This document shows, piece after piece, positions 1 to 39,709 of a stretch of 39,709 nt of DNA; within the stretch, counting starts at the first letter, position 1; every line of letters starts with the position of its first letter. The translations under genes were made by a program, and so were the position numbers. Source of the DNA: Patescibacteria group bacterium (GTDB lineage Bacteria; Patescibacteriota; Minisyncoccia; RBG-13-40-8-A); assembly GCA_043807255.1 (NCBI GenBank), contig JAZDGD010000012.1, positions 1 to 39,709 of the forward strand. The letters are read 5' to 3'. The notes under the pieces were generated by a model that was not told the DNA's origin, ran no database searches, and saw only the letters and a list, made by a program, of their open reading frames with translations.

Positions 1-1
1 A

Positions 2-124
2 TTAAAAAGAACGATTGATAACAAACTTAATATACTTTACCAAATCAATCAAAAGGTCGATGTTAACAAAAAGATTTCAGTCAGATTTCAAACCACGAGA
101 CCAGAACCTGTTTCGGTCAGATAG
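2..124 (+). CDS. possible 3' end of a gene running in from the left edge
   Basis: Frame 2 is open from the window start to TAG at 122-124 (LKRTIDNKLNILYQ...PVSVR*), followed by a hairpin at ~143-175; no recognisable motif. Confidence 0.3.
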   Translation, partial: LKRTIDNKLNILYQINQKVDVNKKISVRFQTTRPEPVSVR

Positions 125-142
125 TTGGATGATTTGACACGA

Positions 143-175
143 AAAAAACCCTGCAACATCTGCAGAATTTTTTTA
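143..175. terminator. probable bidirectional intrinsic terminator
   Basis: CTGCA-ACATC-TGCAG stem with an A-tract on the left and a T-tract on the right, just downstream of the cupin stop. Confidence 0.55.
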
Positions 176-187
176 TTTAATTTTACT

Positions 188-586
188 TTATTCCGTCGTC
201 TTCCCGTCAAATTCTGGCGAATCTGCCTCTGCTTCTGCTTTGGTTGCGCGCACAACACCATCTTGATGATGTGCCGGAGAATAAATCGTATACAATTTTA
301 ATGATGTTGAATCGGAAGTATTAATAATATTGTGCTCTGCGCCAGCTGGAACAATAATCACATCTTCAGCAACTAAAATATATTCATTGCCGTCGATAAT
401 TGCTTTTCCTTCTCCTTCTTCAAATCTAAAAAATTGATCATTATCAGTATGTGTTTCCATGCCAATCTCTTCGCTTGGTTTTAAAGTCATCAAAACAAGT
501 TGAGAATGCTTGCCAGTATAAAGCACCTTTCTAAAATTTTCATTATTTTTTACATCTTCGCCAATATTTGTATGAAATCCTTTCAT
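188..586 (-). CDS. cupin domain protein
   Basis: Cupin motifs E-x-H-x(4)-QFF-x(4)-G-x-G and VPAGAEHNIIN; 132 aa. Confidence 0.9.
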   Translation of the reverse strand: MKGFHTNIGEDVKNNENFRKVLYTGKHSQLVLMTLKPSEEIGMETHTDNDQFFRFEEGEGKAIIDGNEYILVAEDVIIVPAGAEHNIINTSDSTSLKLYTIYSPAHHQDGVVRATKAEAEADSPEFDGKTTE

Positions 587-606
587 ATTGCTTGTTCTTT
601 TACCTT

Positions 607-627
607 CCCCGCCTCTGGCGGGGTAAA
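607..627. repeat. intergenic REP-like palindrome (TTTA-CCCCGCC-nnn-GGCGGGG family)
   Basis: CCCCGCC-TCT-GGCGGGG-TAAA; similar to the coding insertions at 27988-28011 and 29383-29407. Confidence 0.6.
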
Positions 628-652
628 AATTATTATAACTTAATTATAACAT

Positions 653-680
653 AAAAAAGGCGGGCGCAAAATGCGCCCGC
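653..680 (-). terminator. intrinsic terminator of the capA-HIT-hypothetical operon
   Basis: GCGGGCGCA-AAA-TGCGCCCGC 9-bp stem followed on the minus strand by C then T6. Confidence 0.8.
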
Positions 681-685
681 TGAGA

Positions 686-1051
686 TCACCAAGGAAATTC
701 GGCCCTAAATTTCTCCAAGAACCATTCCATAGAAATGGGGTACTCGGGAAGAACTTTTTTAGTCCACCCCTCCAGGTCATTACAAAATTTGTTGACCGTT
801 TTGTGCCAATCTTTCGGCTTGTTTTTGTTAATTCTACGTTCGAGAACACGCAAGGACAGATCACGAATCCGAATCGCCACCGTTAGTTCGGCATCTTTTA
901 ATGCTCTAATTAATTTTGCATCCGCCTTGTCAACGTCTCTCTTGCGCAAAATAGCCAGAAAATGCTTATACTCCAATAGCTCGTCTCTGACATAATAAAC
1001 GATATTCGGAATCGTCAACCGACCAACTTTGGATTGGTTTGCCTTGTTCAA
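686..1051 (-). CDS. hypothetical protein (121 aa)
   Basis: TTG start overlapping the HIT stop, strong AAAGGAGG SD, terminator immediately downstream. Confidence 0.7.
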   Translation of the reverse strand: MNKANQSKVGRLTIPNIVYYVRDELLEYKHFLAILRKRDVDKADAKLIRALKDAELTVAIRIRDLSLRVLERRINKNKPKDWHKTVNKFCNDLEGWTKKVLPEYPISMEWFLEKFRAEFPW

Positions 1052-1476
1052 TGTGCTCCTCCTTTGTAAATTTTTTCCGCTAATTGTTTTAATTCTTCAA
1101 AATCGGCTTTATAATTTTTCGATCCCCACCATTTATTCATTTCCAATCCATCTTCTGTGCGCCTTGGAACAATATGAAAATGAAGATGAAAAACACTTTG
1201 CTCCGATGCTTTACCACTCGCATTCATTATGTTTACCCCCTCGATTCCCCATACTTTTTTCATTTTTTCTGATAAATTTTTAACAACGATAATTATTTCT
1301 TTTAGGTCCTCTTCTGACACATCAAAAACATTTTCAACATGATTTTTGGGAATCACTAAAGCGTGTCCCCTGGTTAACGGATTTATATCTAAAAAGCAAA
1401 AAACTTTATCGTTTTCAAAAACCTTAAAACTCGGAATCTCCCCTTTTACAATTTTACAAAAAATACAATCTGTCAT
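1048..1476 (-). CDS. HIT family hydrolase
   Basis: N-terminal CIFCKI and histidine triad HLHFH. Confidence 0.95.
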   Translation of the reverse strand: MTDCIFCKIVKGEIPSFKVFENDKVFCFLDINPLTRGHALVIPKNHVENVFDVSEEDLKEIIIVVKNLSEKMKKVWGIEGVNIMNASGKASEQSVFHLHFHIVPRRTEDGLEMNKWWGSKNYKADFEELKQLAEKIYKGGAH

Positions 1477-1480
1477 ATAT

Positions 1481-2428
1481 TTATTTAGCCAATTCTGGTT
1501 GACTGTCTTTATTAATTAAAATTTTATGTTGTTTATATTCGGCTTTAATTTGATTGTCAATTTTTTCCAATAGAATCTCAACTGCCAGGCCTTCCATCGT
1601 GTCTTCGGACCAATATTGATCGAAAATAAAATTCCCTAAAGAATAAAAAATCATTTTGCCTTTATATTCTTCAATTGTTTGCACAACATGCGGATGACCA
1701 CCCAAAACCAAGTCTGCGCCGGCATTAATGAATTGATGCGCTTTTTCTACTGTACTGTCTGCGGGAATTTTTTTGTATTCTGCGCCCCAATGCGACACAA
1801 CAATTAAAAAATCAACTTCTGGCCTTATCCTTTCTATCTCTTTTGAAACATCTTCGAGTCCCCCATCAATCAATCCGTGGTAACCAACCCATCCAATTTT
1901 AATATTATTTTTTTCTACAATTGTTGATAAATTTTCCGGCTGATTATTATAATTACCAAAATAATTTATTCCTGCACTAGATAAATAATTTTTTGTTTGT
2001 TCATAACCATTTTCACCAAAATCAAGCATATGGTTATTGGTCAAAGACAAAATATTAAAACGCTCCTTAAGTATTGGCAAAAATTCTGGAGAGATTGTAA
2101 ATCGCATTCTGGTATTGCCATTAGAAACAGACTTAAAATTAGTCATTGGCCCTTCGAGATTAGCAAATTTTAAATCAGCGGTTTTAAGAAAATCATCAAT
2201 CTTTGCAAACGGAAAATTATAATCCCCTGTTTTTTCTGTTTTTGACAATACAACCCTATCCAACATCATATCGCCAAAAGCCAAAATCGAAACCTTGTCT
2301 ATTTCAGGTTGGATTATTTTGGCGGAATTTTGATTTTCAAAATCAAAATTCCGCTTATTTTTAAGTATGAAAAATCCAACAATAATAACTGCGACCAAAA
2401 TTATCAAAAACAGTATCCTTTTCATCAT
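1481..2428 (-). CDS. CapA / PGA_cap family metallophosphoesterase-like protein with N-terminal membrane anchor
   Basis: GDMMLDR, NLEGP, NNHMLDFG, HWGAEY, GGHPHV, YSLGNFIFDQ motifs. Confidence 0.9.
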   Translation of the reverse strand: MMKRILFLIILVAVIIVGFFILKNKRNFDFENQNSAKIIQPEIDKVSILAFGDMMLDRVVLSKTEKTGDYNFPFAKIDDFLKTADLKFANLEGPMTNFKSVSNGNTRMRFTISPEFLPILKERFNILSLTNNHMLDFGENGYEQTKNYLSSAGINYFGNYNNQPENLSTIVEKNNIKIGWVGYHGLIDGGLEDVSKEIERIRPEVDFLIVVSHWGAEYKKIPADSTVEKAHQFINAGADLVLGGHPHVVQTIEEYKGKMIFYSLGNFIFDQYWSEDTMEGLAVEILLEKIDNQIKAEYKQHKILINKDSQPELAK

Positions 2429-2434
2429 AGCTTC

Positions 2435-2477
2435 ATCTTACTCTTAAATTGACTTTTAATCAAAACAAATCTATGAT
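2435..2477. promoter_or_regulatory. overlapping divergent sigma70 promoters (small ORF on +, capA on -)
   Basis: Plus strand TTGACT(2449-2454)-17-TATGAT(2472-2477); minus strand TTGATT-17-TAAGAT, 6 nt before the capA ATG. Confidence 0.65.
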
Positions 2478-2506
2478 TAAGTTGAAATTTAAAAAGGAGG
2501 TGTAAA

Positions 2507-2638
2507 TTGAAAAAACAGATAAAAAACGTTTTGCATTCTGTCCTTGATAATTCTGAAACTATTTACAAGATTGTTATTGCGATGTTTATGATTATTCTTG
2601 TGATCAGAGTATTGATCCTTATCGTTTTTTTCCGATAA
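2507..2638 (+). CDS. small 43-aa single-pass membrane protein (absent from the ORF track)
   Basis: AAAGGAGGTG SD, TTG start, MKKQIKNVLHSVLDNSETIYKIVIAMFMIILVIRVLILIVFFR*, with promoter upstream and hairpin downstream. Confidence 0.7.
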   Translation: MKKQIKNVLHSVLDNSETIYKIVIAMFMIILVIRVLILIVFFR

Positions 2639-2641
2639 AAA

Positions 2642-2677
2642 CCCCCGAATCTCAATTGAGACCCGGGGGCATTTTTT
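2642..2677 (+). terminator. terminator-like hairpin after the small ORF
   Basis: CCCCCG...TCTCAATTGAGA...CGGGGG followed by CATTTTTT. Confidence 0.6.
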
Positions 2678-2720
2678 CAGAATTTACAAACACGCGAGTT
2701 TTTGGTAAGATTAAGGGTAT

Positions 2721-2791
2721 TGCGGGGTGGTGTAATGGTCGCACGCCATGCTCTGGACATGGAAATTTAGGTCCGATTCCTAGCCCCGCAG
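2721..2791 (+). tRNA. tRNA-Gln(CTG)
   Basis: Acceptor TGCGGGG/CCCCGCA, anticodon arm CCATG-CTCTGGA-CATGG, T-arm TTAGG-TCCGATT-CCTAG; no encoded CCA. Promoter TTTACA-17-TAAGAT upstream. Confidence 0.9.
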
Positions 2792-2796
2792 TCACG

Positions 2797-4134
2797 ATGA
2801 ATAAAAAAACATTAAAACAAAAATTGGTTATAATCTCTATCATTTTAACAGTGATAGTTTTACCTGTACTCCCCGCTTTTGCCGAAGACACTGCCCTGCA
2901 ACAAACCGAAGCCGAAAAGGCACAACTTCAACAACAACTCAATGATATCGAGGCTCAAATTACTCAACTCCAACAACAACTCAGCACAATTGCCGGACAA
3001 AAAAATACTTTGCAAAACAAAATAAAACAACTTCAAGGCCAACAAGCAACCCTAAATTTACAAATTAAGGCCACAAATTTACAAATTACAAAACTTGGTG
3101 GTCAGTTAACCCAAACAAAGGCGGCAATCAATGAAAATGTTTCTAAAATTCAATTACTCCAAGAACAAATCGCACAATTTATCCGCGCCATAAATGAATA
3201 TGATGATTATCCGTTTTTATATATGGTTATTGCTGAAGATAATTTATTTGACGCATTCAACAGCGTAGAACAATATTCTCAAATATTTTCGAGCGTAAAA
3301 GATGTACTCGAAAAAATACAACAGACAAAAATTCAACTTGATCAACAAGCCGAAACCCTGACACAACAACAGGATGACGCTCGCAATCTTTTATCTATCA
3401 AAACATTACAACAACAACAGTTATCCGGATCTGTGGGTGCTCAAAATAGTTTACTCAAAGAAACCAAAGGCAAGGAAAGCACGTATCAGGCAATCCTAAC
3501 CGATAACCGCAAAAAAGCAACGGAGATTCGTAATCGTCTTTATCAATTACTTGGAATCAGTACGCAAATCACCTTCGGCCAGGCGCTAGAAATTGCCCAA
3601 TGGGCATCACAACAAACGGGCGTAAGAGCGGCATTCCTATTAGCAATTTTAACCCAGGAATCAAATCTTGGTAAAAATGTCGGTACTTGTAATCGTGCCG
3701 GCGATCCACCAGAAAAAAGCTGGAAAGTAATTATGAAACCATCTCGTGACCATGCACCATTTAAAACAATAACCGATGAACTAGGATTAGATATCGATAC
3801 AACTCCCGTTTCCTGCCCAATGCATGATAGTAGGGGGAATCAAATTGGCTGGGGAGGAGCAATGGGACCTGCTCAATTTATACCCTCGACGTGGATGGGT
3901 TATAAAGACAAAGTAACAGCAATAACTGGCAAAACAGCCAATCCCTGGGATATTCGCGATGCGTTTATTGCTTCAGCAATAAAACTAAAAGCTGGCGGAG
4001 CTGGGTCCGTCAGCGGAGAGTGGAGCGCTGCAATGATATATTTTTCTGGTTCTACAAACACCAAGTATAGGTTTTATGGAGATAGCGTAGTCTCAATGGC
4101 AAATCAATATCAAATTGATATTGATAGTTTGTAG
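2797..4134 (+). CDS. secreted coiled-coil protein with C-terminal lytic murein transglycosylase (SLT_2/MltB-like) domain
   Basis: Signal peptide from M2797, long Q-rich coiled coil, AILTQES catalytic Glu motif, GAMGPAQFIPSTW. Start corrected from 2656, which would overlap the tRNA. Confidence 0.85.
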   Translation: MNKKTLKQKLVIISIILTVIVLPVLPAFAEDTALQQTEAEKAQLQQQLNDIEAQITQLQQQLSTIAGQKNTLQNKIKQLQGQQATLNLQIKATNLQITKLGGQLTQTKAAINENVSKIQLLQEQIAQFIRAINEYDDYPFLYMVIAEDNLFDAFNSVEQYSQIFSSVKDVLEKIQQTKIQLDQQAETLTQQQDDARNLLSIKTLQQQQLSGSVGAQNSLLKETKGKESTYQAILTDNRKKATEIRNRLYQLLGISTQITFGQALEIAQWASQQTGVRAAFLLAILTQESNLGKNVGTCNRAGDPPEKSWKVIMKPSRDHAPFKTITDELGLDIDTTPVSCPMHDSRGNQIGWGGAMGPAQFIPSTWMGYKDKVTAITGKTANPWDIRDAFIASAIKLKAGGAGSVSGEWSAAMIYFSGSTNTKYRFYGDSVVSMANQYQIDIDSL

Positions 4135-4156
4135 GTTTTAATTTTTCATAAACAGT

Positions 4157-4582
4157 TTATTGTTGTGGAACTGGTTGACCTAATGTTTCTGGTCTAAGTT
4201 GAATTGTCTTGGCGGTTATACTGCCATCAGAATTCGTTGTTCCAGTAATCATAATTGTTTTTCCGACCCCTAAATCACTAGCTACTCCGCTTATAAATTT
4301 ACTAATTTCTGTAACGTCAGAATAAAAAATGATTTTTGAACCACCATCCCGGGATTTAACCGTGATACTGGTATCGTCTTTGGAAATAATTTCTCCATTA
4401 ACAAAGTTGGCCCCACTATTACGGCTTCTCATTCCCCCGTTTACTATATCGCCAGCGGTAAATGTTCCTGGACCATTTTTCCCAAACGTAGTAGATTTTT
4501 TACCACCTATTTTAAATCCAACAAAAAACACTAAACCAATAACGATTACTCCGATTATTATTAAGGGTAATACTTTTTTCAT
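4157..4582 (-). CDS. membrane-anchored hypothetical protein (DUF5666/OB-fold-like)
   Basis: N-terminal TM helix, GEIISKD...DLGVG..I.I.G..NSDGSITAKTI pattern shared with 8430-8927. Confidence 0.7.
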   Translation of the reverse strand: MKKVLPLIIIGVIVIGLVFFVGFKIGGKKSTTFGKNGPGTFTAGDIVNGGMRSRNSGANFVNGEIISKDDTSITVKSRDGGSKIIFYSDVTEISKFISGVASDLGVGKTIMITGTTNSDGSITAKTIQLRPETLGQPVPQQ

Positions 4583-4588
4583 ACAATA

Positions 4589-4670
4589 TATTATTCGAAT
4601 TTACAAATTGTTATGCGAATCTACGAATAATTCGTTGATTCGGATAAATATTCGCATCATTCGGATATTA
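4589..4670 (-). repeat. ~82-bp palindromic intergenic element, copy 1
   Basis: Reverse complement aligns to 25287-25367 with 7 mismatches and 1 gap by hand alignment; built from CGAAT / ATTCG units. Confidence 0.85.
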
Positions 4671-4675
4671 AATTA

Positions 4676-5902
4676 TTACTCGTATCTTAACGCTTCAATC
4701 GGATTTAATTTGGCCGCTCTTTTCGCTGGATAGTAACCAAACAAAATTCCAATTAAAGCCGAAACACCAAACGCTAAAAGAACCGAAAATAAAGAAATTT
4801 TAGTAGTAATCCCTCCAAACTTTGACACTGCCGAAGAAAGGATCCAACCCAAAATTACTCCAAAAATTCCACCCAAAAAAGTAAGCATAACTGCTTCTGA
4901 TAAAAATTGAAATGTGATGTCTTTGCGTTTTGCGCCAATTGATTTTCTCAAGCCAATTTCACGAGTTCTTTCGGTAACGGTCGTTAACATCATATTCATA
5001 ATTCCAATTCCTCCTACGACCAAAGAAATTCCCGCGATTGAACCCAGCAAAATTGTCAGAGTATTAGTTATAGAAGATGCGCTAGCGGCAATATCCGCTT
5101 GATTCATAATACTAAAATCCGCTAAAGTAGCATCGGCAATGTGGTGTTCATCTAACAACAGGGAAGTTATTTCGCTTTGTAGTGCGGTCATTGAGTCTTG
5201 ATCAATCGCTTGAACATTGATTGTGGTTAAATAATTGTTGCCCGATAGAAATCTTTGTGCGGTTGTAAGTGGAACATAAATCACATCGTCCTGACTACCA
5301 AAACCGGTTCCTCCTTTTGATTTTGTAACTCCTACAACCTTAAATTCAATCCCCTTGATGCGAATTGTTTGACCGATTACGTTTGTCGCATCAACACCGA
5401 AAAGATCATCTCTGGTCGTTGGACCTATAACCGCTACCTTCGATGTGCTTTTTGTATTTTGATCAACAATAAATGAACCATCGGCAACTTCAATATTTCT
5501 AACGGCCGAATAGGTTGCCGTCACCCCCACAACCCTAGTTCTAGTATTTGTTCCTTTCGCTGTGATTTGATAGTTTCCCGTGTTTTCCGGAGCTACGTTT
5601 TTAATTGAATCTATGTTGTTTTGAATTGCTTCTACGTCAGACATGCTCAAACTTTGAGCAGATCCCCGACCAGAACTTACTTGAACGCCCGCACCACGTT
5701 GTGCTCCCGGCGTAATCATAATTAAATTAGAACCAAGTGCTTGAATATTTGATTCAATTGAGCCCTGGGCTCCCTGTCCAATAGAAATCATAGCAATAAC
5801 TGATCCGATGCCAATAACAATGCCTAAAATCGTAAGCCCGGAACGCGCCTTATTAGAGAGTATCGCCGAATAAGTTTCTTCAAATAAGTCCGATATTTTC
5901 AT
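4676..5902 (-). CDS. MacB/YknZ-like ABC transporter permease
   Basis: RSGLTILGIVIGI, GGIGIMNMMLTTVTERTREIGLRKSIGA, PAKRAAKLNPIEALRYE. Confidence 0.95.
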   Translation of the reverse strand: MKISDLFEETYSAILSNKARSGLTILGIVIGIGSVIAMISIGQGAQGSIESNIQALGSNLIMITPGAQRGAGVQVSSGRGSAQSLSMSDVEAIQNNIDSIKNVAPENTGNYQITAKGTNTRTRVVGVTATYSAVRNIEVADGSFIVDQNTKSTSKVAVIGPTTRDDLFGVDATNVIGQTIRIKGIEFKVVGVTKSKGGTGFGSQDDVIYVPLTTAQRFLSGNNYLTTINVQAIDQDSMTALQSEITSLLLDEHHIADATLADFSIMNQADIAASASSITNTLTILLGSIAGISLVVGGIGIMNMMLTTVTERTREIGLRKSIGAKRKDITFQFLSEAVMLTFLGGIFGVILGWILSSAVSKFGGITTKISLFSVLLAFGVSALIGILFGYYPAKRAAKLNPIEALRYE

Positions 5903-6597
5903 AAAATTTTCTTGTTTAAATTTTTCCTGTCTTCGACAATCTGTCCGTCGCGAATATGAATTATTCTGTCTGCGTGTTTTGCTACATCGCTTTCGTGAGT
6001 AATTAAAATTATCGTATGATGATGTTTAAGGTTTAATTCTTGAAATGTGCCCAGAACCATTTCCCCTGTTTTTGTGTCGAGATTTCCGGTTGGCTCGTCA
6101 GCTAAAATTAATGAAGGATTATTAATCAACGCCCTAGCGATTGCCACTCTTTGCATTTGTCCGCCAGAAAGTTGATTGGATTTATGTAAAAAATGTGTTT
6201 CATCTATACCAACATTTTTTAGTGCTTCTCTGGCTTTTATTTCTCTTTCTTCTTTTGGAACCTCACCATAAACCAAAGGCAACATTACGTTTCTCAATAC
6301 TGTTGCGCGTGGGAGCAAATTAAACGATTGAAACACAAAACCAATTTTATTTTTTCTAATTTCCGCCAATTCATCTTCGGAAAATTCAGAAACATTCTTC
6401 CCGTCTAAAAAAAAATCTCCACTCGTCGGGATATCCAGTGCACCAATAATATGCATCAAAGTAGATTTTCCCGATCCAGACGGACCGATAATTGCTACAA
6501 ATTCCCCATCTTCAATTTTAAGAGATACGCCCTTTAAGGCATTCGTTTCTATCTCTCCGCTCTTATATGTTTTAGCAATATCCCTGCATTCAATCAT
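5899..6597 (-). CDS. MacB/LolD/YknY-like ABC ATP-binding protein
   Basis: Walker [31 protein letters not shown]. Confidence 0.95.
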
Positions 6598-6602
6598 ATT
6601 AA

Positions 6603-8423
6603 TTAATCACCACGAAACATTCCCCCGCCTCCGCCAGCACCAGGAATCCTAAAACTATTTTGAGGTTGAGTTGTCGTTGTGGTAACAGAGGAATTATTGG
6701 TTTTAATGATTATTTCATCGCCTTCGTTCAATCCACTAATAATCTCCGTATACGAATCGTTAACCAGGCCGATTTCAACTTGTTGTTGGCCGGGAACAGT
6801 AGCCAAAATTACGCCACTATTGGTTGTTGCCGTGTCTAATGTAATTTTTTCATTAGGCATTTCAACATAAGAGATATCTCCTGATGATTTAATTGCAGAA
6901 TTTGGAACCAATAAAACGTTTTGTTTGACATCGGTAATAATAGCCACAGACAGACTCATTCCCGGCTTAACTCGTTCGTCTTGGGTATCAAATAGTATTT
7001 TAACATTGTAACTTACCACGCCCTGAGAAACTGTGCCCATAGTGTCAACTTCTACCACCTCGCCAGTAATTGTTAAATCTTCTATTGCATCAAATGTAAT
7101 GGTTGTTTTTTGATCAGTTTTAACTTTAACTGCGTCAATTTCATTAAGAGTAATTTCGGCTATTTTTTGCTCAGAAACAAAGGTCAAAAGTTTAGTACCG
7201 GACGAAACCGAATCTCCTTTTTTGACACTTATTTCGGCAACAATGCCGTCAAAGGGTGCACGGACATAACAACCAGCAAGATTTTCTCGCGCAGTAATCA
7301 AAGCATCCTCTTTTTGCTGGATTGTAATTTTTTTGGACCTAATATCAAGATCATCAGAACCTGCCATTATCTTTTTAAGTGATATTTCTTTTTCTTTAAT
7401 TGAATATTCAGCGTCCAAAACAGTCTGTCTATCATCCTTAAATGATCCTTGAATGTTCAAAAGGCTTGAAATGAGGCTATTTGTTTTAGAGGTATAAGAT
7501 TTTAAGTCTGCTTGATATCCGGTTACGTTACTGAAAACAGGCAAACTTCTTCTGGAACGATAATCAGCCCAAAAATCCAACATATTAATTTCGCTCCTTA
7601 CGGTTTCAGCCATTGCCCTTGCGGTGTCTAGGGTTTCTTCTAATAATGCCTCTATAATATCATACTCGGAATAACGACTGGTACTTTTGTAATTTTTTAA
7701 GTTTTCATCATACTTGGTTCTGGCTATTTTATAATCATTTTCAGCGCTCTTGATAAATCTTTCCAATTCATATCTATAATCACCATTGCCACCATCAATA
7801 GAATTCAAAAGAGCTGATATATTCCAATAACCTGAAAGGGTTTTTTGACTATTTGCTATTTCATAACTGTATAAAACATTACCTAAATCAGTGATAATTG
7901 TTGGTAAATCAAAAAAAGCATTAGCGATACTATTAAATGCATCCTCATAACCACTTATAATATTATCTTCGGCTTTTTGTTTTGATTCTTTGGCTTTAAC
8001 TAAAGAATTTTCCGCTTGAAGAAGAGTGAGCTCATCCGGTGGCGCTAATAACTCTTCTAATTGAATTTGCGCTGTCTCAAGACCTATCTCGGCGTCTTGT
8101 ACTGACTTTTGAGCATTGCGAGTATCTATTTGAACAAGCAAGGTACCAGGTTTTACTTTTTGACCTGCTTTTACACCTATATATACTACATCTCCAGAAG
8201 CTTTTGATTTTATGTCCACCTGATTCATTGCCGACACCTGACCGCTTCCCGAAATTGAAGTAATGATTGTCCCCTTCTCCGCGGCAGCCAAAACATAGTT
8301 TACAACAGCCGTATTCCCTTTTAATGTTTTAATCCCCAAATAGATGCCAAATATCATCAAAAGGACAATTAGTACTGACATTATCTTTCTTTTTTTAATA
8401 AATTGTTTAATTTTATTTATCAT
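6603..8423 (-). CDS. MacA/HlyD-like periplasmic adaptor with a long helical insertion
   Basis: N-terminal TM, lipoyl half-motifs (GQKVKPG; RAPFDGIV...KKGDSV), C-terminal beta domain (EIISGLNEGD); 606 aa. Confidence 0.9.
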   Translation of the reverse strand: MINKIKQFIKKRKIMSVLIVLLMIFGIYLGIKTLKGNTAVVNYVLAAAEKGTIITSISGSGQVSAMNQVDIKSKASGDVVYIGVKAGQKVKPGTLLVQIDTRNAQKSVQDAEIGLETAQIQLEELLAPPDELTLLQAENSLVKAKESKQKAEDNIISGYEDAFNSIANAFFDLPTIITDLGNVLYSYEIANSQKTLSGYWNISALLNSIDGGNGDYRYELERFIKSAENDYKIARTKYDENLKNYKSTSRYSEYDIIEALLEETLDTARAMAETVRSEINMLDFWADYRSRRSLPVFSNVTGYQADLKSYTSKTNSLISSLLNIQGSFKDDRQTVLDAEYSIKEKEISLKKIMAGSDDLDIRSKKITIQQKEDALITARENLAGCYVRAPFDGIVAEISVKKGDSVSSGTKLLTFVSEQKIAEITLNEIDAVKVKTDQKTTITFDAIEDLTITGEVVEVDTMGTVSQGVVSYNVKILFDTQDERVKPGMSLSVAIITDVKQNVLLVPNSAIKSSGDISYVEMPNEKITLDTATTNSGVILATVPGQQQVEIGLVNDSYTEIISGLNEGDEIIIKTNNSSVTTTTTQPQNSFRIPGAGGGGGMFRGD

Positions 8424-8429
8424 ATTTTT

Positions 8430-8927
8430 TTACCTAAAATTTATTGGATTAAAGGCTCCTGGAGCCATTGATGTTTGTTGTGGCATAATCCTAATAAGTT
8501 TTGCCTCAATTTGTCCAGAATTATTCGGCGAACCAATAATTACTACAAACTCACCAACCTTTAAATCTTTCAGTTGTATGTTGTCGCTTAGACGTTTAAT
8601 TATTGTATCTTGATTAACAATTACAACATTTTCCATATTTTCCCTGCCCTTTATAACAAAACTGTTTGCGTCTATTTTGATTACCTCGCCGAATAATCCG
8701 TGAGCATTAATAAATTCTCCTCCCGGCATATTTCGCCAATTCTGATTAAAACCATTTTGCGGTCCAGCAAAATTCTTATGATAGTTGTCAGCCCAATTAG
8801 AAGAAAACCTTGCTTTTTCTCCTCCAATCCATACGCCAAAAGCGAAGACAAAAACAAACAAGGCCATAATTATAAAGCCGACTATTAGCCACTTTATGTT
8901 TTCTTTAGAAAATATTTTATTAAACAT
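8430..8927 (-). CDS. membrane-anchored hypothetical protein (DUF5666-like)
   Basis: TM helix, then GEVIKID...DLKVGEFVVIIGSPNNSGQIEAKLIRI. Confidence 0.7.
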   Translation of the reverse strand: MFNKIFSKENIKWLIVGFIIMALFVFVFAFGVWIGGEKARFSSNWADNYHKNFAGPQNGFNQNWRNMPGGEFINAHGLFGEVIKIDANSFVIKGRENMENVVIVNQDTIIKRLSDNIQLKDLKVGEFVVIIGSPNNSGQIEAKLIRIMPQQTSMAPGAFNPINFR

Positions 8928-9268
8928 TGTTTTTTATATAAAAATAATTTTAAGGTGAATAACAATAAAATTAAATTAATTGTAAAAATAAACATACCCA
9001 TTATCGGAAAAGATGAAAAGATGGCTAAAACAAAATCCTTAAAAAACATCGCGAAATATCCAAAATCATTAATTGCCGAAGAAACAAAATAAGCGAAGCC
9101 GGAATCTTTGATTTGATCGAAAAGGGTTAGAAACGAGAACGGAAATAATCCCAAAGACAGGACAAACAAAAACAAAAATCCAAAAAATATTTTTTTGCTT
9201 TTCTTAAATTCTTTTTCTTTTTGGATTAAATCAATAATTTTATTAAAAAGCATGTCCATTCTGTCCAT
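8894..9268 (-). CDS. small membrane protein, candidate anti-sigma/regulator
   Basis: Hydrophobic segments, directly downstream of the ECF sigma gene; start uncertain (9268/9259/9253). Confidence 0.55.
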   Translation of the reverse strand: MDRMDMLFNKIIDLIQKEKEFKKSKKIFFGFLFLFVLSLGLFPFSFLTLFDQIKDSGFAYFVSSAINDFGYFAMFFKDFVLAIFSSFPIMGMFIFTINLILLLFTLKLFLYKKQCLIKYFLKKT

Positions 9269-9277
9269 ACTATATAA

Positions 9278-9304
9278 TACGAATAAAGGATGCATTTTGG
9301 TGCA
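9278..9304 (-). promoter_or_regulatory. candidate ECF-sigma promoter TGCACC-N17-CGTA
   Basis: Resembles the SigW-type TGAAAC-N16-CGTA consensus; overlaps the 9-bp inverted repeat AAGGATGCA/TGCATCCTT (9286-9309). Confidence 0.5.
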
Positions 9305-9308
9305 TCCT

Positions 9309-9836
9309 TTATTTTATAATTTGTTTAAGTTTGACTATTGCCCGTCTATACCGACTTTTGGTGGTATTTATTGACTCTCCTATCGTCTCTGCGATTTCTT
9401 TAAAACTAAAAGCATGATCGTGATGCATAGAAATAATTTTCTGATAGTCCGGAGAGAGTTCTTCCAAGGCATAAGCCAAATTATTTTCAATAATATTATT
9501 TTTACCAATTAATTTGTTTATTAAAGAATTGTTCCCATGCTCGTCATCAAAGGCAGAAAATGGCAAACTTTTCTTTTTCCTTAACCAATCGATTGCAGTA
9601 TTTTTGGCAATTGTAAAAATCCAGGATTTAAATTTTTTATCTTGATCAAACTTTTTAATATTGCGCCAAACTTTCAAAAAAATTTCCTGAGTGATGTCCT
9701 CTGCCTCGGCGACATTGTTAATTTTGCGATAAACAAAATTATAAATCAATTTCAGATATTGTTGAACCAAAATCTCAAATGATTTTTCATCACCGTCTAA
9801 ATATTCTTTAATCAAATTGTCGTCATTTCTTTCCAT
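9309..9836 (-). CDS. ECF RNA polymerase sigma factor (sigma-24/SigW-like)
   Basis: AEDITQEIFLKVW, FKSWIFTIAKN, region 4 SFKEIAETIGESINTTKSRYRRA; start taken at MERND. Confidence 0.93.
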   Translation of the reverse strand: MERNDDNLIKEYLDGDEKSFEILVQQYLKLIYNFVYRKINNVAEAEDITQEIFLKVWRNIKKFDQDKKFKSWIFTIAKNTAIDWLRKKKSLPFSAFDDEHGNNSLINKLIGKNNIIENNLAYALEELSPDYQKIISMHHDHAFSFKEIAETIGESINTTKSRYRRAIVKLKQIIK

Positions 9837-9843
9837 CTTTTTA

Positions 9844-9877
9844 AAGTGTCCCGACAACTCTAATTGCCAGGACACTT
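9844..9877 (-). terminator. 15-bp RNA hairpin between ftsX and the sigma gene
   Basis: AAGTGTCCTGGCAAT-TAGA-GTTGTCGGGACACTT pairs fully only on the minus strand, using G.U pairs. Confidence 0.6.
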
Positions 9878-9898
9878 ATTATTACGTGATTTTTAAAA

Positions 9899-10807
9899 TT
9901 AATCTTTCAAATATTTTCGAACAGCAAAGAAACTACTAAATGTTCCCAAAACAGAACTTATCGCCAAAAGCAATAAGGCCAATATGACCGCATTTGATTT
10001 AAAATAAGAAAATATACTTTCAATTGGCAAAAAACTTGATAATTTCGGGGAAACAAAATAGAAAACTGGATACAATAAAATCATTGTCACAATTGTAGAT
10101 ATTAATCCATACATCAGTCCCTCAATAATAAATGGTCCGCGAATAAACCAATTACTCGCGCCAACTAATTTCATTACATTGATTTCTTCTCGAGAACTAT
10201 AGATCGCCAAACGAATCGAATTAAATGTGACCAAAAATACAATTAACGCCATCGCTAAACTCAAAATCAAACCAAAGGTTTTAACATCAATAATAATTTT
10301 CCCTAACTTTTCAATTACACCTTTATTTTGCAAATAATTCACCTTATCTATAATGTTTTTGTAATGCACGCTCTCTAAAAACTGATTTATGCTTGCGTAT
10401 TGCGACGTTTCATTGGCTTTAATGTTCAAGCTCGCTTCAAGTGGATTGTTCTCTAGTTCATCTAAGCTCTGCAATAAAACAGGGTTATCTTTGTGTTTTT
10501 CTTTAAACGCAATCAAAGCGTCATTTTGTGAGGTATATTCAATGCTCTCTACTTCTGCCAATTTTTCTAATTGAGCTTTAGCATCTAAAATTTCCGCTTC
10601 TGGAGTTTCAAGTTTAAAATAAACACTAATATCAATCTTGTCTTCTATGCTTGCAAGTGTTGCATTGGCGATAACATTAACCATCAACAAAACCGTAATC
10701 ACCAATAAAGTTAAAACCATAATACTGATTGTTGCGGTCGACAACCAACCATTTCTCCAAAAATTCTTTAATCCCCACTTGAATACTCTTTTTATTGCTT
10801 CAATCAT
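9899..10807 (-). CDS. ftsX: cell division permease FtsX
   Basis: NFWRNGWLS, NSIRLAIYSSREEINVMKLVGASNWFIRGPFIIEG; downstream of ftsE. Confidence 0.93.
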   Translation of the reverse strand: MIEAIKRVFKWGLKNFWRNGWLSTATISIMVLTLLVITVLLMVNVIANATLASIEDKIDISVYFKLETPEAEILDAKAQLEKLAEVESIEYTSQNDALIAFKEKHKDNPVLLQSLDELENNPLEASLNIKANETSQYASINQFLESVHYKNIIDKVNYLQNKGVIEKLGKIIIDVKTFGLILSLAMALIVFLVTFNSIRLAIYSSREEINVMKLVGASNWFIRGPFIIEGLMYGLISTIVTMILLYPVFYFVSPKLSSFLPIESIFSYFKSNAVILALLLLAISSVLGTFSSFFAVRKYLKD

Positions 10808-10811
10808 AAAT

Positions 10812-11489
10812 TTATACGATATAACGACCGTTTTCTTCATCGCGAATTAAACGGCCCTTATCAAAACTTAATACTCTTTTGCCTAAAGCGTTTATAATTT
10901 CTCGATCGTGAGTTGCCAATAAAACCGTTGTTCCCAACTCATTAATCCTGCATAACAATCTAATAATGTCCCAAGTATGAAGCGGGTCCAAATTTCCCGT
11001 CGGCTCGTCTGCCATTAAAATGTCTGGCTTATGGACCAATGCGCGACCGATTGCCACTCTTTGTTTTTCTCCACCAGACAACTGACAAGGAAAATTGTTT
11101 GCTTTATCGGCTAATTCTACCAAATTTAAAATTTGTGGTACGTCAACAGCGATGTCCGCCTCCGTTCTTCCCGCTGCTTCCATTGCGAAAGCAATATTTT
11201 CATATGCCGTTTTATTGGGAAGCAATTTAAAATCCTGAAAAATTGAACCAATCTTCCTGCGATAAATTGGGATATCGCGTTTTTTCAATTTATCAACTTC
11301 TCTACCATCAACGATAATTTCTCCTTCACTTTGTTCCTCTTCTTTTAATAAAAGTTTTAAAAGTGTGGTTTTGCCGGCACCGGAACGCCCAACAATAGAA
11401 ACAAATTCTTTTGGTTTAATGCTAAAAGTTACTTTGTCTAAAGCAGCACAATCATCATAAAATTTTGAAACATTTTTAAATTCAATCAT
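10812..11489 (-). CDS. ftsE: cell division ATP-binding protein FtsE
   Basis: [45 protein letters not shown]; prfB-ftsE-ftsX synteny. Confidence 0.95.
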   Translation of the reverse strand: MIEFKNVSKFYDDCAALDKVTFSIKPKEFVSIVGRSGAGKTTLLKLLLKEEEQSEGEIIVDGREVDKLKKRDIPIYRRKIGSIFQDFKLLPNKTAYENIAFAMEAAGRTEADIAVDVPQILNLVELADKANNFPCQLSGGEKQRVAIGRALVHKPDILMADEPTGNLDPLHTWDIIRLLCRINELGTTVLLATHDREIINALGKRVLSFDKGRLIRDEENGRYIV

Positions 11490-11490
11490 A

Positions 11491-12532
11491 TTATTTTAGT
11501 TTTATCTCTGCCTCTATAAATTTATCCAAATCGCCATCTAAAACTTCTTCTGGGTGCGAACTTTCTATTTCTGTTCTGTGATCTTTGACCATTTTATATG
11601 GATGTAGAACATAAGAACGAATCTGACTCCCCCACTCCGCAGACAATAAATCCCCCCTTATTTCTTTTTTTTCTTTTTCCGCTTCTTGTAATCGTCTTTG
11701 ATAAATTTTTGTATAAAGAATGCTCATTGCCCTTTCTCGATTTTGTGCCTGACTTCTTTCTCCTTGGCAAGCAACAACCAACTTCGTCGGTAAATGAGTA
11801 ATTCTGATTGCGGTCGAACGCATATTCACGTTTTGTCCGCCTGGGCCAGAAGAACGAAAGGTATCAATCTTTAGATCGTCTGGTTTAATCTCTATTTCTT
11901 TACTGACCTCTGCTCCAATCTCTGGCAAAACCTCCACCAAGGCAAATGACGTGTGTCTTAAATTATCAGAATTAAATGGCGATTGTCTTACCAAGCGATG
12001 CACACCATTTTCTTTCTTTAAATATCCATACACATATGCACCATCAATCTCCAAAACTGCATTTTTAATTCCCGCTTCTTGTCCTAAACTGATATCAATT
12101 AATTTATATTTTAAATTATGTTTTTCGGCATAACGGGAATACATTCTTAAAAGCATATTTGCCCAATCTTGCGCCTCTGTTCCACCAGCGCCAGAATAGA
12201 TAGAAACAATTGCGTTTTTTTTGTCATATTTTCCCGAAAAAAGTGCTTTAAATTCTTCTTTTTTAAATCTTTCTTCCCACGCAGACAACATCAATTCGTC
12301 TTTTATTTCAATTAAATCTTTTTCCAGACCCTTCCAAATATTAACTTCTTCATTTAGCTCTGCTAATTCTTTGCTTGTTTTCGCTGCTTTCTGACTGTCC
12401 TTCCAAAAACCCTCTTCTTGAGTTAAGATTTCTAATTGGATAATCTTGTGTTTTTTATTTTCTAAATCAAAGACAGTCCGCCATCTGACGGGTCTTAATT
12501 TTTAAATCTTCGATTTTATCTTGAATTGTCAT
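11491..12532 (-). CDS. prfB: peptide chain release factor 2 with +1 programmed frameshift (~346 aa)
   Basis: SPF and GGQ motifs. A 21-codon first frame MTIQ...MADCL ends in CTT TGA (12472-12467), and the +1 frame is open to 11491. Confidence 0.93.
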
Positions 12533-12576
12533 CGTATTTATCATTATACCTTAAAAATAATAAAGTTAAAAGAAAA

Positions 12577-12648
12577 AGCCGAGGGCGAGAATCGAACTCA
12601 CGACCCACGCTTTACGAAAGCGTCGCTCTACCTCTGAGCTACCTCGGC
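12577..12648 (-). tRNA. tRNA-Thr(CGT)
   Basis: GCCGAGG acceptor, anticodon arm ACGCT-TTCGTAA-AGCGT, GTTCGATTC T-loop. Confidence 0.93.
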
Positions 12649-12655
12649 AAGCACG

Positions 12656-12726
12656 AGCGGGATACCAGAATCGAACTGGCGCATCAACCTTGGGAAGGTC
12701 GCATACTACCACTGTATTAATCCCGC
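12656..12726 (-). tRNA. tRNA-Gly(CCC)
   Basis: GCGGGAT/ATCCCGC acceptor, anticodon arm CGACC-TTCCCAA-GGTTG, GTTCGATTC. Confidence 0.93.
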
Positions 12727-12805
12727 AACGTAAGAAATTTTTTTCAAAAATTTCAACGTTGCTGAAACGTTTAAATTTGCTTACAAATTTATTACGTTTC
12801 GCAAC
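12725..12805. repeat. two tandem related hairpins in the tRNA-Gly leader
   Basis: GCAACGT..GAAATTTTT-TTC-AAAAATTTC.ACGTTGC then GAAACGT.TAAATTTG-CTTA-CAAATTTA..ACGTTTC. Confidence 0.65.
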
Positions 12806-12811
12806 ATTCTT

Positions 12812-12855
12812 ATTCTACTCCTTTTCTTGATTAAAATCAATATATTTGATATACT
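12812..12855. promoter_or_regulatory. back-to-back sigma70 promoters for the divergent tRNA genes
   Basis: Palindrome TTGATT-AA-AATCAA (12827-12840) supplies both -35 boxes; 17-nt spacers lead to TATACT (+) and TAGAAT (-). Confidence 0.65.
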
Positions 12856-12898
12856 AATATTAATACACCAATAGTAAGCAGTAATGTGTAATACGTAC

Positions 12899-12970
12899 GG
12901 CGCTATCGTCTAATGGTCAGGACAATAGATTTTCAATCTATCAATCCGGGTTCAATTCCCGGTAGCGCTA
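12899..12970 (+). tRNA. tRNA-Glu(TTC)
   Basis: GGCGCTA/TAGCGCT acceptor, anticodon arm ATAGA-TTTTCAA-TCTAT, GGTTCAATTCC. Confidence 0.93.
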
Positions 12971-12971
12971 T

Positions 12972-13655
12972 ATGCATCCTCAATATCAAAAAGCCATAAA
13001 ATTACGCTTAACGGGAAAAAGCTATCGCGAAATAGCAAAAATTTTAAATGTTTCTAAAAGTTCTCTTAGTTCCTGGTTTAAAAACTTAATATTGTCATCT
13101 GATATTCAAAAAATCCTTGAGCAAAAAGGCAGAGTAGCTAGAAAACAATTATTAGAATTTAATTTTCATAGAACGCAAAATATCAACATTGAAAATAATA
13201 TAATTAGAAAAAAATCACTAAAAGAGATTGATCGTCTTTCAAAATATAACTTAAAATTAATCGGCACAGCATTATATTGGTCAGAAGGGTATCAATTTGA
13301 GGTACAAAAGAGAACACCGGAAATTTGTTTTGTTAATTCCAACCCACACATAATAGCATTATTTATTCGTTTTTTAAAAGAAATAATTAAGGCCGATACA
13401 AATAAATTTCGCGTTACAATTCATCTTTATCCCACCACAGACGAAAAAACAGCAATAAAATTTTGGTCACAAATAACCAAAATTGAATCACGTCGTTTTC
13501 ATATAGTTCGACAAGTCAGTAAGTCAAGCCAAGGAAAACGTCCCTTTAACTTATTGCCACACGGGACGTTAAGGTTGATTTCGTCTGGTCGTAAAAATTG
13601 TTTTAGAATTCAGGGATGGATCGATGCCCTTGTCAAACAAGGTAATCCAAAATAA
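12972..13655 (+). CDS. HTH + LAGLIDADG-like domain protein
   Basis: N-terminal HTH (GKSYREIAKILNVSKSSLSSW), then LIGTALYWSEG...FVNSNP..I..FI.FL, a LAGLIDADG-like helix/strand pattern. Confidence 0.7.
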   Translation: MHPQYQKAIKLRLTGKSYREIAKILNVSKSSLSSWFKNLILSSDIQKILEQKGRVARKQLLEFNFHRTQNINIENNIIRKKSLKEIDRLSKYNLKLIGTALYWSEGYQFEVQKRTPEICFVNSNPHIIALFIRFLKEIIKADTNKFRVTIHLYPTTDEKTAIKFWSQITKIESRRFHIVRQVSKSSQGKRPFNLLPHGTLRLISSGRKNCFRIQGWIDALVKQGNPK

Positions 13656-13678
13656 ATTCTGCAAATCAATAAATAAAT

Positions 13679-13705
13679 CAAAAACCCCACATGGTGGGAT
13701 TTTTT
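13679..13705. terminator. bidirectional terminator between convergent genes
   Basis: A-tract, CCCAC-ATG-GTGGG, then ATTTTTT. Confidence 0.6.
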
Positions 13706-13723
13706 AAATCTTGAAAATATTTT

Positions 13724-15376
13724 TTACTGAACCTTAATTCCCCTTTTTTCGAGTTCTTTTATATAATAATTAACTTGATCATATTTCTTTTGTTCCTGAT
13801 ACAAAACGGTTAATGCATAATAAGCATCAATGTATTCTGGATTTATATCGATTGTTTTTAACCACAGTTCTTCGGCTAAATCAAATTTCTTTTCATTGTA
13901 TCGCAATATTCCAAAATTATAATAAACATTTTCATAAAACGGATTGATTTCAATTTCTTTTAAGTATTCTTGCTCCGCCCCGTTAAAATCTTTATTGTTC
14001 ATATAGATTAATCCCAAATTATTGTGGACCATTGTTTCGTTGGGGTTAATTTCTATTGTTTTTAAATATTCTTGTTCTGCCTTGTCGAAATTTTTATCCA
14101 AGTAATACATCGCCCCCATGTTGCGATGTGCCAACGGAGAGTGTGGCGAATTTTTAACCGCATTTTGCCAAAAATTTATTCGATCTTTAAAATTTTGACT
14201 ATGGATTAATGTAACCACCGAAAAAGCGAATACAATTATGCATCCAACAATTAATAATTTTTTAGAATTATCGGCTATCTTTTTTATGAACCAAGTTTCT
14301 GATAAAATAATAAAAAATCCAATTAATGGCAAATATAATCTATGTTCAATAAAGTCAGAAAAAGCAGGATCATCTGGCCTGATAAACGACGGTAGCAAAA
14401 ACACGAGAAACCAAACCAGGCCAAAAATAATTAAGTTGTATTTTTTGTTTTTTGAAAAAATTAGTCCCAAAAACAATAAAATTATTGCAACGATTCCATA
14501 AATAAAAGTCGTATCTTTCATAATTGGCAAGACCGAAAGATTAAAAGGAAAAATGATTTTGCCAACATAGGGAATAATTCCTAAAATGTTCACAAATATT
14601 GACCTTATCATCTCAAAAATACTTGTTTGATTTAAAGCGCTTACTTTTAATGTGCCCTGCCGTAAAATAAACCAAAACACCAAACTGGAAATCCAACCAA
14701 CAATATATTTCCATTTATGGTTCCACGATAATTTTTCTTTGCGAATAAAATAAAAATAAAAAACAATTAAAATCGGAAAGAAAATGGCCGATTCTTTTGT
14801 AAAAAGAGCAAAAATGAAGAACAAAAGATGAAAAAAATAATTTTTCCATCTTTTGGATTCCAAAAATTTTATAAAAAATATAAACGAAGCGAGAACAAAT
14901 AAGGTCATCAGGGAGTCATTTCTTCCCGGTATCCAAGCAACGGCTTGAGTTAAGACCGGATGAACGACAAAAATAATTGAGAAGAAGAAAGAAAGATTTT
15001 TTTTGAAATTTAATTTCTTAAAAAAACAAAAAATCAGACAAGCATTGATAAGATGGATAATTAGACTGGTAAAATGATATCTAAACGAAGAAACATCGCC
15101 AAATTGAGCATCGAGCATATATGAAATAGTAAGCATTGGTCGATAATAGAAAGCTGGCGAACTTTGAATATGAAAAACCTGCTGTTTGAATGCCTCAAAA
15201 ATATTAGAAATGTTGTGAAGAAAATGATAATTATCTAAAATCAACACATTGTCATCTAAATATGTAAAACCAAAAAATAAAGTCGGTAGATACAACAAAA
15301 AACCAATAACCACTATCCAAATAAATGGTTTAATGCATTCTAAGTGATGTGAATTTTGTAAGGATTGATCGTTCAT
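13724..15376 (-). CDS. TMTC-like GT-C membrane glycosyltransferase with C-terminal TPR repeats
   Basis: LDD loop, YYRP, HPVLTQAVAWIPGRND, KES, EHRLYLP motifs and four to five TPRs. Confidence 0.85.
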   Translation of the reverse strand: MNDQSLQNSHHLECIKPFIWIVVIGFLLYLPTLFFGFTYLDDNVLILDNYHFLHNISNIFEAFKQQVFHIQSSPAFYYRPMLTISYMLDAQFGDVSSFRYHFTSLIIHLINACLIFCFFKKLNFKKNLSFFFSIIFVVHPVLTQAVAWIPGRNDSLMTLFVLASFIFFIKFLESKRWKNYFFHLLFFIFALFTKESAIFFPILIVFYFYFIRKEKLSWNHKWKYIVGWISSLVFWFILRQGTLKVSALNQTSIFEMIRSIFVNILGIIPYVGKIIFPFNLSVLPIMKDTTFIYGIVAIILLFLGLIFSKNKKYNLIIFGLVWFLVFLLPSFIRPDDPAFSDFIEHRLYLPLIGFFIILSETWFIKKIADNSKKLLIVGCIIVFAFSVVTLIHSQNFKDRINFWQNAVKNSPHSPLAHRNMGAMYYLDKNFDKAEQEYLKTIEINPNETMVHNNLGLIYMNNKDFNGAEQEYLKEIEINPFYENVYYNFGILRYNEKKFDLAEELWLKTIDINPEYIDAYYALTVLYQEQKKYDQVNYYIKELEKRGIKVQ

Positions 15377-16920
15377 TTGTTTTTGGCTAACAATAATAAA
15401 CTGGCATTTTGAATTAATTCAGTGCTTATTGGCTCTTGCCAATGACCACCCATATTGTCCCAAACATATCCCCCTACAACCTGATAATTTTTGGAGGTAA
15501 GATCAGTTAAATATTTTATAAAAATTTCAGGACTACCCTGGTACCAGAGACCACTAAGATTTCTTTGAGAAACAACAATCGCTTGTGGTAAATTTTTTTC
15601 GAGATCATTCATCGCCTCTGTTTGATATTGTTCTTTGTAGGGTGTTGGCAAATTAAACGGATAAGTAATTACAAAACGAGTTGGGCTTTTTCTTTGGGCA
15701 TAATAATAAATTTGCGGTTCAGATCCGGCAACAAAAACAAAATCATTTACATTGGTAATTTTAGCCAAATGACTGGCCACTTCTTGTGACTCTCCAAACG
15801 GATTAACGGTTCCATAAACCCACTCCGAAAGTTTTTGCGGGCTCATAAAAAATTGTTTTTGAAACGGAGAAAGCATGATTAAAAGGACAATCGGCAAAAT
15901 AATGATTGTAGTTAGGGCCTTTTGCTTACCAGTCGATGATTCCAAAAAAGAACCAAACGAAGCCCCACAAAATAAAGCCAAAAAGGGCATTAAAATTAAA
16001 TAATAATGACCAAGTCCGCTGGGGGTTGAAAACACCGTCAACAAAAGAACGAATAATAATACAAAATAATATAGAATATTTTTGGGTCTCTTAAACAATA
16101 ACCCGATCAAAAGAAATAACAAAATCCACCAATAATGTAAAAACGTGAGCAAATAACCGCCGAAATTAGCCAAAGGATTTACAAAGGCATTCACATAAGA
16201 AAGATTAAAGATAAAAACTTCTTGGAAAAAGTTGTGCCAAACCTTAAAAAACGGAACCAATAATACAATCGCCACAACAATGGCAGTCATACCAATCAAT
16301 AAAATCGGCTTCGCGATAATAAAAAGTTTTCTCGGCACAACAGAACGATAAAGTTTAAATAACCAAAAAATGATTATAAAAAGAATTACCGGTAAACATA
16401 TGGGTTTATAAAAAATTGCCAACGCCGAGAAAAGGCCGGCCAAAATATATGGCCAAGATTTTCGACTATTTTTATAATAGACGAAAAGGGCCAACAGTGC
16501 CACTATGGGCAAAATCATAAATTTTTCAGTGTTTGCGGCGAATGGAGACAGAGGAGGAAAGCTGATTAATGGCAAAAACAAAAAAGCTGAAAATGTTCCG
16601 ACAATTTTCCCCCACTCTTTTGTTGCTATCAAATAAATTAAAATTGATGTTAAAAATACGAAAATCGCTGCCAATGCTCTTGGAGGCCAGACCGCCAGCG
16701 GACTAATCATTTGCCCCAACCAATAAGTATAAATAATCAGTGGTGGTTTTTGCAAAAATGAATCCTGATAAGGCGTGCCCCCAGATCTCAACAGCCACGC
16801 CGAATAAGCATACTCCCCTTCGTCGCGCTCAAATGGAGCAGAAAATGAATTCCAAAAAAGCAAAACAAATAAAAAAATAAATAGAATAAAAATTATAATA
16901 TTTGTACGTGACAATTTCAT
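15373..16920 (-). CDS. ArnT/PMT (GT39/GT83-like) GT-C membrane glycosyltransferase
   Basis: ERDEGEY, QKPP, NTE, polytopic membrane topology. Confidence 0.8.
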   Translation of the reverse strand: MKLSRTNIIIFILFIFLFVLLFWNSFSAPFERDEGEYAYSAWLLRSGGTPYQDSFLQKPPLIIYTYWLGQMISPLAVWPPRALAAIFVFLTSILIYLIATKEWGKIVGTFSAFLFLPLISFPPLSPFAANTEKFMILPIVALLALFVYYKNSRKSWPYILAGLFSALAIFYKPICLPVILFIIIFWLFKLYRSVVPRKLFIIAKPILLIGMTAIVVAIVLLVPFFKVWHNFFQEVFIFNLSYVNAFVNPLANFGGYLLTFLHYWWILLFLLIGLLFKRPKNILYYFVLLFVLLLTVFSTPSGLGHYYLILMPFLALFCGASFGSFLESSTGKQKALTTIIILPIVLLIMLSPFQKQFFMSPQKLSEWVYGTVNPFGESQEVASHLAKITNVNDFVFVAGSEPQIYYYAQRKSPTRFVITYPFNLPTPYKEQYQTEAMNDLEKNLPQAIVVSQRNLSGLWYQGSPEIFIKYLTDLTSKNYQVVGGYVWDNMGGHWQEPISTELIQNASLLLLAKNK

Positions 16921-16948
16921 TTGCGTTAAAAATTTTATATAACTTAAT

Positions 16949-17644
16949 CTAACTAAAACGAATTCTTAAAATGGAAACAAATGCTTCTTTTACTTCTTTC
17001 ATAGAAAAATTAGACGCTCCTCTTTTGCGATTTACAAACGTAGTTGGCACTTCAATAAATTTCACTCCATTTTTGTATAGTTGATATGAAATTTCCGAAA
17101 GAACCATGTATCCACTGCCCTTTATTTTATTTACATCCAATTTTTCCAATGCCTTTCTGCCGTACACTCTATAACCATTAGTGTAATCGTGAATGCCTAT
17201 CCCTAAAACAATATTTGCATAAGAATTAGCAAATCTACTAAAAATTCTCCGCACAAAAGAACAGCCAACAACTTTGCTTTTTTTTAAATAACGAGACCCT
17301 ATAACCAACGCGTTTTCTTCGGCGACAGCAACAAGAGACTTAAACTCGCGGGGATCATGCGAAAAATCGGCGTCCATTTCAGCTATAAACTCATATTTCC
17401 CGGAAAGTCCAAATTCAAAACCCTCGAGTACGGCCGTACCACGACCACTTTTTTTAGACCTTTTAATAAGAAAAAGCCTATCTTCTCCGATTTGTTTATC
17501 CCTTACGAGATCAGCCGTATTGTCGGAACTATCATCCACCACCAAAATATCAACACCTAAGTTCTCTGCAAACAAAGCATCAATCAATTTGATGATGTTT
17601 TCGCTTTCATTGTAGCTAGGTATAATAATTAAAATTTTTTGCAT
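16949..17644 (-). CDS. polyprenol-phosphate glycosyl (mannose) synthase, GT2 DPM1-like
   Basis: IIPSYNESENI, VVDDS, MDADFSHDP, GSRY, DYTNGYR. Confidence 0.9.
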   Translation of the reverse strand: MQKILIIIPSYNESENIIKLIDALFAENLGVDILVVDDSSDNTADLVRDKQIGEDRLFLIKRSKKSGRGTAVLEGFEFGLSGKYEFIAEMDADFSHDPREFKSLVAVAEENALVIGSRYLKKSKVVGCSFVRRIFSRFANSYANIVLGIGIHDYTNGYRVYGRKALEKLDVNKIKGSGYMVLSEISYQLYKNGVKFIEVPTTFVNRKRGASNFSMKEVKEAFVSILRIRFS

Positions 17645-18766
17645 TTAAGAAAAGGTTTTTATTAATTTACTGATTTCTTTTTTCGTCATATCTGGATTAT
17701 TGCCAAAATAAAACCCATGATTATGTACTTTTTCTGTGTTGGATAAATAAAATTTATTTTTTACATGCTTTTTGAAAAAAACCTGATTGTTTATGTTCCC
17801 CGCAACAATTGGTCTTATCTCAATGCCAGCCTTTTTCGCTTTGTCCACGTGCTTATCTCTGATGGCTTGGGTTCTACAAATCAGAGGAAAAGCAAAATTT
17901 GAAATTTTAGTTAAGTTTGGATTATTTATTTTTATAAAATCTGGATTTAAATATATTTTTTCAAATTGTCTGTAGTTTTCTTCTCTTTTGTTTATCATAA
18001 CGTCTAGATATTTCAACTGATCGTTGCCGAGAAAACCCTGTATTTCGGTCGGTCGCAAATTATATCCTATGTCGTAAAAAGCATATTTTCCATAAAATTC
18101 ATTTATTTTATGTTTTTTTCTAATTTTATCTCGTTCAAAAGAGGACAAGTGGCGATCCCAGCCATGAGATCTAACCATTCCGCCTTCAATGGTAGATAAA
18201 TGATGGCCAACATAAAAGGAAAATGTTGAAGCGAGTCCAAAATTGCCAAGTTTTTTCTTTTTATATTCAGAGCCCAGAGACTCACAGTTGTCTTCCAATA
18301 AAATTATTTTATTCCCCTTACAAAACTTTCTTATTTTGTCAATGTCATCACAATAACCCAATAGATTTGTAACAAATAAACACTTGAACTTGTGTTTTTT
18401 GTACGATTCAATTACTTTTTTCGAAGAAATATTTAAAGTATCTAATTCTATGTCAATGGGTACGGGCTTCAAGCCCATGGTTATAAGAGGCATGACATTG
18501 GTCGCCCAAGTTACCGCAGAGAATCCAACGCTATCGCCTAATTTAATTTTATTAAGATTTACCAGGGATTGCATTAATGCCAAATTAGCAGAACTTCCAC
18601 TGTTAAACATTACCGCATGCTTGCGATTTTGCCACAAAGAAAAAGATTTTTCAAAATCAGCGCAATGTTTTCCAATAGACAATCGCTTCGTTTTTTTTAT
18701 AAACTTACAAAGTTTTTCTTTGGTTAATTTTTCGTTATAAAAAGTTGATTTAATTAATTCAATCAT
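17645..18766 (-). CDS. DegT/DnrJ PLP enzyme, ColD-like sugar 3-dehydratase, with apparent internal deletion
   Basis: NSGSSANL, LEDNCESLG, TFSFYVGHHLSTIEGG (His where aminotransferases have Lys), RSHGWDR, GYNLRPTE. Confidence 0.85.
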   Translation of the reverse strand: MIELIKSTFYNEKLTKEKLCKFIKKTKRLSIGKHCADFEKSFSLWQNRKHAVMFNSGSSANLALMQSLVNLNKIKLGDSVGFSAVTWATNVMPLITMGLKPVPIDIELDTLNISSKKVIESYKKHKFKCLFVTNLLGYCDDIDKIRKFCKGNKIILLEDNCESLGSEYKKKKLGNFGLASTFSFYVGHHLSTIEGGMVRSHGWDRHLSSFERDKIRKKHKINEFYGKYAFYDIGYNLRPTEIQGFLGNDQLKYLDVMINKREENYRQFEKIYLNPDFIKINNPNLTKISNFAFPLICRTQAIRDKHVDKAKKAGIEIRPIVAGNINNQVFFKKHVKNKFYLSNTEKVHNHGFYFGNNPDMTKKEISKLIKTFS

Positions 18767-18772
18767 GGTTTT

Positions 18773-20440
18773 TTATTCTTTAAAATATATGTCTAATTTT
18801 TCTGCATCAATATCCGTCAATTTGGTTTTGAAAAGATGGCTTGCCATATAATTAAGTTCGGGGATGTTGTTAACAGGATAATCAAAAACCGGAAAACTTA
18901 TTTTTTGATATTTTGCTTTGCTTAAAAAATCATTAAAAATGTCTATATATGTTGGATAGAATTTACGATGCACAATAATGTCTGGTTGTAGTTTACTGTC
19001 CTCGACCAAATTATTACCAACATATCCAATAATAACCTTACTGTTTAAATAGTACATAAGAGAATTTTCTTCATAACCAGTGGCAATAATGATTTTTGAT
19101 GGATCGCTATATTTTTCTTGTATATGCGGAACAACAAAATCAAGCACGCCTTTATATTGATGGGTCATTTCATACAAATGACCTTTAATTAATTTAATTT
19201 GTGGGATCAAATTTAATCCGACGGCCATCAGAATCAACACAAGAAACATTTTTAACATAGCCCTTTTACTATAAGATCCCGCAACAAAAATACAATGAAA
19301 CACGCGCCAACACAACAAAATGTCCAATAGAATAATGCTCACCAAAACTGGTTGCAGAACAATAATATAACGTTCAAACATATAAAGACTACGCGCTATT
19401 ACCAAAATATAAATACAGAAAAATAATGTCAAAAAATTAGACGCCTTAATAAGAATTTCGTTATTAGTGGTTTTATTGTCCTGATTATTGCGAAACAATA
19501 AAAATCTTATAATCTTCAGAAAAATCGATAGACACAAGAACTCAAACTTCGCAAAAAAAGACAATGCCAAAACAACATTGCGAACATAAACACCGAAATC
19601 CAGAACATATTGTTGGGTTATTGCCTTGGTTGTAACGAATGTCTTAAAATACACCAAAGACGGAACAATAAAAATAAGCGATATAAATAATGGCAATGCT
19701 AGTCTAAAAAATTCACGCACAAATATTGATAATTTTTTTTCGCATTTTGAAAACGCCAAGATTAAATTATGTATCCCCAATGCCAACATAAAAGCAGCAG
19801 CAATTGGATAATGCGTATGAAACAACAACACAACAAACAAAGAAATCGCCCAAAGATAATGTTTATATTTTAAAGTTTTTAGTATTACGTATCTTACATA
19901 AACATTAAAAATAATCGATGCAAACAATATGACTAAGGAATAATAACGCACCTCTCTTAAATGTAAAATTAACGAGATTGAAAACAGTTCAAAAATAAAA
20001 AAAGCTATTAGCGTCCATTTTTTATTTTTGTTGAAAAACAACCCAATAGTTAATCCGAAAATTATTATGCCCAAAAATCCGGCTACAGCAAAAGGGATTC
20101 GCAACATTGCTGTTTTTACATATACATCATTGGACTGATTGGCCAAAGAATCTCCAATGGCTGCTAAATAATATTGTGTCCAACCTTCTGCGATATAAAC
20201 ATCACCACTACTTCTTGTGCCAACATCGTGATTCTGATCACTCCAAAGATATAGTGAATTTTTATCGTCATGAACCTTGGGATAGCCATATTGCAATACT
20301 CGCCTGCCAAACATAGCAGTCGAAGCTTCATCGTTCCACAATAAAGGATAGGCAATGTTTTTAAACAAACTAATGGCAAAAATAGTAATTATTATTACCA
20401 CGCCAATACTTAATAATATTTTTATTTTTTTGTTTTCCAT
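18773..20440 (-). CDS. polytopic GT-C-like membrane protein
   Basis: LWNDEA in the first loop, REVRYYS, ERY, many TM segments. Confidence 0.7.
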   Translation of the reverse strand: MENKKIKILLSIGVVIIITIFAISLFKNIAYPLLWNDEASTAMFGRRVLQYGYPKVHDDKNSLYLWSDQNHDVGTRSSGDVYIAEGWTQYYLAAIGDSLANQSNDVYVKTAMLRIPFAVAGFLGIIIFGLTIGLFFNKNKKWTLIAFFIFELFSISLILHLREVRYYSLVILFASIIFNVYVRYVILKTLKYKHYLWAISLFVVLLFHTHYPIAAAFMLALGIHNLILAFSKCEKKLSIFVREFFRLALPLFISLIFIVPSLVYFKTFVTTKAITQQYVLDFGVYVRNVVLALSFFAKFEFLCLSIFLKIIRFLLFRNNQDNKTTNNEILIKASNFLTLFFCIYILVIARSLYMFERYIIVLQPVLVSIILLDILLCWRVFHCIFVAGSYSKRAMLKMFLVLILMAVGLNLIPQIKLIKGHLYEMTHQYKGVLDFVVPHIQEKYSDPSKIIIATGYEENSLMYYLNSKVIIGYVGNNLVEDSKLQPDIIVHRKFYPTYIDIFNDFLSKAKYQKISFPVFDYPVNNIPELNYMASHLFKTKLTDIDAEKLDIYFKE

Positions 20441-20443
20441 TGA

Positions 20444-21154
20444 TTATTTACTAAATAATCTCTTCCAAAAAAATTTACCAGCCACCTTCAGGGTGGTCAA
20501 ACCATAGCGGATACTTCTGTACCAATTAATGCTAGAACTTTCGGGAAGATATCTTACGGGGACAGGTATTTCACCAATTTTAAAACCTTTTTCTATGATC
20601 GCAAAAAGCATTTGCGTATCAAAAACAAAATCATCAGAAAATTTATTGTAATCAATAGATTCTAAGACCTCTCTGCGATAAGCCCTATAACCAGTATGCC
20701 ATTCAGATAAATTCTGTTGACTAACTACGTTTTCGATTAATGTAAGCATTCGATTAGAGTAATATTTATATTTTGGCATACCGCCTGCCAAGGTCTCTTT
20801 TCTGCTTCTAATTCTTGAACCGAGCATTACATCAAAATAACCGTCTTTAATATAATTTACAAAATAATTAATTAATTTTGGATCGTATTGATAGTCCGGA
20901 TGAAGCATAATTACGATATCTGCGCCTCGTTCCAATGCTAATTTATAACAAGTTTTTTGGTTTGCGCCATATCCTTTGTTTTTCTCATGTTTATGTGTTG
21001 TTAGATTTAATTTTTTGGCCAACTCTAATGTTTTATCATTACTAAAATCATCAACCAGGATTATTTCATCAACAATCCCCCTTAGCACATCGTTAACGGT
21101 CATTTCTAATGTTTTTTCGGCGTTATATGCTGGCAAAACCAAAACAACTTTCAT
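20444..21154 (-). CDS. GT2 glycosyltransferase (DPM-like)
   Basis: LPAYNAEKTL, VDDFSND, HPDYQYDP, GSRI, HTGYRAY. Confidence 0.92.
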   Translation of the reverse strand: MKVVLVLPAYNAEKTLEMTVNDVLRGIVDEIILVDDFSNDKTLELAKKLNLTTHKHEKNKGYGANQKTCYKLALERGADIVIMLHPDYQYDPKLINYFVNYIKDGYFDVMLGSRIRSRKETLAGGMPKYKYYSNRMLTLIENVVSQQNLSEWHTGYRAYRREVLESIDYNKFSDDFVFDTQMLFAIIEKGFKIGEIPVPVRYLPESSSINWYRSIRYGLTTLKVAGKFFWKRLFSK

Positions 21155-21209
21155 GTTTTTATTTTATCATAAAATTGCCAAAAAGGCGATTTTTTGATAG
21201 AGTTTAAAC

Positions 21210-22292
21210 ATGATTATTTTGGGCATTGAAACAAGTTGCGATGATACAGGAATTGCAATAATCGAGGCAAAACCAACAAAAACCGGTCCTGTTTTTAATA
21301 TTTTATCCAATGTTGTGTCCTCTCAAATTAAGGTTCACGCGCCATTTGGCGGGGTCGTGCCAAATTTAGCCGCGCGAGAACACTTAAAAAATATCGGACC
21401 ATGTCTAAAAACCGCCCTAAAAGAGGCAAATAAAACGATTGAAGATATTGATTTAATTGCCGTCACTTCTGGCCCGGGTCTAATCCCCTCACTTTTAATT
21501 GGGGTTAATTTTGCAAAAGCGTTGGCGTATAAATACAATATTCCCATTGTGCCTATCAACCACCTCGAGGGACACATAACCATTGCCTTCGGCAATGGAA
21601 TTTCTAAATCCAAATCTCTAATTTCTAAAAATACCTTTCCTGCAATTGCGTTATTGGTAAGCGGAGGACATACACAGTTAATTTTAATGAAGAAAATAGG
21701 AAGCTATAAAATTATTGGCGAAACAAGAGATGATGCAGCCGGAGAATGTTTTGATAAGACAGCGAAACTACTTGGACTTGAATATCCGGGAGGACCAGCC
21801 ATTTCTCGAGAAGCCGAAAAATGGAAATCCTCCTCCTTCGCTAAAGCTACGGCGGACAAGGCAATCCCCAAATTACCACGTCCAATGATGAATCAAAATA
21901 ATTTTGATTTTAGTTTTTCGGGATTAAAAACGGCAGTGCTTTATTTGGTTCGCGATGTTGGACGTCCGACGTCCAACATGATTTCCGCAATCTGCAGGGA
22001 AACCCAACAAGCGATAATCGATGTTTTAATTTCTAAAACTTTCAAGGCGGTGGAAAAATATAAAGCAAAAACCATTATTCTTTCCGGCGGAGTAGCCGCG
22101 AATGAAGAATTGCGCAAACAGTTTGCATTCAAAATTCAAAATTCAAAATTAAAAATTCAATTTTTAACTCCGGTTAAAAATTTGTGTATGGACAATGGCA
22201 CAATGATTGCCATGGCTGGATATTATAATCGAAACAAGGCAACAAAAAAATATTCATCAATTATTGCAAATACCAATTTAAGATTGTCTTAA
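21210..22292 (+). CDS. tsaD: tRNA N6-adenosine threonylcarbamoyltransferase
   Basis: GIETSCDDT, GPGL, HLEGH, SGGHT, DDAAGECFDK, SFSGLKT, GGVAAN, DNG. Confidence 0.97.
   Translation: MIILGIETSCDDTGIAIIEAKPTKTGPVFNILSNVVSSQIKVHAPFGGVVPNLAAREHLKNIGPCLKTALKEANKTIEDIDLIAVTSGPGLIPSLLIGVNFAKALAYKYNIPIVPINHLEGHITIAFGNGISKSKSLISKNTFPAIALLVSGGHTQLILMKKIGSYKIIGETRDDAAGECFDKTAKLLGLEYPGGPAISREAEKWKSSSFAKATADKAIPKLPRPMMNQNNFDFSFSGLKTAVLYLVRDVGRPTSNMISAICRETQQAIIDVLISKTFKAVEKYKAKTIILSGGVAANEELRKQFAFKIQNSKLKIQFLTPVKNLCMDNGTMIAMAGYYNRNKATKKYSSIIANTNLRLS
21955..21979. repeat. perfect 25-nt palindrome inside tsaD
   Basis: ATGTTGGACGTC-C-GACGTCCAACAT. Confidence 0.85.
22127..22161 (+). repeat. heptamer tandem repeat (ATTCAAA)x5, two units imperfect, inside tsaD
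   Basis: ATTCAAA ATTCAAA ATTCAAA ATTAAAA ATTCAAT. Confidence 0.8.
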
Positions 22293-22348
22293 AATTTTAA
22301 AAATGAGATAATATTTGTATATCTGTAATAATTTGTAATTTGTAGTAT

Positions 22349-24562
22349 ATGGAAATTCCAAAAGCATACGATCCGAAAGAGGTTGAAGGTAAAATATACA
22401 AACTCTGGGAAGAGGGCGATTTTTTTAATCCCGACAAATTGCCAAAAACGCACAAAAAACCATTTTCTATTATTATGCCCCCTCCGAACGCCAACGGTTC
22501 ACTTCATCTGGGACACGCATCGGTTGTTGCTATCGAAGACGTCATGATAAGGTACAAGAGAATGCGCGGATTTAAAACGTTGTGGTTGCCGGGAGCTGAT
22601 CATGCCGGATTTGAAACACAGGTTGTATTTGAAAAAGAATTGGAAAAAATGGGAACTAGCCGTTTTGAGATTATGAAACAAGAAAACGGTCGAGAAAAGC
22701 TTTATAAAATGATTTGGGACTTTACTCTTTCCAATAAGTCGCGAATGGAAAATCAAACCAAAGCATTGGGTGCTTCCTGTGATTGGTCACGAGAAATGTT
22801 TACGCTTGATCCAAAAATTATTAAAACCGTTTACCAAACATTTGAAAAAATGTATAACGATGGATTAGTTTATAGAGACAACAGAATTGTTAATTGGTGC
22901 ACTAAACACCAAACCGCACTTTCTGATTTAGAGGTTGGTTGGGAAGAAAAAAACGATAAATTATATTATGTAAAATATTTTTTAGTTGATAATCCCTCTG
23001 AATTTATCGTTGTTGCAACCACTCGTCCAGAAACCATCCCCGGGGATTTTGCTATTGCAGTTCACCCACAAAACAAAAAATACAAAAATTTTATTGGAAA
23101 ACATATTACCAATCCATTAATCAATAATCGCGAAAAGTACGGAAATACCATTAAAATTATTAGTGATGAAATGGTAGATAAGGATTTTGGGACTGGTGCG
23201 TTAAAAATAACCCCCGCTCACGATGCGACTGATTTTGAAATAGGAAAACGCCATTCTCTGCCAACCGATTATCAAATTATCGGATGGGATGGACGCATTA
23301 ATGCCCTGGGCGGAGCATTACAGGGAATGAAAATTTTAGAAGCCAGAGGAAAATCAATAGAAATTTTAAAACAAGCCAATGCTTTAGAAAAAATTGAAGA
23401 TTATAAACACGAAGTTTCTGTTTGTTATAAATGCAAAAACACAATTGAACCACTAATACGAAAACAATGGTTCATAAAAATGACTTCTTGTCCCAAGAAT
23501 GGCAAAAAATCATTACGTGACATAACCGTAGAGGCGGTGAAGTCTGGCAAGGTTAAATTTGTCACTAAAAAGTTCGAAAAAATATTTTATCATTGGATGA
23601 GAAATATCCGCGACTGGAATATTTCGCGACAAATTGTTTGGGGAATTCCTATTCCAATTTGGTATTGCGCCAAATGCGGAAAAGAAATTTTGCATTTTGA
23701 AAAAACTCCACCAATAAAAAAATGTCAAAATATGGATTGTAATTGTGACTCGTTTATAAAAGAAAACGATGTTTTTGATACCTGGTTCTCTTCCGGGCAA
23801 TGGCCGTTCGCTACTTTAAAAAACTGCAAACCAAACGATTTTAAACAATTTTATCCAACATCAGTTATAGAAACCGGCTGGGACATTTTATTTTTTTGGG
23901 TAGCAAGAATGATTATGTTTGGCGTTTATGTTACAGACGAAATTCCGTTTAAAAATGTTTATTTGCACGGACTGATTAGAGATAAAGACCGACAAAAAAT
24001 GTCAAAATCAAAAGACAATGCCATTGACCCATTGGGAGTTATTGATCTATATGGCGCCGACGCACTTAGAATATCATTAATCATTGGCAATGCGCCAGGC
24101 AATGATCCGATAATTTCTGAAGAGAAAATTCGTGGATATAGAAATTTTGCCAACAAGATATGGAACGTAAATAGATTTATACAGATGTTTTCGAAAGATA
24201 AAATCCTCAAAAAACCAAATCTTTCTAAAAATGACAAAAAGTTATTAACTGATTTAGAAAAATTAGTTAAAAATGTGACTGAGGACATGGAGAATTTTTC
24301 CTTTTATTTGGCGGCAGAAAAAATTTATCATTATTTCTGGCACAATTTTGCCGACAAAATTATCGAATCAAACAAAGCACGATTAAAGTCTGAAAATCCA
24401 AAAGAACGACTTACCAGTCAATATTTGCTTAATGAAATTTTGAAAACAAATCTAAAACTTCTTCATCCATTTATGCCATTTATTACTGAATCAATTTGGC
24501 AGATGAATTATAAACAAAAAAACGCACTCATAATTTCTGAGTGGCCAAAAATTAAAAAATGA
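22349..24562 (+). CDS. valS: valine--tRNA ligase (short form lacking the C-terminal coiled coil)
   Basis: PPPNANGSLHLGH, ATTRPET, GTGALKITPAH, DWNISRQ, DTWFSS, KMSKS. Confidence 0.97.
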   Translation: MEIPKAYDPKEVEGKIYKLWEEGDFFNPDKLPKTHKKPFSIIMPPPNANGSLHLGHASVVAIEDVMIRYKRMRGFKTLWLPGADHAGFETQVVFEKELEKMGTSRFEIMKQENGREKLYKMIWDFTLSNKSRMENQTKALGASCDWSREMFTLDPKIIKTVYQTFEKMYNDGLVYRDNRIVNWCTKHQTALSDLEVGWEEKNDKLYYVKYFLVDNPSEFIVVATTRPETIPGDFAIAVHPQNKKYKNFIGKHITNPLINNREKYGNTIKIISDEMVDKDFGTGALKITPAHDATDFEIGKRHSLPTDYQIIGWDGRINALGGALQGMKILEARGKSIEILKQANALEKIEDYKHEVSVCYKCKNTIEPLIRKQWFIKMTSCPKNGKKSLRDITVEAVKSGKVKFVTKKFEKIFYHWMRNIRDWNISRQIVWGIPIPIWYCAKCGKEILHFEKTPPIKKCQNMDCNCDSFIKENDVFDTWFSSGQWPFATLKNCKPNDFKQFYPTSVIETGWDILFFWVARMIMFGVYVTDEIPFKNVYLHGLIRDKDRQKMSKSKDNAIDPLGVIDLYGADALRISLIIGNAPGNDPIISEEKIRGYRNFANKIWNVNRFIQMFSKDKILKKPNLSKNDKKLLTDLEKLVKNVTEDMENFSFYLAAEKIYHYFWHNFADKIIESNKARLKSENPKERLTSQYLLNEILKTNLKLLHPFMPFITESIWQMNYKQKNALIISEWPKIKK

Positions 24563-25281
24563 TGAAACTTTTACTTTGCATTTTACTTGCTCCCCTGCCA
24601 TCAATTATTTGGTTGGCGTTCTATTTACGTAAAGATAGACACCCCGAACCAAATAAATTAATTGTAAAAATATTTTTATTAGGAGCAATGGCAATTGTTT
24701 TTGCTGCACTCTTGGAACAAGGAGTTTATCTTGGTTTAGGGGAACTTTCCCTGGCTGGAGAAATAATTCTTCTAGTGATTAGTTTTGCTTTTATTGAAGA
24801 ACTGTTAAAGTATCTCGTGGTTAAATTTGGTGTCCTAAAAAATCCCAGCTTCGATGAACCAATTGATTCGATGATATATTTGATAATTTCCGCATTAGGA
24901 TTTGCTGCGGCCGAAAACATTTATCTCTTAACAAAAATTTCTCCTTTAAAAATTCCTATTGGCGAAACAATAGAATTTATAACTACCAGATTTTTAGGTG
25001 CAACTCTCTTGCACGTACTCGCCTCTGCGATTGTGGGCTATTTTCTGGCGGCATCATTTTGTCGAAAATCAAAATTTAGAAAAACTTTAGTTTTTGGTGG
25101 ACTAATTGCCGCAACAATATTGCATTCGGTTTTTAATTATATTATAATATTAAATATAAACGAACAAATCGAGGCTTACCAAAGAAATGGTTTAATTTTT
25201 ATACTACTTCTTGGAGGGGCGATCATGGTCTCAATAATGTTTAAAAAGATTAATAAATTTAGATCAGTTTGCAAGTTATAA
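24559..25281 (+). CDS. prsW: PrsW family intramembrane metalloprotease
   Basis: HPEP, IEELLK, GFAAAEN, LLH, LHSVFN. Confidence 0.9.
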   Translation: MMKLLLCILLAPLPSIIWLAFYLRKDRHPEPNKLIVKIFLLGAMAIVFAALLEQGVYLGLGELSLAGEIILLVISFAFIEELLKYLVVKFGVLKNPSFDEPIDSMIYLIISALGFAAAENIYLLTKISPLKIPIGETIEFITTRFLGATLLHVLASAIVGYFLAASFCRKSKFRKTLVFGGLIAATILHSVFNYIIILNINEQIEAYQRNGLIFILLLGGAIMVSIMFKKINKFRSVCKL

Positions 25282-25286
25282 AAAAA

Positions 25287-25367
25287 TAATATCCGAATGA
25301 TACGAATCTGTATCCGAATCAACGAATATTCGTAGATTCGAATAAGAATTTGTAGATTCGCATAATA
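25287..25367 (+). repeat. ~81-bp palindromic intergenic element, copy 2
   Basis: ~90% identical to the reverse complement of 4589-4670 (hand alignment). Confidence 0.85.
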
Positions 25368-25372
25368 CTCAT

Positions 25373-25918
25373 ATGGCAAAATCATTTTTTGAAAAATTAA
25401 CTGGCGCATCAACAGGCGATGATTTAGAAGAAAAGGTCAACGAAGAACCACAAGAAGAAGAGACAACAACAATAAAACAACAACCAGATATCACTCCAAA
25501 AACAACAACCAGAAAACCAAAGTCGATAAAAAAAATAGAAACCATTGAAGAAGACAAAAGCTGGCTTCAAGATGCCGACGAAGGCGAGGAAGGACAGTTA
25601 ACCATTGATGTTTATCAAACGCCAACTGAAATTGTAATCAAATCAACTGTTGCCGGAGTAAAACCAGAAGACATAGACATCAGTTTTACCAACGACATGA
25701 TTACGGTTCGTGGCAGAAGAAAGAAAGAAGAAGAAATCACAACCGAAGATTATTACTATCAGGAACTTTATTGGGGAGCATTTTCTAGATCGGTTATTCT
25801 CCCAGTGGAAGTTGATGTCGACAAAGCAAAAGCAGAAATTAAAAACGGAATCCTTACGGTCCGTCTTCCTAAATCAGAAAAAATCAAAACCAAAAAAATC
25901 AAAGTCAATCTTGGATAG
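25373..25918 (+). CDS. Hsp20/alpha-crystallin small heat shock protein
   Basis: IDVYQT, AGVKPEDIDI, WGAFSRSVILP, AEIKNGILTVRLPK. Confidence 0.93.
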   Translation: MAKSFFEKLTGASTGDDLEEKVNEEPQEEETTTIKQQPDITPKTTTRKPKSIKKIETIEEDKSWLQDADEGEEGQLTIDVYQTPTEIVIKSTVAGVKPEDIDISFTNDMITVRGRRKKEEEITTEDYYYQELYWGAFSRSVILPVEVDVDKAKAEIKNGILTVRLPKSEKIKTKKIKVNLG

Positions 25919-26381
25919 TTTTGTAAATTTCTAATGTTTCGCGAGACATTTTTGACCAATCATATTTTTTGATTTGTTCGAACCCTTTTTTGATTAATTC
26001 TTCACGTATCTCCCTATTGATTAGGGCGGTTTTTATTTTTTCTGCAATATCATCAACGTTCAAGGGATTAAAATATAATACTGCATCACCCAATATTTCT
26101 GGCACACAGGTTAAATTCGAAGCAACAACCGGCACGCCTCTTTTCATCGCTTCTAGTGGCGGTAAACCAAACCCTTCGTACAAAGACGGAAAAACAAACA
26201 AACTCGCATTTTTATATAGATCGTCCAATTCTTTTTCGCTAACAAATCCCGTAATCAAAATTAAACTATATTTTAATCCATCTTGCCTTATTTTTTCGCA
26301 CGCTAACTTTAACCGCTCCAAATTTTTGTGCGGATAATCATTGCCAACGTATAAAATATATTGATTAGCTAATTCCTTCAT
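25905..26381 (-). CDS. GT4 glycosyltransferase C-terminal half (split gene or pseudogene fragment)
   Basis: YILYVG..PHKN, FPSLYEGFGLPPLEAM; own ATG overlapping the upstream half. Confidence 0.75.
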   Translation of the reverse strand: MKELANQYILYVGNDYPHKNLERLKLACEKIRQDGLKYSLILITGFVSEKELDDLYKNASLFVFPSLYEGFGLPPLEAMKRGVPVVASNLTCVPEILGDAVLYFNPLNVDDIAEKIKTALINREIREELIKKGFEQIKKYDWSKMSRETLEIYKTIQD

Positions 26382-26877
26382 AAATTACCTTGATTTTATT
26401 TTCATTAACACTAGGATAATATTTTAATATATCTTTTTTTGTATATTCTGAAATCGCAATTATTTTCTCTGAATTTTTGATTGCACGCTTAAAGACAATT
26501 TTATATACCCAAAACTTGATACCTTTGCGTATTGGAAAATAACGTAAAATTAAATCATGAATCGTAACTATAAATTTTTTACGATACAAAATCGGCACAT
26601 TAAAATGCGTAAAGTGCATTAAGTTCAATTTATATTTTTTTAATTGCAAGGGAAACAAGACTTGCTCTTTAATCCCATACCATCGATAATTAGCTAATAC
26701 TTTGTGAAAACTTTTATTTTGTGGTTTATATTCGTCGAAACTATTTTTGCGTAAAAAAACAAAAAATTCAATTTCATTGTTTGAAATTTTTTCCATTTCT
26801 TTAATTAAATTTTCCGCATACCTGCCAAATCCCTTGTCTTTTGGTCCAAAGAACCTAGCATCTATTCCTATTCGCAT
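26365..26877 (-). CDS. GT4 glycosyltransferase N-terminal half (split gene or pseudogene fragment)
   Basis: MRIGIDAR, VTIHDL, IAISEYTKKDI, ends at KVIYEGIS*. Confidence 0.75.
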   Translation of the reverse strand: MRIGIDARFFGPKDKGFGRYAENLIKEMEKISNNEIEFFVFLRKNSFDEYKPQNKSFHKVLANYRWYGIKEQVLFPLQLKKYKLNLMHFTHFNVPILYRKKFIVTIHDLILRYFPIRKGIKFWVYKIVFKRAIKNSEKIIAISEYTKKDILKYYPSVNENKIKVIYEGIS

Positions 26878-28115
26878 AATTTTAAAATTTCTTTAGTTGT
26901 TTTGTCCCAATTAAATTGTTTAGATTTTTCTATCCCCCTTTTACTCAAATAATCGCCCAATTCTTTGTTCTCTAAAATTTCTTTTATTGCCCAACTTATT
27001 TCGTTTGGATTCTCTGGATTTATCATAATCGCTGAATCGCCTACAACCTCACTCAAGGACGATTTATTGGAAACAATTACTGGCACCCCACAGGCCATTG
27101 CTTCTAACGGCGGCAAGCCAAATCCCTCAAAAAAACTTGGATAAACAAAAATTTTAGCTAAATTATATAAATACAATTTATCGTCCTCTTCAACAAATCC
27201 GGTAAAAATAATATCGTCTTTGAATTCTGATTTTTGGGCTTTTTCAAAGACTTCTTTATAGAGCCACCCCTTTGCTCCAGCGATAACTAGTTTTAATTTT
27301 GAAAAGTCACAAACTTCATCTTTGTGTCCCCTAACCACGCCCTCGAATCCTTGCCAATTGACATCCAAAACTTTCCCTTGTTTTTCTTTTTTAACTTCTT
27401 CGAATGCTTCAATTAATCCCAAAATGTTTTTTCTTGGCTCAATCGTGCCAAAATATAATACGAAATCAATACATGAATTCGCCTCATCGGCGAACAGGCC
27501 GTATTTTTTTGATATTTCTAATAATTTAATATTGTTTTGATTTATCGGCCTGAATTTTTCATCAATGCCGGGATAAATAACCTTTATTTTTGAGGGGTCA
27601 ATTTTATAGAAATCAATTAGATCTTTTTTTGTCGATTCCGAAATCGCAATAATCGAATCTGCTTTTCGCGCCTGTTTTCCGGGAAACATAAATCTATGCC
27701 ATAGTCTTTTTTGCCAAGAAAAAAACCTGGGAAACCTTAAAAACGATAAGTCGTAAAAAATCATTATTCGTTTAGTTTTTTTAGACAAGGGCGTAATTAA
27801 AAAATGTGGACTAACAAAAACATCCACGCCGCCTAGAATTTTGTCTAATTTTGGAAATTTAACAAATCTCAAAATCAAATCAAAAATTCTATTTGGAATT
27901 CTGATTTTTTTAATTTTAACGTTTTTATTTTTAAACCAAGAATAATCGAGTTTAAGTTTTTTAAACCCACTATAAAACAATTTATATTTTACCCCGTCCT
28001 TGGCAGGGTTGTTAGCTCCGTTTAACAACAATCTCGATAGTAAATTAATTAGATAATCTTCCACTCCCGTCCTCGCTTCTTTTGCCAACACCCTAATATC
28101 AATTCCAATAGTCAT
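26868..28115 (-). CDS. GT4 glycosyltransferase (MtfB-like)
   Basis: GIDIR, GTIEPRKN, YPSFFEGFGLPPLEAMACG. Confidence 0.93.
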   Translation of the reverse strand: MTIGIDIRVLAKEARTGVEDYLINLLSRLLLNGANNPAKDGVKYKLFYSGFKKLKLDYSWFKNKNVKIKKIRIPNRIFDLILRFVKFPKLDKILGGVDVFVSPHFLITPLSKKTKRIMIFYDLSFLRFPRFFSWQKRLWHRFMFPGKQARKADSIIAISESTKKDLIDFYKIDPSKIKVIYPGIDEKFRPINQNNIKLLEISKKYGLFADEANSCIDFVLYFGTIEPRKNILGLIEAFEEVKKEKQGKVLDVNWQGFEGVVRGHKDEVCDFSKLKLVIAGAKGWLYKEVFEKAQKSEFKDDIIFTGFVEEDDKLYLYNLAKIFVYPSFFEGFGLPPLEAMACGVPVIVSNKSSLSEVVGDSAIMINPENPNEISWAIKEILENKELGDYLSKRGIEKSKQFNWDKTTKEILKLCE

Positions 28116-28134
28116 AATTTTATATGTTTACACC

Positions 28135-28167
28135 ATAATGCCACGACCTCGCAAGTCGTGGCATTAT
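28135..28167. repeat. REP-like palindrome at the RAYT 3' end
   Basis: 13-bp arms ATAATGCCACGAC / GTCGTGGCATTAT around CTCGCAA; contains the RAYT stop codon. Confidence 0.85.
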
Positions 28168-28832
28168 TCTCCTATATTGTCTATTTTCATTTCTTCCAGC
28201 CATTTATTTATATCTTTCTTGTATTTCTCTTGTCCACCAAATACATCTAATAATAATTCTCTGTTTGTAACCGATGGAAAATTTTTCTTGCCACAATAAT
28301 CTAAATGACTAGACCATCTATAATTATTTAAATATTTTATTGCTTTATCGTGATCTTTTATTTTTCTGTTTCGCCATTCTGAAAATTCCATATCAAGAGG
28401 ATTAAGATGAATATAATATGGAAGGTTTAAAAAATGATTGGATTTACTAATTAGAATTGATTTATAACGACTTTCGAATAAAGCACCCTTACGTTTATGT
28501 TTTATATTAAAATATTTGGCATATCCCATGTCTAGTTTTCTCAAAAATTTTGAAATTCCATTTTCAATAATCGGACCGAGCAATAAATGAAAATGATTCG
28601 GCATTAAACAAAAAGCATAAATATTCACCATTGGTTTTCTTGGCTGTTTAGTACTACGACCTACGAGGTCGTTGTCTTTATTGGATGCTTTAAAACGATC
28701 AGACGTAGAACCGATAACTCTGTTATCATTAAATTCGTATAAATCATGAATGAATCTTAAATGATCTTGTTGATCAAGAAATATTTTGCGTTTATCTACG
28801 CCCCTATTCAGGACATGATATATGTCAGCCAT
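28164..28832 (-). mobile_element. REP-associated tyrosine transposase (RAYT / Y1_Tnp HUH family)
   Basis: YHVLNRG, CLMPNHFHLL (HUH), GALFESRYKS, YIHLNP (catalytic Tyr), YRWSS; flanked by palindromes. Confidence 0.9.
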
Positions 28833-28853
28833 ATTTAACTTAATTTTACACTG

Positions 28854-28878
28854 AATGCCACGACCTCGCAAGTCGTAG
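28854..28878. repeat. REP-like palindrome at the RAYT 5' end
   Basis: 28854-28876 AATGCCACGACCTCGCAAGTCGT is identical to 28137-28159 (23-nt direct repeat). Confidence 0.85.
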
Positions 28879-28880
28879 TT

Positions 28881-30005
28881 TTATTTCTTAAATTCTTTAT
28901 AATTTTTATCGATAAATTCTTTGATTTTTTGTTTAAAATTTTCTTTATCAAACTTTAAGGCATGTTGATAAATATCCCCTGAATTAAATTTGAGGCCATC
29001 AAATCCCTTAACCGCATCGATTAACGACCCAACGGTCTGTTCATCGAAAAATACGCCCGTTTTGCCCTCTAAAATGCTCTCCAACGCGCCTCCGCCCCTA
29101 TAGGCGATAACTGGCCTCCCGCAGGCCATTGCCTCTAGGGCGACAATTCCAAAATCCTCTTCTTGAGGGAAGATTAATGCTCGTGAATTTTGATAATATT
29201 CCTTTAATTCCTGATTGCTTTTTTCGCCCAAAAACTCTATGTTCCAATTCGACATTTTCTTTAACTTCCTCATTTCCGGACCATTGCCAATAATCTTTAA
29301 CGGCAATTCTAACTTGTTAAATGCTTCAATTGCCATATCGAATCTTTTGTATGGCAAAAGTCGTCCAACCATTAAAAAATAGTTTACCCCGCTTTTTGCG
29401 GGGCTTGCCCCATCAATGACTTTCTTTATTCCAAAATTCTCTGTATCAACTGGCGGATGAATTACTTCTGATTCTTGTTTATAATATTTTTTAATTCTTT
29501 GTGCCACAAAACTAGAATTACAAATAAATTTATCAACTCGGTACGCCGCTTCTCTGTCCCACAATCTTAAATAATTCATAAAAATTGGCACAAAAAATTT
29601 TGCCAATTTGAACATACTAAACTCTCGAACATACTTATGACTATCGTCCCAAGCATAACGAATTGGTGTGTGACAATAACAAATATGTAAAGTATCTGGT
29701 TTTGTAATTACTCCCTTACCAAATGCAGCTGAATCAGACAACACAATATCGTAATCCGATAAATCTAATCTTTCTACTGCCAAGGGCATCAATGGTGGAA
29801 ATAATCGATGATGCTTGCGGATAAATGGCAATTTTTGTAAAAATGAAACTTTAATTTTTTTATTGGGAAAAAATTTGTCAACAATTTTTTTGTCATAAAG
29901 CAAAGTATAAATCGGCGCATCGGGAAAAATTTCCAGAAACGCCTCCAACACCTTCTCTGCTCCACCATATTGATTCAGGTAATCATGTACTAATGCTATT
30001 TTCAT
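28881..30005 (-). CDS. GT4 glycosyltransferase (WbaZ-like)
   Basis: MKIALVHDYLNQYGGAEKVL, YCHTPIRYAW, EEDFGIVALEAMACG. Confidence 0.93.
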   Translation of the reverse strand: MKIALVHDYLNQYGGAEKVLEAFLEIFPDAPIYTLLYDKKIVDKFFPNKKIKVSFLQKLPFIRKHHRLFPPLMPLAVERLDLSDYDIVLSDSAAFGKGVITKPDTLHICYCHTPIRYAWDDSHKYVREFSMFKLAKFFVPIFMNYLRLWDREAAYRVDKFICNSSFVAQRIKKYYKQESEVIHPPVDTENFGIKKVIDGASPAKSGVNYFLMVGRLLPYKRFDMAIEAFNKLELPLKIIGNGPEMRKLKKMSNWNIEFLGEKSNQELKEYYQNSRALIFPQEEDFGIVALEAMACGRPVIAYRGGGALESILEGKTGVFFDEQTVGSLIDAVKGFDGLKFNSGDIYQHALKFDKENFKQKIKEFIDKNYKEFKK

Positions 30006-30006
30006 A

Positions 30007-31401
30007 TTAACAGGCCGATCTATCTTTAAATAAAACAATTATTGTTTTTAATAAAATATAAATATCTTTTAACAATTTCCAGTTTTCAATATAATAAGTA
30101 TCTAGTTTAACCTCTTCTTCAAATGGCAAATCCGAACTCCCACTAATTTGTGCCATGCCCGTCATCCCTGGCTTAATCAATAAAACCTTTTTGTGGTGTT
30201 TTTCATATTTTTCTATCTCATCTGGCTGATGTGGCCTTGGACCAACCAAGCTCATTTCTCCTTTTAAAACATTAATCAATTGTGGCAACTCATCTAGTCG
30301 TGTTTTTCTTAAAATTTTACCAAATTTTGTTACGCGCGGATCATTCTTCATTTTGAACAACGGACCATCCTTGCGTTCGTTTTGTTCTTGTAATTGTTCC
30401 TTGACTGCTTCGGCGTTTTTTATCATCGATCGGAATTTGTAAAGTTTAAATTCTTGTCGCTGACTAATCCTTTTTAGCCCAACCAAAACCGAACCCCTTG
30501 AATCTAATTTAATTATAATCGCAAGAACCAAAAACGCGGGGGACAAAATAATCAAACCGACCAAAGAACCAAAGAAATCAAACCACCTTTTTAATATTCT
30601 CCCCCATCCATCAAGCGGGGTTCTTTTTATTTCAATTAATGGCACTCCATCAAAAGTATTCATTTCTACGTTCGTGGTATGCGCTTGAAAAAGATTGGGC
30701 ACAAATTTAAACCCAATACGTTGTTCTTCGCAAAAATCTAAAAGATCTAAAACATCGCTTCTTTCATAATGCGGACTGGCCAAAATAACTTCATCGATCT
30801 GCGGATTATTATCTAAAATAAAATTCTTAATTTCTTCAGAAGTTGTTTCGAAAAATATTTTTACTATTCTATAACCAAGGTCAGGATTTCTTTTTATTTC
30901 TTCAATAACCCTTTTACTTAGCCTGTCTTCCCCGATGATAATTACATTTCGAACTCCAACATTATATTTGCCAACCATAAATCTTTGAAGTTTCTTAACG
31001 AAAAAACGACCCAGTCCAACAAAAATTATTGCTATTATCCAGGCCATTAGAAGAATAAATCGAGAATCAAAAAGTGCTTGATTAAAAAAGATATAAAGAA
31101 TAATTACCAACACCGTTGCCGAAATTGCAACAATGATTTGTAAAAATTCTTTGAATAATTTTTTCTGAACACTGATGTTATAAAGTCCAGAAATCGCAAA
31201 AATTAAGACACCAAAGAACGATACGATTAGAACTAAAAACAAATATTTTTCAAATGGCAAGCTTAAAGAAAAAAGTACTGGTCTCCATTGAGAAACCAGC
31301 GGACTTACGCGTAAAAAATAAGCCACAACACCGGCCATGGTGAGCATAAAAAAATCAACCGGAACAAGCAAGGCACCAAATATAAGTTCAGATTTCTTCA
31401 T
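30007..31401 (-). CDS. polyprenyl glycosylphosphotransferase (WcaJ/WbaP-like sugar transferase)
   Basis: KRWFD, KFRSM, DPRVT, LDELPQLINVLKGEMSLVGPRP, KPGMTG; four N-terminal TMs. Confidence 0.93.
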   Translation of the reverse strand: MKKSELIFGALLVPVDFFMLTMAGVVAYFLRVSPLVSQWRPVLFSLSLPFEKYLFLVLIVSFFGVLIFAISGLYNISVQKKLFKEFLQIIVAISATVLVIILYIFFNQALFDSRFILLMAWIIAIIFVGLGRFFVKKLQRFMVGKYNVGVRNVIIIGEDRLSKRVIEEIKRNPDLGYRIVKIFFETTSEEIKNFILDNNPQIDEVILASPHYERSDVLDLLDFCEEQRIGFKFVPNLFQAHTTNVEMNTFDGVPLIEIKRTPLDGWGRILKRWFDFFGSLVGLIILSPAFLVLAIIIKLDSRGSVLVGLKRISQRQEFKLYKFRSMIKNAEAVKEQLQEQNERKDGPLFKMKNDPRVTKFGKILRKTRLDELPQLINVLKGEMSLVGPRPHQPDEIEKYEKHHKKVLLIKPGMTGMAQISGSSDLPFEEEVKLDTYYIENWKLLKDIYILLKTIIVLFKDRSAC

Positions 31402-31473
31402 TACCCCCATTCTATCGCATTTTTATGTTTTTTTCAATCAAAAAACCTCAATTTTTAATTGAGATTCTTTGAC

Positions 31474-31900
31474 GTTGGGCAAGCAATAAGCCGAATTCTG
31501 TCTACCGAGTCTGACTCGGTTCAATGATCATTTGTCTGATCACGACATTGCTGTCGGATTCAAGCGAACTACCTTGCCTTCGACTACGCTCGGGCCAGGT
31601 CACTATAAAAGTGATAGATTTTAACCTGAGTTCTTATCGAAGGTACTTGTTCTTGCACCCACCTAGGAATTTAGCCGTTTCACTTTCCATATTACTATGG
31701 AATTCGCCCTAATTCCGACTTCGTCGGAACGGGCGTCCGAACCCTTTAGGGTTCTAGGACGTCACTGTTCGCATCCCTATCCTTACGGACGGTGGACGTT
31801 ATCCACTAAGCTGCTGTCCGACGTTACATCGGACGAGTGTTCGGACTTTCCTCCCCTAATCGCGTTTGACGCGACGGAGCGATCATCTCGCTTACCCAAC
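31474..31900 (-). ncRNA. rnpB: RNase P RNA
   Basis: GAGGAAAGTCC near the 5' end, ACAGAATTCGGCTTA near the 3' end, P1 GTTGGGTAAGC/GCTTGCCCAAC; extended -10 TGTTACTAT upstream and a hairpin plus T-tract downstream. Confidence 0.93.
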
Positions 31901-31931
31901 AAAAATATAGTAACAAGTTTTAATTATCGTG

Positions 31932-32378
31932 TCAAATGCCCGGCAGACCACTGATTTCTTTTTCTTTTGAATCTAATGCTCTGTTTACTAATTTGTCGGC
32001 GTCGGCGTTTTCGTTACGGGGAATATGTATGAATGCAACTTTTGCAAAATCAATCTTCAAATTCCAAACTTTCAAAAACAATTGTTCAATTCTTCTATCT
32101 AAAATTTTATATTGACCATTCATTTGTCTGGCCAAAAACTCACTATCGGTTCTAATCTCAACTTCCATCGTTTTAGCTTTTTTCCCGCCAAATAAAAGTT
32201 TTGCTTTTTGTAATCCAAAAATCACCGCTTCGTACTCCGCTTCGTTATTTGTTGCTCTACCAATTTTTTCTCCATATTCTTTAATCACTTTCCCCTTCTC
32301 ATCACAAAAAACAATCCCAATCCCCGCTGGTCCTGGATTCCCCCTACTCCCCCCGTCTGTATAAATAATTGTTTTCAT
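31932..32378 (-). CDS. rnhA: ribonuclease HI family protein
   Basis: YTDGGSRGNPGPAG, TNNEAEY, DSE, N..AD.L.N; ATGA overlap with the recJ stop. Confidence 0.92.
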   Translation of the reverse strand: MKTIIYTDGGSRGNPGPAGIGIVFCDEKGKVIKEYGEKIGRATNNEAEYEAVIFGLQKAKLLFGGKKAKTMEVEIRTDSEFLARQMNGQYKILDRRIEQLFLKVWNLKIDFAKVAFIHIPRNENADADKLVNRALDSKEKEISGLPGI

Positions 32379-34096
32379 ATCTTTTTTAAATCGCTTATTT
32401 TTAATTGTAATTCTTTGTTGCCATTCCACTCGTTGGACAGCATTTCAAACACAATATCAACCCTGTCTCCTAATTCTATCTTATCACAAGAATCTACCAA
32501 ATTAAAGCCAATTGCACCGAATTTTTTGGTGCCGGTTTCGGTTTCTTTTTCCAACGACAATTTCAAATGATTCTCTTTCGAGCCCACATTCCTCATGCCA
32601 TTAATCTTTAAGTCTTTAAGTAAAAACAATGGCCTAGAATTTTCTCCTCCAAATGGTTCAAATTTCGCAATTTCATCAAAAACCTTCCAATTTAAATCAT
32701 CAACAATCATTTCCGCATCAATATTCAAAAATGCTGTCATGTCTGTTTTTTTTATCTTCTTTTCGGCAACTTTCTCTAGAATTTTTTTGATTTTTTCTAA
32801 GTTACATACATCCGCTCTAAACGCGCCAGCAAATGGATGGCCACCATATTCATCTAACAACTCCTTACATTCATCCAGCGCTTTAATTACGTCAAAACCA
32901 GCAATTCCCCCTCTCGCCGAACAAACGGCATGGTTTTTAGACAACTGACAAATAAATGCTGGCATCCAAAATTCATCTTTTAATTTCTGCGCAACCAACC
33001 CCACTAATCCCGATGTCCATGTTTCATCTCCTTCAAAAATAATCTTGCTTTTGTTTGAATCCTTTTTCACTCTTTCTCGTGCTTCTTTAATAATTCTTTC
33101 CATGTGTCGTTGTCTTTCTTGATTCCGAGTTTCAAGTTGTTGTGATAATCTGTCTGCTTCAGCGATATTTTTAGTTAGAAGCAATTCAAAGGCGACGATA
33201 CCATGATCGACACGAGAAGCGGCGTTTATTCTCGGACCAAGAATAAATCCTATGGTGTATGTAGTTAGATTCCCCGTCACTCGCGCCTTTTCCATTAAAA
33301 TCTTTAATCCCAATCTTTTTGTTTGTGACAGGACAATTAGTCCATATTTTACAAGCGTTCTGTTTTCGCCAAATAAAAGCATGGAATCCGTTACAGTTGA
33401 AATCGCTACCAAATCCAATAACCATTTTTCCCAAGAAATTGGGAGTTTTTTTGTAATGCGTACTGCTTGCAATAATTTGAATGCCACTCCAGCACCAGAC
33501 AATTCATTAAATGGATATTTACATTGTTTTTGTTTTGGGTCAATAATTGCAAATGCTTTTGGTAATTTGGGCCTGCCTGCCGATGAGGCAGGAATTTCGT
33601 GGTGATCAACAATAATTACGTCAATGCCTAGTTTATTTGCTAATGCCACTTCTTCAACATCAGTAACTCCACAATCAACAGTTAAAACAAGGGTTATTTT
33701 TTTCTTTGAAATATCTTCTATTGATTTTAAATTTAGTCCATATCCTTCAGCGTTCCTGTCGGGAATATAAACCTCTGGCTTAATATTATAAACTTCTAGA
33801 ATTTCATGCAGAATGATTCCGCCACAGATTCCATCAGCATCGTAATCAGCAAAAATCGCTACTTTTTCATTGTTTTTTTCCGCTTTTTCGAGTCGCTTTA
33901 TGGTTTTTTTGACATCTTTTAACAAAAACGGATCATGCAAATCTTGATCATAGTCGGGACTAAAAAACTCATCAATTGCTTTTTGAGTTTTAAGTCCCCT
34001 GTCCCAAAGCAACTGAAGAGTTAATTTTGAAAATTCCGGAAATTTCTCTAAAAATTCTTTAGGCGCCTTTTTATTTATTTTCCAAACTTTATTCAT
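32375..34096 (-). CDS. recJ: single-stranded-DNA exonuclease RecJ
   Basis: DYDADG, TVDCG, DHH, GPRINAASR, GGHPFA, EPFG. Confidence 0.95.
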   Translation of the reverse strand: MNKVWKINKKAPKEFLEKFPEFSKLTLQLLWDRGLKTQKAIDEFFSPDYDQDLHDPFLLKDVKKTIKRLEKAEKNNEKVAIFADYDADGICGGIILHEILEVYNIKPEVYIPDRNAEGYGLNLKSIEDISKKKITLVLTVDCGVTDVEEVALANKLGIDVIIVDHHEIPASSAGRPKLPKAFAIIDPKQKQCKYPFNELSGAGVAFKLLQAVRITKKLPISWEKWLLDLVAISTVTDSMLLFGENRTLVKYGLIVLSQTKRLGLKILMEKARVTGNLTTYTIGFILGPRINAASRVDHGIVAFELLLTKNIAEADRLSQQLETRNQERQRHMERIIKEARERVKKDSNKSKIIFEGDETWTSGLVGLVAQKLKDEFWMPAFICQLSKNHAVCSARGGIAGFDVIKALDECKELLDEYGGHPFAGAFRADVCNLEKIKKILEKVAEKKIKKTDMTAFLNIDAEMIVDDLNWKVFDEIAKFEPFGGENSRPLFLLKDLKINGMRNVGSKENHLKLSLEKETETGTKKFGAIGFNLVDSCDKIELGDRVDIVFEMLSNEWNGNKELQLKISDLKKI

Positions 34097-34099
34097 TAT

Positions 34100-35272
34100 T
34101 TATTTCCTCAGTGCCTCAATTCCTGGCAAAGTGCCTTCGCTTAAATAATCCAACATTGCGCCACCGCCAGTGGACATCCAGTCAAAGACTTTTTCTTTAT
34201 TATTCTCATTTATGAAGGCATTAGTGTCTCCCCCGCCAACAATTGCATATGCCCCACTTTTATCAATTGCCTCAATTAGTTCCTTGGAGGCAATATCGAA
34301 TGGTTTTTGCGTGATCAGCCCCAAAGGACCATTCCAAACAATTGTTTTTGAGTTTAAAATCAAATCACTGAACAGGTGGACTGTTTTTGGCCCGACGTCT
34401 AATGCTTTTTCGTACCATTCTAAGGGAGCAACGTCCCTATATGTTACGCCCTTGCCGTCCCAAATTCCCAAATCAAGAGGTAAAAATAATTTTGATCCAC
34501 TGGCTGATGGATTTAAATTTATTTTTTTGATTTCATTAAAAGAATCTTTGTCGATAATTGATTCGCCCATAGAAATGCCCTGACTGGCAAAAATTGTATT
34601 TGATAGTGCCCCGCCAACCAAAACTTTGTCTGCAATTTTTAAAAATTTATTAATTACTTTTATTTTTGTTTCCATTTTCGCTCCACCAATAATTGCAATC
34701 AATGGTTTTTCCGGTTTATTTAAAATTTTGTTTAATTCTTCAATTTCTTTTTCTAAAATAAATCCCGCCGTTGATGGTAAAAATTTTGGAATGCCAACAA
34801 TTGAAGCATGCTCCCTGTGAGAATTAGCAAACGCTTCATTAACGTAAATGTTCCCCAATTTCGCCAATTTTTCAGCAAATTCAGACGAGTTTTCTTCTTC
34901 TTCTTTCCAAAATCTAAGGTTTTCTAAAAGCAAAATATCTCCAAACTCCATTTTTTTTATTTTGTCCTCAACCCTTCTCCCTAAAATGTCAGTTGAAAAT
35001 AAAATCTTTTTATTTAATAATTTTCCCAATTCTTCAGCAATCGGCTTTAAGGACATTTTACTATTTTTTTCTCCCCGTGGTCGACCAAGGTGCGAAATCA
35101 AAATAATTTTTGCTTTTTGTTTAATTAAATATTCTATGGTCAATAAGCTGTTTTTGATTCTAAAATTATCTAAAACATTTCCTTTTTCATCGACCGGAAC
35201 ATCAAAATCAACGCGTACTAATACGCGCTTATTTTTAACGTCAATCTTTTTTAAACTTTTAATTTTCTTCAT
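34100..35272 (-). CDS. pgk: phosphoglycerate kinase
   Basis: RVDFDVP, SHLGRP, LLENLRF, GGAK, WNGPLG, GGGDT, STGGGA. Confidence 0.97.
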   Translation of the reverse strand: MKKIKSLKKIDVKNKRVLVRVDFDVPVDEKGNVLDNFRIKNSLLTIEYLIKQKAKIILISHLGRPRGEKNSKMSLKPIAEELGKLLNKKILFSTDILGRRVEDKIKKMEFGDILLLENLRFWKEEEENSSEFAEKLAKLGNIYVNEAFANSHREHASIVGIPKFLPSTAGFILEKEIEELNKILNKPEKPLIAIIGGAKMETKIKVINKFLKIADKVLVGGALSNTIFASQGISMGESIIDKDSFNEIKKINLNPSASGSKLFLPLDLGIWDGKGVTYRDVAPLEWYEKALDVGPKTVHLFSDLILNSKTIVWNGPLGLITQKPFDIASKELIEAIDKSGAYAIVGGGDTNAFINENNKEKVFDWMSTGGGAMLDYLSEGTLPGIEALRK

Positions 35273-35275
35273 TAT

Positions 35276-35971
35276 TTAAATAACTTGTATGGTTTTCACA
35301 AATTCTTCTGGTTTTAAACTCGCCCCGCCGACTAATGCTCCTTCATATCCGACACCAAGATAATCATTGATTATTTTACTGTCTACGCTTCCGCCATAAA
35401 TTATCTTCCCATTGAATCTTTGTTTAATAAAATCAAGTTTTTGTTTAGCATAATCAGCCGAACAAATTTCTCCGCCACTGGTGCTTATTGCCCAGACCGG
35501 TTCGTAAGCAATAATTATTTTATTCTTGTCTTCTTCTGGCATGCCATCTAAATCTCTTTTTAATTGATTTTCGATGACCGTTTCTGCGTTTTCCCCTTTT
35601 CTTTCTCCGACACATAAAATCGGAATTAATCCTGCGCCTAACACAGATTTTAATTTCTTATTAATTATTTCATCTGTTTCATTAAAATAATTTCTCCTTT
35701 CAGAGTGCCCAATAATTACATATTCAATTCCCATGTCTTTAATCATTTTGGGGCTAATTTCTCCGGTATATGGTCCTTTTTCTTCCCAAAAACAGTTCTG
35801 AGCACATAGTTTTGCTTTTTTTAAAAATGGCAACCAAATAAACGGGGCGGCAATCAAAACTTCCACGTTTTTTGCTTTTTTAATGGTTTTTTTGATACCC
35901 CCAAAAAGTTTTCTTGCTTTCCCTAAAGACGACGGGTTCATTTTCCAATTTGCGATGATTAATGGTTTCAT
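35276..35971 (-). CDS. tpiA: triosephosphate isomerase
   Basis: ANWKMN, GHSERR, AYEPVWAI, YGGSV, LVGGASL. Confidence 0.97.
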   Translation of the reverse strand: MKPLIIANWKMNPSSLGKARKLFGGIKKTIKKAKNVEVLIAAPFIWLPFLKKAKLCAQNCFWEEKGPYTGEISPKMIKDMGIEYVIIGHSERRNYFNETDEIINKKLKSVLGAGLIPILCVGERKGENAETVIENQLKRDLDGMPEEDKNKIIIAYEPVWAISTSGGEICSADYAKQKLDFIKQRFNGKIIYGGSVDSKIINDYLGVGYEGALVGGASLKPEEFVKTIQVI

Positions 35972-35975
35972 ATTT

Positions 35976-37034
35976 TTAAATAAATTTTCTCAAAAACTTA
36001 GCAACCTCTTCTGGTTTAATTGTTAATACCTCAACGCCCGTTCCAAGTTCAAATCCTGCCCAAGTATTTGTTTTTGGCAATATTTCAATGTGCCAGTGAT
36101 AATATCCATAATCTTTACCATCACAGGGTGCAGTATGAATAAAAAAATTATAAGCAGGATTCTTTAATCCTTTATATAAGCCATACAATGCTTTTTGAAG
36201 TGCTTCGGCCAAATATTTTATTTCTATTTCAGTTATTTTTTCGAAATTTGAAAGGTGTTTGCGTGGATAAATTCTTAATTCAAAATTTACTCTTGGCACA
36301 AATGGCGCAAAAACTACAAAATATTCGTTTTGAAATATGCATCTTTTTTCTTCCTTCTCCCATTCAATCATTTCACAATGCACACATTTTTTATTTTCAT
36401 TATGATACTTCCTCGCGCCATCTAAACTCCTTCTTGTATCGGCTGGTAAAATCGGCATAGCTACCAACTGCGTATGCGGATGAGGAATGCTTGCCCCCGC
36501 CTCTTTACCATGATTATGAAATATGAAAATATAATTTACAAAACGATGATCCATTAATGCCAAATATCTTTCTTGGTATGCTTTTATGACCTCTTCGACG
36601 TTTTCTATGGGCATTATTGCTAAATGTTTTTTATGATCCCTGGTAATAATTACCTCGTGAAAACCATTGCCCTGCATTAAATTATATGGCCCCTCTTTAC
36701 AAACTTCAAATGAACCACTGGGAACCAACATTGGATATTTGTTTTTTATAACCTGCAAACTCCAATCTTTGACTAATTTTTTTGCTCCTTTAATTTTTAT
36801 TTTTTTATTGTCCTTATAATAAATCAAAACCGGCTCTTCATGGCCAGACGATTGTGGATCTTCAAATGGACATTCTGAAATTGGTTGTTCAAATTTTTCT
36901 TCACTTTTGTTAGCAAAAAATTGCGGTTTTTTAGCGCGACCAGTTGCAATAATCATCCAATCCCCACTAACAAGGTCTTGTCTTAATTCGGAACCACTAG
37001 ACAATTTAGTTTTCTTTAAATTATTTAATTTCAT
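35976..37034 (-). CDS. galT: galactose-1-phosphate uridylyltransferase family protein
   Basis: CPF, NKYP, GASIPHPHTQ, HWHIEI, AGFELGTG. Confidence 0.92.
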   Translation of the reverse strand: MKLNNLKKTKLSSGSELRQDLVSGDWMIIATGRAKKPQFFANKSEEKFEQPISECPFEDPQSSGHEEPVLIYYKDNKKIKIKGAKKLVKDWSLQVIKNKYPMLVPSGSFEVCKEGPYNLMQGNGFHEVIITRDHKKHLAIMPIENVEEVIKAYQERYLALMDHRFVNYIFIFHNHGKEAGASIPHPHTQLVAMPILPADTRRSLDGARKYHNENKKCVHCEMIEWEKEEKRCIFQNEYFVVFAPFVPRVNFELRIYPRKHLSNFEKITEIEIKYLAEALQKALYGLYKGLKNPAYNFFIHTAPCDGKDYGYYHWHIEILPKTNTWAGFELGTGVEVLTIKPEEVAKFLRKFI

Positions 37035-37806
37035 TTATCTTATATTTGTTGGTTATAAAATTATACTTGATTTTTAAAAGCTCAACAAAGGTTTTAATAT
37101 AAGAACTTAATTTAACCTTGCTTTCGCCTGGATTGTGCCAATCGACTGGCATTTCTTTGGTTTTAAATTTCATTTTCTTGGCTAATGCTAAAATTTCAAA
37201 ATCAAAACCCCAGCGCGTTAATGTTTGTTTTGGAAATATTGCTTCTGCTGATTTTTGATTAAAACACTTGAATCCACGCTGTGAATCTTTTATTTCCCAA
37301 AGACCAGCAACAATTCGAATAATATATTTTGAAACTCTCCCCAAAAATCTTCTATACCAAGCTGATTTCTCTTCAATCTTAGATCCCTTAACCTCAATTG
37401 ATCCAATCACAATATCATTACCATTATTAAATTCTGGCCAAAACAAATCCAGGTGATCAATTTTTGTAGAATTATCAGCATCCATAAACAATCGATATTC
37501 ACCCCTTGCTTCGAGCATGCCTTGTTTGGTTACATATCCTTTGCCGTGGTTTTCTTTGTTGTCAATAACTCTCAAATTTTTAATTAATTCGCCTGTTTTT
37601 GTGGCCACAATAGCTGTATTGTCCTTTGACCCATCGCTAATAACTATAATTTCGTAATTACCTCGCCCGCCATCGCTACGCGAAGGCGTTGCGGGCGGGT
37701 AGTTTTGTTGTGACAAATATCTGTCTATATCTAAAAGCGTTACCGCAATTCTTTTTTCTTCGTTATACGCCGGTATTACAACCGACAAATGTATTTTATT
37801 GTCCAT
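37021..37806 (-). CDS. GT2 polyprenyl-phosphate beta-glucosyltransferase (Alg5-like)
   Basis: VIPAYNEEKRI, DGSKD, NHGKG, FMDADNST, DSQRGFK, WGFDFE; start at MDNKI after a TGGTATAAT promoter. Confidence 0.9.
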   Translation of the reverse strand: MDNKIHLSVVIPAYNEEKRIAVTLLDIDRYLSQQNYPPATPSRSDGGRGNYEIIVISDGSKDNTAIVATKTGELIKNLRVIDNKENHGKGYVTKQGMLEARGEYRLFMDADNSTKIDHLDLFWPEFNNGNDIVIGSIEVKGSKIEEKSAWYRRFLGRVSKYIIRIVAGLWEIKDSQRGFKCFNQKSAEAIFPKQTLTRWGFDFEILALAKKMKFKTKEMPVDWHNPGESKVKLSSYIKTFVELLKIKYNFITNKYKINEIK

Positions 37807-37808
37807 AC

Positions 37809-38786
37809 CTAAATTATACCACAAATCAGTTTATTTTTTAACTTGTACCCATTACAATGACTTAAAATCCCTAAATACGATTGAAGATTTTTGTTATTTA
37901 TTCTTTTAAACATTCGTTTCTTCGTTTTGGTGCGTAAAACTCGATAATGTGGCAAATTCACATAACCCAGAAAATCAACTCCCGAAAATAAGGTTTTTAT
38001 GAAAACCTTATCGGGATGTAAAATCAATTTTAATCTTTCTTCTAAAAATTTTGCGATATCAAAAATAATATTCTCTAAATACAATTTATCGGTATGCAAA
38101 ACAATAAAATCGTCTGCATAACGAATATAATGTTTTATCTTTAATTTATGTTTAACAAAATTATCGAGTTCATTCATATAAATATTCGCAAATAATTGAG
38201 AAGTTAGATTGCCCAAGGGCAAGCCAACCCCTTTGCGTATAGACGAAAAGCTTTCTATGATTTCTTTCAATAGTTGAATAATATTATCGTCAGGAACATA
38301 AACACGTAAAACATCTAGAAGAATTTGATGATCTATGTTGGCAAAAAACTTTTTTATGTCACATTTTAGTATCCAATAAGTACATGTATTATTTTTAGTG
38401 CCGATATATGTAAATCGTCTAAATCGATTAATTGCTCGATGTGTTCCTTTGTCGTCTCTGCACGAAAAAGAATCGCTGATAAAAATTCGATCGAAAAACG
38501 GATACAAAATTCGATAGACAGCACGGTGCAAAATTCTGTCACGCACAGTCGCCTTATGGATATTTCTTGGTTTTGGATCGCAAACGTTAAACGCTTGATA
38601 ATCTCCGTGTTTGTAGGTATGATTAAATAAGTCGTGACGAAGCTTTAAAATATTATCCATTAAATTCATTTCAAATTCTCCCACGTCAATTCTTTTGCCC
38701 TTGCCTTTCTTAAATTCTTGCCAAGCAATTAATAAATTATCAATATTAATTATATCCTCAAAATTATGAGTCAATTGAATTTTCAT
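37809..38786 (-). CDS. DGR reverse transcriptase (325 aa)
   Basis: RDRILH, KGTH, KCDIKKFFANIDH, LPLGNLTSQ (DGR-type motif 4), YIRYADD, DFLGY; no maturase X/En domain; next to avd and TR. Confidence 0.93.
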   Translation of the reverse strand: MKIQLTHNFEDIINIDNLLIAWQEFKKGKGKRIDVGEFEMNLMDNILKLRHDLFNHTYKHGDYQAFNVCDPKPRNIHKATVRDRILHRAVYRILYPFFDRIFISDSFSCRDDKGTHRAINRFRRFTYIGTKNNTCTYWILKCDIKKFFANIDHQILLDVLRVYVPDDNIIQLLKEIIESFSSIRKGVGLPLGNLTSQLFANIYMNELDNFVKHKLKIKHYIRYADDFIVLHTDKLYLENIIFDIAKFLEERLKLILHPDKVFIKTLFSGVDFLGYVNLPHYRVLRTKTKKRMFKRINNKNLQSYLGILSHCNGYKLKNKLICGII

Positions 38787-39176
38787 AAAAATAATTCTTT
38801 TAATAATACCCCCCCCCAACGAAGTTCGGTTCCGATTATTCGGAGATTTATTGAAATTTACAAGCTCTGGCACGAATATCTGCAAAATTTTCCCAAAACT
38901 TCTCGTTATTCACTCGGCTTAAAAATCGATTCATTGTTCATCGAAATAATTGGATCATTGTTTTCTGCCAGTTATTTATCTGGACGAGAAAAATTACCCA
39001 TTTTATCAAAAGCATCAAACAATTTGGACATGCTTAAATTCTTTTTGGAAGTCGCGTGGGAGATAAAATTACTGGATAATAAAAAATACATCGTAATTTC
39101 CGAAAAGCTGAATGAAATTGGAAATATGCTTGGCGGATGGATTAGAAAAATTATAACTCAAACCCCGTCCAAATAA
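38766..39176 (+). CDS. avd: DGR accessory variability determinant (Avd four-helix bundle)
   Basis: FPK..RYSLG..I, LKFFL, EIGNMLGGW; 136 aa, lying between RT and TR. Confidence 0.88.
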   Translation: MSQLNFHKNNSFNNTPPQRSSVPIIRRFIEIYKLWHEYLQNFPKTSRYSLGLKIDSLFIEIIGSLFSASYLSGREKLPILSKASNNLDMLKFFLEVAWEIKLLDNKKYIVISEKLNEIGNMLGGWIRKIITQTPSK

Positions 39177-39186
39177 CGGGGTTTGA
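39158..39186. other. 11-bp hairpin at the avd stop / 3' of the TR
   Basis: TCAAACCCCGT-CCAAATA-ACGGGGTTTGA. Confidence 0.75.
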
Positions 39187-39201
39187 TAAAAATAAAACCA
39201 G

Positions 39202-39345
39202 TCGCGAGACAAGACGAAAACGAAAATGTTGTTCAGATTCCAGAGGTTGTCGGGATTGTCATAGTTGCTGTTGAGCCATCGTTCGTTGTCATCGTGATCC
39301 ACCTTGAAAATCTTGAGGTTGCCGTCCGAGTCAGTAATGCATAAA
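39202..39345 (-). repeat. DGR template repeat (TR); 5' boundary approximate
   Basis: Reads DSDGNLKIFKVDHDDNERWLNSNYDNPDNLWNLNNIFVFVLSR with 7 AAC + 2 AAT codons; 39202-39226 is identical to 39685-39709. Confidence 0.85.
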
Positions 39346-39560
39346 ACGTCTTCTGTGCCACTGCTTCTCGAATTCTCTTGAAGCTGTATTTTATTCAGCA
39401 TCTAAAATGCTCTAACGTTTTACACCGAATAGCTTTATTTTTTAACTTATATATATCGCGCCATTTTAAGCCTTAGCCGAAAATGTTCTGGACAAATATA
39501 TAAATTGGGTTCGGTAGCGGATAATCTTAATCGTCCGCATATTCACCTACTGCCATAAAT

Positions 39561-39569
39561 AGTATAACA
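39561..39569 (-). promoter_or_regulatory. extended -10 promoter candidate for the TR RNA
   Basis: TGTTATACT on the minus strand just downstream of the target-gene hairpin. Confidence 0.5.
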
Positions 39570-39577
39570 CGAATCAT

Positions 39578-39615
39578 TAAAAAATCCCCGTCCTCCTTTT
39601 CAGAAGGACGGGGAT
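39578..39615 (-). terminator. GAAA-loop hairpin downstream of the VR (terminator and/or DGR homing hairpin)
   Basis: ATCCCCGTCCTTCT-GAAA-AGGAGGACGGGGAT running into a T-tract on the minus strand. Confidence 0.75.
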
Positions 39616-39680
39616 ACGTTTTTTCCAAGAGTCCAAGTCCTAGGGTTGAGAACCCAAGAACCGTAGACCCAAGAAAAAAG

Positions 39681-39709
39681 CTACTCGCGAGACAAGACGA
39701 AAACGAAAA
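39681..39709 (-). CDS. 3' end of the DGR target gene (VR 3' end / IMH region), truncated by the window edge
   Basis: ...FVFVLSRE* (TAG at 39683-39681); 25 nt identical to the TR 3' end, in the same reading frame. Confidence 0.8.

Follow-up and report, generated by a model that had tools for sequence, protein, structure and literature searches.

Short GC-rich palindromic repeats of the REP type have probably landed in housekeeping genes of a Patescibacteria group bacterium, whose odd peptides are best explained as read-through translation of those repeats. The window analyzed here is contig JAZDGD010000012.1, 39,709 nucleotides long, and it carries eight such elements. The 0.56-Mb, AT-rich genome under study is called G000, C1 is another of its contigs, and G001, G002, G005, G008, and G010 are other genomes compared with it. 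The eight elements belong to more than one system. We infer two steps, transposition of the repeats and translation of the inserts. The notion is that an insert survived only if the frame was kept, no stop codon was introduced, the receiving loop was tolerant, and the encoded peptide was harmless. We see here a small-scale version of bacterial repeat elements that are already known, rather than a system dedicated to diversifying proteins.

Hairpins of this sort are abundant in G000. A census restricted to perfect GC-rich hairpins (stem of at least 6, at least 5 G/C per arm, loop of 3-9) returned 231, versus 9, 7, 8, 8, and 11 in five local shuffles. Merging gives 208 loci, 103 of them intergenic. 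About a quarter (54 of 208) lie deep within ORFs of at least 200 aa, and 40 of the 337 such ORFs in this minimal genome are affected, including tsaD, recJ, pgk, secA, argS, and recR. Hairpin density, computed on a crude home-made ORF map and not on gene caller output, is 17.3 per 10 kb in intergenic DNA versus 1.5 per 10 kb in genes, an 11-fold depletion.

An earlier note on this DNA had pointed to eight peptides in intact ORFs of the window, and all eight are located where it placed them. Pfam identifies the host genes as tsaD, two GT4 genes, recJ, pgk, and GT2. Each of the eight peptide-coding stretches folds into a hairpin, with perfect stems of at least 6 bp in only three and a mismatch or wobble in the remaining ones. 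For five elements, no more than 3 of 200 shuffles did as well; for the other three (tsaD-1, NPAKDGV, and recJ), 14-15 of 200 did. Alignment to orthologs from up to 30 relatives bears out the proposal that the peptides are insertions: 8 of 8 fall at lineage-specific indels without counterpart in the closest relatives. All eight are, in the terms that define Rickettsia palindromic elements (RPEs), palindromic in-frame inserts in conserved genes that are absent from orthologs. Their proposed loop location likewise holds at the four sites modeled, each of which is coil between secondary-structure elements; two of these sites have the lowest confidence in their respective models.

All genic copies examined are in frame and free of stop codons. 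The bias in length modulo three that had been suggested as a check tells nothing here, because any insert in an intact ORF must be a multiple of three in length, and a reading-frame test replaced it. These data bear on the idea that the inserts go untranslated through ribosome bypass or mRNA excision, which we regard as scarcely credible. Its appeal lies in yeast mitochondria, where GC clusters form GC-rich palindromes in an AT-rich genome, some of them in protein genes, and where ribosomes pass over the byp elements. The hairpins of G000 share this setting, being GC-rich palindromes scattered through an AT-rich genome and sometimes lodged within protein genes. Unlike the organellar, ribosome-skipped byp, however, frame conservation and frame bias here point to translation: bypass leaves the consistently open frames of the genic copies unexplained, and the bias of the tsaD-1 family described below makes sense only with translation. 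In addition, only one gene in the window is split, and its junction carries no hairpin.

The earlier note went further, reading the insertions as a second route of protein diversification in which a dedicated RAYT-driven system adaptively inserts peptides into surface loops in parallel with a DGR. We consider such a system very unlikely. Hairpins do recur at the same loops across genomes (the GT4a linker, the GT2 loop, and the tsaD loops), six Y1 genes are present in 0.56 Mb of genome, and one family is kept mostly in a single reading frame. A tolerance filter, however, also predicts recurrent loops. Moreover, the hosts in G000 (e.g., TsaD, RecJ, PGK, ArgRS, SecA, and RecR) are cytoplasmic housekeeping enzymes rather than surface or binding proteins, hairpins are sparser in genes than between them, a Y1 tie exists for only one of the eight elements, and no hypervariability was seen. 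The diversification claim finds no adaptive sign in its favor, given genic depletion and frame filtering in one family. The pattern is consistent with selection acting as a filter on selfish or neutral repeats, because genes are depleted 11-fold, because the four insertion sites modeled are loops, and because one family has a strong frame bias.

We distinguish at least three kinds of element. Those of kind (i) are perfect palindromes of 21-45 nt with 3-4-nt loops, each family private to one RAYT-like Y1 (HUH) gene, which the repeat brackets on both sides and within which it also sits in frame. By analogy with REP/RAYT and IS200/IS605, each Y1 enzyme would copy its repeat while the latter is folded as a single-stranded hairpin. 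The one of the eight elements that is of this kind is tsaD-2, whose peptide DVGRPTSN is encoded at 21954-21977 on the plus strand and whose palindrome (21955..21979) is a perfect 25 nt with an 11-bp stem and a 3-nt loop (z -3.9). Its core is identical to the repeat flanking and inside the Y1 gene at C1:5829-6527. The proposed link of each family to a RAYT stands, by association only, for tsaD-2, which matches the repeat bracketing that gene, and fails for the other seven elements, which match no Y1-flanking repeat. In the TsaD model, tsaD-2 forms the loop joining helices 237-250 and 255-284. At the same site, G010 carries the variant that brackets its own Y1 gene, and the site is empty in its congener G005. 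An 18-nt tandem duplication adjoins the tsaD repeat of G010.

G000 carries six Y1 (PF01797) genes, all with an H-x-H motif; in two of the six proteins, Phe is aligned with the Tyr that we take to be the catalytic residue. The one Y1 gene in the window (28164..28871, minus strand) encodes a 235-aa RAYT-like protein that scores 33 bits against Pfam Y1_Tnp (cut-off 23) and 38 bits against the curated RAYT model REP_Tyr_transpos (NCBIfam NF047646), below its cut-off of 80. The gene is flanked 3' by a palindrome with a 13-bp stem and a 7-nt loop (28135..28167) and 5' by a copy with one mismatch (28858..28878), and it contains an internal in-frame copy in inverted orientation (28654..28674, minus strand; NDLVGRS). 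This repeat is different from the eight elements and matches none of them. The layout is general: every one of the six Y1 genes has its own palindrome 5', 3', and internally in frame, with the internal copy at one alignment position, and 9 of 10 RAYT-like loci of relatives are arranged in the same way. In the orthologous Y1 cassettes of G000, G008, and G001, the stems differ from genome to genome, and flanking and internal copies agree within each. The window cassette lies between two GT4 genes; it is present there in G001 and G008 and absent from G002 and eight other relatives. The Y1-repeat families A, B, C, D, F, and W have 7, 21, 13, 9, 5, and 3 copies, respectively, in G000 (at most 3 mismatches). 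By eye, the window 5' copy ends in GTCGTAG and the family A stem contains CGTC, and families B, C, D, and F have neither GTAG nor CGTC at a fixed end. Comparison of G000 with G002, G001, G005, and G010 showed neither a transposition event nor a target duplication, and no insertion had a defined boundary.

Kind (ii) comprises short or imperfect families, dispersed over distant genomes without a visible Y1 tie: CCTGCC..GGCAGG (recJ), CCCCGC..GGGGTAAA (both GT4 genes), the 24-nt tsaD element, and the 39-nt GT2 element. Their spread may reflect mobilization in trans, recombination, or repair-linked copying.

The representative of the 24-nt element in the window, tsaD-1 (21831..21860, plus strand; SSFAKATADK), is an imperfect palindrome of the CCKCC..CGCYAARGC..GGMGG family and encodes TsaD residues 208-217, of which residues 209-216 have pLDDT <50 in the structure model. 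Aligned relatives place both tsaD peptides in length-variable loops. The family has nine copies in G000, all within ORFs and eight of them in the SSFAKATADK frame. Coding copies in relatives (n=20) use five different frames or orientations, with the SFAKA[ST]A[DE]K frame in 11 of 20. A naive binomial test with five open frames gives p 6e-4 for relatives and 2e-5 for G000. Despite this bias, what is repeated is the DNA and not the peptide. Within the class, 71 of 121 genomes carry the 24-nt element, which also turns up in many phyla and is identical from Bradyrhizobium to G000. Two complete genomes without any PF01797 match hold 17 and 12 copies of the tsaD-1 family. Among five genomes, two had no PF01797 match and the other three had none within several kb of a copy. 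Five regions of clustered copies in three genomes showed no common neighbor gene, and four sequence strings of the element were not found in the text of the papers searched. Finally, a third tsaD hairpin that the earlier note had missed (21580..21598, 8-bp stem) encodes residues 124-130 and adjoins a low-confidence loop (130-135) in a length-variable region.

The CCCCGC family accounts for an insert in each GT4 gene of the window. In GT4b, the SPAKSGV hairpin (29385..29405, minus strand; CCCCGC-AAAAA-GCGGGG followed by TAAA; z -2.7) adds about 4-5 codons relative to relatives, and its family has 15 perfect copies in G000, six of them in ORFs. In GT4a, the NPAKDGV hairpin (27990..28010, minus strand; ACCCTGCC..GACGGGGT plus AAA) has the family's common GGGGTAAA end and encodes residues 36-42, inside a coil (32-42) that is the lowest-confidence block of the GT4a model (pLDDT 53). 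Cores had been proposed to be shared among the elements or with intergenic copies. This is the case for NPAKDGV and SPAKSGV, which have their core in common with an intergenic CCCCGC...GCGGGGTAAA copy at 607..623 (CCCYGC...GGGGTAAA type); the likeness of GT2 to 660-680 is weak.

The GT2 element is a 39-nt nested palindrome (PPATPSRSDGGRG; 37660..37698, minus strand; z -2.7) that adds 13 codons found in 0 of 26 relatives. It is single in G000, and six related copies occur in 4 of 200 other genomes, where a reversed-pattern control returned none. One of these six, in G005, lies in the same frame inside a 492-aa ORF.

The recJ hairpin (33569..33592, minus strand; CCTGCC-TCATC-GGCAGG plus CAGG; PASSAGRP) adds six codons both versus G002, whose protein is 92% identical, and versus G001. 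The insert is common to G000 and a genus that we label g4 and is missing from G001 and G002, a distribution that requires either that one codon gained an insert twice or that the insert was precisely lost several times. Its CCTGCC family has 15 perfect copies in G000, 11 of them in ORFs, and is found in 19 of 31 genomes, with controls near zero. Across the 31 related genomes, in a comparison that is descriptive only, hairpin count shows no relation to Y1 gene number (rho 0.09, p 0.63), and 7 of the 31 have CCTGCC hairpins without a Y1 match.

The recJ stem reads CCTGCC/GGCAGG in G000 and CCCAC/GTGGG in G005, with two compensatory pair changes, and stems of the 24-nt family co-vary as well (e.g., CCGCC/GGCGG versus CCTCC/GGAGG). 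Such changes are what one would expect if the hairpins were kept as RNA or DNA structures, for mRNA stability, pausing, or protein binding, with the peptides a by-product. We judge this improbable. Replacement of copies by other members of the family should produce co-variation too. Furthermore, both orientations occur in genes, sense-strand mismatches show no excess of G.U over A.C (4 versus 6, small numbers), and the recJ copy of G010 has decayed. Nor does any Rfam family match the elements, whether in the window at the gathering threshold or at 10 loci carrying the 24-nt element at E up to 0.1; the only matches were to tRNAs and RNase P RNA.

Kind (iii) consists of orphans, which may be the last copies of extinct families or of local origin. 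The pgk hairpin (34493..34513, minus strand; ATCCAT-CAGCCA-GTGGAT; NPSASGS; z -4.1) adds four codons present in 0 of 24 relatives. It has no other copy in G000, and a search of 15 other genomes of the order gave a single match, with 2 mismatches, which is about what we estimate for chance. The second orphan, LFADEANS (27474..27497, minus strand; TTCGCC-GATGA-GGCGAA; z -2.8), adds six codons to GT4a versus G002, is single-copy in G000, and corresponds to residues 207-214 within the coil 205-217. Four relatives carry different hairpins at this site, and neither of the GT4a inserts (+5 and +6 codons) occurs in any of 21 relatives. Thus, the claim of multiple repeat families stands for five elements that are multi-copy in G000 and for a sixth (GT2) that recurs in other genomes, and not for pgk and LFADEANS, single-copy motifs of the kind that the earlier note itself had said would count against it.

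The orphans invite an explanation without any mobile element, namely local hairpin birth through slippage or a template switch while DNA is replicated or repaired, applying at least to these two. Neither has another copy, the 5' arm of the pgk hairpin (AATCCA) overlaps codons already present in relatives (AAT CCT), and a tandem duplication lies beside the G010 tsaD repeat. Local birth nevertheless appears unlikely: the inserts are far richer in GC than the AT-rich DNA around them, for which reason templates from the neighborhood fail to account for them, and at least six of the eight elements have kin elsewhere in G000 or in other genomes.

REP-type repeats are defined as extragenic. Analogous to REP/REPIN-RAYT systems (REPtrons), the short multi-copy palindromes of G000 are mostly intergenic and often form inverted doublets or clusters, each of the single, diverged Y1/HUH genes has its own repeat on both sides, and several repeat-gene pairs coexist. 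Unlike REPtrons, families here are small (3-21 copies), many copies lie in frame within essential genes (54 loci, 40 ORFs), every Y1 gene of G000 has an in-frame copy at one fixed position, the window Y1 protein falls under the NCBI RAYT cut-off with no consistent GTAG tag by eye, and the host is a 0.56-Mb AT-rich genome. The elements of G000 resemble RPEs in being palindromes that sit in frame within conserved genes, where loops tolerate them, and in having a host genome that is reduced and AT-rich. At about 100-150 nt, RPE-1 is longer than the elements here, which span 15-40 nt, or 17-39 nt among those located in the window, and which are likened to it by description and not by sequence. No partner transposase is known for RPEs, whereas kind (i) has Y1 genes.

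A close precedent is intragenic REPs. In Di Nocera et al. 2013 (PMC3733652), GTAG- and CGTC-tagged REPs within known genes, including repair genes, encode extra residues; the cases come from Opitutus, Rickettsia, Thauera, and others, and dimers or groups that encode 20-30 aa make up more than half of them. The paper describes CGTC REPs as having no dedicated transposase and repeat abundance as not tracking tyrosine-transposase genes, and it equates RPE-4 and RPE-6 with CGTC REPs (PMC3733652). Similarly, the short families here are without a dedicated transposase and do not track Y1 genes in abundance. Compared by description and not by family sequences, our elements differ from those REPs in being mostly single hairpins of 4-13 codons. 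For the Patescibacteria/CPR, a literature search found no report of in-frame palindromes or REP/RAYT.

We speculate, as a tentative possibility, that two layers coexist, one of Y1 genes with a self-referential hairpin and one of Y1-free hairpin spread across phyla. In the first, a RAYT-like clade may keep its recognition hairpin at a fixed place in the gene, as a master copy or autoregulatory site, and this layout could explain how a variant replaces older copies, even inside tsaD. In the second, with the 24-nt element as main example, the route could be an unrecognized enzyme or a universal side-reaction of repair or replication. If so, these hairpins would generally supply the essential proteins of ultra-small AT-rich genomes with new loop residues. 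Both the in-frame copy inside every Y1 gene and the cross-phylum 24-nt hairpin lacking a Y1 partner bear on how transposase-less REPs spread, and the Y1 enzyme-hairpin pairs supplied here are testable. As a natural experiment, the inserts can also be used to learn which loops of a protein accept 4-13 foreign residues, and they call for caution in annotating and aligning such genomes, where odd peptides can be repeat-derived.

Finally, the window contains a reverse transcriptase gene that matches RVT_1 (Pfam) and falls below all NCBIfam cut-offs. No DGR template/variable repeat pair was found within the contig, and no repeat pair of at least 40 nt exists in 30000-39709. We note a 26-nt exact repeat, at 39201-39226 and 39684-39709, the second copy of which is cut by the contig end.

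The genome that carries the window (GCA_043807255.1, hereafter G000) comprises 556 kb in 12 contigs with 35% GC; the window is an entire contig of 39.7 kb (C12). Eight peptides had been proposed to be encoded by in-frame hairpins, and all eight are found at the claimed sites within intact ORFs, in host genes whose proposed names agree with Pfam: TsaD, GT4 (two genes, GT4a and GT4b), RecJ, PGK, and GT2. All eight peptide-coding stretches fold into hairpins. For five of them, at most 3 of 200 shuffles match the folding; the stretches encoding SSFAKATADK in tsaD (the tsaD-1 element), NPAKDGV in GT4a, and PASSAGRP in recJ are matched by 14–15 of 200. A strict scan of the whole genome finds 231 perfect GC-rich hairpins, versus 7–11 in five local shuffles. 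The observation of in-frame hairpin-coded peptides is confirmed.

The earlier note read these peptides as insertions, and on this point alignments with orthologues from 30 relatives show that it was right. Specifically, every one of the eight peptides falls at an indel without counterpart in the nearest relatives. PASSAGRP adds six codons to recJ compared with the relatives G002 (92% identical) and G001, and is common to 2 of 24 relatives, G005 and G010. Two compensatory pair changes separate the G000 and G005 recJ stems, and the G010 copy is decayed. NPSASGS in pgk (+4 codons) and PPATPSRSDGGRG in GT2 (+13 codons) are shared by 0 of 24 and 0 of 26 relatives, respectively. Similarly, none of 21 relatives shares NPAKDGV (+5 codons) or LFADEANS (+6 codons) in GT4a, and SPAKSGV in GT4b (about +4–5 codons) is shared by none among the aligned relatives. 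Both tsaD peptides lie within length-variable loops. Several sites are insertion hot spots: the GT4a linker carries other hairpins in four relatives, a similar stem (TTCACC..GGCGAA) occupies the G003 linker in a different reading frame, and the GT2 loop holds different inserts in two relatives.

AlphaFold models built on the orthologue alignments (pLDDT 91 for TsaD and 86 for GT4a) place four of the peptides. In TsaD, SSFAKATADK (residues 208–217) overlaps a segment of pLDDT <50 (209–216), and DVGRPTSN (249–256) is the turn joining helices 237–250 and 255–284. In GT4a, NPAKDGV (36–42) lies in coil 32–42, the lowest-confidence block of the model, and LFADEANS (207–214) lies in coil 205–217. From these positions, all four modelled sites are predicted to be loops. 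The TsaD of class-level relatives (loci L019–L029) contains an in-frame insertion of 30–45 residues after about residue 74, and low-complexity inserts rich in Lys, Ser, Phe, Gln, and Asn in further loops. Thus, insertion into TsaD loops is widespread and extends beyond GC hairpins. A third GT4 gene in the window (25905–26877, minus strand) is split, with its N-terminal Glyco_transf_4 and C-terminal Glycos_transf_1 parts in separate, overlapping ORFs. It lacks the linker that is the insertion hot spot of its paralogue and is frameshifted at that point; no hairpin was found at the ORF junction.

The eight elements belong to more than one family. Judged by copy count, the idea that they represent repeat families holds for most elements, which recur, but not for the pgk and LFADEANS hairpins, which are orphans. 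The 24-nt tsaD-1 family (CCKCC..CGCYAARGC..GGMGG) has nine copies in G000, every one within an ORF; the hosts inspected, which were named by reading their sequences outside the Pfam scan, are presumably ArgRS, SecA, RecR, and a GT4 paralogue. The recJ element belongs to a CCTGCC..GGCAGG(CAGG) family with 15 perfect copies, 11 of them in ORFs. The NPAKDGV and SPAKSGV elements are of a CCCCGC..GCGGGG type, in which TAAA adjoins the stem in 8 of 15 perfect copies and also in both coding copies. The GT2 39-mer occurs once in G000. A search of 200 other genomes of the class for its 24-nt core, allowing up to three mismatches, gave six matches in four genomes and none for the reversed-pattern control; a G005 copy is read in the same frame (PPATSSRSDGGQA) inside a 492-aa ORF. 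Two GT2-type copies, around 1501–1524 of L190 (G005:C22) and L191 (G146:C3), sit in tRNA gene clusters, each preceded by sequence resembling a tRNA 5' half (acceptor plus D arm) in which ARAGORN calls no tRNA. In G000 intergenic clusters (C9:34410–34610, C4:46194–46991, C4:63330–63487, C7:19318–19540, and C5:6148–6240), palindromes of different families adjoin, as if hairpins draw more hairpins.

After overlaps were merged, 208 hairpin loci remained. Of these, 103 lie between genes and 54 fall well within ORFs of at least 200 aa (40 of 337 such ORFs); the rest comprise 34 loci in shorter ORFs or close to the end of an ORF and 17 edge loci. By a self-made, crude ORF map, density is 17.3 per 10 kb between genes versus 1.5 within them, an 11-fold depletion in genes that hints at selection. 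In relatives, the tsaD-1 tally (31 matches at 30 loci) gives 11 copies in sense-1, two in sense-0, one in sense-2, three in antisense-1, three in antisense-2, and 11 outside ORFs. Because tsaD-1 is read in five frames or orientations, the repeated unit is DNA. One frame dominates (11 of 20 copies in relatives; 8 of 9 in G000), a bias to be expected were the peptides produced and the Arg-rich alternatives less well tolerated; binomial figures for this bias ignore kinship among copies. No sense-strand G·U bias was found in the hairpins (4 versus 6). The proposal of a diversification system finds no support here.

The window encodes a RAYT-like, IS200-like Y1_Tnp gene (28164–28871, minus strand), one of six G000 genes matching Pfam PF01797. 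All six have their own palindrome on both sides, and all six carry an internal, in-frame copy at the same alignment position, about residue 60–80, between the YEFND and H-x-H motifs. The window gene has its copies at 28858–28878, 28654–28674 (inverted, NDLVGRS), and 28135–28167. Among 10 RAYT-like loci from relatives, nine have the same layout (six by perfect-hairpin scan, three by eye); at locus L178, neither approach revealed any of the copies. Downstream of GT4b, G000, G008, and G001 carry orthologous cassettes whose stems differ (ACGAC, TACGAC, and GTGGAC, respectively), although flanking and internal copies agree inside each genome. The cassette is absent between the same GT4 pair in G002 and eight further relatives, in which the GT4 genes abut, and no Y1 gene was found anywhere in the G002 genome (one contig, 97% complete).

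Whether such genes drive the insertions, as the earlier note suggested, depends on the family: association favors it for one element, and at least two families contradict it. The one element is tsaD-2 (DVGRPTSN), a perfect 25-nt palindrome whose core is identical to the repeat flanking and inside Y1 gene C1:5829–6527 (seven copies). In G010, the tsaD-2 site holds the variant found on either side of that genome's own Y1 gene; the site is empty in the G010 congener G005 (AAT joined directly to ATT) and has a decayed version in G014. This pattern would fit either a single site targeted more than once or older copies being replaced by the variant now current. In G010 tsaD (L006), an 18-nt tandem duplication (TSHMIP TSHMIP) directly follows the inserted palindrome. 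CCTGCC hairpins number 0–33 per genome (reversed-pattern controls, 0–1) and bear no relation to Y1 count across 31 genomes (rho 0.09): seven have the hairpins without a Y1 match, and eight have a Y1 match without the hairpins. Of 121 genomes of the class, 71 contain the tsaD-1 pattern, against a single control hit overall. The exact 24-mer of tsaD-1 was found in at least 120 records from many phyla, often with an inverted copy close by; the matches listed include Bradyrhizobium, Maricaulis, Acidobacteriota, Verrucomicrobia, Bacteroidetes, and several CPR lineages. Two complete genomes have 17 and 12 copies and zero PF01797 matches, three further genomes have no Y1 gene near any copy, and clustered copies in five regions share no common neighboring gene. 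No Rfam family matches the element at 10 loci that carry it, and a literature search with four strings of its sequence found no printed occurrence.

According to Di Nocera et al. (2013; PMC3733652), REPs can lie inside genes, including repair genes, CGTC REPs lack a dedicated transposase, and Rickettsia RPE-4 and RPE-6 are equivalent to CGTC REPs. Compared with the intragenic REPs of that study, the G000 inserts are small and occur often in the essential genes of what is a minimal genome. Further differences are the fixed in-frame palindrome copy inside each G000 Y1 gene and the cross-phylum tsaD-1 element. Our literature search found no report of such in-frame hairpin repeats in this bacterial group.

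Other features of the window merit mention. An AT-rich perfect palindrome (2322–2354; 33 nt, 15-bp stem) within ORF 1481–2428 (minus strand) is unlike the GC-rich families. A tRNA gene (2721–2791) falls in the 5' part of a 492-aa, TTG-initiated ORF (2656–4134, plus strand), so the true start of that ORF is probably further downstream. The class A RNase P RNA (31472–31898, minus strand) matches over 427 nt versus a 367-position model and may thus contain extra inserted sequence. Finally, the reverse transcriptase gene identified by Pfam (37809–38885, minus strand) scores under every NCBIfam cut-off, with a group II intron RT as best match. Near it is a 26-nt exact repeat (39201–39226 and 39684–39709), one copy of which adjoins an 11-bp-stem hairpin (39158–39186), while the second extends past the end of the contig. 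The two copies could represent a DGR template/variable pair interrupted there.

Follow-up and report, generated by a model that had tools for sequence, protein, structure and literature searches.

Two contigs of one patescibacterial genome stop, from opposite sides, within the variable region (VR) of a diversity-generating retroelement (DGR), and each stops one base short of a position that is an adenine in the template repeat (TR; 39227 on one side and 39320 on the other). This two-sided break is best read as a sign that the sample contained two or more VR alleles side by side, and we consider it quite likely that the DGR accounts for the break through VR alleles that differed among cells. 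The window analysed here is the entire contig C12 (G000:C12:1-39709, 39,709 nucleotides) of a genome, G000, that comprises 12 contigs and 556,371 bases and is 93% complete. The preliminary description had called the element a DGR, and profile matches and repeats located all of the expected parts. Judged by its sequence, the DGR in the window is complete, with a reverse transcriptase (RT), the accessory protein Avd, the TR and the 3' end of the VR. Among DGRs of the candidate-phyla-radiation (CPR) type it is ordinary.

Read along the minus strand, the element runs from the target-gene tail through a terminator-like hairpin, a spacer, the TR and an antisense avd to the RT (Table 1). The RT matched Pfam RVT_1 with an E value of 3e-22, and its translation contains YADD and LGNLTSQ, which we take to be DGR RT motifs. 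Its best solved relative was 8ub7_A (328 aa, E 9.3e-40), presumably the Bordetella enzyme, an entry that the structure table itself labels only 'Reverse transcriptase'; the next-best solved chains were, by name, retron-type and group II intron RTs at about 1e-22. An NCBIfam search of the RT gave no model above cutoff. The protein was 47-71% identical to RTs that lie beside TR-VR pairs with A-specific mismatches (loci L004, L006, L015, and L018), and the RT adjoining the repeats of the window is of the DGR type. Avd was recognized by NCBIfam NF033474 (DivGenRetAVD) at 81.6 bits against a cutoff of 80 and by Pfam bAvd with an E value of 2.4e-15, and a phmmer search of it against solved chains returned no match. 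The translation of the TR aligned with positions 164-208 of the target-family profile. The VR lies at the 3' end of the target gene and terminates 2 codons before its stop. Across the 94 nt of TR that correspond to the unassembled VR, the adenines fall mainly on the first two codon positions (14, 19, and 2 at positions 1, 2, and 3, respectively).

Table 1. Coordinates of the predicted DGR features in the window and of the corresponding hairpin regions in related loci
Feature	Position	Strand	Remarks
DGR reverse transcriptase, 325 aa from inner ATG	37809..38786	-	listed ORF extends to 38885
Avd accessory protein	38766..39176	+	between TR and RT, antisense to both
Strong hairpin, 16 nt past TR end, TR-sense strand	39158..39186	-	12 pairs; folding z-score -4.4
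Template repeat (TR), 137 nt, 40 coding-strand adenines	about 39202..39338	-	matches VR 3' end and last 18 nt of C1
TR segment with VR counterpart unassembled	39227..39320	-	94 nt, 35 A, 7 AAC and 2 AAT codons
Terminator-like hairpin then T run, downstream of target gene	39584..39615	-	14 pairs, 8 G-C
Post-VR flank, differs from TR flank (IMH-like vs IMH*-like)	39671..39684	-	includes target stop TAG 39681-39683
VR 3' end	39685..39709	-	equals TR 39202-39226; contig C12 terminates here
Hairpin regions in relatives	L004:5150-5215, L006:5935-6000, L015:1335-1400, L018:5088-5153, L012:4268-4333	TR-sense	folding

The preliminary description, made from the letters of the window alone, had left its reading conditional on position 39709 being a contig end. 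It is one: the window spans the whole of C12, and the cut is not arbitrary. The stretch that it had described as common to VR and TR was recovered letter for letter over 25 nt on the plus strand, 39685-39709 against 39202-39226. Its statement that this stretch has no adenine on the coding (minus) strand holds for 39686-39709; position 39685 is an A common to VR and TR. Position 39227, named there as the first TR adenine upstream, is T on the plus strand and hence a coding-strand A, and the window stops at the matching VR position. About 36 TR adenines had been claimed for 39227-39330, which agrees with our count of 36 T on the plus strand; 39227-39320 contains 35. A wider repeat, D1, pairs 39188-39226 with 39671-39709 at 87% identity over 39 nt with a start-to-start spacing of 483 nt. 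All five of its mismatches lie within the 14-nt flank 39671..39684, i.e., 5 of 14 bases differ after the shared 25 nt. This pair of flanks resembles IMH and IMH*, which the available part of PMC5758913 defines as elements at the VR end and the TR end, respectively, and would be an IMH-like pair on sequence grounds. Two of the genome's 24 contig ends lie inside a single 137-nt element, where simple arithmetic gives a random expectation of about 0.006.

A blastn search of the TR region against the genome's 12 contigs returned one further match, between the last 18 nt of contig C1 and TR 39321-39338. This 18-nt match has 1 mismatch, located at a TR adenine (A to T), and includes a stretch of 14 exact bases; the TR adenine just beyond the match opens the first AAC codon. 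C1 ends within an open frame, 182 codons from its ATG (L002:9455-10000), that forms the 5' part of the target gene. On C12, the target C-terminus reads ...IFVFVLSRE followed by TAG, and the frame FVFVLSRE* matches the C-termini of homologues. The unassembled VR is exactly 94 nt, which makes 31 codons and 1 base and keeps the frame; the extra base and the first two of the C12 reverse strand give ATT. Joined in this way, the target has 182+31+1+8 = 222 aa, the same length as homologues P0002, P0004, P0006, and P0008. Homologue P0010, which is 88% identical and has an intact C-terminus, contains 32 residues between the same anchors and ends in FVFVLSRE as well. In total, 43 nt of the VR of this genome were assembled (18 on C1 and 25 on C12), and they differ from the TR by 1 mismatch, the TR adenine already mentioned. 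Based on frame, length, and family logic, C1 probably carries the remainder of the target gene and adjoins C12. C1 also passes four TR-adenine positions (39338, 39335, 39331, and 39325) unbroken, with one changed and three unchanged. These four positions are fixed here, so not every adenine position varies in the population; the matching residues are variable in a related cluster.

The neighbourhoods of the two contigs were inspected as well. Upstream of the target on C1 (L002:4601-9279) stands a row of ribosomal proteins, SecY, Adk, and Map, named from their translations. C12 carries a row at 32375-37824 with a domain-tested glycosyltransferase, a 352-aa ORF, TpiA, Pgk, and RecJ, the last three read from translations. 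Between the C1 ribosomal-protein/SecY/Adk/Map row and the C12 glycosyltransferase-to-RecJ row the cassette would sit. The closed same-genus genome G002 possesses target, TR, (avd), and RT, and none of the C1 or C12 flanking genes was found within 19 kb of them. Its cassette is thus in another neighbourhood and neither supports nor counters the adjacency of C1 and C12. An intact target paralogue is present in the same genome at G000:C4:57142-57924; it is 37% identical over residues 66-182 and carries the family C-terminal motif. We considered it as a second VR of the same TR and rejected it, as it has no nucleotide match to the TR.

Eighteen related loci from metagenome contigs were used for comparison. 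In 16 of them the frame reaches a stop codon through the C-terminal stretch (one of these, L019, has a shorter C-terminus unlike the rest), and the remaining two run off the contig end, L014 at the VR start and L020 in the N-terminal part. Most share a common C-terminus, ...YPDQPNGEW..AMEPI.DSDG, then about 32 variable residues, then FVFV..RK. A TR was present 471-524 nt downstream in six loci, with the spacing of 483 nt in L004 equal to that of the window, and the order target, TR, antisense avd, and RT recurred in L004, L006, L015, and L018. Across the six loci with a TR, 118 of 132 TR-VR substitutions fell at TR adenines. When five relatives were aligned to the TR of the window, the columns of the missing 94 nt contained 95 of 114 mismatches, and TR adenines accounted for 90 of these 95. 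Within one 90%-identity protein cluster, nine members differ almost only in alignment columns 154-188, which correspond to the VR. Natural VR alleles exist in this family, and the pattern of substitutions indicates that the family is diversified by DGRs. For variation of the VR among cells, the signs are indirect and consist of the two-sided contig break and the allele series in the related cluster.

Four sequencing runs, none of them the source sample, were also compared at 80% likeness using contigs only, with shares of 0.11, 0.05, 0.00, and 0.00, respectively. Run X1 provided two short pieces without differences to the window (37267-37383 and 37804-38013) at a depth of about 3. The same run gave a 151-nt piece on TR 39266-39338 in which 13 of 73 letters differ; the differing positions are not listed, so it is not callable as a VR allele. 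Run X2 contained a relative about 94% alike, with a 697-nt contig that covers 39170-39708 and continues for 154 letters past the window end. Stretches of the window that these contigs leave uncovered carry no weight either way.

The ends of other contigs reveal how the genome was assembled. The 3' end of C6 and the 5' end of C12 share an overlap of exactly 141 nt (100% identical); at the 5' end of C7 the overlap is 99 nt with one mismatch, corresponding to window 43-141. These lengths bear the mark of a de Bruijn assembly with a last k of 141, and both 99 and 141 are presumably members of a common assembler's default k series. The ends of C6, C7, and C12 form a three-way fork at window 1-141, which is either a repeat or a strain variant. 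In addition, the first 400 nt at the 5' ends of C4 and C9 are 90.5% alike, and copies related to this start (about 82%) were found in the window at about 28174-28453 and also on C1 and C9. These copies form a dispersed repeat family that seems to break the assembly elsewhere.

In such an assembly a unitig extends no further than the last base that every path shares. With alleles that differ, this is the base before the first variable position on either side, as observed here. Under the DGR explanation, the TR would be copied into RNA, the RT would reverse-transcribe this RNA with errors at adenines, and the resulting cDNA would be pasted over the target VR. Cells of the sampled population would then carry different VR sequences. 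A de Bruijn assembler would follow the shared sequence on each side to the last base common to all alleles, and the allele-specific paths would be dropped or left as short unbinned pieces. The target gene would accordingly run from C1 through the 94 unassembled bases into 39709..39681, and reads would be expected to diverge at the two break points.

The preliminary description had proposed that the assembly broke where reads diverge and had drawn from this an active DGR and a VR that is hypervariable in the population. The first part gained ground, as the break is tied to the mutable span: C1 also stops before a TR adenine, and the 94 nt that are missing are adenine-rich. What is new here is the mate contig C1, which ends in the same manner as C12 and strengthens the allele reading. 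The second part goes beyond what a break can measure. Two alleles differing at both outer positions suffice to produce it, so the break is a measure of neither diversity nor present activity. Many alleles, hypervariability, and current activity may hold for this population as a further step from the same pattern. The break is also not a regular consequence of a DGR, since most relatives assemble through the VR.

The least remote of the other explanations, itself improbable in our estimate, is an old polymorphism, in which two or a few strains hold long-fixed VR alleles, the DGR may be silent, and the break says nothing on activity. A de Bruijn graph needs no more than two alleles to fork, and the C6/C7/C12 fork, where one base in 99 nt differs, hints that the sample contained more than one strain. 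Against this, the element has an intact RT, Avd, and TR, AAC codons are abundant in the TR, and the breaks lie at the outermost positions that vary in relatives, which is likelier with many alleles than with two. Less probable again is the alternative offered in the preliminary description, a repeat-induced break in which TR and VR were indistinguishable to the assembler, the contigs were cut at the edge of the shared stretch, and the VR is a single invariant sequence. The 25 identical TR/VR bases on the 3' side fit this account, and the position of the break alone does not discriminate, because a shared stretch necessarily ends at the first TR-VR difference. Forks of the repeat type also occur at the target family elsewhere (G102:C4/C33 after 55 nt and the start of G268:C12). 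However, contig ends that overlap by 141 and 99 nt indicate a k well above 25, and with k near 141 neither a 25-nt match on the C12 side nor a 14-nt exact match on the C1 side can merge the TR and VR paths. The TR is unbroken, though a collapsed repeat should break both copies; C1 shares with it only 14 exact bases (18 with one mismatch); and 16 of the 18 related loci were assembled through the C-terminal stretch to the stop. Taken together, these points make a repeat break at the TR unlikely.

We regard it as very improbable that C1 and C12 are not neighbours, in which case two different target genes would each be cut at the VR or coverage would have been lost locally. The adjacency rests on sequence logic, on which the synteny of G002 is silent, and the intact C4 paralogue makes the family multi-copy. 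On the other side, there is one 5' half and one 3' half, whose frame and length agree, the 12 contigs contain no further TR-like or VR-like sequence, and the C4 paralogue has no TR match. Our preferred reading remains a break caused by VR alleles that differed among cells.

A further structural element follows the TR. Hairpins were predicted 12-20 nt past the TR end in all six loci folded, with 9-13 pairs and z-scores of -3.2 to -4.9. Their stems vary in sequence among the six loci and are often followed by a U-rich tail. Transcription of the TR may be terminated separately. In the Bordetella phage model, RNA downstream of the TR primes cDNA synthesis. A stand-alone TR RNA is suggested by the hairpin that follows the TR in six of six loci and by the avd that lies antisense between TR and RT. 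A joint reading would combine a short stand-alone TR RNA, cDNA that is primed or handed over unlike in the Bordetella phage, and in situ activity high enough for assemblies to break exactly at the first and last mutable codon. We regard this combination as doubtful. If it were true, two-sided contig ends beside TR adenines could mark active DGRs in public assemblies without recourse to reads.

The prototype DGR of Bordetella phage BPP-1 (mtd-avd-TR-brt), as described in the available part of PMC5758913, likewise contains an RT, Avd, a TR, a VR at the 3' end of the target, and a VR flank that differs from that of the TR. In contrast to BPP-1, the avd of the window is antisense and located between TR and RT, and the element is chromosomal, beside the ribosomal-protein/secY/adk/map row, rather than in a phage. 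The target also differs, being a 222-aa protein without a Pfam match, and about 65 nt past the VR lies an inverted repeat that resembles a plain terminator. The order TR-(avd)-RT corresponds to architecture B3 of Wu et al. 2018, who also distinguish a 'CPR set', in the portion of PMC5758913 available, and the accessible part of Roux et al. (bioRxiv 10.1101/2020.04.01.020958) describes a 'DGR clade 2' that is cellular, aquatic, and Patescibacteria-restricted. As far as these portions describe CPR DGRs, the element of the window agrees with them in its order of target, TR, reversed avd, and RT and in its small genome (556 kb), and no difference in kind was found.

The 182-aa target fragment matched no usable Pfam or NCBIfam family; its only match was a chance-level one to GAPDH (E 0.003). 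A structure model was considered for homologue P0004, not for the target itself, built with 64 sequences and a pLDDT of 90.4. Residues 64-222 of this model aligned with 2y3c_A (TvpA) at a Z of 5.9, an rmsd of 3.8, and 133 aligned residues, and with 1yu0_A (Mtd) at a Z of 4.9, an rmsd of 3.6, and 117 aligned residues; the VR makes up the C-terminal strands of the model. These Z scores are middling, the sequence identity is 8-14%, and the P0004 model has an extra N-terminal three-helix part (residues 6-64) without counterpart in TvpA or Mtd. The list obtained by structural alignment was dominated by C-type lectins, with many C-type-lectin and FGE-type chains, and a Foldseek search of the model against the PDB returned nothing at E <= 0.001 (best E 0.085). 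Based on the model of its homologue, a C-type-lectin fold of the target is likely but not firm. A single-protein search detected the target family in 7 of 61 relatives, and a profile search detected it in 69 of a sample of 401 genomes of the class. Homologue hosts named in the sources include Candidatus Azambacteria, Yanofskybacteria, and Giovannonibacteria.

Herein, a known kind of system was seen via an assembly artefact, and its biology is ordinary for the field: one more CPR-type DGR with a small, C-type-lectin-like target from a family without a Pfam model. With the target gene divided between two contigs, the TR-VR pair of this genome will escape gene callers and DGR finders. Contig ends abutting TR adenines on both sides would be a cheap, read-free hint of in situ diversification, provided that allele diversity lies behind the break, and breaks of this two-sided kind, flush with the mutable span, may be useful as an assembly signature. 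No statement on contig ends as a hint of in situ diversification was found in the parts available of the literature searched (PMC4159848, PMC5758913, PMC10907252, and bioRxiv 10.1101/2020.04.01.020958), which is not proof of its absence from print.

Several other assemblies also end at or near the VR of this family. In G147 (L062, G147:C15:1-900), the contig likewise cuts the target-family gene at profile position 169, the same as here, and metagenome contig L014 ends at ...GMEPIVA. A contig of G247 (L063, G247:C57:1-800) enters the VR and then continues with other letters, which look to us like sequencing adapter. In G102, the start of C4 (L064) and the reverse complement of the C33 end (L066) are the same for 55 nt and then continue as two VR versions. 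G268:C12 (L065) starts 6 nt before its TR, and the end of G268:C13 (L040 end) carries a further AAC-rich stretch of another type.
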